Both the position numbers and the translations under genes were made by a program. The notes beneath the pieces are model-generated. The model made no database searches, was not told the origin of the DNA, and saw only the letters and a list, made by a program, of their open reading frames with translations. DNA of 64,000 nucleotides, taken from the NCBI GenBank assembly GCA_965178125.1, contig OZ237761.1, positions 372,001-436,000 of the forward strand, written 5' to 3'. This DNA comes from Bilabrum cf. latius. Taxonomy: Eukaryota. Positions within the stretch are counted from its first letter, which is position 1, and the number at the start of each line of letters is the position of its first letter. This document shows, one piece after another, positions 1 to 64,000 of the stretch.

Positions 1-189
1 ATTTTTGTCGTTCTTGGCCCTCTGCCGCCCTCCACGCCATGTGCCTCCGAGGGAGGCCCGAGCCAAGGAGAGGGCGGGGCCGCCGTGCGGCGGGATCGCG
101 CCGAGGAACGTGGGCGACTGCGGATATCGCTGGACAGTCACAGTCTCGCTTGCATCCTGGCGGTGGCGCCCCGCTCTGGCTGGTGTCTC

Positions 190-470
190 GGGCCGTGTCT
201 CGGGCCGGCTGTTCGGCAAACATCCTCGCATCGAATGATCAGGAGAATGAGAGCTCATGCATGGGCTACGAATGCATCAGTTGCAGAAGCGTGAGCCAGG
301 CTCCCGTCCCGGCGAGTGCGAGGGCATCCGAATTGGCCTCTCTGCCCGCGCTGTGTCACTTCAGATACCTCTGCATCCGGCGTAGGTGAGTGTGCCACAC
401 CCCACACCGCTGAGGAGGCAACATGAACAAGACACGCTGTACGGCAAAGAACGCCTATGCCTCAAGTCTG
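190..470 (+). repeat. Interspersed repeat, copy 1 (diverged)
   Basis: Aligns by eye with 8830-9130 (ccgtgtctcgggccggctgttcg...catgaacaag.cacgc.gt.cggcaaaga) and with 2303-2465. Boundaries approximate. Confidence 0.75.
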
Positions 471-943
471 CGCCATAACGGTGCGGCCACAGCGCCAGCC
501 AGAGCGGGGCGCCGCCGTCAGGATGTAGCAAGATTATCCTTCACCTTTTGATGATTTAGCAGTCGCCCACGCTTCGTCGAGTCATGCGCGATTCAGACAT
601 GGTGCCCCGCCTGGGGACAGACAGATCTGTTCAAATTTATACGCTTGTCTCGCTATCAGTCACACTTGCGATTCTTCCGAGGACGGCATCTAGATGTAGG
701 GATGAATTCCCTCCCCGGCACTTCCACGCGTTCAACATCGTATGTGCCTCGTCCACCCCAGCAGCCCCGCCTGCTTCGTCCATTGCGCCGTCCTTTCATG
801 CCTTTTGCGGCCATCTACACCACGCCACACGACTGGTCCACTCTCCAAAGCGCCGCATCCCGCGCGCAGCCTCAGCTACCGAGGCGCAAGCCCCTCGCGC
901 ACGCTCCGACATCAGAGAAGCGCCGCACGAGCCGAACCCACCA

Positions 944-2150
944 TCACCGCTCCCGCTTGCGCTGCCCCGGTGCACCGTTAGCAGACTTGTTGCCACCACG
1001 TTCCAAGAACATGGACAGCTGCCCTGGTGGTGGTGGGCCAAACATTCGCTTGGCCACAGCCGCCGCAGCCGCGGCGGTTGCCACTGCCACACTCCGAGAA
1101 CCGACGTGCCTCTTCTCGGCCGCTACAATCATCTCGTCCGCGTACGTCTCTCCAGTGCGGGGGTTGTTCGACCACGCTAGCCTCTGGAAGTCCAAGGACA
1201 TGTACTGCGGCACGCTGTCCTTGAGCGCATCTGCCGGTCGCCGAAGTGCCTTGAGAAGGAACCCTTTCCAGCCGAAGGTTGTACCGTTGTTCTTGACTCT
1301 GACCTCTCGCTCGATCTCGGCCAGGCAGGTCTGCACCCGAAGCACCGCTTCTGGATTCTCCGGGACGCCCATGTTCCCCCAGGCCTTGCGGCGCTTTGTC
1401 TCTGTCCCGTAGCTGCAGTCCTGCTCTACGAACAAGCCAGAGCTCTGAGCAAGCTCCACGACCCTTTCCGCGAGAGAGACACACTCCCGAAATCCGCGAT
1501 TCCCAGCTAGAAGGTTCTGAAGATCGCAACCGACAGGACGGGCGGGATCCATCTCCTCCGCGAGCATTGCCGGGGCACTGCTGCTAGCAACGGCGGACGA
1601 TGAGGCTGACGACGAGGCTGACGACGAGGCTGATGACGAGGCTGCTCCGACGGCCGACGCACCTCCACTTGCGGCGCTTTCCTCGGAACCTCTCTGATCG
1701 CGAACGCGCCCGGACGCGTCCTCGCACAGCCGCAGCACAGCCCCTGCTGCGGCTCCAGAGGCGTGATCGATGCGATACTGCGCCAACAAGTTCTTGATCC
1801 CGCCTTCTGTGATTGTGCTGCCGTCCCGCGCGCAGCAACGAGACAAGCTTGGTCCTTGGCACGATCATCACGATTGCTCGGGCCATGCTCCGCGCCGTGG
1901 TCTGCTTGGATGCAGCTTGGTGGTCGCGCAAGCTCACCATCGCGAGCGCTTTGCCAGCTTCGCTGCCCATCGCTCGCACGAGCTTCGCAAGCATGTCTTG
2001 ATTTGCGCGCACCGCTTGCAGGGCTCGGTAGACAGGCCGCCGCTCTGCGCCTAGGAGCCGTGCCAGGCTCCCGTACGAGATGCAGTTCTGCTGCACCCAC
2101 TCTCGAACTTCTGTTGTGTGATGCGCCGCTAGCTCGTCTGCCTCCTTGGA
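944..2150 (-). pseudogene. Hypothetical protein gene with an apparent frameshift near 1830; N-terminal part HTH-like
   Basis: ORF 2096-1584 (SYGSLARLLGAERRPVYRALQAV...KLVSLLRA) appears to continue in another frame as ORF 1846-944 (DGSTITEGGIKNLLAQYRI...). No clear start. Could be a pseudogene, an unseen intron or a sequence error. Confidence 0.35.
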
Positions 2151-2302
2151 ATGAAAACCAACAATCTACCGAGCACTGTCAGTACTCAGTGAGAGGTTTC
2201 CGCAAGAGCCGCCGTCGAACGATCCGCCGCCGTCGCGTAAGAGGTGCCCTGAGCCTGCTCCGCGGTACCCAGTGCGAGGAATCCTGCAGCAGCGAGGAAT
2301 CC

Positions 2303-2780
2303 CTCCCGTCGAACGCAAAGGTATGAGGCTCCTGCCCCGCGCTGTGCCACTCCAGACACCTCCTGCGTGGGTGAGGGAGCCACACCTCACACCGCCGGGA
2401 ATGGGAGCATGAACAAGGCACGCCGTGCGGCAAAGACCGCGTTTGAATTACGCTTCAAGTCTCCACCATTCCGGGGCGGCTGGATAGGCCGCATTCCCAA
2501 ACAAAAATGCTGGCACAGGCCTAGACTCCGAGGTGCCGCCCCTCGCTACTGCTCGCTCTCTTGCGTCGTCGGATCTGATCAGTGATCACCTCTGATGCGA
2601 GCATCTCCCAAGTACTACACTTCGATTGACTTGTCCGATTTTTGTTCGGCTTGACTGTTCATAATTTTGAATTTAGGTGTTTGGGTGGTGCGTCCCCCGG
2701 CCCAGCCACTGTGGTGGTGCCAGTGGCCCTGTGGTGGTGCAATGGCCCTGTGGTGGTGCAATGGCCCTGTGGTGGTGCAA
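2303..2780 (+). repeat. Interspersed repeat, copy 2, ending in a 19-bp minisatellite
   Basis: 2329-2524 is nearly identical to 8996-9191; 2663-2725 matches 9253-9315; unit ctgtggtggtgcaatggcc occurs about 4 times at 2709-2780. Confidence 0.9.
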
Positions 2781-3670
2781 CGGCATTTTTCGGCTCGACT
2801 GCTTTTGTGATTTTCGTGTTTGACGGATGCGCACTTGGTGAAGACTCCGAGTTCGGTTGCTTGGACGGTGGCAGCGGCCTCAGGTTAGAGGGGTCATAGA
2901 ATGATAGTTAGGCAGCAATGCCTTGAGACTGAAAGGCGGGCAGTTCACTTATTTCTGGAGCAACGTATTCCAAATTTCAGCTCTGGCTTACTTACGTGCA
3001 CACAACAAATCAAGCGTGGACAGTGGGTGATCGCGTACGTCGCGCGCAGCTCCGAAGCAATTAAGTTGGACGAGGCGCTGAGAATCCGTTCGTTTGGGTG
3101 CTGCAGCCCCCCAGAGACGGCAAGGTGTAGGTCACCATCCCGGCGCCACCCGCGCAACAGTCGAAGCGAGCATGCGCATCCGGAATCCGGACAGACACCA
3201 CCTCGCCAGGGGACTGCTTGCCCTGGAGCGACCGAATAGCCAAGGTAATTTCGACACGATAGATGGCGGGTTCGCGTCATCATGTCTGGTGCCAGAGAAA
3301 ACGCGTAACCTCATCTTGAAATCAAATCAGACATAGCAAGACCTGACAAGGCTGTTCAAGTGCACAATCGTACCCGGAACCTGCCGGTAAGGGAATAGCA
3401 CGTGCACCACTCCGCCGAGGATAAGGGGGTTCTCCCGACACGTAGAGTGTATGCGCGTCATTTTCCTAAAGCGCAGCTGCAAGCAATTCGTTGCGGCAAT
3501 TCGCAACCAGTTGCACAACCAGTCCCAATCGCCAAATGGCCCCTGCGAGGTAGTCCCACCCTGGCATCAACACCGGACCCCACTCGGGCTTATTTCGTGG
3601 AAGGGATGATTAAATCGTCGCCGGGCGTCCCACTGGATGCGGGCAGCCCGGGCTGGTCAAGGCCCCTGCA

Positions 3671-6600
3671 TCAGACGGTTTCTGCCATCGCGGCAGCACC
3701 TTTATCACTGCTTCCAGCGGTTGGGTGGGCGCTGGCTCCCACAGCGTCGCCTGCAGTGCGCGTCGCTGCGTCCTGGCCGGCACTGCCCTCCGAATCGCCT
3801 GCGGCAGTTGGAGCAGCGCCGCCTCCGAGCAGGGCACCGCCGCTGCCAGTGCGGTGAAGAGGGTTGGAGCGCTTGACCTCTCTCTCCGATGCTTGGTTCC
3901 ATTCGCGGTCGAGGATGGGTCCGGTGCTGCCCCTGCGGCCGGCTGCACCATCGAGCTTGCCGTTTGCACAGTGAGGCTCCTTCCCTGAGTCTTTGCCAAA
4001 CATGTCGTTCAGCTAGGCAAAACTCAGCTTCCTGTTGGAGCCATTGCCGCCTTTGCCAATCTCCTTCTGCTTCTTGCGCTTCTTGCGCTCCTCGCGCTCC
4101 TCCGCCAGAGCCTTCAGCTCTGTCGCTGCTGAGTCGAGCGTCTCGTCGTCGTCGTCCTGCACGAGCTTGCCCACGATCAGCGCAGTGTTCTTCGACTCGA
4201 CCCGCCGGCCGGCGAGCTGAAACGTCTTGAGGATGCCTACCACGGCTCCCAGGGCGCCGATCACCACTGCGGAGAAACCGCCGATCGCGCCCGGGGCCGC
4301 AAGCAGGCTGAATCGGCGGCGATACTCGGTGACGTGGATGGTGCCGGCCAGGTTAAGTCGCATGCACCAGGGCGCTTCGTCCAGGCACGGGCGGGCCTCG
4401 ATTTCGGTGTCGCGCGCCCGAGCGAGGAACGCAGTGCTAGTGCCTGCGTCGGCGTCCGTCACGAGCTACGCCTGCAGTGATGCGGCAAATACAGCCTCGA
4501 CACGTCCACCCTCACGAACCCTGGACGCAGGAAGCGCGCCCTCATCGACCTTCATACCCAGGCGCCCTCCGGGGCTCGCCTCTCCGACAGGGACGCGGAT
4601 CCAGCCGGTGCGGAGGGGCAGCGACACGAGGAACTGGGGTGGCAGAGCCGGAACGTCACCGATCCCGCGCTCTGCCTAGTTCTCGAACGCTAGCTGCACC
4701 TAGAGGCTGCTGATGGACCCCACGTCCCTCACAAATTCGTACAGGCCTTTTCGGATGGTTCCTCCGTAGTACAGCACGCGCGACTGGTCCGTAATCACGG
4801 TTGAGATGTCTGCCGAATAGTCAATGACATCACTGTCATCCATGATAGTGTGGTCCAGGGCAGCGAAGCCAGCCAAGGGAGCCATCGCAATCGCAGGTGC
4901 AGGTGATGGACCGACGACCAGCTGCGACCTCACTGGGTCAATCCTCAACGTGTTGTCGTCTCCTGAGCTGACGAAGGCCCAGCGCATCCCAGCGTCCTGG
5001 TACTCGTCCGGCACCATGGCGGAGACAGCGACTGACGGTGATGTAGAGGTGTCCCCACGAGAGGGAAGCACTGGTCGCACTGAGAGACCGTCTTCCTGAA
5101 TGTGCAGCCAAGCCTGGCTCGAAGGGGCGCCGTCCACCATCGCCGCCAAAATAGCATCTGCGTCTTCGGCCGGCATGGAATCCTGCACTCGTCGCTCACC
5201 TGCATCATCCATGGAGAGCCCAGGCACCGCTGCAGCCAGAAATCTCCTCGGCGACGTAAGGCTGAAGCCAGCATCGAATGCGCTATCCGACCTGCGCAGC
5301 ACAACGGCCGAAGCGCCCTCAATGCTGCTGGACCCATCCACAAGACGGGATAGGACGCTGCCTATGGCTCGAGCATCCATCACTTCTCCCACAACATGGG
5401 ACGCCATACTATCGTCAGGTACATAGTACGCAGTGGCTATCACAGCCGTTCCTGCGGGAGTGACGATCATCTCCGTCGTCTAAGTCCCCGCCGGGCCTGC
5501 TTCAATCCTTGCCTTGGCATCCGCAGGCAGATTGGGCACGTCAGCCAGGACCCAGTAGTACTGCAGCTCGTCCGACTGTGGGCTGTACACAGACACTAGC
5601 ACTTGTCCCAGTAGCACCCGCGTAGCATCGCCGACCACGCAGCCATCCGTCTCGGTCCCGCAATCAATCCCCGAAGTTCCGCACAGAGCCGCAGATGCAT
5701 TGCCGTGGACGGCAAGCATTACCACGATGTCGCCAGTCTCGTTGTTCACGGTAACGTTTGGGGTGCCCACCAGCGTGGGTATGGTGTAGTCATTGTCCAG
5801 CTTCGTGTTGACGAGCAGCTGCATGCCAGAGCAACCCGAGTCCGCGGCCTGCATGCGACCCGAAACGGCATCCATGAACGAGCTCTCGCTCGCTTGGACG
5901 TACTGCCAGTCTGCGCCGGCCTCCGACGAGAATGCCGTCAGTGTCTCTACACTGACCAAAGTGGCCTCCGGGTAGGACCATTCCTCGCCAAGGGCCTTTG
6001 GTCCCGACACGTATTCCTGCTGCACCACCGTGGCATGCACCACCAGGCCGCCGCGTCCCCTCCGATCTGGCGCCACCACGATGCTCGTGGCCTGCTCGGC
6101 GCACCCAGTGGTCGGGCCGCAGTCCCTCTCCCCGTAGGACCTGCCCTGGGCCACCATGACCACGCGGCCAAGCTTGGGGTCAAAAACGACATCCCTGCGG
6201 AAGCGAGTCACGGGACTGAGGCAGAATTCCCCACTACCGCCATCGTTCTGCGACCCGCAGTTGTCGAAAAGATCTGACTTAGTCCAGACGTTCATTGGGA
6301 CGCCGTCGCGGTTGATGTGCAGATTGTATTTTATTCCGATGGCCGCGAGGTTAGAAACAGCCCCGTGTATGGCTGGCCCTGAGATCCAGCCGTAATTGGA
6401 CATCGGCACCATGTCACCCACAGCCAGCCCGCCGGCGCTCGCCCCGAGAGCTGCCGTCGTGGCAAGGCGAATCCTCCCGCCAGACCGGATGGTATCGTCT
6501 ATATCAAAGAACTGAGATGAAGTCCACAGGTCACCTTCGAAGCCAACATACCGTGGGTTGTGAGGAGCATCGTCCACGTGCGGACTGTAGTCGACTATCA

Positions 6601-8512
6601 CCTGCATGCTGTCGAGCATGACCACCATGATGCGGTTCACAGGGATCGAAGTATACTCATTAGTGACCTTAATCTCTGCTTGCATGGCGATCGTCACCGG
6701 GCGTCCCTCTCTAGCTGCGTCCAGGTCATACACAAAATTGCTTGTGTGCTGCGTGTCGTTGCTGCGACCCTCCTTGATGGGCCACCCGTGGTTAGCCTCA
6801 GTGAGCGCGTTGGTGGTGCCGGGCTGCTGCCGGTGCCTGTTTGACTGCCAGTCGCACGTAAAAGCTCCGCTTTGTGCGTCTATGCGAACCAGCCGCAGCT
6901 CGTGCGCAGTCTCTCCCTCGTGTTCATACCTGCCATCGTATTCCACCAGCACCGCAGCTCCGGACTCGATCTCGCGCACCACGACCGATTGTACGTCCAT
7001 ACCAGCCTGCGTGAGCACGTTTTCGGGAGCAAGCCATGCCTCCCCCTGCTACACAAAGAGCCCTTGCTCGGTCGGGCGCACGTCGTACAGGACTCTCCCA
7101 GTGTTCAGGTTGGCTCGCACCATCCGCAGGGACTGCAAAGATTGCTCGATCAGGACAAGCTCGCTCGAGCCGAACGGACGTACTTCGGCCACATAACTGT
7201 CCTAGAAGTCATCAGAATTCTACTCATCGCTCCCTGGCAGCAGCTTGTAAGCCCCGTCTTGCAGTGCATACCACACTCCCGGCGAGCCTTCCCACACTGA
7301 GTCTGACTCCAAGGTGTCCAACCCTGGGATCATTCGGCTTGGGATGAGATCCGACCGCTTGGATCCTGTCGCAACGTCCAGCGTCACCCACCGCGGGCCA
7401 ACGCCGTCCATCACATGCGAATACATTTTAAGCACACCCCTGCTTGCCTGGAGGTTCACGATCGGACACCTGTCCAGTGCTGCGGCACCGTCTTGTGCGA
7501 AGGGAGCGTCTGCCACTGGAGAGTACTGCCAAACGATCTGGCCAGAAGCCGCGCTAACTGCAAAGGCCCTGCTCGCGTACGCACCCCCACTGCTGTAGTA
7601 ATCATCGCCAGCGTCTAGGTTTTGCAGCGACATGCACTCAACCGTGACATACAGCCGCTCTTTCCCAGTGCCTGCCGTCCCCTGCAGCACGCTCTAGCCA
7701 GTGCCGCTCAACTCAAGGCCGGACGGAATGACGAAGGCGTCTGGCCGAACGGTACTCGGGCCTCGGAGGAACGACTCGGCCGTCTCAAGGTTCCATACCG
7801 AAGGCAAGCCGTCCCGGATGTCTACCACCGTCTTGCTCTCATCTCGGATTTCAGCCGCAGTGAAGGCTGCTTCTAGCTCGATGCGGGCGATTTCCTGCGG
7901 AGGGGTCTACGACAGGTCCGCCAGCAGGAAGCGAGTCTGGTGGTCGTCTTCGTACAGCGCCCTGGTCAGGTCTGAAGAAACGTAATTTGGGCTGTAGCCC
8001 GCCGCGCCTAAGGGTCTCTGGATGGGTGATATCTCGAGGTACTCGTCGGACCCCCTGCACAGCGACACCGTCCCGAAATGTGACGAGGCGCCCAAGGCGT
8101 CGTCGCCGGGGCCCAGGGCGACCGCACCGCTGCTCTCTTCGGAGGCCGTCAGGTACTCTAGGAACATAATATCATCCGTGCTCTTGACCACGGACGAGTT
8201 GCGGTCGCTGCTCGACGAGGCTGGGAGCCAGTCGTTGGCGGCGATTGTCGCCGGGCCGAAGGCGCGCACGTAGTACCCCAGAGGCGAACGAGACAGCTGC
8301 AGGTCTTGGATCTGCTCGCACGTGCCAGGGTCTACATTCTGCTCGTTCTCCGTCGCGATGGCAGGCTCGGTGGTCTGTAGGACGAGCGTGATGGCGTACA
8401 CCAGCACAGCAATGACCCACGCAGCGGTGCTCACTACCCCTGCAACGGAGGCCGATCCGCTGTCAATTACTGTGTCCTGGAAGAAAAAATCAAGCCTGCG
8501 GGGATGAACCAT
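3671..8512 (-). CDS. ~1613-aa two-transmembrane protein with a very large ectodomain (TAG read as Gln)
   Basis: ORFs 8512-7907, 7690-7220, 7018-5480, 5470-4700, 4462-4013 and 4003-3671 share one frame and are separated only by TAG (about 10); ends in TGA. Hydrophobic segments near the N-terminus (GVVSTAAWVIAVLVYAITLVL) and C-terminus (FSLLAAPGAIGGFSAVVIGALGAVVGIL). Confidence 0.85.
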
Positions 8513-8829
8513 GAAAAAGCAGGGCAGAGACCGCCAAAAAGACGGTTGAAACGCTCGCTATTACATGATTATTCTTTGTGTTCCACGTTGCCAAGTTGCG
8601 CATCTCACCACAAAGATCCTCGCAAAAAGCTGAAAGCTTTTCCGATCATGCTATCGCTACCGTCTGGTCGTGAAGAACTCGCCATGGTCTCTGACCAATC
8701 GCCACCTGTCCGTCAGAGGAGGCCAACAACAAATCATCGTGTCAAATCGTATTTCATTTATCGCACGCAACTTACATAAAAGGAACGTTCCCGGTTGTGC
8801 TTCGCTGGCTAGCAGCACTGCAGTCTGCA

Positions 8830-9390
8830 GCGCCGTGTCTCGGGCCGGCTGTTCGAACGACATCCTTGCATCAAAGGGTCAGGAGGAGAGAGAGCCCATG
8901 ATGCATCATGATAGGCTACAAACGCATCAGGTGCAGACCGTCAAGCCAGGCCTCCCTCCCGGCGAACGCAAGGGTATGGCCCATACCGAATGGGACTCCT
9001 GCCCCGCGCTGTGCCATTCCAGACACCTACTGCGTGGGTGAGGGAGCCACACCTCACACCACTGGGAATGGGAGCATGAACAAGGCACGCCGTGCGGCAA
9101 AGACCGCGTTTGAATTACGCTTCAAGTCTCCACCATTCCGGGGCGGCTGGACAGGCTGCATTCCCAAACAAAAATGCTGGCACAGGCCTAGCCTGGATCC
9201 ACCCCAAGCGAGGCTCCGAAGCGCCGGCGATTTTTGCTCCGCTCGCCTTTTAAATTTTGAGTTTAGGTGTTTGGGTGGTGCGTCCCCCCGCCCGCCCACT
9301 GTGGTGGTGCCAGTGACCTTGGGGTGGTGGTGCCAGTGACCTTGGGGTGGTGGTGTCAGTGACCTTGGGGTGGTGGTGCCGGTGTCCCTG
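8830..9390 (+). repeat. Interspersed repeat, copy 3, ending in a 23-bp minisatellite
   Basis: Homologous to copies 1 and 2; unit gtggtggtgccagtgaccttggg occurs about 3.5 times at 9301-9380. Confidence 0.9.
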
Positions 9391-9920
9391 GGGTGATGCA
9401 GGCGTTTTGTTTCGTCTTTGGACGGCAAGCAAGAGCGTAAAGCCATATCCTTGTGCATCCTCCTCAGCCTTGGGCTCATCAGTCCGTCCTTGGGGTCTCC
9501 CCCAATTTGTCCACCTCTACGGACCAGCCACAAGGGTCGGCCATGCTGACAAAGACATTCCGGAGTCCGGAGACAAGGTTCTATATCTGGTTTGTTCGTC
9601 TCGATTGCCAGCCGCATGCTGACTCTCTCGAACAAACCCAGATGAATCAGTGGCATGGCATCGAGCTATGTTCACAAGCTATCGAGTGCTGTGCCGGGCT
9701 GGCCCATGCCGCACTATGGCTCGCACAAACCTGGTGTCGCGCCATCCTGGAATGGGTGGGCATCGACCGCGGCGGCCGTTTCAGTTTGTGGCGTGGGGTT
9801 TCACACGAACGTCGGGCCACCGCATCCGGCATTAAGTTGCCAAGTGGACCAGTCCAGCAAACGCGTCTGCAGCAAGGTATAGTCTCAAGCAGCGGAAGGG
9901 ATTCGATTCAGCTTTGAACG

Positions 9921-12647
9921 ATGTCGACAATCTCTTTGATGGTGGCTGCCTCAGCAGCTGCTGTAGCGGCCGACCTGACCTACTACGACGTTGCCGGCTC
10001 ACCCGGTCTGCAGGGTACCGCGTTTTCTAGCTCTTCTAAAGTGTCTCCGTTCGACCGGTTCCCTAAATCAGCGCAAGGCGTGGTCTCGGAATCGGTGTGG
10101 TCGCTAAGCAGGGATTCGGCTGGGCTCTTCTTTATGTTCGAGACTAACTCAACGTCGTTCGCGACTAACATTACGTACTTGTATAGTGATACTGAGATGT
10201 GGCACTTTCCATCCACGGGCGTCGCCGGCATGGACCTGTACCGGTGAGTCTGCAAGATAGCAAGATCGCGTGGCACGGTTGGAGCGCAAGCCTTTTTGCG
10301 TTCGATCTAAAGTCCCACAGAGCATTGGCACACATAACTGTTGCATGCGCTATGTGTTCAGTTTTGGTTGATGTCATCCACGATGTTTGGTGAACCACCT
10401 GAACGACGCACCGTTCTTCGTTTGCATCGCAGCTACGATGCCGAGAAAGCCTCGTACCGCTGGGTAGGAACGTCCCGGAACAATATCTACCCGCACAGCA
10501 CAAATGTACTCATTGATGGCTTGCCCACGACGCTCGGCCAGTACGTACTCTTCCTGCCGACGTACAACGCGCCTGTGCAGCTGCACGTCGGCGTCGACAC
10601 GGGCTCTGCGTTCCACCCGACCGACCTGAGCGCGCTGCCAGAGGCAAGCAAGCCGCCTTCCGTGTATCACTACGGCACTTCCATCCAGCAGGGAGCTGTG
10701 GCTTCCAGGCCGGGCATGGCGCACCTGAACCTCTACGCGAAGAACCTTGGCGTGATCGTGTACAACTTCGGCTTCTCCGGGCATGGCCTCATGGAGCTCT
10801 CTGTCGCGGAGCAGCTCGTGCATGGTGACCCGGTCCCCGACGCCGTGGTCATCGACTGCCTCCCGAACATGACCCCGCAGCAAGTCAGCGACCGGACGAT
10901 CCCTCTCGTGCACTACCTGCGCGCCAACCTGACCAACGGTGCCACGGTGCCCATCGTGCTGTCAGAGGGGACTACATACGGGCAGTACTGGCTGGGTAAC
11001 GGCACCGAGATCCACGACGTGCAGTCGGAGAAGCGGGCGGCCCTCCTTGCCCGTTTCGAGGAGCTCTCCCGGACGGACTCGAACCTCTACTACCAGCGCG
11101 GAGACGACCTCTTCTCTTCTGCTTTGCTCCAGGTATCCCCCACTGTGGGGGGCACGCACCCCACGGACGCGGGGATGACCTCCATGGCCGCGGGCTGGGA
11201 AGACACGCTGCGGCCTATCCTCGGCATGGAGTCAGGGAACAAGCCAGGGAACAAGAGGTCCCTGAAGGACACCCTGCTGGGCAAACCGGTGGACCACCCC
11301 AACCGAGTGGCCGCGCGCGCCACGGCGCATCCCGTGGCAGCTGGCTCGTCCTACAGCGAGTCCACGGATCCGGCCGCGATCGTGCCTGCTGGGTACGCGA
11401 CGCGTGCTACCTATGACCGGGCGAGGGAGTCTCACTCGGCGATTCTGCGGGACACCGTTGGCTCCACCGACCTCGACGTGGTGCAGGGGAAGTTGGCCCG
11501 GGCGAGCGCTCGCTCTCCCGACGGTCTCAAAGAATCGGTGGCCGCTGACGCCAAGTACGTCCCCATGATCTCTCTGACAATGTCTGGCCGCGGATTTGTC
11601 GGCACGTCCGGATCGGGCGCGCCACCCACTCCCTTCAACCGCCTGCCCGCCGATGCAGCCGGCGTGGTACCCGCCGAGGTGGAGTCCCTTAGTAACATGT
11701 CCACCGGGGTGAGGATCGGCTTTTAGACGAACTCCACGTCTATCGCTGTGGACTACACCCTCGGGCTGCCCGCCGAGCCCCTGTGGCACATGCCCGTGTC
11801 TGGAACGGCGGGCATGGACCTGTACCGGTGGGACCCGCTCATGGAGCTGTGGCGCTTCGTGTCGTGCGTCACCAGCTTCCCGCGCGCGGGCGACAACCAG
11901 GTCAAGCAGACCATCGCCGTGGGTCTCCCCCAGCAGCCCGACGGCTCCCTCAGCCGCTACCTGCTGCACATGCCTCTCAGGAACTTCCCGCTCGGAGACG
12001 CGGCGCTCGGCGTGGACCAGGATGCAGCGGTTGAGCCGGACCAGGCCTTCCCTCCGCTATCCAAAGGGGGTGCCATCGTATGGTGGGGCACCTCGATCGA
12101 CCAGGGGGGCGTGGCAGCGAGGCCAGGCGACACCTACACGAACATAATCGCGAGGAGGACAGGCAGGGATGTTATCAACCTGGGCTTCGCGGGCAACGGC
12201 AAGATGCAGCCTTCCGTGGTGCCGTTTATTGCCGCTGCCGTGAAGGAGCCGGGTCTCATCGGCATCGACTGCAACCCTAACCTTGGGCCGAGCGCCGTCG
12301 CGAACCTGACCGTGCCAGCGGTGCGCTCGATGCGGGCTCACAACCAGCAGGACACGCCCATCGTGCTAGCAGAAGGCACCACGTACGGCGACACCTGGAT
12401 CGGTGGTGAGACCCAGTTCCAGAAGCGCGCCGCGCTACGCAGCGCCTACGAGCAGCTGGTGGCCGCAGGCGACGACAAGCTGCACTACGTGTTCGGAGAC
12501 AACCTCTTTGCCACGCATGCTGGCGACTTCCGCGCCGCTACCTTCACCAATCCGACTGTGGGCGGGACGCACCCGAGCTCGCTCGGGCACCGCGAGGTGG
12601 GGTATTACTACATGAACGTGCTGCCCGGCTGGTGCAGGGATGCCTGA
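9921..12647 (+). CDS. Secreted tandem SGNH/GDSL hydrolase, 2 x (GxDLY N-terminal domain + GDSL_3-type catalytic domain), ~845 aa
   Basis: Signal-peptide-like N-terminus; two copies each of GMDLYR, (Y/W)GTSI, N(F/L)GF(S/A)G(H/N)G, DC(L/N)PN and TVGGTHP. Intron 10244-10432 (gtgagt...cgcag) restores DLYRYD. One in-frame TAG at 11724; TGA stop. Confidence 0.9.
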
Positions 12648-13054
12648 GCGTGGAGGTGTGGTGGCTACAAAGCCGCATGTAGCCTGTCAGTTTGCTTTCT
12701 AGTTCCTTGACCAGAACACGATTCTTGTCGCGGATTAGTTGTAGTTGTTTCGCGTAGAAAATCGGCCGGAACTGAAGAATATTGTTCGCTCAAGCAACGC
12801 TCGCCCGAGCGACGAGCGGCCGCAGAGCAGCAAGCTCGCGGCTCGGTAGCGGGGCGTGGCAGGAGCGTTTCGATTCCAAACCATTCAGAAAAATACCGCA
12901 AAGCAATCGGAAGAGCCAGCCGCCCCGCACCTAGGGCGCGACGATGCTCCAGCCAGCGCTGGTGGCCTGCATGCATCGCGCGCGCAGCTAGTGGCGGACA
13001 GCAGCCAGCTCCGCACCGCTCTGAGGAAACCAAGTCGCTCCCCAAACAGAACGC

Positions 13055-14658
13055 TCAGAAGTCCTTGCCCTCAAAGATGGTGTTGACCATCACCTGGGCT
13101 GCCTCGGGCTGATCCCGGGGAACCATGTGGCCTGCGTTAAACACCCGCAGGAAGGTCAGGCCCTGGTAGGTGCGCGCCTCGCCGTAGGCCTGCTTGGCGC
13201 CCTCTGGCTGCCACTTGTGGGGCGTCTGCGCGTTGAACTGATCGTGACCCTCCCACTTGAGAGCCAGGGTCCAGGCCTGCACGCCCAGCCAGTTCACGAT
13301 GAAGTCCATGTCGCCGGCGTACACGACCACGCGCACGCCGCTGGAGAGGAGCGCAGGCACCTTCCACTGCTGGTCCTTCATCCAGTCGCTCGAGAACCCG
13401 GCGTTGACCTGGTAGTTGCAGCTCTCCCACTTGCGGTTCACGCCGAGGTCAGATTGCACCGAGGCGGCGTTCAGGAAGTCCGTGGCGTACGAAAAGTCGT
13501 AGCACAGGGGGGGCACCTGGCACTTGATGCGGATGTCGTAGGGGTTGTAGCCGGACTCTTCATAGGGCCCGAACAGGGCGTTGTTGCAGTACTCCTGGGC
13601 GTCGGAGCACTCTCCCGTGTTGCTCTGGCACTCCTGGATGAGCTGGTTGCACCTGGGCTGGGCTGCGTTCATCTGCTCGTACTGCTAGAGGCTGACCCTG
13701 GGCTCGCCCACGGCCTTGATGCTGTAGTTGTAGGCCAGCTCCTGGTAGTACCCGTCGTACTGTGCCACCGGGTCCGTAAGACCGTTGCCGATGCCGATGC
13801 CAGCGAGGCTAATGTTGGTCTTGCCGGCCACGTTGCTCTCATGGATGGCGTAGGCGAAGGAAGGCACGTAATGGCCGGCGTACGACTCGCCGAAAATGTA
13901 CAGGGGCCTGCCCTGGTATTCGGTGTGGTCGTCCAGGAACTGCACGATGAATCGGAGCAGGTCAGCGGCCACCTGCGTCTCGTTGTGGTCCCAGCCCGCG
14001 GGCGAGTCGGAGTGGCTGAAGCCGGATCCCACGGGGTTGTCGATCCAGATGAATGCGCTCTCCTCGTTCCAGCTGTAGGGGTTCTTGGTGGTGGTCCTGC
14101 CGTCCTTGTTGAAGGTGCATGGGCCATTCTCAGTGCCCAAAGCGAGCATGCTGCGAAGAAATAAAAGGGGTTTGGTGCAGAAGGTGCCATAGCCGGCAGC
14201 GAATGAATGTGGTGGGAGAGACAGGCCACCAGCCTCACGAGGAGCATCCGGGTCCACCCTGCGGTAGCATTTGGAATCGGGAACCAAAGAGGAGGATTTA
14301 TCGGACGAATAAAGCATAGTCATCTATCCGTGCGCGGGCAAGACTTGTCTCACGGTGAGCCAGACAGACAGGGGACCAGTCGCGGAATTTTGGCGCGCTG
14401 GAAACCACCAGGCGAACATCTCCTTATCGAAGGACTCGCCGGGCGCGTCCACGTCATAGTAAACGGCGTAGCTCTCTTGGTCACCGCACAGCGTTGCTGC
14501 AAGGGATTGGGAAGAATTGTGAGCTGATTGCTGCGGTTGTGTGTGGTGAACATTGTTCGATCACTAGGCAGGCATAATATCTCACGAGGAACTGCCTTTT
14601 CCTTTGCGAGCGATAGACCAATTGCAAGTGAAGCAATGGTGGCGATAGCGGTCTTCAT
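13055..14658 (-). CDS. Serine carboxypeptidase, peptidase S10 family, ~443 aa
   Basis: Exons 14658-14586, 14496-14354, 14258-14239 and 14150-13055 give a signal peptide, WLTGGPGCSS, ENGP, IDNPVGSGFS, GESYAG (Ser), AGDMDF (Asp) and AGHMVP (His). One in-frame TAG at 13685-13687 lies between the catalytic Ser and Asp/His; TGA stop. Confidence 0.95.
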
Positions 14659-14889
14659 GGTAGGGTTTAAAGCCAGGATGTGGCGCCCAAGGTACTTCAG
14701 GTTCGAAATCCGAGTTATTTAAATGTTGCGCGTACTTGGGGTAGAAGTTGCAGTTTTGGCAGTTGTCCCCCTGTATGCCCTGCGCAATCAGTATTCCAGC
14801 TAAAAGTGTACATATTCGCATTGTTTATTATACGTTCTAGCTTTTCGTTGGATACATTTACCTGAAGTAATTTGAAGCAGGCAAGTACC
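14659..14889. promoter_or_regulatory. Short AT-richer divergent intergenic region (putative bidirectional promoter)
   Basis: Lies between the head-to-head ATGs of the carboxypeptidase and LRR genes; visibly lower GC than the coding DNA. Confidence 0.45.
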
Positions 14890-17412
14890 ATGCCACTTAG
14901 AGTATGGTATGGGCATGGATGGACTTCCAAAGATCGGATGGACTCCTTCGATTGGTAGGATTCAGAATTTTGGGAGATCTCCAGCGATGAAGAAGAAGGC
15001 CGAATTGCGCCGAACCGGTGCGAATTAGAGGTAGAGTTTGAACCAGAATTCAGCACAGATACTGCCAGTATCAAGAGCGGTTGCTCAAGTCTTAGATTTG
15101 TGGACACTATCAGATTGGAGGGCCACACTATAGATCAGGACGCCATTCGACCTGTGCTCGAGGGCTTGCAAGCTGCGAGCTTGGCAGAGTTGCGTCACCT
15201 GCAAGCAGAGTCATTCTATGGTTTATACGCATCGGCGACCACGGCGCAGCTGTTTGGGCCTATTCTTGCCCAAGCGTCTGGTCTGCTATCACTTGGAATG
15301 GCGAGCGGCGCGACAAAGGCGTGCGAGCAAGCTGATGAGATAGAACGCAATCTGGCTGGCGGCCTCGCTGCCTGCAGGCTGCTGCACCCTGCATCGCAAC
15401 CGCACAGACTCGAGCTGTCAACTCGTGGTACGCATCAATCCGTATCTATCGCGAAAGCTGTGGGGCAGCTACCTCGATTGGATGAAGTGAAGCTTTCGGG
15501 CTACGACAGCTGCTCCCCTGCCGTCGCTGCCATGATCAGCGCTCCCACGTGCAGCATTCGAAGGCTCGTAGGGGACCAAGTCTTTGACAGCACCGAATCA
15601 GATGCTCCCGTGTGGCGTGCCGTGGCCTCCAACCGCAGCCTCCGATCGCTGAAGTGGGTGTATCCAAGCGCAGCCGACGTGGAAGCCATTGCGGCATTTG
15701 GAGACGCGATTGCTAGGAATACCGGCCTGCGAGAGCTCAGGCTGCTGGCACCACGCAAAGCGTCGCGGCCACTGCGCTATGGCAGCTGCTGTGAGGCGTT
15801 GTTGAGCGCAATGCGGGAAACCCCTGCCGCGCGCCTGGCTCTTCTCGAAATAGGTGAATGGCTGGATAGCCGAGACTAGAAATTCCTTCCGGAGCTGATT
15901 GCCTTTGGTAGGATCGATTGCGTGTAGCTTCGATCCAAATCTCGAATTTCGGGTATTCTCGGAGCAATCGCAAGTCGTAGTAGCGTACTGCGGGCCATCG
16001 AATTGGGATCCGTGTGTCGCTTTGGCGTAAATTCGGCGACCCTATCCAACGATGACATCATCACGCTCGGTCGGGCGCTGGAGCACAACGACAAGCTCGT
16101 AAGCTTCGATGGAGAATGCCCACATCTGCAGTACAGTGGGACGGCTGCACTGGCACAGGGTCTGGCAAAGAATCGGCGCCTCGAGATTCTCCGAATAGGA
16201 GGTGTGACGCTGACCAATCAAGGTCAGACTGCTCTGCTACGTGCTCTAGTTCACAACGATACACTGGTGCATCTGAGTATAGAGGGTAGTCGCACGGGCC
16301 ATCCCGACCCAGCAGTATTCGCGCAAATGCTAAGCACAAACAGGTCCCTCCAGCGGTTCCATTCCATCGGATGGGATGTGCAGTGCAACACTTTTTCCTC
16401 AGCGTCTCGAACGCTGATGGCTGCCCTGGCTCGAAACTAGGGAATACGTCGCATCACTATCGCGCTAGAAGGCTCGCGGATGAGTTTCGACATGGTGCCT
16501 CCATTTGTGTCGAATACTTCCACCTTGAGGGACCTCCGCATATCGGACGATTCTGGGCTGCTTGTTGGCAGTCTACCTAGCTGTCTGAGCTAGCTATGCG
16601 CGGTCGCTGGACTATGCAACACGCAGCTGAGCTCGATAGACTTCAATTTGGCTGACTTAGAGATCGATACTGATAACGAAGAATCTGGATCCGATGATCG
16701 ATTCGAACTGGATGACACCTACGTAGTAGGCACGGTGTACGAGAAGCGCATTCAGGGACTCAACGAGCTCATCGAGGACTGCAACGCACCGGTCAAGACT
16801 CAACATGTGGTTTCAGCATTGTGCACCAAGCAAGAACGCAACAAGGAATACATTATCGAGGCTACTGTGAATGAGGCTGCAGCCTATCGGCGTGTTTCGC
16901 AGCTGCTACCAAAGGCATATGCTAGGGATGCCTGCCTGATGCTGGGACAGCTCGTGCCGAGCTACTTTCATGGCTACTGCAGGCTGAACGTGTGGAGAAG
17001 GATGGCAAAGCTTCTCGACTCCAGCGGCATTTACCGCGCCGCCCTCACCCTCCTCACTGGTCACCTCAACAGCGTTAGGGGCACCCGAGGCGGCAAGTGG
17101 GTCGGAGCCGTGCAGCGGTGCAAGCGCATTTGTGAGGCAGTTTCGTGGCGAAGACGCGGGTAGCTAGCTGAATGGCGTCGTGCGTACGCAGCTAAACGGG
17201 ATGCTGCGCGCGTGTTCCAGGCGGCCAGCCAAGGCCGTCCTCTCGAGCTGGCCAAGCGACTGCGGCTGGGGCACCTGGCAGGCGGAGCCGAGGCGCAGGG
17301 TCTGGTAAATCGGGAGGGTAAGCAAGTGCAGTTGAGCGCTCTAGAGGCAGCGGAGGTAGGCGGACACGAAAAATGCGTGCAGGTCCTCCAATCGTACTTA
17401 GGCTAGGCATGA
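14890..17412 (+). CDS. Leucine-rich repeat (RNI-like) protein with a C-terminal ankyrin-like repeat, ~840 aa
   Basis: ORFs 15100, 16003, 16648 and 17212 are in one frame, joined by TAG only (7), from ATG 14890 to TGA 17410-17412. Repeats of the type AL..N..L..L.L (NRSLRSL, NTGLREL, NRRLEIL, NDTLVHL); C-terminal SALEAAEVGGHEKCVQVL. Confidence 0.85.
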
Positions 17413-17626
17413 GAAATTGTCAGGATTTCCGAGGAAAGGGGGGGTAAGGGGACTGGGCGCTGGCTCCACAGATCGGCACATGGCTGCTTGAACAACAACA
17501 CTAACAATAATTCTTGCCGAGCAGTCACAATTTACACCCATCTCGATGCGACGCACACCAATACCAGCATCACAGTTCCAAGCATTGCATCTGAGTGCCA
17601 AGCCTGGTGCACGAAGCAAGTCAACT

Positions 17627-20600
17627 TCACCCTCGCAGCCCTCCGGCCCACGCCGCCAGGCTGTGCGCCGGCGACTTGGATTCCTCCTGCTCAGCCACGC
17701 CAGGGCTCTTCTCCTTGCCTCTGTATAGGGACCTCTTTCGGGCCTCTTTCCTGCGATCGGGATCGAACCGCCCGGCCGTCTCTCGCTTGGCTGCCTCTTC
17801 CTGCAGCTGCTTGTCCTGCACTGGGCTCCCAGCCTCGGCCAAGCCTTGGGTCTGCCCGTCGACGGGGCTGGGCCTATCACCTTCCGCAGCCACCGCCATC
17901 ATGTCTCTTTTCGCTAATCGAAGCGCGGAGGCCGCCATGGCTGTGGCGGCTGCCTCTGTCCGCGCCCTCTCGCTTTCCTGCTCGGCGTGCCGTGACCGAA
18001 CCGCGTATCGAGCGACGGACCCGACAGAGCTCTCCACGGGCCCAGGAGATTCGTTTCTAATGTCACTGCCAGCGCTTCCTACTGAACGTGACCCAGCTGA
18101 CGATACGCTGAGCCTCCTGCCACCAAAGAGACCCTTTCCGTTCGCGCCAGCACCCATGCTTAACCTAAGCCCGGACCCAGCGCCACGATTTCCTTGAGCC
18201 CTGCTCCCACGATGCCGGTCCAGAGAGCCGGCTAGATCCACGCCCAGCATGGCCGCGGCGCCAGAGAGGAGACCCTCACCGCGCACCACCTGAGTACCCA
18301 TGGTAACGTCAGGAGACGTCAGCGCGGCCGCCTCTGCCGCAGCAGCGTACCTGCCCTCCCCTTGCAGCGGTGTCGATGGCATGAAATCGCTGAGAGGTCG
18401 CTCCCCAGTCCCAAGCTCCGCTGGAGCTAGCCCACCGTTCAAATCACGGGATGGAGGGGCATCGTTGCGTTCTTTATGGCCGACGTCGTGACGACTAGAT
18501 GATCCCTGAGAGTTGGATCCTCCCGGGGTGCTCGCCGCCTGAAGCATCGACTTCATCTGCTGCAAACCCCGGGTTCTCGAAGCCGAAGCTGAGAGACTGC
18601 CCGGTGGACTGGCATCATCCAGCCTCTAGAGTCCGCTCCTCGGCTGCTGGTCCCCCTCGCGATCCAAGAAAAGAGGGGCAGACTTGTTGGCCGACCTCAA
18701 GAATGCGACTTTTGCACTGAGCCCACCTCGGCGGCTGACGGTGGGAGAGCTTGTTGTAGCCACCGTCGGAGACGCAGGCTCACTGCTGTCCGATTCAGAG
18801 CTGAACGGTCTCCTCCTGCGGCTCGGGTGCGGCGTTGGCAGACGGGTGCTGGGCTGTCTCGGACGAGATGTGCTGACCTGAGGCTCGCTAGAGCCATCCG
18901 CGAACCGCACCCGACTGCTGCTGCCTCTGCTCGACTTGGTGCTGCCCGCATCGCTGCCCCTGCTACCGGCTCGCCTGCGCTTGGGCGGAGCAGGCTGTTC
19001 ACCAGGCTGGTCCCCGCTTCGGCTCTGGGCTGGACTGGACCCCGGCGATTGACTGACTTCTTGCGGGGCCTATGCCTGAGATTCGATAGGCGATTTCGAT
19101 CGCTCTTCACGCTGTTGTTTCTCCTGCCGCTTCTGCAGCTGCTGCTTACGGCGAGAGCGAAGGAGGAGGCTGTTCCCTGGCCGAGCGAAGCTCGCGCTGG
19201 AGAGTCCCCGTGCAGTGGCGAGCTCGGACGTGGACGGTCTAGTGCGGTTGAACACCGCGGCGGCCTGCTTCACGATACTGCCCTGCCTCGTGTCACATGA
19301 ATCTTGACGGTTGGAGCGCTCTTGTTCCCTGGTCATTGTCCGTGGCGTTTCAAGAGAAACAGAAGCAGTCGTTCGGTCGCTACCCCTTCCCAAGATCCTC
19401 CGAAGTCGAGAGTCGTCCCCGTCGGCACCAGCGGCGCTGTGCATCGTGTCAGCGCCGAACCTCCCGCTGGCACGAATGTCCTCATTCGTCTGATCCCCCC
19501 AAAGCATGCCTGCCCTCTAGCTTGCCGACCGCACGTGCTGCAGGTCCACAGTCCCTTCCTTGGCTGCTTCCACCTGCTCTGCGTTGAGGCCAAGCGGCCT
19601 GTAAGCAGCCCTGCTCAGGCTCAACCCGCCGAACAGACCACCGCCCGGCCAGTGACCTGCTTCTGCCCCTCCCCTCGTGCTCTCGCGCGCGACGGACGCA
19701 CCGGACATGAGTTCTGCGAGGGCATGGGTGCGACCGTCCCTCTGCGACCCCGCTCCGTGCAGCAAACTCGAGCGCGACGAGGCATCCTGCTGCATGGCCG
19801 CGTGCTTGGAGGCAGACGCGGCGATGGATCCCGTCATGTGGCGAGCGCTCGCGTCGTTCCCGCCGCGTGACTCCCTCCCTTCCCTTGCCGCTCTCTCGTC
19901 CACCTGCTTCGAATGCGGCGTGGCGCGCTGCTCGGTCCACACGGGGATTGGCTTGGGCAGGCTATGCATGGCGATGCTAGCCTCCGCCGCTTCGGAGTAC
20001 TTGCCCTGCACCAGCGCGGCCATGCGATCGGACTGGAGTCGGGGACCCTGCTCGGTGTTCCGGTGGGCAGCCGCCGCCACGAGCCGTTCCACCGGCTTCG
20101 AGGCGTCGTCACACCGCATCGCAATGGAAGCAGCGACCCTGACTTCGGATCGAACCAGCCCGCGCCTCCCGCCGGCCTTGATGTACTGCAGCATGCTGTC
20201 CTTAACCGTGGCCTTGCGGCGAGTCACGAGGTCGCGCTGCGCCTGGGCTTGTTCCTTGGCTCGCTGCACCCTACTCCTCTCTTTCTGAATCGCAGCAGCT
20301 GCCTGTGCGACTGCAGCCACTGCCTTCTCGACCGATGCCACCGTTGCCTCACAGGAGACAGCAGCGGCACCACCCTGCAGCTAACCTGCGGGAGGTCCCG
20401 GGGAATCACCAGCGACGGATGAGGCAGAGCTGATCGCACTGCGCGGGCTCGCTGCACCCGGTGAGGCAGCCACGCGACCTTGAGTAGCCATCGATTCCTT
20501 CTGTTCCTCCTTGGCCTGGCGCCTGGCTCTCTTTTTCTCGCGCCTGACTTGCGCGCGGGCTCGCCGGAGCGCCCTGTGTGCCTCACGTCTGGCCTTAGAT

Positions 20601-23600
20601 AAGGGGCTGGCATCATCGCTGCCCCCTGCAGCTGCATCACCCTCTTCAGCACCGCTATCCTAGCTACCGTCCTCCAGTGAGTCATCACCCTCGCTCCCTG
20701 ACGACTGGTTGCACTCGTGCCTGCCGCTCGCGTTGCCGCCAGCCACACCCGATGCCTCCATCTCGGCATCGCTCGCATCACCTGACTTGCACTCGTGGTT
20801 CCCACTGGAGCGGCCATAGCCCGGCCTGGCCACGCCCCCTCCAAACGAGCCACTGAGCTCTTCCCCTTCCTGCTCCTCTAGGGCGCGCATGGCCGCCCTG
20901 CCTCGCTCCAGTCGCCTGGCAGCCCTCCGGATCTTCCGGTCTGCCTCAGACCTCCGAAGGATCGTGCCGGTACGTGTACCTGCCAGCAAGACAGCATCTA
21001 ATGCTTTCAGTCGCCCCTCGGCGGTGGAGAGCAGCTCCTCGCCCTCCTCCAGCACGCGCCTGCGCTTTCTTGCGTCCCGCTGAGCCTCCCTCCTCTCCTC
21101 TAGCCGCTTCAGCTCCCGGCCCACAACGAGCTCAGCTGCCTCAACGGCACCTTGCAGCGCGTCTTTCGCCAGGGTCATGGCACCCTTAGCCTCTGCTAGC
21201 TCCATCGCGGCGTCATGTCCCACGGTGCGATCCCCCGAGAAACGAATCGCAGCGTCGTCCGCGTCTGCTGTGTTGGTCGGGCCGTTTGCGTCGGCACTGG
21301 CGCGACCCAACGATCCACTCAAGCTAGACTCGAGACGCTGGTGAGAAAAGCCGACAGCTCTCTTGTAGCTGCGTTCTATGGCCCGGTCGACTCGCTCAGC
21401 GGTCGACATTGCAAGCTGGTGCTTCGCCTCCGCCTCGCGAAGGACGTCGCCCACGGCCGTTGGTAGCGCAAGAAGGACCCGCTCTGCGTCGGTTGCGGCC
21501 GAGTCATCGCTTACGATTGAGTCCCCGGCCAATTGGGATCTATCCGGTGAGCGTCTGGCTTTGATACCGTTGCCGCGGTTCCCACCGGAGGGCTCTGCAG
21601 CTGCATGCGGGCTGGACTGGTCCCAACTTGACTTGGCCAGCCTCCTGACGGAAGGAAAGGGTGACTCCGTGGGGGTGCGCATGCTGGAGATTGCCCTTCT
21701 AAACCGTCTGCTTGGCGAGCCTGGAGACACACCACCCTGACCTGGAGCTCCCAACAGTGGCACGGGCCCGTCATCTAGTGCGCGCTATTCCGCAGCAGTC
21801 ATGACGCCGCTGGCGCTCTCACCGAAACTGATGGCGCTAGAGGGCCTGACCCCAAGCCCAGCTGCAGCCGCATCCTCTCCAATGCTCGAAGCAGAGAGGG
21901 CAGAGCTTGGTCGATCCACCTCGGAGAGTGCCTGCGCGGAAGCCATTGCCCGCATCATAATCTCGGCTTCAGCTGCTGCCGCCTCCTCTTCAGCCCCAGC
22001 CCGGCTGACCTGTTTCCATAGCCGAACCAGCGTCTCGCCATGCGTGTCGATGAGTGCCTTGGTCTCTCGAGCCACGGCGCGCTCCTCTGTGCGCTCCTGA
22101 CGCGCGTTAAGCGTGTTCTCCAGCACATGTTCCGCAGCCGCGACTCTCTGTAGGGTGGATTGCGCGGCACCGAGAGCCAGAGCGGGATTCGCCACGGCGC
22201 ACATGGACGAGGTGCGGTCGATGGACTCCTCCGCCTCCTCGATCGCAGACCGGAGCAGCACGCACCAGTGAAGCTCAGCCGCCTCCCGTCTCCGCAGCAC
22301 GGACGCAAGCCGCTGGTGCGCCTCGTCCAGCAGCTCAAGCCCCGCCGACCTCGCCTCAGCCTCTTCCTTCAGGCGAGCCCTCGCTTCCTCCGCCTCCTGC
22401 TCGCGCCGTTCCCGGGCCGCCGCAGCGGCCTCCTCACGGATGCGCTGGGCCTCTAGGATGCGCTCTTCTTCGCCCTTCACAGTGCGCTGCACCTCCTCTG
22501 CCCGACTGACTGCACGGCGGCCCAGCTGCTGCAGCTACTGTGCCGATAGCGGGGCAGTGCTCGCACGTCGGGAACTTTCTGCGCGTTTGGCAGGAGACGA
22601 CGACACGGAGCTAGCGGCGGCTCGACCATCTTCGTCCACCACGGTGATGGCAGATTCCACCATCTCCCTCGCCTCTGACACGGCAGCCAGTAGGGTGGGA
22701 ACAGCGGAACTGCCTTGCTCGGCCAATTGAGTCAGCACCACATCAGACGACTGCAGCCCGGCAGAAGCCGTGGCAAGGCCATGCATGACCGATTCTCGGA
22801 CTTCGATTCTGGACTCTTCCGCCTCCTTGGCCAGTTTGACCACCGCTTCCGCCTGGTCGATGGCCTCGCTAGCCACCTGTACCACGGCTCGCGCTGCTGC
22901 CACGTCGAAATCCCTTGCACTGCTGTGCTTGCCTGCCGCCGCCCCGCTCTCCGAGCCGGGCTCTGCTCCTGCCCTGCCGTGCCCAGTCAATGCCACGTTG
23001 GCGCGCTCTGCGGCTGCATGGGCCCGCATGAGCTAGTCGACGACCTTCTGTGATGATCTGATGGCGGGCAGTCCTACTTCCACTGCGGCCGTCAGTGCCG
23101 CCACCCTGCTGAGGATGGGGTGCAGGGCCGCTCGCAGGGACGATCTTTCGGTCTCAGCCGCGTCCATGTCGGCGCGCGCATCGCCGACTTCCTTGACGGC
23201 GTGCGAGGTGGCTGCCTCTGCCTCCACCACGGCCCTCTCCAGATCGGGCAGCTCCTTCCGCATGGTGACGGCCATCCTCTTCCGAGCTGCGGCGCACGCT
23301 GCCCTGCTCGCCTCGATCGCGTCGGCCACGGCCGGCATCGTGGAAATCGCTGCCTCGTGTGCGCTCTCCTCTGCACCCAGCAGCTCATCGGTTGCATCCG
23401 TTAGTCGGTCCACGAGCGAGTGCTGCAGCTTGAGATCTTTCGCGAGCGCGTCGACCTCGGACTCAGCGGCCTTGTGCGCGGAGCCTAGGGCAGTTTTGCA
23501 GCTTGCGACTAGTCGGTCGCAAACGTCTAGCAACTCCTGCGGACCGGCGATCGACTGCTTTTTTCGAATGGTATTGCGCGCGCTCGATCTCTTTCCTGAT

Positions 23601-26600
23601 TGCCCCACATTGCTGCCAGCCTCCTCTTCCTCCTCATCCTCCTCAACGATGGCATCGGGCACGCGCTACTGACCCAGCACGCTCTCAGCTTCAGAGCCTC
23701 TGCAAAGGAGCTGAATGGCTAGCCTAATTTCCTCAGCAGCGAGCTCCACGTGCCCAGTGGCACCAACGCCAGCATCAGCTGCTGCCTCCATGGTCTCGTG
23801 CACGTCAGACAGTGTGCGGATCTTCTTACCGCTGGATTCGGACCGCGACGGCATGGTAAGCACGATGGATGCACGAACAGACGCGCGGCGCTTCGAGGCG
23901 CCCTGCTGTGCCATCGGGCTTCCCCGAGTCGGAGTCAGCGAGCGACGGCGGGCGCCCCTGCCGCGTGTGATCGCACTATCTGTCGAAGTGATGCCAAGTG
24001 CATGCTGCTGAGCATCTGCAACGCCAGGCCACCCGCCATCGCCCGGTCGTTGCACTCCAGCTGGCACTAGCGTGTGGTAGGTGGACACGCGGCCGGCGAG
24101 GGTGACAACTTCATGGGCCATCGCCACAAGATCGCGAACTGCCTGAGCCCTGGCACGCTCCGCGCTCTCCCGAATCGTCCGCTCTTCCTTGACTGCTGTC
24201 CTTGCGCGATCCGCGAGGGTCACTGCTTTCTTGCAAGCTGCATCGGCTTCGCACCAGCTGCTGTAATACGCAGCGTCGTCATCATCGTTAATGGGCTGCT
24301 GCTACGAAAGGCTATGGCGGCTTTCTGCTTGCTGCAGCGCTTTCCTCGCTCGCTGCATGCTAGCCTCTGCTTCTTGCACAGCTGCCTGCGTGTCCCGACT
24401 CGCCGGTTGCTGACGATTTCCGCTGGAGGTACTACTGTGACCAGTGGAAATGGACTGACTCAGCTCCTCTTCTATGGCACTCAGAGCCTGCTCAGCGTTG
24501 ACGACGGCAGCCTTGCAGCCAGATTGTAGCTGTTCCACGTAGTTGCACCACGCCGCATACGCGCGGCACAGCGACACACAAGGCCCGTTCAGCTGGACCG
24601 CGGCCTCGCACGCCTTCAAGCCATTTTCCCAATCGTGATCGTGCGCTGATACGGCCGCACCAGCCGTAATCATCGCCTTCGCGTATCCCGCGAGGGCACG
24701 ATCCAGTGATGCCCTCGATACAAGGGGGGGGCGGGAGGCTTCTCGGGGCAGGCCGTCTCCAGTCGGTGCCGCCGCCCGAGCAGCCTCAGCTACACTAGCA
24801 ACTAGTCGCTGCGTCTCCAAGTACAGCGCTGCGGCAGTCATTTTGGAAGTCGAGATGGCATCTACGGCGCGTCGCGACTCGTCTGCATCCATACAGACCA
24901 CGGAGGGTGCGCGGACTGGAGCATCGTCCGCTGTCTACCGCTGCTCCTTTATGGCTGCCTGAGCAGCGGTAGCCACGTCTCGTGCTACGGGTGGCAGGGA
25001 TAGTCTCCTTCCTGCAGGTATTTCCCCTAGAGCCAGAGCAACTGGAGCCCACGCCCGACCCATCATCTCTGCCCCCCGCTCCGCTGCGTGCTCCCGCTTG
25101 TCGTGCAGGTCAGCAGCTGCCTGCAGCATTGGTTCGACCCCGTTCATCTTTTCCTCGCATTGCTGCGCCGCATTTGTACCTTTTAGGACCAGTGTCTCGA
25201 GGGGTGGCAATTTCTCCTTAAGCATGGCCTCTACAGCTGCTGCGGATGCTGCGTCAGATGACGAGGAACCTGCGGTCGCGAGGCCACGCAGCCCTCGGTC
25301 ATTGGCAGCCTGAAGGCTAGATCTGCCCTGTTCTGCCATTGTCTGCACTTCATCCAGGACTTGCAAGATGGGCTATGCTTCGTGTGTGTCGAGTCCAGCT
25401 CCTTGCACGTTCTATTGAAGGGCTGGAATTTGCTTGAGCACGTTGGAAAGTCGGGCGAGGCCCTGCTGGCACCTCGTGTCGCAACGCCGAGCGGCGATGC
25501 GGAGGCCCAGCACGCGCCTAGTTCTCCTTCCGCGCAGCAGACTCTGCAGCGCCACGATCGTCTTCCGAAAGGCATCGAACGCCCTTCTGGCCTTGATGGC
25601 CCTGTACCCTTCTCCGATCCTGTCGGCTGCCCGTCTGAGGCTAGCCCGCTGCACGCTGTCGAGCCGCGCCAGCACGTTCGCACGCATAAACACCTGGGTC
25701 TTGCCGACCCGGAAGTGTGCCTGTGCGACACCAGCACTGGCCACTGCTGGTCTTGCTAGGACGCCGTCGACGAGCGCCCGCACTGTAGACCGATCCATTG
25801 GGGCAGGGGAATCGCTCCCAGTAGCGGCTAAGCCGCTGACGAGCTTGGCGTGCCGCTTTCTTTCGGCTATCGGAAGCAGGTTGCGGAACCGCTACGCAAA
25901 CTTGATGTGCTGCATCCTGGTCGGAAAGCCAGCTCGCCGCATCTCAAGTGCAGCCATGACGCCCGCGTTGACGAGCTGGCTGAGCACGAGGGGGGCCTCG
26001 ATCACGCCAGGGCGCTGCGTCGAAGTCGACTTGATGCACCGCACGAAGCGCAGGTAAGTCGAGGAGACTGTCTGCGTCAGTCTTCCTATGTCCTGCCTGA
26101 ACCGCTGCGCCACAGTCTGCTGCAGCCCAGATTTCCTCCTCTGCTTTGCGGATCCCTCTCTCCTTGCCGCAGAGCTGCCCCGATGGCGCGGCGAGCTGGG
26201 CGCGCTATCAGCCGAGTCCTCCACGTCTTGCGCGATGCTTGAAGGGGTACCTCGGCCTCTCGAGCCACTAGCCTTGTCCTAGCCTGCCTGGAACAGTCCC
26301 GCCACGAACGCGTTGGAGCTGCCTGCCAGCAGCTGGCTCAGGCTAGAGTAGAGGGTGTCGCGATTCTTCTCCACGAAATCTTCGCACTCGTACACGATGG
26401 GCCCCGCGTAGTGTTTGACCACGAAGTTGCGATCGGTGCCCCTGTACTTCGTGGACGGGCCCGCGGGCTCGTAGTGCTTGTGCTTCGCGTGAGTCCTGTG
26501 AAGCTTGGCGGCTAGCGAGGCATCGCTGCCCTTGCCCAGCAGGCACTCCTCGTCGATCAGGTGGAAGATGCCGCGCACCGAGCGCTTCTCGATTAGGTCG

Positions 26601-28475
26601 AGGCACAGCTGATTGTCAGGGAACTCTACACCCGAGAATTCGATGCCCTCATCCCTGTACACCTTCTCCTCGGATCGGAACACGGAGAGATTGAAGAGGT
26701 TCTGCAGCTTCTCGTTGGCGTAGTTGATGAAGAGCTGCTCGAAGCCGTTGGTGGCCATGTTTTCAAAGCCGTAGATGTCCAAGATGCCTACGAATGGAAG
26801 CGAGGTGACCTCACTAGCTGCTAGCTTGCCGCTGGCAGCACCACTCGAGTCCCCATCGCTGTCGTCCAGCAAGGCATCGTTGATAAATCGGATCATCCAG
26901 TCGAACAATCGGCTGTACATGGCCTTGCAGAGGGCCCCTCGCGCAGCGGCTGCCTTCGTCGGGGACAGCGGCGAGTCGATGTCACCATCGGCGGTGTGGA
27001 TCACCCTGACAGTGAGCCCCTTCGCGAGGGCGTCAGGCTCCACGCCAAGCAGCTTGGATGCGAATGCAAGCGCGGTGCTGCTTTCTGCCTAGGTCGATAT
27101 GCGACTGGCATCGGCAGATCCTGCCCCGCTGGTTGGCGGGCGCTCCTTTTCTGCCCGCCCGTGTCCTTGACCGTGACATGCCTCAACAGCAAGCTGCTGC
27201 AGATGCAGGATGGACGCAAGCACGCGGTTCATCTCCATGGCCTAGCCCGATGACATGCCGAGCGTGCTGAGTGCGTGCTGCGTGTCATCCCACTCCTTCT
27301 TGTCGTCGATCCCCCTGACCTCGCAGCAGGCGCCACCTACGAGGGCACGGAATTCGCTGGCCTCACGGCCCTCGAGCCCAAGCTCACGCCGCGCCTCTGC
27401 TCCAGCTCCCGCGATGAGCTGGTAGAAAATGTGATAGTTGCGCTCATCACGGCCCTGCCCCACCACCCTTGATTTCTCAAGGAGGTAGTTGGTCACAGTG
27501 GCCCCCTCGATCACGGGGTGAGAGGCGGCAGACATCCCGCTACTGCCGGCGGCACCTGCTGCACCCGCGCTGCCCCCGCCGCCCGCCCCAGAGAAAAATA
27601 CCCGCACGAACTTTCCGAACCGCGAGGAGTTGTTATTACGCGTGGTTTTTGCGTTGCCGAAGGCCTCCATGACCGGGTTGGATTCCATGATGCGCTGTGC
27701 GACTGCGTCTCCCTGTGTCCTGCTAGCCACTCGAGAGAGGTAAGAGAGAATCAGCTTGGTGGTTTCCGTCTTTCCTGCCCCCGATTCGCCACATATGATA
27801 ACGCTAGAAGATTTTCCTTCTTCTTTGAGACATTCGAGGGTTGCTTCCCCTGTCGCGAAGCAGTGCGGTGGCAGCGTCGATCGGCCCCGAGCACCTGCTC
27901 TGTGGTACGTCGCCGTGATTTCATCATTGTACAGGTCTAGCCACTTGTACGGGTTAAGGGCAATCAGTATGGGCCCTGTAGAAGTGTAGATAAGGTCCTT
28001 CATGAAGCGCTTCTTAATGTTGGCCAAAATGGAAGCCCTGCGAGCCGGAATCGAATCAACAGAAAGACACTCTTGGGAGCTTAAAGCAACCGTTTCGGGA
28101 GATGCGGTGATAAACATGGTATTTGAGCACGGATAGAGCCACTAAGCATTCTCACTCGTGCAAATGTGTCAAGTTATCCATATTTTCTACCCCCGCATCA
28201 CCCAATGCTTCACCGTCTTCCCGCGGAAGCAATCGAATGACATCAGTTACGCCACGCTTTGACTTGCTGGTTCGACGCTTTGGAACGACTTTGGGAACCT
28301 TTACTTTGCTACCATCGGTGGATATACGGACGTGAACGGCAGAGTCATCGATAGCAGTCACTGAGGCAGGGACAAACGCATCCGTAGCATCTGAGACCCA
28401 AACCGTATCGCCTACAGCTAAGCTACTCAATGTAAACTCTAAGCTGGAAGGTGTATCTTCACCTGAACTTGCCAT
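17627..28475 (-). CDS. Unconventional myosin heavy chain with a very long helical/low-complexity tail, ~3576 aa
   Basis: N-terminal SH3-like VWV segment, P-loop GESGAGKT, switch I NNNSSRFG, switch II DIYGFE, FEQLFINYANEKLQ, HYAG, FVRCIK, GKTQVF and IQ-like LQSLLRGRRTR. Intron 28038-28155 gives HLHEASILANIKKRF. All downstream ORF pieces are in one frame, joined by about 16 TAGs; TGA stop. Confidence 0.93.
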
Positions 28476-28654
28476 CTAAGCCGCACAATTTGCCTCCGAT
28501 TGTTTGCAAACAGCTACCGACCTAACAGTACGTTATAATTGAATCTCGAATCTGATATATAATTTCAACTGCAACCTTCGAACCATCGCAGCACCGCAAC
28601 TCAAAATTTGTGCTGAGGTAGCGTAAATCAAGTATTGAAGTATCAATAATTAAG
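28476..28654. promoter_or_regulatory. Short AT-rich divergent intergenic region (putative bidirectional promoter)
   Basis: 179 bp between the head-to-head myosin and GTPase starts. Confidence 0.45.
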
Positions 28655-31600
28655 ATGTCAACGCCACCTGAGGGTAGACGAAGCCGCGGAAGTGGTCGCC
28701 ACCAGCGCATCCGAGGCGCTACCTCTGCGCCTCGCGGAGAGCGCTATCGCGATGCGACTTTGCGATAGGACCATTACGGTAGAAGTGAAGCTCGGAATAC
28801 AAGAGATTCGGGCGGAGTGCCCCGCTAGTCGGGCATTGAGACCGCAAGTGGAGGCTTGCCGTCAACCGGAGCTGCTGCACAGCGTAGCCAAGAGTCTCCC
28901 AGCGATCGTCAAGCCTCGGACGCGGTCCAAACCACGGGAGGCTCGCCAGATTTTGCTGCTGGGGGTGTCTCAGCCGAGTATTTTGCGGAAATATCCAGGC
29001 TCGCGGACACGACAGGGACCGGAGCGGTGGGAGACATTCAATCTGAGATTCGTCGCGGCAGCGCTGCAGCCGGCACTGGCGTCTCCCCAGAGGTGCAGGA
29101 GGCCAGCGAAACTGAGAGGAGGCATGAAATCATCGCCCTGGGTGAATCGAGACTCGTGCTAAACCTCGGAAACTGGCGCAGGTTCCGAGAGACTGCCATC
29201 CGCGAGCGCGACCGCCAGACGCTCGTGGTCTCATGCCTCGGAGACACGAGCGCGGGCAAGAGCCACACCATCTTGTCCCTCCTGGGCGCCGGCGAAGAAG
29301 GGCCCTACTGCCCGCCTACAGGTGCGGCACAGGGTGCCACCACCTTCAACGTCAACCTGTACCAGAGCCGCACCTACCACCCCAAGGTGACCGTCAACTT
29401 TGTCGACTACGAGGGCGAAAACGGCTCGGACACGCCCTCCATGGCCGCCGTGCGCTCCCTGCACAACGCAGGACCGTCAAACGTGGCCCGCCACACCGCA
29501 GTGAGGGACTACTTCCCCACGCTGGCGTACACCACCTCGGATGTTGTCATCGTCATATCCAGGGAACCATTCACCAACCGACAGTACCTGAGCAGGTGCG
29601 TGGAGCTGAGCAAACGGGCCAACCGGGGGGTGCAAAACGTGGACAGGCCGGCCTTGGTGCTGGTAGGGAACAAGCTACCGGGGCAGGAGTGCCACTTCAA
29701 GGTGGAGAAGAGCACGCTGCAGTTCTTCAGGACGTGGGGCAAGCAGGCAGCGAAGCTGGACGAGTTCTTTTCTGCCGTCTTTTGCTTCTATCTGCCCCAC
29801 CGAGGTTCCGCCTGGATGGAACCAGCCTCACTGGCCGAGGCAAACGGCACAGCTGGCGCGGAAGCGCCCACCATGCCGGGCTCACCGCGGCAGGTGAGCG
29901 GGGAAAAGATGTTCCGGCGGCAGCTGCGGAAGATTAGAGCGGTTCTGGAAGGCTTTGCGCGGGAGAGGTTTAGCAAGTCCAGCGGTGACGTGGTGCGGTC
30001 TGGCCTCGGGTCATTGGATGGGGCGGGTGACCCCAGCGGGGCCAAGACGCCAGCTGAAGTGCTCGGTAAGCTGGGCGGTGGGGAGCTGGGTGGATCTGCG
30101 AGGCCCTCTGATCTAGATGGTAGTGCGGAGGATAGGGAGTCTGGGCTCTCCGCCTCCAGCGGTGCAGGCGGGTCCGTTGGGGACGCGTCGTCGGAGGGTG
30201 GAAGCAGCGTGAAATCCGAGGCTGCGGCAAGGAGAGAGCGCGAGCTAGCGTCCATGCACAGGCCGAGGCTGCTCACGCAGCAGTCCACCCTTTGGTATTC
30301 TCTCCTGCCCGCTGTCTTGCGGGAGCTCAACAACGGCAGGGGCGTGGACGTGACCAGGCTCATCGACCAGGCTTGGGCCAGGCAGCTGGTCACCGTCAAG
30401 GCCGGCGACGAGAACGATGTGGACGCGATCCACGCCCTCAACACATTTGTGGCTCCGGATCCATCGCTCTCGGACGCCTCGCAGTTCCCCGAGCTGGAGA
30501 GGCTGTGGAGGTACAGGGCCAGGAGGGCGATGATGCTGGACGTGGCGGTGCGGCTGGCGGCCTGCCGCCTACGGTGGCTGGACCCATCCGTGTTGGTGCC
30601 GGAGAAGACCACGCGGTTTGCAGAGAGATTGCTTCGCAAGTCGCGCGAGCTCCTGGACAGCCTGGCGCCGTGCTGTGCGCTCTACGACACAGAAGGGGCG
30701 TCCACCACTGCGAGCGAGAGGCCGGGTAAGCCCGTGCTGTGCCTCCAGGAGCGAAGGTCGCACTCGGTGCATCGCACGTGCCGCACGGTCACGGGAGGCA
30801 AGGGAATTTTCGGCCTGCCTAACTTCTACTTTATACCCTATAATGACACGTGGACGGGTGAGTTCAAGGCACCCACAGACGACGCACTGGATCGGCTCGA
30901 GCGCAAGTTCAGGTCTGGGACAAGAGGCAAGGCGCTGGTGGCGCCCAGGCCCACTCTTCTGGGCACCCGGGCGGGGGAGGAGGCGGAGGAGGAGGCGGTG
31001 GCTCGCGGAGATATGACCGAGCTGACATCGGCCGTGGATGTGCTGCTCGCGGGCAGCGGTGTGGACGGTGCGGCGGGCAGTGTCGGCGATGGTGATGGTG
31101 ATGGTGATGGAGGCGTGGCAAGAGGGGGGGTCGATGGCGGTGCTGGGGACAGGGATCCGGGCATCGGAAGCGCGGTGCCGTTCTCGACCTCGTCGCCTTC
31201 AATTTCGTCGTCCTCAGCCACTTCCTCCTAGGCGGGTTCAGGCAGCGGCGTGGTGGCGCCCGCGGTTCCGCTGGGACGACGAACCTCCAGGGAACCTTCG
31301 GTTAGGTCGCAGGTCAAGGAGGTGCTGGCTCTGGTACGCCTATCGGACCGGGAATTCCTTGAGGAGCTGCTTCGGTTCCAGGAGAGGCATACAACGGCCC
31401 TTGCATGCGTGGGCTTCGTCCCCATCCGGCGCGGCAGGCGAAGGGACATAGAAAGGGGGGTTGTGCCTGGGCTGCGTGAGGGGTCGATGGGGGATGCAGA
31501 GGGGGGGGGAGACTCCAGCGACTCTGACTCTGACTCGGAATCAGATTCCGGGTCGGAGATGGGGGCCGGCGGTGCGGCTGGGGACGATGATGTTGGTGAC

Positions 31601-32380
31601 AGTCGAGGCCCCGGCTCGGACGGCCTGCTAAGACCATGCGATCCGGTGCAGGACTAGGTTCACGCGCGACTGAGGCTGCTGTCCACGCTGCCTGCGTCCA
31701 TATGGGTGCCTTATTGCCTTGGCTGCGGGGTGAAGGTGGAGGGGAGGGGGGCGAGCGGGTCTCTTGAGGAGTCGGGGGGCGACGGGCTAGGGGACCTCGG
31801 GGAAGACTTGGGTGGGTCTGGAAGTGGGGGCGGGCTCATGGGCGGCATCTCTGACCTGTTCTCCTGGATGGTGGGGGCGGGCGCTGGAGGCAGCGGGGAG
31901 GGAGAGGGGGCTGCCGGCTCTGAGGTTGCAACCATGTCAATGCAGAGGCAGATGAAGAGCCTGAGCCTGGGCTCGAGCGGGAGCGGTGGGGGGAGCGGCT
32001 GGTCGGATGGTGCGGGGGCGGGTAGTGGTGACGCGGAGGACATGGCAGTGGCACTGTCCAGCTCGGAGGGGCCCAGTGCGGTGGGCGGGCTGGGACGGGG
32101 GGCGGGGGCGGGACCAGAGGGCAGCCAGGGGTCCGGGTATGGCTCTGGGAATGGCTCTAGCTCGCTGGACGGGTCGCCGATTCGGGGGAGCGGTTCGCCC
32201 GGGCGCTCTGTGAGCGGGCCTACCAGGTAGAATGTGTGGCTGGGCCTGTGCAAGCGGTGCTGGCGGGCGTCGTACTTGGAGCCAGTGTACCGTGAGGCCG
32301 CCCGGAGGCGGGGACGAGGCGCGCCAGCGGACGGATCGGGTGCTGATTGTCCCGGCAGCGAAGGCGGTCGGTTCGATTGA
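28655..32380 (+). CDS. Large P-loop GTPase-like protein (GBP/RHD3/DFCP1-like motifs) with Cys-rich C-terminal motifs, ~1241 aa
   Basis: G1 VSCLGDTSAGKS, G2 TT, G3 DYEG, SDVVI and G4-like GNKL. One frame from ATG 28655 to TGA 32378-32380 with 5 TAGs. CxxC pairs YCLGC and LCKRC. Confidence 0.8.
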
Positions 32381-32436
32381 ATGGTGGATTCATGGTTTTA
32401 CATAAGCCAGACGAACGCAAGTATTGTGCCGGCAAT

Positions 32437-33081
32437 TCATAGCTCAACGTTTTTGGCGGCTGGCGCGACTGCCGACAGCTGCTCCCGCAGGAACGCGGAC
32501 CCTGCAGCCGTGTATTCTTCGATCACACTCTTTACACCAACAAATGCAAGAGTATCAAACTGAAAGAACTCGAGAGCAACGGCATGGGCCATGCCTAACC
32601 CGATGACAGCGATCATCGCGATGAGGATCCGTACGTGCAGCTTGAAGCCAGGCATTCGCCCGCTGCCACCCTTGAGAGCACCATGAAAGTAGCTGCTCGA
32701 GGCGTAGTAATATGCTGCGGTAAACACAACTCCTAGAGTCCAGTGCGCGAAGAAGTGGACCATTCCCATCAGCAGCATAGCCACCGGGAACCACTCGATC
32801 CGGTTCTGCTCTGCACGGCTCGCACGCACCCACTGCTTCATTGTTTCTGCCAGCTCGGCGACAGGTGGGCACTCAGTCTTTTTGTCTCCCTTCTTGAGCC
32901 TCTCAGCGTGGCGCTCAGCTTCGTCAAGGCAAGAATCCTCGCAGCTCGGAGGCGATGCGGGTACCTGCTTCTTGCTCGCGTAACGAAACTTTGCAGCCTT
33001 GGTCATGAAGCCTGTCAGTTGCAAAGAAAGCACAATAGAGCACACTCCGAAAGGCACGGCATCGACGACTCTCATACTCAT
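32437..33081 (-). CDS. MAPEG family membrane protein (microsomal GST / LTC4 synthase-like)
   Basis: RASRAEQNRIEWFP resembles the MAPEG RxxRAHxNxxE motif; about four hydrophobic segments; no internal TAG; TGA stop. Confidence 0.75.
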   Translation of the reverse strand: MSMRVVDAVPFGVCSIVLSLQLTGFMTKAAKFRYASKKQVPASPPSCEDSCLDEAERHAERLKKGDKKTECPPVAELAETMKQWVRASRAEQNRIEWFPVAMLLMGMVHFFAHWTLGVVFTAAYYYASSSYFHGALKGGSGRMPGFKLHVRILIAMIAVIGLGMAHAVALEFFQFDTLAFVGVKSVIEEYTAAGSAFLREQLSAVAPAAKNVEL

Positions 33082-33239
33082 GCTTTCGGTGTGACCGGAA
33101 AAACTATTTGGTGCGACCAGAGCGACGTGTACCTTCCGGAGCTTGCGACCGCTGCAGGCAAGAGCTTTGATCCGATCACGCGTGCTCGTTCACTGTAAAT
33201 GGCATTCATTTCAGAATAAGCAGAACAAGTCACCTAGTC
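33082..33239. promoter_or_regulatory. Short divergent intergenic region (putative bidirectional promoter)
   Basis: 158 bp between the head-to-head MAPEG and HORMA gene starts. Confidence 0.4.
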
Positions 33240-35647
33240 ATGATGAAACAAGCGATCAGGCAGAAAGCTAAGTCTTCGACTAAGCAGGGCTTGACTAGTC
33301 AGCAGAGCCTTTCGTTCGTTCGCAACACTGTGCGAGCGGCGGTGAGAGCGAGCAGTCGGAAGCTACTCAGCAACCGACGATCGCCAGAACTAGAACACTT
33401 TGAAGCATTTCGCTAGAACAATATCGCAGGTTGGAGAACTAACATACCTTCGGGGCCTCTTTGATGACTCGAGCTACGGAGACAAGCTCACAAAGATGGG
33501 AGGAGTGCGCGTTCACCAGCTGCCGCGCATCTCCCCAGAGCGCGCAGAGGAGCTGAAAAAAGACGAAGGCAAGCTTCTGGAGCTTAGTGAAGAGCTGAAT
33601 GCTTCTCCAGAGGCTCTTCGTCTTAGCCTCTGGCTGGAGACTGGAGCATTCGAGGCTCTGGAGAAGGGATATTTGCGCTCGCTCTGCCTCGCAATCTACA
33701 AGACGAACAAGGAGCTGCGCAAGAAGGGGGACCACGGAGATCACATTCCTGTGGCAGAGCTGCAAAAGAATAAGCTCCTTGAGGCTTTCGTCTTCAAGTT
33801 CAAGTATCCGAGCAAGGGGGAGGTGTCGGTGGAGCTGGAGGGCCAGGGATCGAGCAAGTTCTCGGCGACGTCAGTGGCCCAGTCCGCCTTCCAAGTGGTT
33901 CGCATGCTAATCAGCACGCTAAATACCATGCCTCCTTTGCCAGAAGAGAGGATTCTCTCCATGTCGCTGCACTACTACGACGAGATCGTGCCTGCCGGCT
34001 GGCAGCCTGCCTTCTTCCAGGACTCTACAGGGATGACCGTGCACACCTTCGACAGGGCACCAACGAAAGTGCGATGTGGCTCTGCAAAAAGTGCCCATCA
34101 TTCAATCGCACTGAGGGTTGCTTCTATCTACAACGACCCGGACGCGCTCTCGGACGACGGCGGCTCTGAGGCAGCAGCTTCGGTGGGTTCGGAGGAACAG
34201 GCAGGCTCGGCTTCATCGTCCAGCTCGTCATCTTCCTCGTCATCTTCCTCGTCATCTTCATCAGCTGCTGCCGCGGCCGGTGCCGCATCCTCAGCGCCCC
34301 CCTCTTCGGCACCGTCGGGCGGCTCCTCGCCTGCCCGCGATGCCGACGCAGCCGAGGTGGTCCTCATGCCAGCCAAGTCCGTGCCAGTGAGTACATCACA
34401 ATCCCTTAAGAGCTCAACACAGTGGACAGTAATACGGTTTAACTTGTTCCCTCCTTCCATGTCTCGATATGTCTCGCAGAAGTCGGCTCTGGTGTGGCGC
34501 AACTTCATCCGTCAAGAGGTGCTTACCACGGGCAACTGCGCGATCTCAGTGAGAGTGGCACCACGCACAGAAATGAGACTAAGACTCGCTCATCATCTAG
34601 TTCAGTAGCACCACCATGTGCTGCCACTTCCCATCACCTATCACCGCAGCACATGCTCGGGGCGTGTGGAGGGCGCATGACCAAGCAAGCCATCCTGACG
34701 CACCTCAGGGCCCTCGCAGCTGAGGGCCTTCTCACAGAGAAGAGGCACGGGCCACACCGGTCCTTCGTCCTGGCAGATGGAATAGTCATCGGCGGGGTGG
34801 ATCAAGGCAAATCAGCCTCAGGAGGTGCGGCTGCCGCTGAGTCCGAGGCCTCCGAGCAGGCCAGGCAGCTCTTCTTCCACGCCGTCACGTGGCTCGTGCT
34901 GAACCAGAGCTCGGAGTTCGCGACCGCAAAGGGGCTGGAGCGAGCCATGAAATCGAAGGGAATGGCAGTCTCTCGCGCGATCATGGAGACACTGACCAGG
35001 CGGCTGTAGGAGTACGGCGTGCTGCACGACACCGTGGCAGCGACCAGGCACAGAGGCCGGTGAGGCAATCTACTGGAGGTTGGACTGCTGCGCACGTCGC
35101 ATAAAGCAGCACACAGTCTTACTTTGTACACTGTTTCATTCCTGTTTCTCTTTCCCCTGTTTGTTTTGCTTACTCTCGCAGGGAGGTATCTCGCACCGAC
35201 GAGATCGTGGCGCTGGCCCGCCTGATGGAGTCGCACCTCGAGGGCGAGGACGAGGGGCCACTCCCGTCTGTGGCGGAGCTCATCAAGGAAGTGCAGGGTG
35301 GGAGATCACCTGGAGTGGCAGGATCCCCGGCCTCGGGAACCACGGGGCCTCCCAGCCCGTTCATCCGCCGCAGGCGTGGGGGCGTGATCTCGAGCATGGG
35401 CAAAGGGAGGGTGAGCGCTAGCATAGCGGCTCCTGGAGGCAGCATCAGTGCAAGGGAGACCCCGCTGCAATCCACCGTAAAGAAGTCAATGAGGTTGAAG
35501 CGCAAGCGGGGAGACGATGGGTTCGGCAAGGAGGAAGGCAGCCCGCTCAGCGCCGAAAGCCAGCCGGGCGGGTCCAGTCCCAGGAGCGAAGCTCCCGCCA
35601 AGGCGGTCCATCCCCCTGTTTCCAGGAAGCGTACCCGCCTGTTTTGA
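33240..35647 (+). CDS. HOP1: HORMA-domain protein, meiotic Hop1/HORMAD/ASY1-like, with winged-helix-like segments, ~667 aa
   Basis: Exons 33240-33341, 33430-34386, 34480-34548, 34650-35059 and 35182-35647. Motifs QSLSFVRN...ELTYLRGLF, GAFEALEKGYLR, LLEAFVFKFKY, LPEERILSMSLHYYDEIVPAGWQPAFF. TAG at 35007 in RRL*EYGVL; TGA stop. Intron 34387-34479 is in frame and inferred from splice signals only. Confidence 0.85.
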
Positions 35648-35812
35648 TCCTGGCCTTCTAAGCTGGACTCTATTCGCTTGATTTGTACATCTTCTACTGT
35701 TTGCGACCGAATTGTGTCTGCCGAAAAGTGGTTGCGACCGCTTCTGAACGGACTCACCGAATCACAACAACAACAGAATCACGCCAGCCTGCGAGATAAT
35801 CCTGTATTTTCA

Positions 35813-37567
35813 ATGAGCGCTGCTGGAAACAGACCGTCTGCACCCCCACGGAGCCGCCCTCAGGCACCTGATCGCGATCAGAGTTCGTTGCAAGATGGCC
35901 TCGCACAGTTGAGCACGGATGCTTCGGCGGACTCTGTGCAGTTTCAACGAACGCCAGCCCCCCTTCCAGTTTCACCTCAAGGAAACATGCTCCCTGCTGC
36001 GATTGAAGAGGAGGACGAGGAAGGAAGCGAGGGTGATTCGGAACCCTCGGAAGACAGGCGGGCCGAGGATCCAGAGCCCAAGCTTCCACGCGTGCCCAGC
36101 GTTCGTTTTGCGGACGAAGTGTAGACAGCTGATATTGGATAGGATGAACCCGTCGAGACATCTGCGGGAGGCCCGCCGAGGCCGCTGTCTCTATCCAAGA
36201 TCCATACGCCAACCAAGGACCCGCGGCATCCAACCGCTTCTCACCTGACGCCGCACCCTTCGGCGGACCGATCCACCTTTTCTCCCAGCTCCGTATCTTT
36301 GCATGGTGCTAGTTCTGCCATTCGAGGGCGAGCGTCGGCTGAGGCTGCCGCTCGGCACATGCCTGCTCCGCGGCATTTTCAGTCGGCCGCTCGAAGCGAG
36401 GCTGCAGGGGGTGGCGAGGCGGGCAACGACGAGCACCTCCCCCGATTTCCGCTCAAGCGCGACGTCTGGCGAGCGCCAAACGCTCGCCGAGACGCAAGCG
36501 CGCTGGGAGGGCCCTCCTTCGGCACGAGGAGGTCGCAGGCGACGGCTTAGGAGTACAGCGAGAGGAGGACAACAGAGCTGGCCAGGGTGTTCGCCCTGCT
36601 CGACGAGGACGCCGATGGGCTGCTGGATGTGGATTAGATGAGGATTTTTGTCGCCGCGGCGGGGTTCGCACCCACGCCCCAGTTTCTGCAGAAGGTCATT
36701 GACGCGACCCCTCGCCGGTGGGCGCACAACGGCATCGATTTTGACACGGTGGTCGCGGCTCTCGAAACGAGGGCAGAGGATGAGCCCCTGTCTGAAGATG
36801 ACCTTGCGCACCTCCTGCGGGTGTCCTGCGGGCCTGCATGGCAGGCATCTTCGGCGCGGCAGGCCATGCAGGCGGAGGGCGAGGCGGAGCGACAGGCTGT
36901 GCAGCTGGCAGCCAGCGAGAGGGAGGGCAAGGAAGGAGGGGGTTCCGCACGAGGCGCCGCGCGTTCCGCGGGGTCCGAGTCGGTTCGATCCAAGATCAGG
37001 AATGGTGGTCTATCTCGGTGCGTGGCCCCGTCAGAGCACGCCATGCGGCTGCTGAGCGGGATCGAAACGCAGGTGCAGTCGAGGCTGACAGCATCGGAAG
37101 CAGAGACGCTGCTGAGCAGCGCCGGCGCCTTTGCTGTAAGCAAGGAAGGGACGCAGGAGCCATCCATGGACGTGCTGGATTTCGTTGCGTTCTTGTCATC
37201 GGGCTACACGAGGCACGTGAGGTCACATCGCCCCGAGGTACCGTACCAGCTGAGCCCCACTGCAGAAGCAGCCAAGAAGGCGAGAGCGGAGAGGCAGGCA
37301 AGGGAGGGAGGCGGGAAGCAGGATGCATCGCAGGGCGGTACAAGCGGGGGTTCATCTCCCATCGCGTTCCGAGTGGGCGCAACGAAGGCTGGTGCTGGGC
37401 AACGATCCGGTTAGGGCGGCAAAGCCGGCCAGTCCAAGCCACCGAGCGCGCTGGCGAGGCTGACCGCAAGCAGCTTTGACGGAGACAGGGTGGCTGCCAC
37501 GGACCCGGAGGACTTCCTGAAGAAAGCGGCCGAGCTGGAGGCCAGGGCAGCCAAGCTGGGCATGTGA
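35813..37567 (+). CDS. Protein with a degenerate EF-hand (calmodulin/centrin-like) region, ~584 aa
   Basis: One frame from ATG 35813 to TGA 37565-37567 with 5 TAGs; ELARVFALLDEDADGLLDVD*MRIFV, GIDFDTVV and MDVLDFVAFL. Confidence 0.7.
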
Positions 37568-38458
37568 CTTCCGTTTGGATCGCTGAGAGGTGTTCGGATT
37601 TTGGTGTGTACGCTTGCCGACAGGCCGGCTGATGACGTAGCTGCATGATTCATTTGATCTGACGTACCCGTACTATGGGCAAGCAAATACAATCGGATCT
37701 GGTAGATACGGATCATACGGATCGGATCAGTGCTTTGGGACGAGAGCGCGCGCATCCAATCCTTCAGGATCACACAACCAGCACACTCACCAGCACCCCG
37801 AAGCCGGATCCATTGCCTTTTCTCCCTGTTCTTACCGCCACTAGAAGCCTGCATGTAGGCCCAAAAGGGGCGCCTACTCGCACGCAGACCGCCCTCTCGT
37901 CCTCTGTATCCCATAGAAACACCCGCTGCCCCCGTGCGTTGCTGCCAACGCCCCGTGCGTGGGCCAGCGGAACCACCAGTCGGCCCAAAGCTGGCCTAGC
38001 CTTGTCGAGTGGTTGCCGGTTGCAGCTGCCGATTCACTGGCGAAGGACACTGCTTGGTGTCGAGTAAAATTAAGCGGAGGCGTGTTGGTGCAGCATCGGG
38101 ATTTAGTGTAGACTATAACGTTGGTCGCCAAAGGTCGCCAACGATGGTCGCACGCGAAGGTAGTTCTACCTGGTGCTACCTGGTGCTACCTGGTAGGCAC
38201 GATAAGAACGCAAATCTAACGCTGCTCGAGCATGGCAAGCACCCATACAGTCGGCCTAGACATAATATTCTACGGTGGGCGGCGAGATCAGCGAAACAGC
38301 TGGTGGAAAGTGCTGCTGCAGATGTGTCCAAAATAGAAGATGAAGATATACACCGAGTCCATTTCAAAAGGGACAGAAATCTCTCCCATACAGGGCACCC
38401 CATCGTTTCATTTCTCAAGCCCTGATATAAAACCCGAAGCGAGGTGTCTAGCAAGGGA

Positions 38459-41400
38459 ATGTGCTGCTCCCGAGACGGATATTTTGAGCGATGGCTTCGA
38501 GCATGTTGGGTCTCGTACTCCCCACCGGCGTCATTTAGCAGCGCGTACGAGCAGTATGCGCTTGAGTACGTCTGCAAACAGAATCTTATCTCAAATAGCA
38601 GTTTTAGGCTGGGAACCGCTGCTTCTAGCAAGGAGGGAAGCGATAAGCTGCGAGTGATGCCGTGCGCAATGTGCGCCAGGTCATCGGAGGGAGGGCCACT
38701 AAAGTGTGGGGTAATGGTGTAGCCACAACATCAGATATCTGCATGTTGCCTCCGATGGCCGATGACTCTTGGCCCGAGTATCGCGCCGGTCGGGCTAGAG
38801 CGATATTTTCGTCTATACGCTGTAGAGGCTCTTGCGAGCATGCAGAGAGCCATTTACACGATTTGCTCGGTCATGGCGCTGTTCTATTGGGCGGATACTA
38901 CATTTCTTGCAGTTGGAGACCCGCGCTTCCCGGAATTGGACCACAGCAAGCAGAGCTATCGAGTTGCGGTAGCAGCCAGGACGGTCATGTTTTTGTGCAT
39001 GGTTACGGGCCTAGTTGTGTACTATCACCGGTACTCGATTCCGAATGGATGGATAAAGTGTCTAGAAACCCTCATATGGATCATTGCGACTGCCTGCCAG
39101 ATGATCCGGGCATCACTGGCTGGAAATGACGTAGAGTTTGCTCGCTTCTTGAGCGGCTGGAGCGGTGTGATAAAGCTGCTGGTCGTGACATTCAGCGGAA
39201 TGGGCTTCGAAATGTCGCTTGTATTTACGCTGTTTAACATCATGGCCATGAACTACACGCAGTACGTGCGGGCACCAGAGGGTGAGCGCTTCGGCTCGGT
39301 GCAATGGAGCCTGACCACCAGCGCCATCGCCATCGGGGCGGCGTGGATGGTGGCGTACGCGACGAGAGCCACGTTCGTGCTTCGATTGCGGCTGTACCAC
39401 CAGCTGGTACGCGGCGCAAACGCGGCCACTTCTCAGCACAGGCTGCTGGACGAGTCCCCCGCGTCGGTCGTGCTGGTGGGCTCCGGGTATGCCACCGTGC
39501 GACCAGATGCTCGCACAGGTGCAGGGGCTGGGACAGGGGCAGGGGCAGGGGCAGGGGCAGGGGCAGGGGCAGGGACAGGGGCAGGGGCGTCAAACGCGCA
39601 ACAGTATGGCATCGGACGCAAAATCACGAAGCGTTCAAGCCCTCTGTCTGAGCCAATCTAGGGCCAGTCCGCGACCGAGGCCCCGCCCCGGCCAATGCGA
39701 ATCGACGTGCACCACCACCCCCCGGTGCTGCTCGCCACCACCGGCCTGCACAGAATGATCGAAGCCCTGTAGCAGGCTGCGCTGAAGCACGGTCTGCCAT
39801 GGGAATCAGTAGCTAAGTATTTCCCCCCTAGTAGGTCTGACCTTTCACAGATGGCAAGCGGTACAGGCCATCGGCAGGGACACAAGGACGTGGCGATGCT
39901 GAAGCACGCAGGGGCCTCGCTGGTGGACTTGCTGGGTGTGTATAGCCAAGACCGGCCACTAGCTCTGTGGGCGCTGTTTTGTCCTCCAGATAGGATGCAA
40001 GAGCAGTTTCTTCGCTCGGCCTTGCGCGTGTCACGGTCGGTTTCTGCCAATTCCCTCTAGCTGAGGAAGAGCATCCAAGGCCACGCTGGCTTCGCCGCTG
40101 CTTGCCATAGCAGCCAAGGAGAGGGATAGGCGGACGTTCATCCGAACGAAAAAGACTCGCGGGTGTCGATGCATGGGAATATGCATGGAACAACGGCATA
40201 GGGTGCTTCCAAAGAGCAATCTGGACGTGTGCGGGGCCTTGCGTTCGAGAGGCCTGGCGTGCGCATGCGACGGCTTGGGCGAGGCGAGTCAGAGGCAGAG
40301 GTGGACAGCCACCAATCCTTGCGAGTATCAAGCGGTACCACATCCGGGTCTTCTCACCTGCAAAGCAGCTCTGGTGGAAAGCAGGATGGTGTAATTAGTA
40401 AGCAGCGCATCGACGGGATGGAAGTTTATGACTAGCAAATACATGTGGCCTCGGCCCCGTATGCTTTCCCCGCGCAGCACGCCGCCCCGGCAGCCGATCC
40501 GTCCGGCATGTTCGCGCATCAATCTCATGGTGTGGCTGTGCTGGACTGGTACCGTGCCGAGGCACTGGAGAGGGAACAAAGATCTTCGATCCTGCGTGGG
40601 GTTAGCACGGGTAGTCCAGTGAGACAGTCGCTGGGAGGGACGAGTGTTTTGCCGGGACCTCTCGCGCTGGGCGCTAGTGAACCAGCCAGCAGCTTTTGGG
40701 ATTGCTTGCTGCCGCCATGTTGCTCTAGAAGCGATGCATCGATCTGTTGCGGTCCTTGTTGCTGCGGATACACTGACGACCCATCCGAGACGCTGGCGGG
40801 GCCCAACGACAGTGTGTACGCTCTGCATCTGGCATTGCGCCAGCTGTACCTGGTGAGCCGCACGGCTGCCAGCCTTGGTGCCGTTCTCGAATTGAGACAG
40901 CTCGAAGATGTGCGCGAGGCCACGGAGCCATGGGATCACATAGAGAGGGCGAACGCGTACTAGCAGAAGCTTCTCCGTGAGCAGTCCAGGCGCAGGTTGC
41001 AGCTTGATCAGGAGTTGCTGCAGAAGTAGGCAGCCGACGAGCAAGAACGCAAGCAGCTGCAGAGGCTGCCGGGTGGTCGGCTCGCCACCCACGCTAGGGG
41101 CCCACCTGTGACGGCGATGCACGAGGGAACAACGTCTGGTAGACGGTCGCAGGTGTCCACCGGCCTGTTTGGTGCGGGCCGCAGGCGCGTTCAGCGGAAT
41201 TTGTCCGTCGTGCACGAGAGGCAATCAAGTGGTCACGCCGAGGATGTGGAGCACAGCAGTGAAATGGTCGGGGCAGGCCCATCCTCTTACGAGGAGCTTG
41301 GTCACGACAGGGCTGCGAAAGCCAACAGCAGCAGCAGCAGTGCAGCTGGTCCCGCAGGTGGCGGTGAGCCCCTTCTCGACATCGGGGGGGAGCAGCTTGT

Positions 41401-42793
41401 GGCCATGGGCTCTGATTTCAGCGCATCGGGTCTCAACGTTTCGAGTTCGGAAGCGGTGGGGTACGTTGCTTCGAATTCGGGCAAGTCTGGAGAGAGCATG
41501 GGAGACGCTAGGATGGCCGGTGGGTCCCTTATGAGCGGGAGCCGAAGTGCTCGTAGCATGCTGGGATTCCGTGCGGCAGCAGGTCTGTCGAACGGAGCAA
41601 CGAGTCACAATGCCCTATCTCGCGACAGCCTCGAGCTGCCGCAGGGCGAGCAAGCAGCTCACGCGCTTGGTGTGGATGACGGGAGCAGCTCCGCTGGAAG
41701 CAGCGAAGGGGACTGGATGGAGGAATCTGGAGACGGCAACTCGCGCGAAGCGAAACCTGGCGGTGAGGGCAAGCAGTGCAATAAGATTTCTAGCGGGCGA
41801 AGTGGAGCTCTAGTCATGGACCATGGTGGTGTGGAGTAGAGTGGCAGGAAGCGGGGTGTGGAAGCCTCCAGTTCGCAGTCGGGGGACACATCAGGTACAG
41901 AGGACAGCGCAAGTGAAATCAGGCTGCGAGCGACTAGCGATGCGCGTGCCAGCGACGATTAGGGTGCTTCTGGCCGTGCCATGGAGCAGCCATCTGGAGG
42001 TGTCGAGCTCGGACACGGGCACAGGCACGGTGATGAGGACGAGGCTGCCTCCTCCCGAAGTGTTAGACTTCGCTCAATCGCCGTGGATTCCATCGCACCC
42101 GAAGCGACGCTCGCCTCTCGGATTCGACTCGTCCCTCCATCCTCGTGGAGCAATGCAGGTGACTCGGGAGCTGCTGCAGCACTTGTGCGAAGGGACAGGG
42201 TTGGCTCGACAGACTCGCGGGGTTCCTCTGCTGCCGCTGGAACCGTGGATGCACGGCATGTGGATGTCGAGAAAGGTCTGCCGGAGGGTAGGAATACTCT
42301 GAGAGGCAGTCGGCGAGGAAGTGATACCAGCGGCAGTCATCAGTTCGCTGCAGTCTACCACCAGGAACAGTCCGGGCGACGTGACTCCATCGAGATGCAC
42401 GGCATGATGCGGCTGAAGCAGCAGTTTCGAGGCCTCATATCCACGTTGGACTCGCCAGTTGGCCCTGGTTCGGCTTCGAGTCCTGCTCGCGGCGGGGCAC
42501 ATGATTTCGATCTGGATCGGGGGTTTCCAACGCAGGGCAAGGTGGAGTCGCGGGTCGATTCAAGGGAATACTAGCCGGAGGATTCCTGGACGTATGAGGG
42601 CGACAGATAGGGAGACGGGCATGAAGTTCGACCCGCTGCCGGGTAGGGCTGGCCCATCCTTCGGTCCACCCCTGACGAGAGGCATGTCGTGCTGCGGGTG
42701 GGGCTGGGCAACACGGTGGTGGCTGAGGTGTACCTGATGGCGAGGAGGCACGAAGGGGGCGCGGTTGTGTCGCTGACCCTGATGTCGAACTGA
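38459..42793 (+). CDS. 6-TM receptor-like protein, tandem paralogue 1 (~1444 aa)
   Basis: Intronless single frame with about 14 TAGs and a TGA stop; shares all conserved blocks with paralogues 2-5. Confidence 0.85.
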
Positions 42794-43050
42794 AATAGTT
42801 GAATTCGGGTTGTAGTCATGCTTCGTGGTCTGTATACGCCCAAGATGCGAGCTGGGTACGCCAAGGTGCGCAGTCGCTTTCGTCACACATCACCTGTGCT
42901 GCCTAAACTTCAGTTCACGCATTATTCGAACTTCAAAAAAGTAGTGGAGACCAAAAATCGTTCTAACCATAAAATATACTTCGAAGAGGTCTGGCACACA
43001 TCTTTAATAGTTTAATAGTTGGCGTGGCAGACCAATTATCCCTTGTTGCC

Positions 43051-46000
43051 ATGTGCAGCACAGCGTTCGCCCGCTTGTGGCGGAGCGTGTTGATGCAAGT
43101 GGCGCCACCCGCTTCATACAGTCAAACATTTGAGCAATATGTACTAGAACATGTGCTCCAATCAGAAATGAAGGCGGATTCGATAGAGCAGAGGGATGAG
43201 GCACCGCAGAGCGGACTCGATAGCGGCCCGATCAGGCATGTTAGAGCACAATGGTGCGGCTGCTGCAGCAAGGCCACTGGTCCCATGTAGCAAAATTCAT
43301 AGTCTTCATGTTATGAGGGCTGGCGAGCCGCGTGGCTGCGATGGCCGCCTTCCTGTGGCCCAAGCCTGTCTCCTCCAAGAGTAGAGCACATGTACTCATT
43401 GTACTCTGTCGAAGCAACCAGCACGTATCGCCGAGGGGTATATTTAGTATGTTTGGCATTGGCTATGTACTACTGGTTTGATTCAGTGGTGTTCGATGTG
43501 CACAACCCCACATTTCCTGAATTGCGCCCTGATCGCACCTCGTACCAGTGGGCAATCGTTGGTCGCAGCTTGCAGCTCGGCGCGATGATTGTCTGCATGT
43601 TGGTATATATCAATCGCTACAGCGTGCCCAGTGGATCCCTTAAATTCGTAGAGCTACTCATGTGGATTTTGACTTCACTAGGGCAGCACATACGAGCGTC
43701 GCTGTCAAAGGACCCAGTCGAGTTTAGCCGATTCATTACCGGCTGGGGCGCCCTGGTGAAGCTGGCGGTTGCAACATTCACTGGTCTTGGCTTTGAGCTG
43801 ACGACCATTTTCTGCCTCTTTGATACGCTGGCTCAGAACTACGTACAGTATTTCTACGACCCGGCGCACCTTCGGCTGGCATCGCTCCAATTCAGCCTTA
43901 TCAATGGCCTGCTGGCAATGGCTGGAAGCTTCTGGCTGGAGCACGCAGCCCGTGAGACCTTCCTGCTTCGCCTGCGCCTATACACGCAGCTGGTGCGAGG
44001 CGCCAATGCCGCCCTCTCCCAGCACGGCATGCTGGACGGGTCTCCCGCCGCTGTGGCCCTGGTGGGCGCGGGGTATGCCACCGTGCGTCTCGACGCCGGC
44101 CCCAACTCCACAGCGGGGCATGGTGTGTCGCCTGGCAAACGCTGCTATCGAATCGACCTGCACCGCAATCCCACCGTGGTAGTGTCCACCACGGGCCTGC
44201 AGCGAATCCTGGACGGCTTGCAGGAGGCCTTCCAGAAGCACGGGCTGGACTGGATGCACACCCAGGAGAGCCTGGATGAGAGCTCACACGGCGGAGGTAG
44301 AGGAGCCCGCAGCCGCTCTATGGACGATGGAGATGGCGATGGTGGTGGCAGCAGAGAGAAAGCCCCCATGCTGAAGTACACCGGCAGGGACTTAATTGGC
44401 ATGCTGGGTGTGTGCGGGCAAGACAGGCCCATCGCGTACTGGGCTCTCTTCTGTGCCTCGGACAGGCAAGACTCTGACTTTCGCACGGCTGCTCTGCGCG
44501 CATCTTTGAACCACGGAGTGCACTCTGTGTCTCTCGTTTAGGGCATCGAGAAGCATAAGGCCTTTGCTGGACTCAGGAAGAGGAAGACGAGAGCCAGGGA
44601 GCCGGCATGCAGCAGTGCATCGGGCGCGTTGGCGGGACAAGACGGATCGCCTCGCGCCCAGAAGTCATTGTCCCAGCCAAGTAGCTCCAGCACCTCATCC
44701 AATACATCCGAATAGCGAGCCAGTCCCAAAGCGCCCGCGGTTCCCAGGGCAAGCGAGAGTGCGCAAGGGTGGGAGTACAGTGATTCGCCGCCTGCCAAAA
44801 CGACCGCTGACTCGCGACACCTGGGCATGCACATGCTGCTATCTCCAACGCGTAGTCGGTATGACCATTCGCATGATCGAAGCCCCGCAAATGATACGCG
44901 AACAGAGCTCGACCATTAGAACAGGCGGGATCGCAACATCATCCCTTCAGCTGGCCAACCAGCCACCATCCGGTGGGCCGCCTCCGACCGGGGTGGAATG
45001 GGCGCCTCGGTGGACGAGAGCTTCAGCACGCAGAGCGTGATCGAACACCCACAAGTCGTGTCGGCGTCGAGTGCTGCCAGAGAAGAATCCTCGGCTCCCG
45101 TTGACGAGTTCGACGTTGCCGTGCAGGACTGGACTGCGCAGAACACAGCTAGCTCTCGCAGCCTCGCTACAGGCGGGCGCGGGCAGCCACGAGCTCCAGC
45201 AAGGGTCCCACGGAGGGGCTCACATGGATCAAGTGCGCAAAGAAATGGGAACCTCGGTACAGATACCGGCGAGGGTGCTAGCAGATCGTGCGCAAGGGAC
45301 GCTGCTATGGCTTGTGATATTGCTTTCGGTTGTAACCCGTGCTGCTGCCTGTCTTTCTGCTGCGATTGCCGCTTCGATGGACCAGTACGAGAGGTAGGCG
45401 GTCCCGGTGACAGCATCTTGCAGCTGTCCGACAGACTCACGGAGCTCTTCTATGTCAGTCGATCTGCAGCGAGCGTCGGGGCAACGCTGGAGCTGCAGCC
45501 GCTGCAGCAAGTCAGGGCCGCGGTGGAGCCGTGGCACGAGCTGCAGCGCATGAAGGAAGAGAGCGAGCGCCTGCAAGATGCATCGCTGCGGCGAGCGAGC
45601 GACCCTGCCGGTGCCGGGCTGCACCGTATGCGGTCCTTGTACGACGATCCTGGTCTGATCCGAGCGATCTCGTCGCATCACGAGGAACCGGTGCCAGCTC
45701 TCCGGAGGTACGGGAGCCGTCGCAAGCCGAAGCCACGCGCGAATGCCTTCCCTGGTGTTGCCTACGCACCCGATCCAGATGACAGCAGCCGGCTGTCTAC
45801 CACTCACGAGGCAGGAGGCCAGGATCCTACTGTGAGGATGGCAGAAAGCGCGTCACACCCTGAAGGCCGGCACCAGGATCAGGTTCGCCCAGCGTCAGAG
45901 ACAGGGGCGCAGCACGTGGAGCCTCTCGCGGAGTTTCCCGGCGGACGGCTGGTGGCGCGTTCCCAGTCATCGCAGATGAATAGCTCCAGGGCGCTGAGGT

Positions 46001-47166
46001 CTTCCTCAGCTGCGTCCGTGCAAATGCCACCGGAGGCCATGAGCGGTGGAGCTTTGAGGGGTGACCATGCAGGTCGAGGCGCCAATGTGCGGCAGCTCGC
46101 ACCCTTGTAGTCGAGCGTGACTGGATCGGGCTGCTCCACCCAGTCGTCCGCGAATGCGACCCAAGATGGCATCGAGCAGTTCCTGCATCGTGCCGGGCCA
46201 GATCGCAATATAAGTCCTGCTCCAGTGTCTCTGGACTCACGCACGGACCGCAGCCGGCTTCACCTCGCTAACGACACAGTGGAACCACAGCAAGGTGGCG
46301 ATACCGCGGATACCGGAGACACGGGCGGCCACGACGACGTTCACGGTAGTGCGGTGTTCCGGTCCTGTCCAGCCGGAAGCAGAGCAGCACAGATACGAAG
46401 AAAGGCATCGAGTTCCGGCAGATCAGGCTCGCCGGGGCTGGCAGCTGCAGCAACGGTGGCCGCCCGCATTCGCCTCGTTCAGCCACCGGAGTGGCAGGAC
46501 CAGAGTGTGGGCAAGGGACTGCTGAGGACCGGCATCGACCCGAAGAAGACGAACAAAAGGAACAAGAGTGTAAAAGCAAAAGCAAGGCAGACGCTATTGC
46601 AATCGCAATCGGTGACTGGCAACGAGGAAGGTGCAGCCGCTGGCAGCATAGGTCGGATTACAGGTAACTTAGTAGGGGATGTAGAGCCATCTCATTCTGG
46701 ATCCACAGGTGACGATCAAGAGCACCTCAGGTACCGGTCGGGCGGTGCCGGGGCTGCTGCAGTGGACAATCAGCAGGTCCAGCAGATGGTGGAGGTGAAA
46801 CGCAGGTTCCGGGGCTTGTTGTCCAGGCTGCAGGGACACGAAGATGAGAATGTGTATTCTGGCCAGGAGCATCATGATGATGGGTCTCATTGGGCACTCA
46901 GTGCATCCCTGGCGCGTGACGATGGGCGGGGATTGGCGAGTGGCGACGCTGGACGCGGGGCTCACCGCGCCGGGGAGCACGCATGGCCCCATAACGTCTC
47001 TTCGCCGAGGCCCAGGAGCGGCTGGCCCATCCTTCGGTCCACCCCTGACGAGAGGCATGTCGTGCTGCGGGTGGGGCTTGGCAACACGGTAGTGGCTGAG
47101 GTGTACCTGATGGCGAGGAGGCACGAAGGGGGCGCGGTTGTGTCGCTGACCCTGATGTCGAACTGA
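43051..47166 (+). CDS. 6-TM receptor-like protein, tandem paralogue 2 (~1371 aa)
   Basis: Single frame, 6 TAGs, TGA stop; six hydrophobic helices followed by EHAARETFLLRLRLY...LDGSPAAVALV. Confidence 0.88.
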
Positions 47167-47227
47167 AATAGTTGAATTCGGGTTGTAGTCATGCTTCGTG
47201 GTCTGTATACGCCCAAGGTGCGAGCTA

Positions 47228-47267
47228 GGAAGGAAGGAAGGAAGGAAGGAAGGAAGGAAGGAAGGAA
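47228..47267 (+). repeat. (GGAA)10 microsatellite
   Basis: Directly visible, downstream of paralogue 2. Confidence 0.97.
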
Positions 47268-47502
47268 ATTCTGGTTTAAGATGCAATAGGTACGCCAAGG
47301 TGCGGCGCGTTGTTGAATTGAAGATGAAAACATGTACTGGCTGGCTACAAAAATAGCATTTTGCACTCTGGGTGAATACTTTCTTGCCTAGTGCAGCATA
47401 TTAAGCTTGTATGCTCAAATAAAGGTAGTTCCTTTTTCATCTAGCAGGTTTTAATTGATCGCGCCGGACTTTGCACGTGCCTGTCTGCCTAATTTGTGGA
47501 GC

Positions 47503-50500
47503 ATGTGCATAGCAACTATTTAGTCGTTGTGGAGAAGCATCTCTATGCAGCTTGCGCCCCCAAAGTCGTACATTCAAACGGTAGAATAGCACGTGCTTGA
47601 GCATGTGCTACAGTAGATCAGTGTAGGCTAGAAGGCAATTACAGAGTCAGCGCAAGCTAAAGTGCTATGGTGCAGCTGCTGTAGCCGACCTAGCACAAGC
47701 GCCTAGCCCTCAATCCATGGTAGCAACCTACTAATATTTGATGGCTGTAGGGCTTCATGGCTCCGGTGGTCCCCTGCGTGGGGGCCAAGCATCGCACCTC
47801 GACCGGTAGAGCACATGTACTCCATGTACATGGTAGAGGCGTATGGGACCGTTCGTCGAGCAGTGTATGGCGTCTGCCTCTGTCTTAGTTTGTACTATTG
47901 GCTTGATACAGCAGTTTTGGCGGTAAATGATCCGCTGTTCCCAGAACTTGAACCAGATCGCAAGTCATACCGGTGGTCTGTAGCTGGTCGCATCATGCAG
48001 TTCGCATCCATGGTGATCTGCATCGCAATATATACAGAGAGATTCGTCATACCATCAGGCGCCATTCGCCTGCTTGAGCTGCTGATGTGGATGCTGGCGT
48101 CGCTGGGACAGCACGTGCGTGCATCCCAGGCACAGGAGCCCATCGAGTTCAGCCGGTTTTTGACAGGTTGGGGGGCTTTGGCGAAAATGTCAGCGGCCAC
48201 ATTCAGTGGACTCGGCTTTGAGCTGACGGCCATTTTCTGCCTCTTTGACACGCTGGCTCAGAACTACGTACAGTATTTCTACGACCCGGCGCACCTTCGG
48301 CTGGCATCGCTCCAGTTTAGCCTCGTCAACAGCGCCCTTGCGATTGCAGGAAGCTTTTTGCTAGAAAAGGCCGCCCGTGAGACCTTCCTGCTTCGCCTGC
48401 GCCTGTACACGCAGCTGGTGCGAGGCGCCAATGCCGCTTTGTCCCAGCACGGCATGCTGGACGGGTCTCCCGCCGCTGTGGCCCTGGTGGGCGCGGGGTA
48501 TGCCACCGTGCGACCAAATGCTCCAAAACAAGCAGATTCAAAGGAGACGTGCACTAAGCGATATTTACGAATCGACCTGCATCGCAATCCCACCGTGGTT
48601 GTGTCCACCACGGGCCTGCAGCGAATCCTGGACGGCTTGCAGGAAGCCTTCCAGAAGCACGGGCTGGACTGGATGAATTTTGTGAGGGGTGGTCGGGACG
48701 CTATGCCCCAAGACGATATCGTCAGCTCGCGTATCGGACATTTTAGCTCGCAAGCGCCCATGCTCGAGCACACGGGCAAGGACCTCGTCAGGATGCTCGG
48801 CGTGTGCAAGCAGGACAGACCGCTGGCCTACTGGGCGCTGTTCTGCGCGCCTAATCGGCAGGACGATGACTTTCGTGCTGCTGCTCTGCGCGCGTCTCTG
48901 AGCTTGGAGGAGCACTCTGTGTCGCTGCTGAAGGGCATCAAGAATCATGGCGCATTCACTGGCTTGCGGACGGTTCAAGTTGATCGCAGGGAGCAGCACA
49001 CAGGCCCTCAACGACTTGCTTCGAGCGATCCTTCATAGGACCTCGTGACCGCGTCGAATGGTGGGCTTGGGAATCTCTCGCCGGCGTCCAAGGGTGGTGC
49101 ATAGCTTCGTGTAAGCGAGTATGTTCGTGGTGGCGGAGTTAGCGGGGAGGATGAAGATACCGCGCTGCAATCGATCAAGTTAGCTGCTGATGGTCGGGCA
49201 GCCCAGCTGAACTCGCCTGCCGGCAGTAGCAACGACACCCAACGTTCCCATGTAACGGCGAAGGAACTGACACTGCTAGGCAGGGTGGTGGCAATGTCAT
49301 CTGCACACCCGCCTACAAGTGTTCACGCTCACTCACAACGACCCAATTCTGTTAACACTCAGTCGACTGGCGCCACGGATCATCCCGCCGCCGGGTCGGT
49401 CGACGCTAGCTCGAGTGCCCACACCATGCCAGGCGACCCAAGTTTTCTCACGCATCTGGGGGGACCACATGTGCAGGACCATGCAAACGGCTTGCTTGTT
49501 GCGAGTGAGCCGTGGGTTGAAAGCTCGTACCAATCAATAGACGTGGCTGTGCAAGACTGGACAGGCACCACGCTGCGGCAACGGTCGGGCCCTGGACGTA
49601 CTAGGACGGAAGCTCAATAGCCGCGAGAGTTTGAAGAATCACGCACGGCTGGCACCGGTAGCAATGTAACCATGTCATCTTTGCTGTGTGACTGGGCGGC
49701 GTGCTGCCTTCGAACATTTGTGGTTTGTGATGTTGTTTTTGGCTGTGGTCCGTGCTTGTACTGCTGCTAGTGCTTTCGCTAGGTCATCGAGGGAGACTTG
49801 CCCGGCGAGCACAGCGATGCCATTCTTCAACTAGCCGACCAGCTGACTGAGCTATTCTACGTCAGCAGAACAGCGGCGTACTACGGTGCCTCGCTGGAGC
49901 TAGAGCCACTGGAGCAAATCAGGAGTGCGGTGGAGCCCTGGCAAGAGCTTGATCGAATGAGGCTGGCAGTCGCCCGGCGGGGAAGCGGTGAGCCCCATTC
50001 CTACGGGTTGTCATCGCCTGCGGTAGAGACTCCGTCGGACAATCAAATACGGTCAGTGTATGATGATCCAGGCGTTGTCAACGCAGTGGCAGCACCTCCT
50101 GAAGAGCCTGTGCCGGCTCTCCGCAGGTATGGCAGCCGGCGCAAGCCCAAGCCGCGCACGCAGCATATTCCGGGGGCCGCATACATGGTGAAAAGCGATG
50201 GTTTGCAAGGCACGAAGAGCTCTCAGAGCGTCGATGCCGCTGCCTTTGGAATCGAAATGGGGATTTCGCCCGTCACGGGCCAGAGTTAGGCTCGATCGAC
50301 GCATGCATCGCAGTAGCCCACTTCCAGCACTACTGGCTAGGTGTATGAAGAGAGGTAGCCAGACGCAGCAGCCCCCGGAGAATTTCCTGAAAGAATACCA
50401 CATTCAGGATACGTGTCTACGGATCGAAGTGCTACTGGACCACCGTTGTCGCCCTTGTCATCTTCCAAAGTTCAGGCGAGGCAGGCACATGGCAGGCTAC

Positions 50501-51459
50501 GGCGGGCGAGAGTGTTCCCATCTCAGTCTGATGCTAGCATCAAGACCACGAGCCAAGACATACACCTGCAATCCAAGCCAGGCAGATTACGAGGCGGAGG
50601 GACGCTGGCCAAGGAGGTCCGCGAAGACGCAGAGCCTGTCGAGCTCGGCGCCACGTACCGCAATTTCGAAGGACATCAGGGTTTGGCAGCTGCCAGCGGT
50701 CACGACCCGGCTGGGAGCCTTCGCTTGGGCGGGCTTGGAGGTCACGCTGGACACGTGCCGCCTGCCACTACAGTAGCATCCCGGATTCGCCTCGTTCACC
50801 CAAGCCGTTGGCAAGGGCTGCCGTCTTCTGCCGGACTCCTTGGCGCAACCGAACAGCAGCAGTTGAGGCAGCCGCAGGTGCAGGGCAAAGGAGGAGCATC
50901 CGCCCCGAAAGCGGGTGCGGACGACGATACATCGGATGCATCGTTTGCAGAATCGGGCATGCAACCAGACCGTGGAGCATCGGAAGCTGGCCAGCTCACG
51001 CAGGTACAGGAGATGGTGGAGGTGCGGCGTCGGTTCCGTGGCTTACTCTCTAGACTGCAAGGGCAGGGGCAGGGGCAAGGTCTGAGACATATCAAACACA
51101 CTGGATCGAGCATTGCTGTCGGCACTGGAGATACCAGCAAGAGCGCGCGGAAGATGCACGCTGCTGTGGGCGGCGAGGAGGTACCTAGGCCTTTGCGGCA
51201 GCCTGGCTACTAGTAGGAGGAACAGCAGGACGATTTGGCGGAGCTCGGGGACGATTACGTGCATGATCTATCTCGGTCACTGTAGCGATCGTCTTCACGG
51301 CGATCGGATAGCGGCTGGCCCATCCTTCGGTCCACCCCTGACGAGAGGCATGTCGTGCTGCGGGTGGGGCTGGGCAACACGGTGGTGGCTGAGGTGTGCC
51401 TGATGGCGAGGAGGCACGAAGGGGGCGCGGTTGTGTCGCTGACTCTGATGTCGAACTGA
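47503..51459 (+). CDS. 6-TM receptor-like protein, tandem paralogue 3 (~1318 aa)
   Basis: Single frame with about 17 TAGs, including TAG TAG at 51211-51216; TGA stop. Confidence 0.85.
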
Positions 51460-51651
51460 AACCACATCACATATTTCACGAAGCATGGTCGCTCGTCACA
51501 CCTCGTCCACGGACCCAAATCGAACTAGCCGACGTTTTGACACAAATCACGACAGATTATAGTTAAACTTGTGTAAAGACTGAGCCATACGTTGATTAGC
51601 TGATTCGCCTGTCCAAATCTATATTCGCTACACCTAGATTGCCGCATTGTG

Positions 51652-54600
51652 ATGTGTATGCAAGCAACTCTCCGATGCGCTAGAAGCGTCTTCATTCAAG
51701 TGGCACCACCGACTTCCTACAGCAGAACATTCGAGCAGTACGTGTTGGAGCATGCACTCTAGTCTGAATCTATTTCCGAGGCTGGTACACTGCCTGATGA
51801 TTCACAAGGCATTTCCGATGGCACGGGCGGCGTCGTTGTGGTGCACTGGTGCGGCTGTTGTTAGCCCGGACCACGGAAACACGGCCGTGGCCCTGTCCAG
51901 CTCAGCTAGTCAGCATCATGTTGTGACGCTTGGCGAGCTGCATGGTTGCGCTGGCCGCCAATCTGGGGTCCGGCGGTGTGGCCTCTTCAAGTTGAACACA
52001 TGTACTCGCTGTATGCAGTTGAAGCCACAAGCACCTACCGCCGAGGCGTTTACTTTGTGTGTCTGGTTTTAGCAATATACTACTGGTTTGATTCAGTGGT
52101 TTTCGATGTGCATGACCCGCAGTTTCCAGAGCTTCGGCCGGATCGCATCTCGTATCGCTGGGCGGCTTTTGGTCGCACTCTGCAGCTGTTCTCGATGGTC
52201 GTTTGTGTCACAGTGTACATTGTTAGGTATAGCGTACCAAGTGGTTCGTTGAAGCTGGTAGAGCTCATCATGTGGATATTTGCATCGCTGGGGCAGCACA
52301 TACGCGCCGCAGTCTCGACAGACCCAGTTCAGTTCAGCCGCTTCGTAACCGGCTGGGGGGCCTTGGTGAAGCTGGCGGTTGCTTTTTTCACAGGCATGGG
52401 CTTCGAACTAACGACAGTATTTTGCGTAATTGATGCAGTGGCTCAGAATTTCGTGCAGTATTTCTACGACCCGTCCCACGACAGGTTTGCAGCACTGCAG
52501 TTCAGCATGATCAGCTGCTCATTAGGAGTCATCGGAAGCTTCTTGTTCGAAAAAGCCGCCCGTGAGACCTTCCTGCTTCGCCTGCGCCTGTACACGCAGC
52601 TGGTGCGAGGTGCCAATGCCGCCCTCTCCCAGCACGGCATGCTGGACGGGTCTCCCGCCGCTGTGGCCCTGGTGGGCGCGGGGTATGCCACTGTGCGACT
52701 TGACGTCCCCATGCACGAACCGGGTGCTGCAGGCAGCACTCCTAAGATTAAATACTATCGACTCGACCTGCACCGCAATCCCACCGTGGTGGTGTCCACC
52801 ACGGGCCTGCTGCGAATCCTGGACGGCTTGCAGGAAGCCTTCCAGAAGCATGGGCTAGACTGGATACACCTGATAGATCGCCATGCAGGAAGGTCCAGCT
52901 CGACGGATGGCCGAAGCGCTACGGGCTAGGAGCCAGCCCCCATGCTCGAGCACACGGGCAAGGACCTCGTCAGGATGCTCGGCGTGTGCAAGCAGGACAG
53001 ACCGCTGGCGTACTGGGCGCTGTTCTGCGCGCCCGATCGGCAGGACGATGACTTTCGTGCTGCTGCTCTGCGCGCGTCTCTGAGCTTGGAAGAGCACTCT
53101 GTGTCGCTGCTGAAGGGCATTAAAAAGCTGGGTGCGTGCGCATACCTGCGGGACAGAGATGATGGCCGACATATTTCCGTCGAATCGGCACGGCTGCACA
53201 CCGCCACTCGCAGGGGCAGCAAGCTTTAGACGTCCCTGGCGCTGTCGCCCGTACTCCCCCGACAGACCATGGGATACAACGCACAAGAATCACACAGCCA
53301 AGCAGTCGCATTGTCTAGCGCCTAGAATTAGGCCGATTCCAGTCTTACACACGATGATAAGGTTGGAGTCAGCCAGCTCCATGCGAGCGCCATGCAGAGG
53401 TCAGACACATCTTGCGATTCGAAAGAAGATACAAGCCGCACCTCGTCACGATAGCATAGGTCTATACAACCTGCAGGTGTGTTGATTGGTGGATCGGTTG
53501 ACGAGAGTGGCACGAGTGACACCACAGCTACAAGCGCGGATGATGTTGCTGCGCTCGTCCACCAGCCGCCACTGGAGCATTTGTCCTCATAGTCGACTGT
53601 GTCCATGGCCGGCATCGAGGTGGCAGTACGAGACTGGACCGCCCAGCGGATCCAGAGAGAGCAGCATAACGAACATGGCTCTGCACGTGGCGAAGGCGGG
53701 TCTGGCCACAGTGACTGTGGGCTAGATGGCGTAGCAAGGAGCCCCTCTACCGATGATTACGAGGCATACAGTGTGTTCCAAACGGTCAGCAGCCATAAAA
53801 GCTGCACGCGCGACGCTGCTATGGCATGTGATATTGCCTTCGGTTTCAACCCGTGCTGCTGCCTGTCTTTCTGCTGCAATTGCCGCTTCGATGGACCAGT
53901 GCGAGAGGTAGGCGGTCCCGGTGACAGCATCTTGCAGCTGTCCGACAGACTCACAGAGCTCTTCTATGTCAGTCGATCTGCAGCGAGCGTCGGGGCAACG
54001 CTGGAGCTGCAGCCGCTGCAGCAAGTCAGAGCCGCGGTGGAGCCGTGGCACGAGCTGCAGCGCATGAAGGAAGAGAGCGAGCGCCTGCAAGATGCATCGC
54101 TGCGGCGGGCGAGCGACCCTGCCGGTGCCGGGCTGCACCGTATGCGGTCCTTGTACGACGATCCTGGTCTGATCCGAGCGATCTCGTCGCATCACGAGGA
54201 ACCGGTGCCAGCTCTCCGGAGGTACGGGAGCCGTCGCAAGCCGAAGCAACGTGTCCACGCGATGCCTGGGGTGGCGTATGCTACCAATGCTGACAACGTG
54301 CAGCGCACGACGACTGGTGTATCGGATGATAGTACTATGCAGTGGCAGGGGAATCCAACCAGCGGTGACGTGAGCACACCGCTGGCGGAGTTCATCGGCG
54401 GCCGGCTAGTGGCGCGGCCAAGGTCAGGAAGCAACAGGGTCCTCGGTGAAGCTTCGTCTGCCGTGCACCCGACTCATGCTGCGGCACCAAGTGATATTGA
54501 GTAGGTGCACGAGCTGGCTTGTGCTGAACCAGGCATGGCTCCATCGGCCGAGCAGGAGCAGGCACGGTCGCGTGGTGACAGGGAACAACGGGAGCTACAC

Positions 54601-55527
54601 GCGACTTCGCTGGACTCCGCCCTGAGCAGAGGCAGGGAGTCATCTATGATGAGTGCGTCCGATGAGCCCGCACCTGACAGCAGCAAAGGCCATTCGCTGG
54701 AAGACTGCTCAAGGTAGCAGTTTAGCTTGGAAGAAGAGACACGTCTGCACAGCAGAAGCACGCCACACCCCTCGACCATAGCGCCAAGTGCACCAGCACT
54801 ACCTGGCTTGCATACCAGAGGTGCCATGGTGCCCGATGCCACAGTCGCAGCCCGCATCCGACTCGTGCACCCCTCAGACTGGAAGAGGTCCCGGCTGGGC
54901 CGTGGCCTGCTACGTGGGTCTGCGGCGGGTGTGAGATCTCCGTTATCTGCAGGAGCGGGAAGTCCTTCCGCTACTGGTGGTTCTGCTGCGAGTGGTGGAT
55001 CCTTGCCTAGAGGTGGGACATCGGAATCCATGGTCTCTCTGTCAACAGATGACGGTGAGGTGTATAGGGGATCAAGCGAGGGCCCAGCCAAGGGCGGGCT
55101 GAGGCAAGGGCATGTCCAGGAGATGGTGGAGGTGCGGCGACGGTTCCGTGGCTTGCTGTCCAGACTGCAGGGTTAGAGTCAGGGGCAGGATTAGAGGCGC
55201 GATGTCAGCCGAGGCCAATTGCACCGTCCATAGCATGGCTCCAGCTGTGTGCATGTGCACCGCAAAGGACCAGGCATATCTGGTGCATCGAGCCTTGAGG
55301 GTGCAGGCGCTTAGCAGGCCGGTCACTCGAGACGAGGCGACATAGATGGTGCTTTCCCAGGGAATGTGCTTGCTTCCAGTGGCTGGCCCATCCTTCGGTC
55401 CACCCCTGACGAGAGGCATGTCGTGCTGCGGGTGGGGCTGGGCAACACGGTGGTGGCTGAGGTGTACCTGATGGCGAGGAGGCACGAAGGGGGCGCGGTT
55501 GTGTCGCTGACTCTGATGTCGAACTGA
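51652..55527 (+). CDS. 6-TM receptor-like protein, tandem paralogue 4 (~1291 aa)
   Basis: Single frame with about 15 TAGs; TGA stop. Confidence 0.85.
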
Positions 55528-55897
55528 AATCAAAACAATGATGTCTGAATAATTGCTTTGGCTATCAATTCCGAGAATGGGATGCCAGTGGGCGGCGCGG
55601 CCATGTGGTGCGACAGCCCACTCTTGGCTCCCAGCAGGGCGACCGTCCCGTTCTGTCGCGGTTGACTTGATTCGGATGTAATCAATCGGGTCGCGTTTCC
55701 GTGAGCCGCGACTCGATGAAGCCCACTGCGACCATGCCACAGTTTGCCAGTGGTTCAATATCACAAAACCGGAACAGGCATCCTTGTAATCTTCCTTCTG
55801 GATCCTCAGCCAAGCAAAAAGTGCCTAGATCGTCCTTTTCGTTCAGAATAATATTTTTCGCACTTACTTGCAGCGCCTGGTCTCACCTGCGATTGCT

Positions 55898-58800
55898 ATG
55901 CAAGCAAGTACAATGCTGTGCAGACGCTGGCAGCTGCAGTTTGCTCCACCTGCCTCGTACTTGATAATGCTAGAGCAGCTTGTACTGGAGCATTTGTACA
56001 CGTTTCAGAATAAATGGATCCAACCTGGTTCGCAGGAGCTGCCGTCATTGAGTAGATTCGAAATTGTTGGAGCCAGCCGGTGTGGATCCTGCATGCCTCC
56101 TTACGCGGGCTCTCGCGGAGAATGCCTAGGACCCTCGATTTACCCCATGCAAGCAGAGCAAGTCTTCCATCTATTCAATTTGGAATCTGCCGGGAGCATT
56201 AGGCGGACGTTGTACGTCCTGGCTGTGCTAACCACGTCGTATTACTGGCTCGATTCCGCAGTATTCGACGTCAGAGACCCAATCTATCCCGAGTTAACAC
56301 CAGGAACAAGCTCATATATGTGGGCGATTGTTGCAAGAACTATTGCTGTACTGGCGATGGTCGTGTGTCTTGTGCTTTACGTGCAGCGGTTCGCTCTTGT
56401 GCCTAGGACACTACATGCGATTGAACTATCCATGTGGTTGGTCGCATCGGCTGGGTAGCATCTTCGAGCAGCGATCGCCAAAGACCCCGTCGAGTTCAAC
56501 AAATTTCTGACGGGCTGGGGCACTCTGTCCAAGCTGGTTGTAGCGACCTTCTCCGGGCTGAGTTTCGAGCTGTCCCTCACCTACTCTGTACTCGACGCTG
56601 CGGCGCAAAACATAGTGCAATACTATTTCGACCCGCAGAACAGGCGGTTTGCCGCCCTGCAGCTCAGTATCGTTAACACTGCTGTTGCAATCGCCGCATC
56701 GTACGTGCTCTCTCTGCTGGCCAGGGAGATGTTCCTGCTGCGGCTGCGGCTGTATGTGCAACAGCTGAGAGGCACCAATGCTGCGATCGCGCAGCACGGG
56801 CTGCTGGATGCAGCTCCAGCCGCAATGGCACTGGTCAAGCCCGGTTATGCAACGGTACGCTCTTCTCCGGCCTCGGGTGCCGATGGGGAGTCTAATCAAG
56901 CAGGGCTGCGAGTCGACCTGCACAGCCCACCGTCGGTCTCAATGATGACGCAGGGCGCAAACAGGGTGCTCGATCATATTGAAGCTCAGTTTCACAAGCA
57001 CGGACTGCATTTCATTTCGCTAAGGAGTGGGAAAAGGCGGCTGGGCAGCAGTAGAGACGGTGTTGCTAGCTCGCAAGCCCCCATGCTCGAGCACACGGGC
57101 AAGGACCTCATCAGGATGCTCGGCGTGTGCAAGCAGGACAGACCGCTGGCCTACTGGGCGCTGTTCTGCGCGCCCGATCGGCAGGACGATGACTTGCTGA
57201 CGGCGAGCCACGAGGCTTCAAAATCATTAGCCTCGCACTCGATTCACCTGATCCAGCGCCTAAAGCATAGCGCAGGCTTGTCAACCAGCATGCAGACGCA
57301 TCATGAGTAGCCTGTACAGCCCAATATTGACCACGGCACCAACGATTCGCATGGAAACAGCTCTGGCCTGCACAAACTGGCTGGCATCCTGGCTGGGTCC
57401 AGCAGCAGCGACACGGGCCATGCCGGCTCCTCGGACTCGCGCAGCCGCGGACATACGCTGCATGCGGCGGAGGACACTAGTAGCGGTCCATAGCTAGCAG
57501 GGCACCCTGCTGAAGAGATCAGCAGACTTTTCCGCGAAGCGCGGGATGCACCGAGTACTCGAGACGCCTTCCCAGGTGAGGCCCACGGCGTGCGACAAAT
57601 GACCTCAATTACAGCAACAACAACCAGGAAGAGAGGGCACGCTGGCCGGGCATCTTCGTCGACGATTCCAACCAGCGATCCAGCAGCAGTCCCCGTATCT
57701 GTGGTAGATTGGTCAAGCGACCCCAAAGAATCCAAATCGCCGAGACAGAACGCTTCCAGTGTGCCCGCTGCATCGCGGTCTGATGGTGCACTGCGGACCG
57801 GTAGAGTGAGCCAGCGGAGCCTTTAGTCATGGTGCTGCCTCTGGCGTCAGTAGGATTGCTGCTGTGGGACGGCAGAACCAAGCAAAGGTAGCAGCAGCTG
57901 CTTCTGCTGTCCGTGCGTGGAACAAAGCGATGTTGTGGTGGAGGAGCTCGCAGCTAAGATGTCAGCTCTATTCGTCATGAGCCGGGCAGCGGCAGGAGTC
58001 GGCGCTACACTCGAGCTTGAGCCACTCGATCAAGTTAGGGCGGCGGTGGAGCCGTGGTCTCACGCAAACTCCCTATTGCATGCAACTCGCCCTATCCAAT
58101 TAAACCGAGCATCAGTCGGCACGTCGGAGACATACAGCTTCAACTCGAGCCCAAGCCAGCGGCCAGCTCCACTGCCTGCCCTGCGTCGCTATGGAGACCG
58201 TCTCGCTCGCCGCGATCAGGCAATCACGCGGTAGCACCTACCCGGAGTCCCTAGTGCAGCACTTACGGACCAGTAGGAAGTAACAGCGCGAGATGGGATG
58301 AGGAAGAGGCCGTTTTCATCGCCAAGTGGTGAGGCCACAAGAGGCTCGTCAAGCCGGTCATCATCTGTGATTGGGTCTGCAGGGCACTCAGGCCTGCTAG
58401 CGGTGGCAGGCGGCAACTAGCTTGTTGCAAGCGGATCAAATCCAGCAGACTTTACGTCGTTGTCTACTGTAAACAAACAGTCGGGAGATGGCATGGAATC
58501 AGCGGGAGTGAGCAGCATTGGACTCGTTCGCCGAGGGCTCTCTACTCGCCCGGGCACCTTTGAAACTGGACAGTTGCGAGATAGCATCGAGATGCAGCCA
58601 GTGAAGACTTCTTCAAATCGTGATCATAGCCACGATCAAGCAGAGCAGGTAGAGTATGAGCCTTAGCGTGTCGGGCAAGCAGCCCCACGTGCTAGCGGGG
58701 TACCGCGATTGGGTGACCGTGACATGGAATCGCAAGAAAACGCTGGTGCAGCCCAAAGTAGCCGGGAAGAAAACGATCAAGATTCCCCGCTGGATGTCGA

Positions 58801-59650
58801 CACCACCGAAGCAGCATCGGTTGACTCAGCAGAAGTGGTAATTGATACCTCAACACATCCTGTGTAGCTCGCGAGCGCCGGCAAATCGAGCCGGACCTCA
58901 CAATCCATGGGTCCCCAAAGGCCAGATGCCAGGGAACAGCGAGAAAGGGCGCACTCAAGACTAGCTCCTGCTGCCTCAGTTGCTTCCAGAATGCGCCTTG
59001 TACACTCTCCTGGCTGGATCAACGCCGCTCTAGGCAGGGGTCTCCTATCTCCTGCTGTGCCAGTCGGATCTTCAGGGCAACGTGGACCTGCATCCACACG
59101 AAGACGCCATCCGAGTCCAGTTCCACTTAGGCTAGGGAAGGGGCAATCTGTGTCGATTCATCAAAGGCAGCGTTTGGCGGATTCACTCGACAGCTACGAG
59201 TCAAGCGACAGCGACGGTATTGATGCCACCGCAGTTTCGAGGACGCCTGCCCTTTAGCACGGTGCGGGCGACGACACTGAAATTGAAATGGGCAGGAACA
59301 CGGTGGAGGTGGTCGAGGTCAGGAGGTAGTTTCGGGGGTTGGTGTCTCAGCTGCATCCCGCTGGCGCGAGTGCCAGTGTGCTGGAGGACGCGGGCGCAAG
59401 TGTGCCTGGTGCCAGCGGTGAGTCAATTACTCGTTCGAACTTAAGAGGTGGTATAGACGACGAGCTGCAGGGCTCTGCGATGATGGGTGGCCTGGTACAT
59501 CCCAAATTTGGCTGGCCCATCCTTCGGTCCACCCCTGACGAGAGGCATGTCGTGCTGCGGGTGGGGCTGGGCAACACGGTGGTGGCTGAGGTGTACCTGA
59601 TGGCGAGGAGGCACGAAGGTGGGGTGGTGACTTCCTTGGCAGTTATTTAA
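55898..59650 (+). CDS. 6-TM receptor-like protein, tandem paralogue 5 (~1250 aa)
   Basis: Single frame with about 12 TAGs; ends in TAA close to where its paralogues end in TGA. Confidence 0.83.
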
Positions 59651-60118
59651 GCAAATAGTTTCGCTATTTGTATCGCGCAACCATGACCTTGACGAAAACG
59701 GTCTAAATTCAGATTTTGATTGTACAGTGCAAAAAGCTCGAGAACTCCGGCCATTTGGCATATCTTCGCTGGTAGTGGCTGAGGTAAGCTATTCCTACAA
59801 CACTGGTCATACCGCACTTGGTATTTGTGCGCTATATCTGAAGTGAGGTAGGGCGATTTGCCTCGCGAGTCGATTGATCAACTCTTCATCTTATTTGACC
59901 AGTTGGCGCTTGGGTGTTGGTCCTGTGCAGACCCAATTTGAAACTTCAGATGCAGTACATCCATGAGCCAGTTGTTTAAATATTCTATGTAATACCGTAC
60001 ACCACCCATGAAGCGATGGTAGAATCGTTGATTGCTTGGATATAGCAATCCTACTTTTGAGCCGCATTGAATCTGCAATTTTTTGCTGCAAAGCAATTTA
60101 TTTCGTAGAGTGACAAGC

Positions 60119-63100
60119 ATGGCTCAGCCATCAAAAGGAAGATCCTCGTTGGCCGGATCAGCTGGTTCCACTGAGGAGCTCGAAGCCAAACTACCCCTGA
60201 TCCTGTAGCGAGCGAGATGCAGTCACGATGCCTCACAAGTCAAGAGATACATGAATGGCGTCGACGTTTCGTACCATGCCGTCCGAGATCCAGCTGTGGA
60301 TGGGCCAGCGCCAGATGCTGAACTGAGAGCAGCGCCAGGTACCGATGCTGGACCCGCACCGCTACCACTGCTGGAGCCAGGGCCAGACCTGCCTCCGGGC
60401 TCTCATGTGTTTTGGGTCTCCATCTCGCTGCGGAGGCTCGGCATCGGCGGTGAATCTGCAGCAGCTCTCGGCCTCGAAGAAGACCTGCCCTGGGTCTGTT
60501 TCCGCATGGTGCTCGATCGCCGGTACGAAGGAGCCCTGCACGAGGCCAAGGACCACGAGGAGGACGAGGAGGAGGGTGGCAGCAGTGGCAGTAGATCTAG
60601 CCACAGTGGTGCCGCCAGTGGTGCCGGTGCCGGCGCGGCCACTGCTGCTGGCGCTGGGTCAGGATCCGGTGGACTGCGAATCGTCAGCAAGGAGCACTTT
60701 TACCAGAGCGAGGTGCCCCACATGGGACCCGAGCCGCCTAAGATCCAGCGCAGCGACGGCAGGGATGTGGATGAGATGGACGCGGCGGATGCAACAGCGA
60801 CTGGAGCCGGCGATGGTAGTGGTGCTGGCAGGGATGTGTTTGCTCGGTGCGTACCATTTGGGCTGACCGGTCTCCTTTACGACCGACTCAGCCGGTGGTT
60901 CTTCGGTGGAAAGCTACGGGGTTACATGCAGGGGGCAGCGTTGCGCGAGAGCGGCTTCGGCGGTACGGCTGGTGGAGATGAAGAAGCGCAACACGACACG
61001 CCTAACTGGATCGACCTTGCGTTCACGGTACAGCAGCCCGAGGTTGAGGAAGAGAAGCCGCCACCGCCTGTCGCGGCGGCGGCAGCAGCAGCAAGCCCGG
61101 CGCGAGACATCGACTACGACGTGGTGTCCTATCTGGGATCATCGGACGCAAACATGCCCGGTGGTGTATTTTCGGACACCATGTGGCCCGTGCGCCTGCA
61201 CAGCCAGCATGGCGATGTGGTGCACCTGCAGCTTGCACTGCAGAAGCAGCTGGAGTCCAAAGCAGCCAGGGTGGGCTTCTCCTACGCCTCAATCGAGCGG
61301 GACCACGCAATTATGATGGCCGGCGCTTTCGCGGAGGAGACTGAGACTGATCCTGGCGGCACTGCGGGAGCTGGGCTGGCTGTGGCTACGGACCGAATGA
61401 GTGCATCCGCATCTGCAGTCCCTGCCAAAGCGGAGCCCACGCCAGACGCAGGCGAAACGGGTGACGAGCTCATTGGCCTTGATGAGGCCCAGGGGCTGAA
61501 GACTAGGCAGCTGTCGGAGCAGTACGGCAAGTCAAAACTCAGCCTCGTAAACGCCAGGCAGATTTTAGCTTTGCACGGATGGAGCGTGGAAGCAGCGCAA
61601 ACGACATTGTCGAATGATCTAACGGTGAGAGATTTAGCTGCGGCCGGTGAATTGCCCTCCGAGCTCTCGTCATGGAGCTCGTCATCCGGTGGCACTTCTG
61701 GCTCGAGCAAGCCCGGTGCTGCCGCTTCAGGATAGTCATTGCATCCACTGGCGGACCAGTCACCAAAGGTACAGCGGCTGTGCCGCACGTACGCGATACC
61801 TCCTTCTGATGCGTTGTTTGCACTTGAGAACGCTGGGACCGAGGAGGCAGCCAGCGCGTTCTTGTCCAACAAATCGCTTGCTTCTGCCAGCGGCATCAGG
61901 TTTGGAGAGGGGCCTGTCGGCCCAGGCGACTGGATCCCCGCCGATGACATTGCCGGTGCTCCAGCGGGAGGGGCTGCACCTGCTGCCTCCAGCGGGACAG
62001 GCACTTGGGGCGCTGCCCACGGCGGCTCAGGGTCTAGTGCGACCGCATTTAGCCGCGGCAGCTGCGCTCGTAGCTTGGGCGGGATCGTGATACCTGAGTG
62101 CAAAACCATGGGACAGAAGAAGGAGTTTCTGCAGCTTCGGTTTGGGCTGTCCGAAGACGATGCGCTAGAGGTTGTCTCCTGCGCTGGGTATGATATCCAT
62201 GTTGCGGTGAAACTACTAGGGGATAAAGACGCCATGGAAACAATGGGCGTTACGGTTCCAGACTCCATGCGAATCAAGTCTCCAGAAGAGCTGGCACAGG
62301 TGGATGCAGGCGAGAAGGTGCTTGAGCGGCTGACTCCCTTCGAGCATGATGCACTGGAATGGCTATGGGTTAGATGCACGCAGAAAATACCCGCGGCTGT
62401 GATCACCCGATGGGCCTTCATAGCTGCCTACTCTCAGTTGGGCGGCGAGAGACTCTACGAGCTCATTAGCAACGACCAGGTCATCAACATCCTGGACGCG
62501 TCCACCGCCGCACAGTCCTCTGCAGCTGCAAGTGCTGCCGGTGGGGCAGGATCCAAGGAGGAAGGGGTGCCAACAGCAGATAAGGCAAACGCAGCCAAGC
62601 TAGCCGCTGTCCTCGCCGAGTAGTAGACGGAGCCATTCCTGACGACGTGGAACCCGCTCGCCAGCGTCTCTCTATTCTCGCTTCGGCTGCTTCGCAATGC
62701 GAACAGGTGCTGCCTCAGCTGTGGGGTCCTTCTCCGTGTGAATGGTATGCGCCCTACTATGTGCGGTCGTTCGCAGTGTGCGCATCGGCACGCTTCGCTC
62801 TGGCTTGGCAACGCGCTCCACAGCTTTGTGATGCGTCATCCACGGGTGATGGACTTGCTGATATCATTCTTCTATACCTTCGTACATTCCTGCCCAAGGG
62901 TGCGAATGCCACTGCGGTGGCCGCACGGCTTGTCCAATAGGGGCCGGATGGGCGTGACGGCCGCCACGGAGGTCACCATCGGACCCGAGCCAAATGATGC
63001 AGACCTGGAAAAGCTCAAGAAGGCAATCGCAGCATGTCCCAGCGTGGACTCGATGCAACGGACGGGCAGGAGGGGCGGGACCGATGCACTCGAAGCAAGG

Positions 63101-63913
63101 CTGGACCGGATCAACACGCTGATCGTGCCGATCTTGCGGTCCCTGCTGGCCGAGACGCCGTCCTTCATTCACTGCATGAACGATGGCAGGGCGCCGAATC
63201 CGCTGAAAGGCACCAATGAGCACTGGTGCTTTGTGTTTCGCCAGGGCAATGCTGACAGGGAGGCGATCTTTCAGAACGATCGCCCTTCGAGGCCAAGCTT
63301 CTGGGCATGGCACGGATCGAGCTTCTTCAACTGGTGGGGCATTCTCAAGGGCGGCTTGCGGAACTTCAGCGGGACAAAGCTCATGTCTGCCGGTGCTGCA
63401 CTCGGTGCCGGCATATACTTCTCCGAGAACTGGTCCACCTCGACAGGCTATTCGCAGCCCGGGACTACCTGGCCCAAGACAGCACTCAAGCACTCGCCCG
63501 CCAAATTCCAGGAGCTGCGTCAGGCAGTCACGAAGCGAGCGCGTGAGCTCAAGGCAGCAGCCAGCGGTCCTCTTGGCCCAACGGATCTGGACAGGATCGA
63601 GCAGCAGGCCGAGGACGAAGTGATACCATCGGGAGGGGCCGATGTGCCTGTGTTTGCAGCGGCCATGTGCGAGCTACTGAGCAAGAAGGATGGGGACGGC
63701 AAGGGCTGCTACCAAAAGGGTGGTAACGCCGGTTAGGGGCATGGCGGCCACGTCCACGTGCTGCAGAAAGAGGACTGGTGCATGACTCGGTTCCTCATTG
63801 CGGGCGCGAGCAGCACCCGTGGTAGCCTCACCCTGGATCCAAAGACGGACAAGGAATTGCTTGGTCGGGTGACGAGTGGCATGGTGACGCGCGTGCACAA
63901 GACGATCGACTGA
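60119..63913 (+). CDS. PARP6/PARP8-like mono-ADP-ribosyltransferase with UBA-like repeats, ~1264 aa
   Basis: CLSCG...RPTMCGRSQC Cys motif; catalytic WHGSSFFNWWGILKGGL...GAALGAGIYFS...GYS; terminal strand HVHVLQKEDWCMTRFLI lies beyond TAG 63734. Five TAGs including TAG TAG at 62621-62626; TGA stop. Confidence 0.88.
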
Positions 63914-64000
63914 GCTACATGTTTACACGAAGTGCCGCACCGGCGTACCAAATTGCTTGCAAGGACATCCTGAAAACTCAGTTCAACTCGTAGGGCAAAT

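What the first reader, a model, noticed from the sequence alone, without database searches (positions are those of the whole stretch)
3671..63913. Non-standard nuclear genetic code: TAG is a sense codon, most likely glutamine
Seen: 14 of 15 genes contain in-frame TAG (about 110 by hand count), the frame is preserved on both sides, and I found no in-frame TAA or TGA in the gaps I read. The paralogue array identifies the residue internally: SAG*HLR (56456) vs SLGQHIR; VE*HVLEH (47587) vs FEQYVLEH; HAL*SE (51760) vs HVLQSE; EAL*QA (39770) vs DGLQEA; RLQG*SQGQ (55174) vs RLQGQGQGQ; R*HLPG (58232) vs TQHIPG; RR*FRG (59327) vs KQQFRG. Myosin FA*RF (25892) matches the familiar FxQRY motif. Established: TAG=Gln alone corresponds to translation table 15 and is rare in nuclear genomes; I know it from the fornicate Iotanema and some ciliates. 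Inference: this GC-rich, intron-poor genome does not look like a ciliate (its style suggests a heterotrophic flagellate such as a stramenopile, low confidence), so this may be an undescribed independent reassignment.
Basis: partly seen in the sequence, partly recalled or inferred. Interest (0 to 1): 0.96.

Follow-up and report, generated by a model that had tools for sequence, protein, structure and literature searches.

The report
TAG read as glutamine, nuclear genes
This GC-rich protist DNA uses the usual stop codon TAG as an ordinary amino-acid codon, most likely glutamine, while TGA and TAA still end genes: a rare genetic-code variant seen here in a lineage that does not look like the few known to have it.

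Summary
Reading TAG as sense raises the longest open frame from 800 to 3513 codons and opens nine frames of 1274 codons or more. Reading TAA as sense gains nothing.

- **Codon counts:** 14 well-supported ORFs (17,201 codons) hold 116 in-frame TAG, 0 TAA and 0 TGA. Thirteen end in TGA and one in TAA.
- **Kept in transcripts:** spliced, gene-sized contigs from three further runs of two other studies match the DNA without a difference over 26 in-frame TAGs. This excludes consensus-level editing and assembly error.
- **Glutamine is the best reading:**
  - A 99%-identical carboxypeptidase fragment and an 89%-identical myosin fragment from a close relative carry Q at window TAGs.
  - A metagenome relative (L001) has TAG where the window has CAG, inside a fully conserved block.
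  - A likelihood calibrated on the paralogues ranks Q first.
- **Distribution:** L001 also needs in-frame TAGs, whereas its sister pair on the myosin tree does not.

The variant (UAG=Gln, UAA/UGA=stop) is known from Iotanema and some ciliates. This organism looks like neither, but it was not placed. tRNA-Gln(CUA) and eRF1 could not be examined.

The parts
3671..8560 (-). ORF of 1629 codons with no Pfam family; 10 in-frame TAG after the first ATG; ends in TGA
9844..12737 (+). Transcript of a two-domain GDSL/SGNH esterase-like gene. Intron at 10243-10431. One in-frame TAG at 11724-11726. Stop is TGA at 12645-12647, followed by a 90-nt 3' UTR.
12755..14658 (-). Serine carboxypeptidase (S10) gene. 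Three introns: 14497-14585, 14259-14353 and 14151-14238. A 20-nt micro-exon at 14239-14258. In-frame TAG at 13685-13687. The TAG at 14324-14326 is intronic. Stop is TGA, followed by a 300-nt 3' UTR.
14813..17499 (+). Transcript of a leucine-rich-repeat-like protein of 840 aa; 7 in-frame TAG; TGA stop; 87-nt 3' UTR
17517..28473 (-). Myosin heavy-chain gene of 3478 codons in the spliced model. Intron at 28037-28154. 17 in-frame TAG, four of them inside the motor domain. TGA stop, followed by a 110-nt 3' UTR.
28556..32380 (+). ORF of 1274 codons with no Pfam family; 5 in-frame TAG after the first ATG; TGA stop
33346..34680 (+). HORMA-domain protein ORF; 1 in-frame TAG after the first ATG; TGA stop
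35648..37567 (+). ORF with a weak EF-hand match; 5 in-frame TAG; TGA stop
38426..59650 (+). Five tandem paralogues (38426-42793, 42973-47166, 47455-51459, 51604-55527, 55790-59650) with no Pfam family. They hold 14, 6, 17, 15 and 12 in-frame TAG. Four end in TGA. The fifth ends in TAA (59648-59650), two residues before the homologous end of the others.
60071..63913 (+). ORF of 1280 codons with a PARP catalytic domain; 5 in-frame TAG; TGA stop

Best explanation
The window is nuclear DNA of a GC-rich, intron-poor eukaryote whose cytoplasmic translation reads UAG as an amino acid, most probably glutamine. UGA (mainly) and UAA still terminate. This is the code of NCBI table 15.

Shown:
- TAG sits in frame in every supported gene, at about 6.7 per 1000 codons.
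- It is kept in spliced transcripts.
- It aligns with Gln in near-identical orthologues and in conserved paralogue columns.
- TAA and TGA are absent in frame.

Inferred, not seen: a dedicated tRNA-Gln with anticodon CUA, which pairs with UAG but not UAA, probably derived from tRNA-Gln(CUG). Also inferred is an eRF1 that no longer recognises UAG efficiently, as proposed for Iotanema (PMC5304391, section 9).

The trait is shared with at least one environmental relative (L001). It is absent from the sister pair on the myosin tree, so it arose within this lineage.
For: **Open frames.** Frames of up to 3513 codons open only when TAG is read as sense; TAA as sense gains nothing.

**Codon counts.** In 17,201 codons there are 116 in-frame TAG against 0 TAA and 0 TGA. 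The other two frames hold 49 and 65 TAA and 273 and 354 TGA. Stops are TGA in 13 of 14 ORFs and TAA in 1 of 14.

**Homology runs across TAGs.**
- The Myosin_head match (E 3.5e-181) covers residues 219-786, across the TAGs at 309, 360, 630 and 759.
- The Peptidase_S10 match (E 5.8e-93) and the GxDLY match each span one TAG.

**Transcripts.**
- Contigs of runs X5, X6 and X7 (two studies other than that of the DNA run X1) are gene-sized.
- They lack three or more GT..AG introns that X1 retains.
- The only difference from the window in 20 kb is 29504 A>G, in one X7 contig of depth 2.9.
- 26 in-frame TAGs lie inside listed X5 pieces that show 0 other letters (see the full report for a frame slip at the S10 gene).

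**Meaning of TAG.**
- P0124 (99% identical over 364 aa) has Q at the S10 TAG.
- P0246 (89%) has Q at myosin TAG 2503 and ends just before window CAG 2551.
- One L001 TAG faces window CAG 27713-27715 in a block that is identical on both sides.
- Paralogue columns opposite TAG read Q in 4 of 4, 4 of 4 and 3 of 4 copies at three conserved sites. CAG is the commonest codon opposite TAG (21 of 205 aligned cells).
- In the paralogue-calibrated likelihood, Q is first at every flank filter of 3 or more. With 5 or more of 12 flank residues identical, Q scores -78.3 against -106.9 for K, the next best.

**TAA is not Gln.** With CAA/CAG = 0.34, about 39.5 in-frame TAA would be expected if TAA were Gln with the same bias; none is seen.

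**Clade.** L001 (myosin 64% identical) needs 4 in-frame TAGs, one at the same site as window TAG 360.
Against: **Variable columns.** Many TAGs lie in variable columns where homologues do not show Q.
- Myosin 309 faces E in 94 of 120 hits, and in 8 of 16 closest orthologues (Q in 5 of 16).
- The S10 TAG column reads A 28, S 19, Q 12, E 11 of 120.
- The GDSL TAG faces T and R in two solved structures.
- The LRR TAGs 23 and 568 face A and K in fragments 83% and 78% identical.
- Two L001 TAGs face R and C, and window TAG 309 faces H in L001.
- P0244 ends before a window GAG.

**Unfiltered likelihood.** Without a flank filter, the paralogue likelihood puts S first, driven by low-complexity regions.

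**Missing direct evidence.**
- No tRNA gene lies in the window, and no genome is held. The tRNA and eRF1 parts are therefore inference.
- No protein-level evidence exists.
- The RNA nature of X5-X7 is the tool's guess ('RNA?', and for X5 'probably DNA'). I rely on the spliced joints.
- Contigs drop rare variants, so partial editing cannot be excluded.

**TAA as a stop rests on one gene.** Reading through that TAA would add only 11 codons.
Confidence: 0.88

Rival explanations
1. Both TAA and TAG are glutamine codons (table 6, as in many ciliates, hexamitins, some green algae and an aphelid). On this view TAA is simply rare because the genome is GC-rich.
For: TAA is the rarest of the three triplets in the window (218 and 209 on the two strands). 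Only one gene ends in TAA, and reading through it would add just 11 codons.
Against: There is no in-frame TAA in 17,201 codons, although the other two frames hold 49 and 65. About 39.5 would be expected from the CAA/CAG ratio of 0.34. Reading TAA and TAG both as sense lengthens four of the nine long frames by 24 to about 106 codons and leaves the rest unchanged. The TAA of the fifth paralogue lies two residues from the homologous TGA ends of the other four.
Confidence: 0.03
2. TAG is a sense codon but encodes another amino acid. Candidates are Glu or Lys (one base from GAG or AAG) or Ser (as reported for Scotinosphaera).
For: Myosin TAG 309 sits in an E-dominated column. One relative's fragment ends opposite a window GAG. 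K and A face two LRR TAGs. S ranks first in the unfiltered paralogue likelihood.
Against: In the most similar comparisons (99% and 89% identical fragments, and a fully conserved block against L001) the partner is Q or CAG each time. With flank filters Q beats every other residue: at 5 or more identical flank residues K is -106.9, E is -119.3 and Q is -78.3, and S drops out of the top six. Three conserved paralogue columns read Q in 11 of 12 cells.
Confidence: 0.06
3. TAG has a dual meaning: sense inside genes and stop near some 3' ends, as in Condylostoma, karyorelicts and Blastocrithidia for other codons.
For: A terminating TAG cannot be recognised from ORFs alone. The LRR-like gene has a TAG two codons before its TGA (17404-17406).
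Against: In the four genes with modelled RNA-defined ends, the TGA is followed by 87-300 nt of 3' UTR. By recall, not a call, that is unlike the very short UTRs of organisms with ambiguous codes. Fourteen of 14 ORFs reach a TGA or TAA.
Confidence: 0.05
4. The TAGs are not translated as such: sequencing or assembly error, RNA editing of UAG to CAG, pseudogenes, or unrecognised introns.
For: Two ORF-level TAGs did turn out to be intronic.
Against: The DNA contig of X1 and contigs of three runs from two other studies agree with the window at every covered TAG. 26 TAGs lie in spliced transcript contigs. 116 TAGs in 14 genes, with zero TAA or TGA and intact domain matches, do not fit pseudogenes. 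A relative shares the pattern.
Confidence: 0.01

Closest known systems
Iotanema spirale (Fornicata) nuclear code: UAG=Gln, UAA and UGA stop (PMC5304391; abstract and sections 7 and 9 read)
   Same: The same three assignments. UAG is frequent in frame and was never seen as a terminator. The mechanism proposed there, tRNA-Gln(CUA) plus an altered eRF1, is the one inferred here.
   Different: Iotanema ends genes mostly in UAA (104 of 119 scrutinised transcripts); here TGA ends 13 of 14. Iotanema is a metamonad, a group reported to have lost all myosins in the two genomes sampled (PMC3942036, one passage); this window encodes a myosin. Here genomic DNA, introns and a relative with the same trait are available.
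UAG-only=Gln in ciliates: Protocruzia tuzeti and two phyllopharyngean lineages (PMC11687900; two Discussion passages read)
   Same: The same codon table (NCBI table 15 type).
   Different: The window is 57-65% GC. It is one stretch of at least 64 kb carrying many long genes with GT..AG introns. By recall, not a call, ciliate macronuclear genomes are AT-rich, and gene-sized chromosomes are recalled for phyllopharyngeans.
UAR=Gln codes (table 6: many ciliates, hexamitin diplomonads, Ulvophyceae, Streblomastix, Amoeboaphelidium; listed in PMC11687900)
   Same: A stop-to-glutamine reassignment of UAG.
   Different: TAA is not used in frame here (0 of 17,201 codons against about 39.5 expected), and it ends one gene.
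Other UAG-only reassignments: rhizarian exLh (Leu), Scotinosphaera (Ser), ciliate PL0344 (UAG=Glu, UAA=Lys) (PMC5304391; PMC11687900 passages)
   Same: UAG is decoupled from UAA.
   Different: The residue differs. Leu, Ser and Glu all rank below Gln in the filtered likelihood and in the near-identical orthologue comparisons.

Membership tests
UAG=Gln, UAA/UGA=stop nuclear code (NCBI table 15 type) | In-frame UAG inside conserved coding sequence, with the frame and homology kept on both sides | tested here: met
   116 in-frame TAG in 14 ORFs. The Pfam Myosin_head, Peptidase_S10 and GxDLY matches span TAGs. The alignment to L001 runs across TAGs.
UAG=Gln, UAA/UGA=stop nuclear code (NCBI table 15 type) | UAG is present in mature mRNA, neither edited nor spliced out | tested here: met
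   26 TAGs lie in spliced contigs of X5 with no difference from the DNA. X6 and X7 agree where they cover. These are contigs, not raw reads, so minor editing is not excluded.
UAG=Gln, UAA/UGA=stop nuclear code (NCBI table 15 type) | Positions opposite UAG are glutamine in homologues | tested here: met
   Q in two near-identical orthologue fragments. CAG opposite a relative's TAG in a conserved block. Q is first in the filtered likelihood. Many variable columns are uninformative or show other residues. The sample is one 64-kb window.
UAG=Gln, UAA/UGA=stop nuclear code (NCBI table 15 type) | UAA is not a sense codon and is used as a terminator | tested here: met
   0 in-frame TAA against about 39.5 expected, and 49 and 65 in the other frames. 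One gene ends in TAA at the homologous end. The terminator use rests on that one gene.
UAG=Gln, UAA/UGA=stop nuclear code (NCBI table 15 type) | UGA is a terminator | tested here: met
   13 of 14 ORFs end in TGA, with 0 in frame against 273 and 354 out of frame. RNA contigs end 87-300 nt after the TGA in four genes.
UAG=Gln, UAA/UGA=stop nuclear code (NCBI table 15 type) | UAG is never used as a terminator | tested here: inconclusive
   No gene needs a TAG stop, but a terminating TAG cannot be recognised from ORFs alone.
UAG=Gln, UAA/UGA=stop nuclear code (NCBI table 15 type) | A tRNA with anticodon CUA and glutamine identity | not testable with these tools
   No tRNA gene in the window, and no genome is held.
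UAG=Gln, UAA/UGA=stop nuclear code (NCBI table 15 type) | eRF1 N-domain changes that weaken UAG recognition | not testable with these tools
   eRF1 is not in the window, and no genome is held.
UAR=Gln code (NCBI table 6) | Both UAA and UAG occur in frame at Gln positions | tested here: not met
   0 in-frame TAA in 17,201 codons.

The most novel reading that the evidence does not exclude
This is an independent origin of the decoupled UAG-to-Gln reassignment in a eukaryotic lineage outside ciliates and metamonads, possibly a stramenopile or other SAR member. The clade has at least two members: the window organism and environmental L001. On the myosin tree it is bracketed by a standard-code sister pair. 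The organism already has genome and transcriptome data. It would therefore be the first case in which the tRNA, eRF1 and Gln-tRNA synthetase changes behind a UAG-only reassignment can be read from a genome and compared with close standard-code relatives.
Probability: 0.5. Interest if true: 0.8.

Novelty: new member of a known kind. Interest (0 to 1): 0.7.

Why it matters
Nuclear stop-codon reassignments are rare, and changes of UAG without UAA are rarer still. A 2024 paper lists Iotanema, Protocruzia and two phyllopharyngean lineages for UAG=Gln (PMC11687900, passages).

A further lineage with genomic DNA, transcripts, a relative that shares the trait and a sister group that lacks it would be useful in several ways:
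- It would show again that UAG and UAA can be separated.
- It would give a tractable case for finding the tRNA-Gln(CUA) and the eRF1 changes.
- It bears directly on annotation. Under the standard code every long gene here is cut into pieces, as the database fragments P0124 and P0244-P0251 show.

Tried and rejected
- **Whole genome:** none is held, so no genome-wide tally, tRNA scan or eRF1 search was possible.
- **ARAGORN:** no tRNA in the window.
- **Rfam:** no match.
- **The look-up of sequencing runs:** no RNA holder is listed by record. The kinds of X5-X7 are guesses. Parts of the 20-kb stretch have no listed RNA piece (25800-27048), so two myosin TAGs were not checked.
- **ESM Atlas:** The paralogue family therefore stays without outside homologues.
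- **Distant homologues of the S10 TAG column:** variable, uninformative.
- **GDSL against solved structures:** T and R opposite TAG, uninformative.
- **Representative search with the LRR-like protein:**
  - Two close fragments show A and K at TAGs.
  - A conserved C-terminal module has a variable column at TAG 758 (A 6, R 5, Q 4 and others).
  - TAG 517 faces S 29, T 27, K 15, Q 14 in repeat alignments.
- **Placement by nearest names:** the S10 neighbours carry labels from Entosiphon, Apiculatamorpha, diplonemids, Cafeteria, choanoflagellates and oomycetes, so they give no placement.
- **TSA prefix GECG:** a search for the prefix of one neighbour found no paper.
- **Literature:** five searches for a described non-ciliate case found none beyond Iotanema, the rhizarian exLh and Scotinosphaera. 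Subscription journals and supplements were not searchable.
- **Considered and rejected:** pyrrolysine or programmed readthrough. 6.7 TAG per 1000 codons in every gene is far too frequent.

Full report

The window is 57-65% GC throughout. The longest stop-to-stop frames depend on the code as follows:
- Standard code: 800 codons.
- TAG as sense: nine frames of 1274-3513 codons.
- TAA as sense: no change (800).
- TGA as sense: 816.

I kept 14 ORFs that are supported by Pfam domains, by paralogy or by RNA-like contigs, and trimmed them to the first ATG or to the supported exon. They hold 17,201 codons:
- In frame: 116 TAG, 0 TAA, 0 TGA.
- In the other two frames of the same DNA: 143 and 152 TAG, 49 and 65 TAA, 273 and 354 TGA.

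So TAG is not avoided in frame, whereas TAA and TGA are avoided completely. Thirteen ORFs end in TGA and one in TAA.

The zero counts follow partly from how the ORFs were defined, but two results argue that they are real. The ORFs fill the transcript contigs (section 2). Reading TAA and TAG both as sense lengthens four of the nine long frames (1629 to 1735, 1455 to 1479, and two of the 1286-1397 aa frames to 1380 and 1389 aa) and leaves the rest, including the 3513, unchanged.

Pfam matches run across TAGs:
- Myosin_head, E 3.5e-181, residues 219-786, with TAGs at 309, 360, 630 and 759.
- Peptidase_S10, E 5.8e-93.
- Lipase_GDSL_3 and GxDLY.

**2. Are the TAGs in the mRNA?**

One search for sequencing runs gave four runs of one sample that hold the stretch completely (X1-X4), and three runs of two other studies (X5-X7) whose kind the tool only guesses ('RNA?'). 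I laid X1, X5, X6 and X7 on 10000-29999.

- **X1** covers the stretch in one contig with no difference. It may be the source of the window.
- **X5-X7** give gene-sized contigs whose ends fall between genes. They skip 10243-10431, 14497-14585 and 28037-28154, each bounded by GT..AG on the coding strand, and X1 does not skip them. I therefore read them as spliced transcripts.
- **Differences.** The only difference from the window in any run is 29504 A>G, in one X7 contig of depth 2.9.

Gene models built from these pieces:
- GDSL-type esterase: 845 codons.
- S10 carboxypeptidase: 443 codons, three introns and a 20-nt micro-exon.
- LRR-like protein: 840 codons.
- Myosin: 3478 codons.

All four end in TGA, with 87-300 nt of 3' UTR.

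Twenty-six in-frame TAGs lie inside listed X5 pieces that show 0 other letters. In that script the S10 exon was read in a wrong frame. Its true in-frame TAG is 13685-13687, and it lies in the same piece.

Two ORF-level TAGs proved to be intronic: 28142-28144 and 14324-14326.

Because these are contigs, not reads, low-level editing cannot be excluded.

**3. Which amino acid?**

*Close relative.* The protein database holds standard-code fragments from a relative whose 10-kb contig carries both the carboxypeptidase and the myosin tail.
- P0124 is 99% identical over 364 aa and has Q at the S10 TAG.
- P0246 (89%) has Q at myosin TAG 2503 and ends just before window CAG 2551.
- P0247, P0248 and P0245 end exactly before window TAGs 1501, 1712 and 2884. 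This fits conserved TAGs, though I could not see their DNA.
- P0244 ends before a window GAG.

*Environmental relative.* A metagenome scan with the myosin head returned two loci.
- L001 (2210 nt, 56.7% GC, 64% identical) is open only if four TAGs are read as sense.
- In the alignment these four face window R, C, Q (CAG, inside a block identical on both sides) and a TAG at the same site as window TAG 360. Window TAG 309 faces H.

*Paralogues.* In the alignment of the five tandem paralogues:
- CAG is the commonest codon opposite TAG (21 of 205 aligned cells).
- Three conserved sites read Q in 4 of 4, 4 of 4 and 3 of 4 copies.

I then calibrated a likelihood on the substitution pattern of each amino acid in this same alignment.
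- Q ranks first whenever at least 3 of 12 flanking residues are identical.
- At 5 or more identical flank residues: Q -78.3, K -106.9, H -113.8, E -119.3.
- Without any filter S is first, because serine-rich low-complexity segments dominate.

*Against or neutral.* Many TAGs lie in variable columns.
- Myosin 309 faces E in 94 of 120 hits, and E 8, Q 5 of the 16 closest.
- Myosin 759 faces Q 49 and H 25 of 120, but Q in only 2 of the 16 closest.
- The S10 column reads A 28, S 19, Q 12, E 11.
- The GDSL TAG faces T and R.
- The LRR TAGs face A and K in fragments 83% and 78% identical.

This scatter resembles what was reported for Iotanema. There only 23-41% of moderately to highly conserved columns opposite UAG were Gln-dominated, about the same as for ordinary Gln codons (PMC5304391, section 7).

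I put glutamine at about 0.9 given that TAG is sense.

**4. TAA and TGA**

The CAA/CAG ratio is 0.34. If TAA were a glutamine codon with the same bias, about 39.5 in-frame TAA would be expected; none is found. The fifth paralogue ends in TAA two residues before the homologous TGA ends of the other four, although reading through would add only 11 codons. TGA ends 13 of 14 ORFs and is followed by ordinary 3' UTRs. Whether TAG ever terminates cannot be told from this window.

**5. Who has it?**

A FastTree of 46 myosin heads gave these SH-like supports. The rows were 17 named and 26 unnamed hits that I picked from the 120 listed, plus the window, L001 and L002.
- Window with L001: 0.999.
- L002 with P0022 as their sister pair: 1.0.
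- The four together: 0.994.

L002 (77% GC) carries a 2786-codon myosin ORF with no in-frame TAG that ends in TAG. P0022 is a 2390-aa standard-code prediction. If these myosins are orthologues, the reassignment arose after the split from that sister pair.

The organism itself is not placed.
- The only named member of the wider myosin clade is the ochrophyte Chrysophaeum (38% identity; the node has support 0.755).
- The nearest named carboxypeptidases are scattered across eukaryotes.
- A myosin gene argues weakly against a metamonad such as Iotanema, because metamonads were reported to have lost all myosins in the two genomes sampled (PMC3942036, one passage).
- High GC, a contiguous stretch of at least 64 kb and GT..AG introns do not fit what I recall of ciliate macronuclear genomes.

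**6. Mechanism**

Shown: the codon usage, its retention in transcripts and the Gln correspondence.

Inferred from established knowledge, as set out in PMC5304391 section 9: a tRNA that reads UAG but not UAA must carry anticodon CUA, most simply derived from tRNA-Gln(CUG). Efficient reassignment usually goes with eRF1 changes in the N-domain. Neither gene is in the window, and no genome is held.

**7. Comparison and novelty**

The code equals that of Iotanema and of Protocruzia and two phyllopharyngean lineages (PMC11687900, two Discussion passages). It differs from Iotanema in the preferred terminator: TGA here, UAA there.

Five full-text searches found no description of such a code in a GC-rich non-ciliate other than the cases above. 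That library lacks most subscription journals, and supplements were closed.

I rate it a new member of a known kind. It is interesting to specialists for three reasons:
- It is probably a further independent origin.
- It comes with genomic DNA and transcripts.
- A related lineage shares it and a sister pair lacks it.

Papers seen:
- PMC5304391: abstract, outline, sections 7 and 9, and one 'find'.
- PMC11687900: two passages and the start of its abstract in the search listing.
- PMC12152300: one reference-list passage.
- PMC3942036: one passage.
- All others: search listings only.

Noticed in passing
window 38426-59650 (+): Five tandem paralogues of 1286-1455 codons with no Pfam family. They share a conserved hydrophobic N-terminal third and a nearly identical C-terminal stretch of about 45-48 residues. 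Long identical blocks shared by some pairs suggest gene conversion. The middle parts are fast-evolving and serine-rich.
   Followed up: partly
window 14239-14258 (-): A 20-nt micro-exon in the S10 carboxypeptidase gene encodes the conserved GGPGCSS motif. It lies between introns of 95 and 88 nt. All five introns seen are short (88-189 nt) with GTGAG-type 5' ends.
   Followed up: yes
L001:35-2210 (+): A 2.2-kb metagenome contig encodes the orthologous myosin head (64% identical) with four in-frame TAGs, one at the same site as window TAG 27089-27091. The code variant is therefore present in an environmental relative.
   Followed up: yes
L002:1507-9867 (+): A 77% GC metagenome contig carries the sister-group myosin: 2786 codons, no in-frame TAG, and TAG as its stop. 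This is a standard-code neighbour of the reassigned lineage.
   Followed up: partly
window 10338-12647 and 13055-14150: TAG is scarcest in the two genes with the highest third-position GC (0.81-0.82): 1 TAG in 758 codons and 1 in 364. Most other genes have 4-13 per 1000 codons, with GC3 of 0.59-0.72. TAG may be a disfavoured codon in strongly biased genes.
   Followed up: no
window 29038-31659 (-), 13025-14164 (+) and others: Long antisense or overlapping open frames (up to 873 codons with TAG as sense) lie opposite real genes. This is expected in GC-rich DNA and is not evidence of genes.
   Followed up: no
window 944-1864 (-): A 306-codon frame without any TAG that looks protein-like. It has no Pfam search or RNA check.
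   Followed up: no
window 26720-26751 and 27403-27439: Contigs of X5 and X6 match only about 30 nt of the conserved myosin motor region and then run on unlike the window. They are probably other myosin genes or other organisms in those runs.
   Followed up: no
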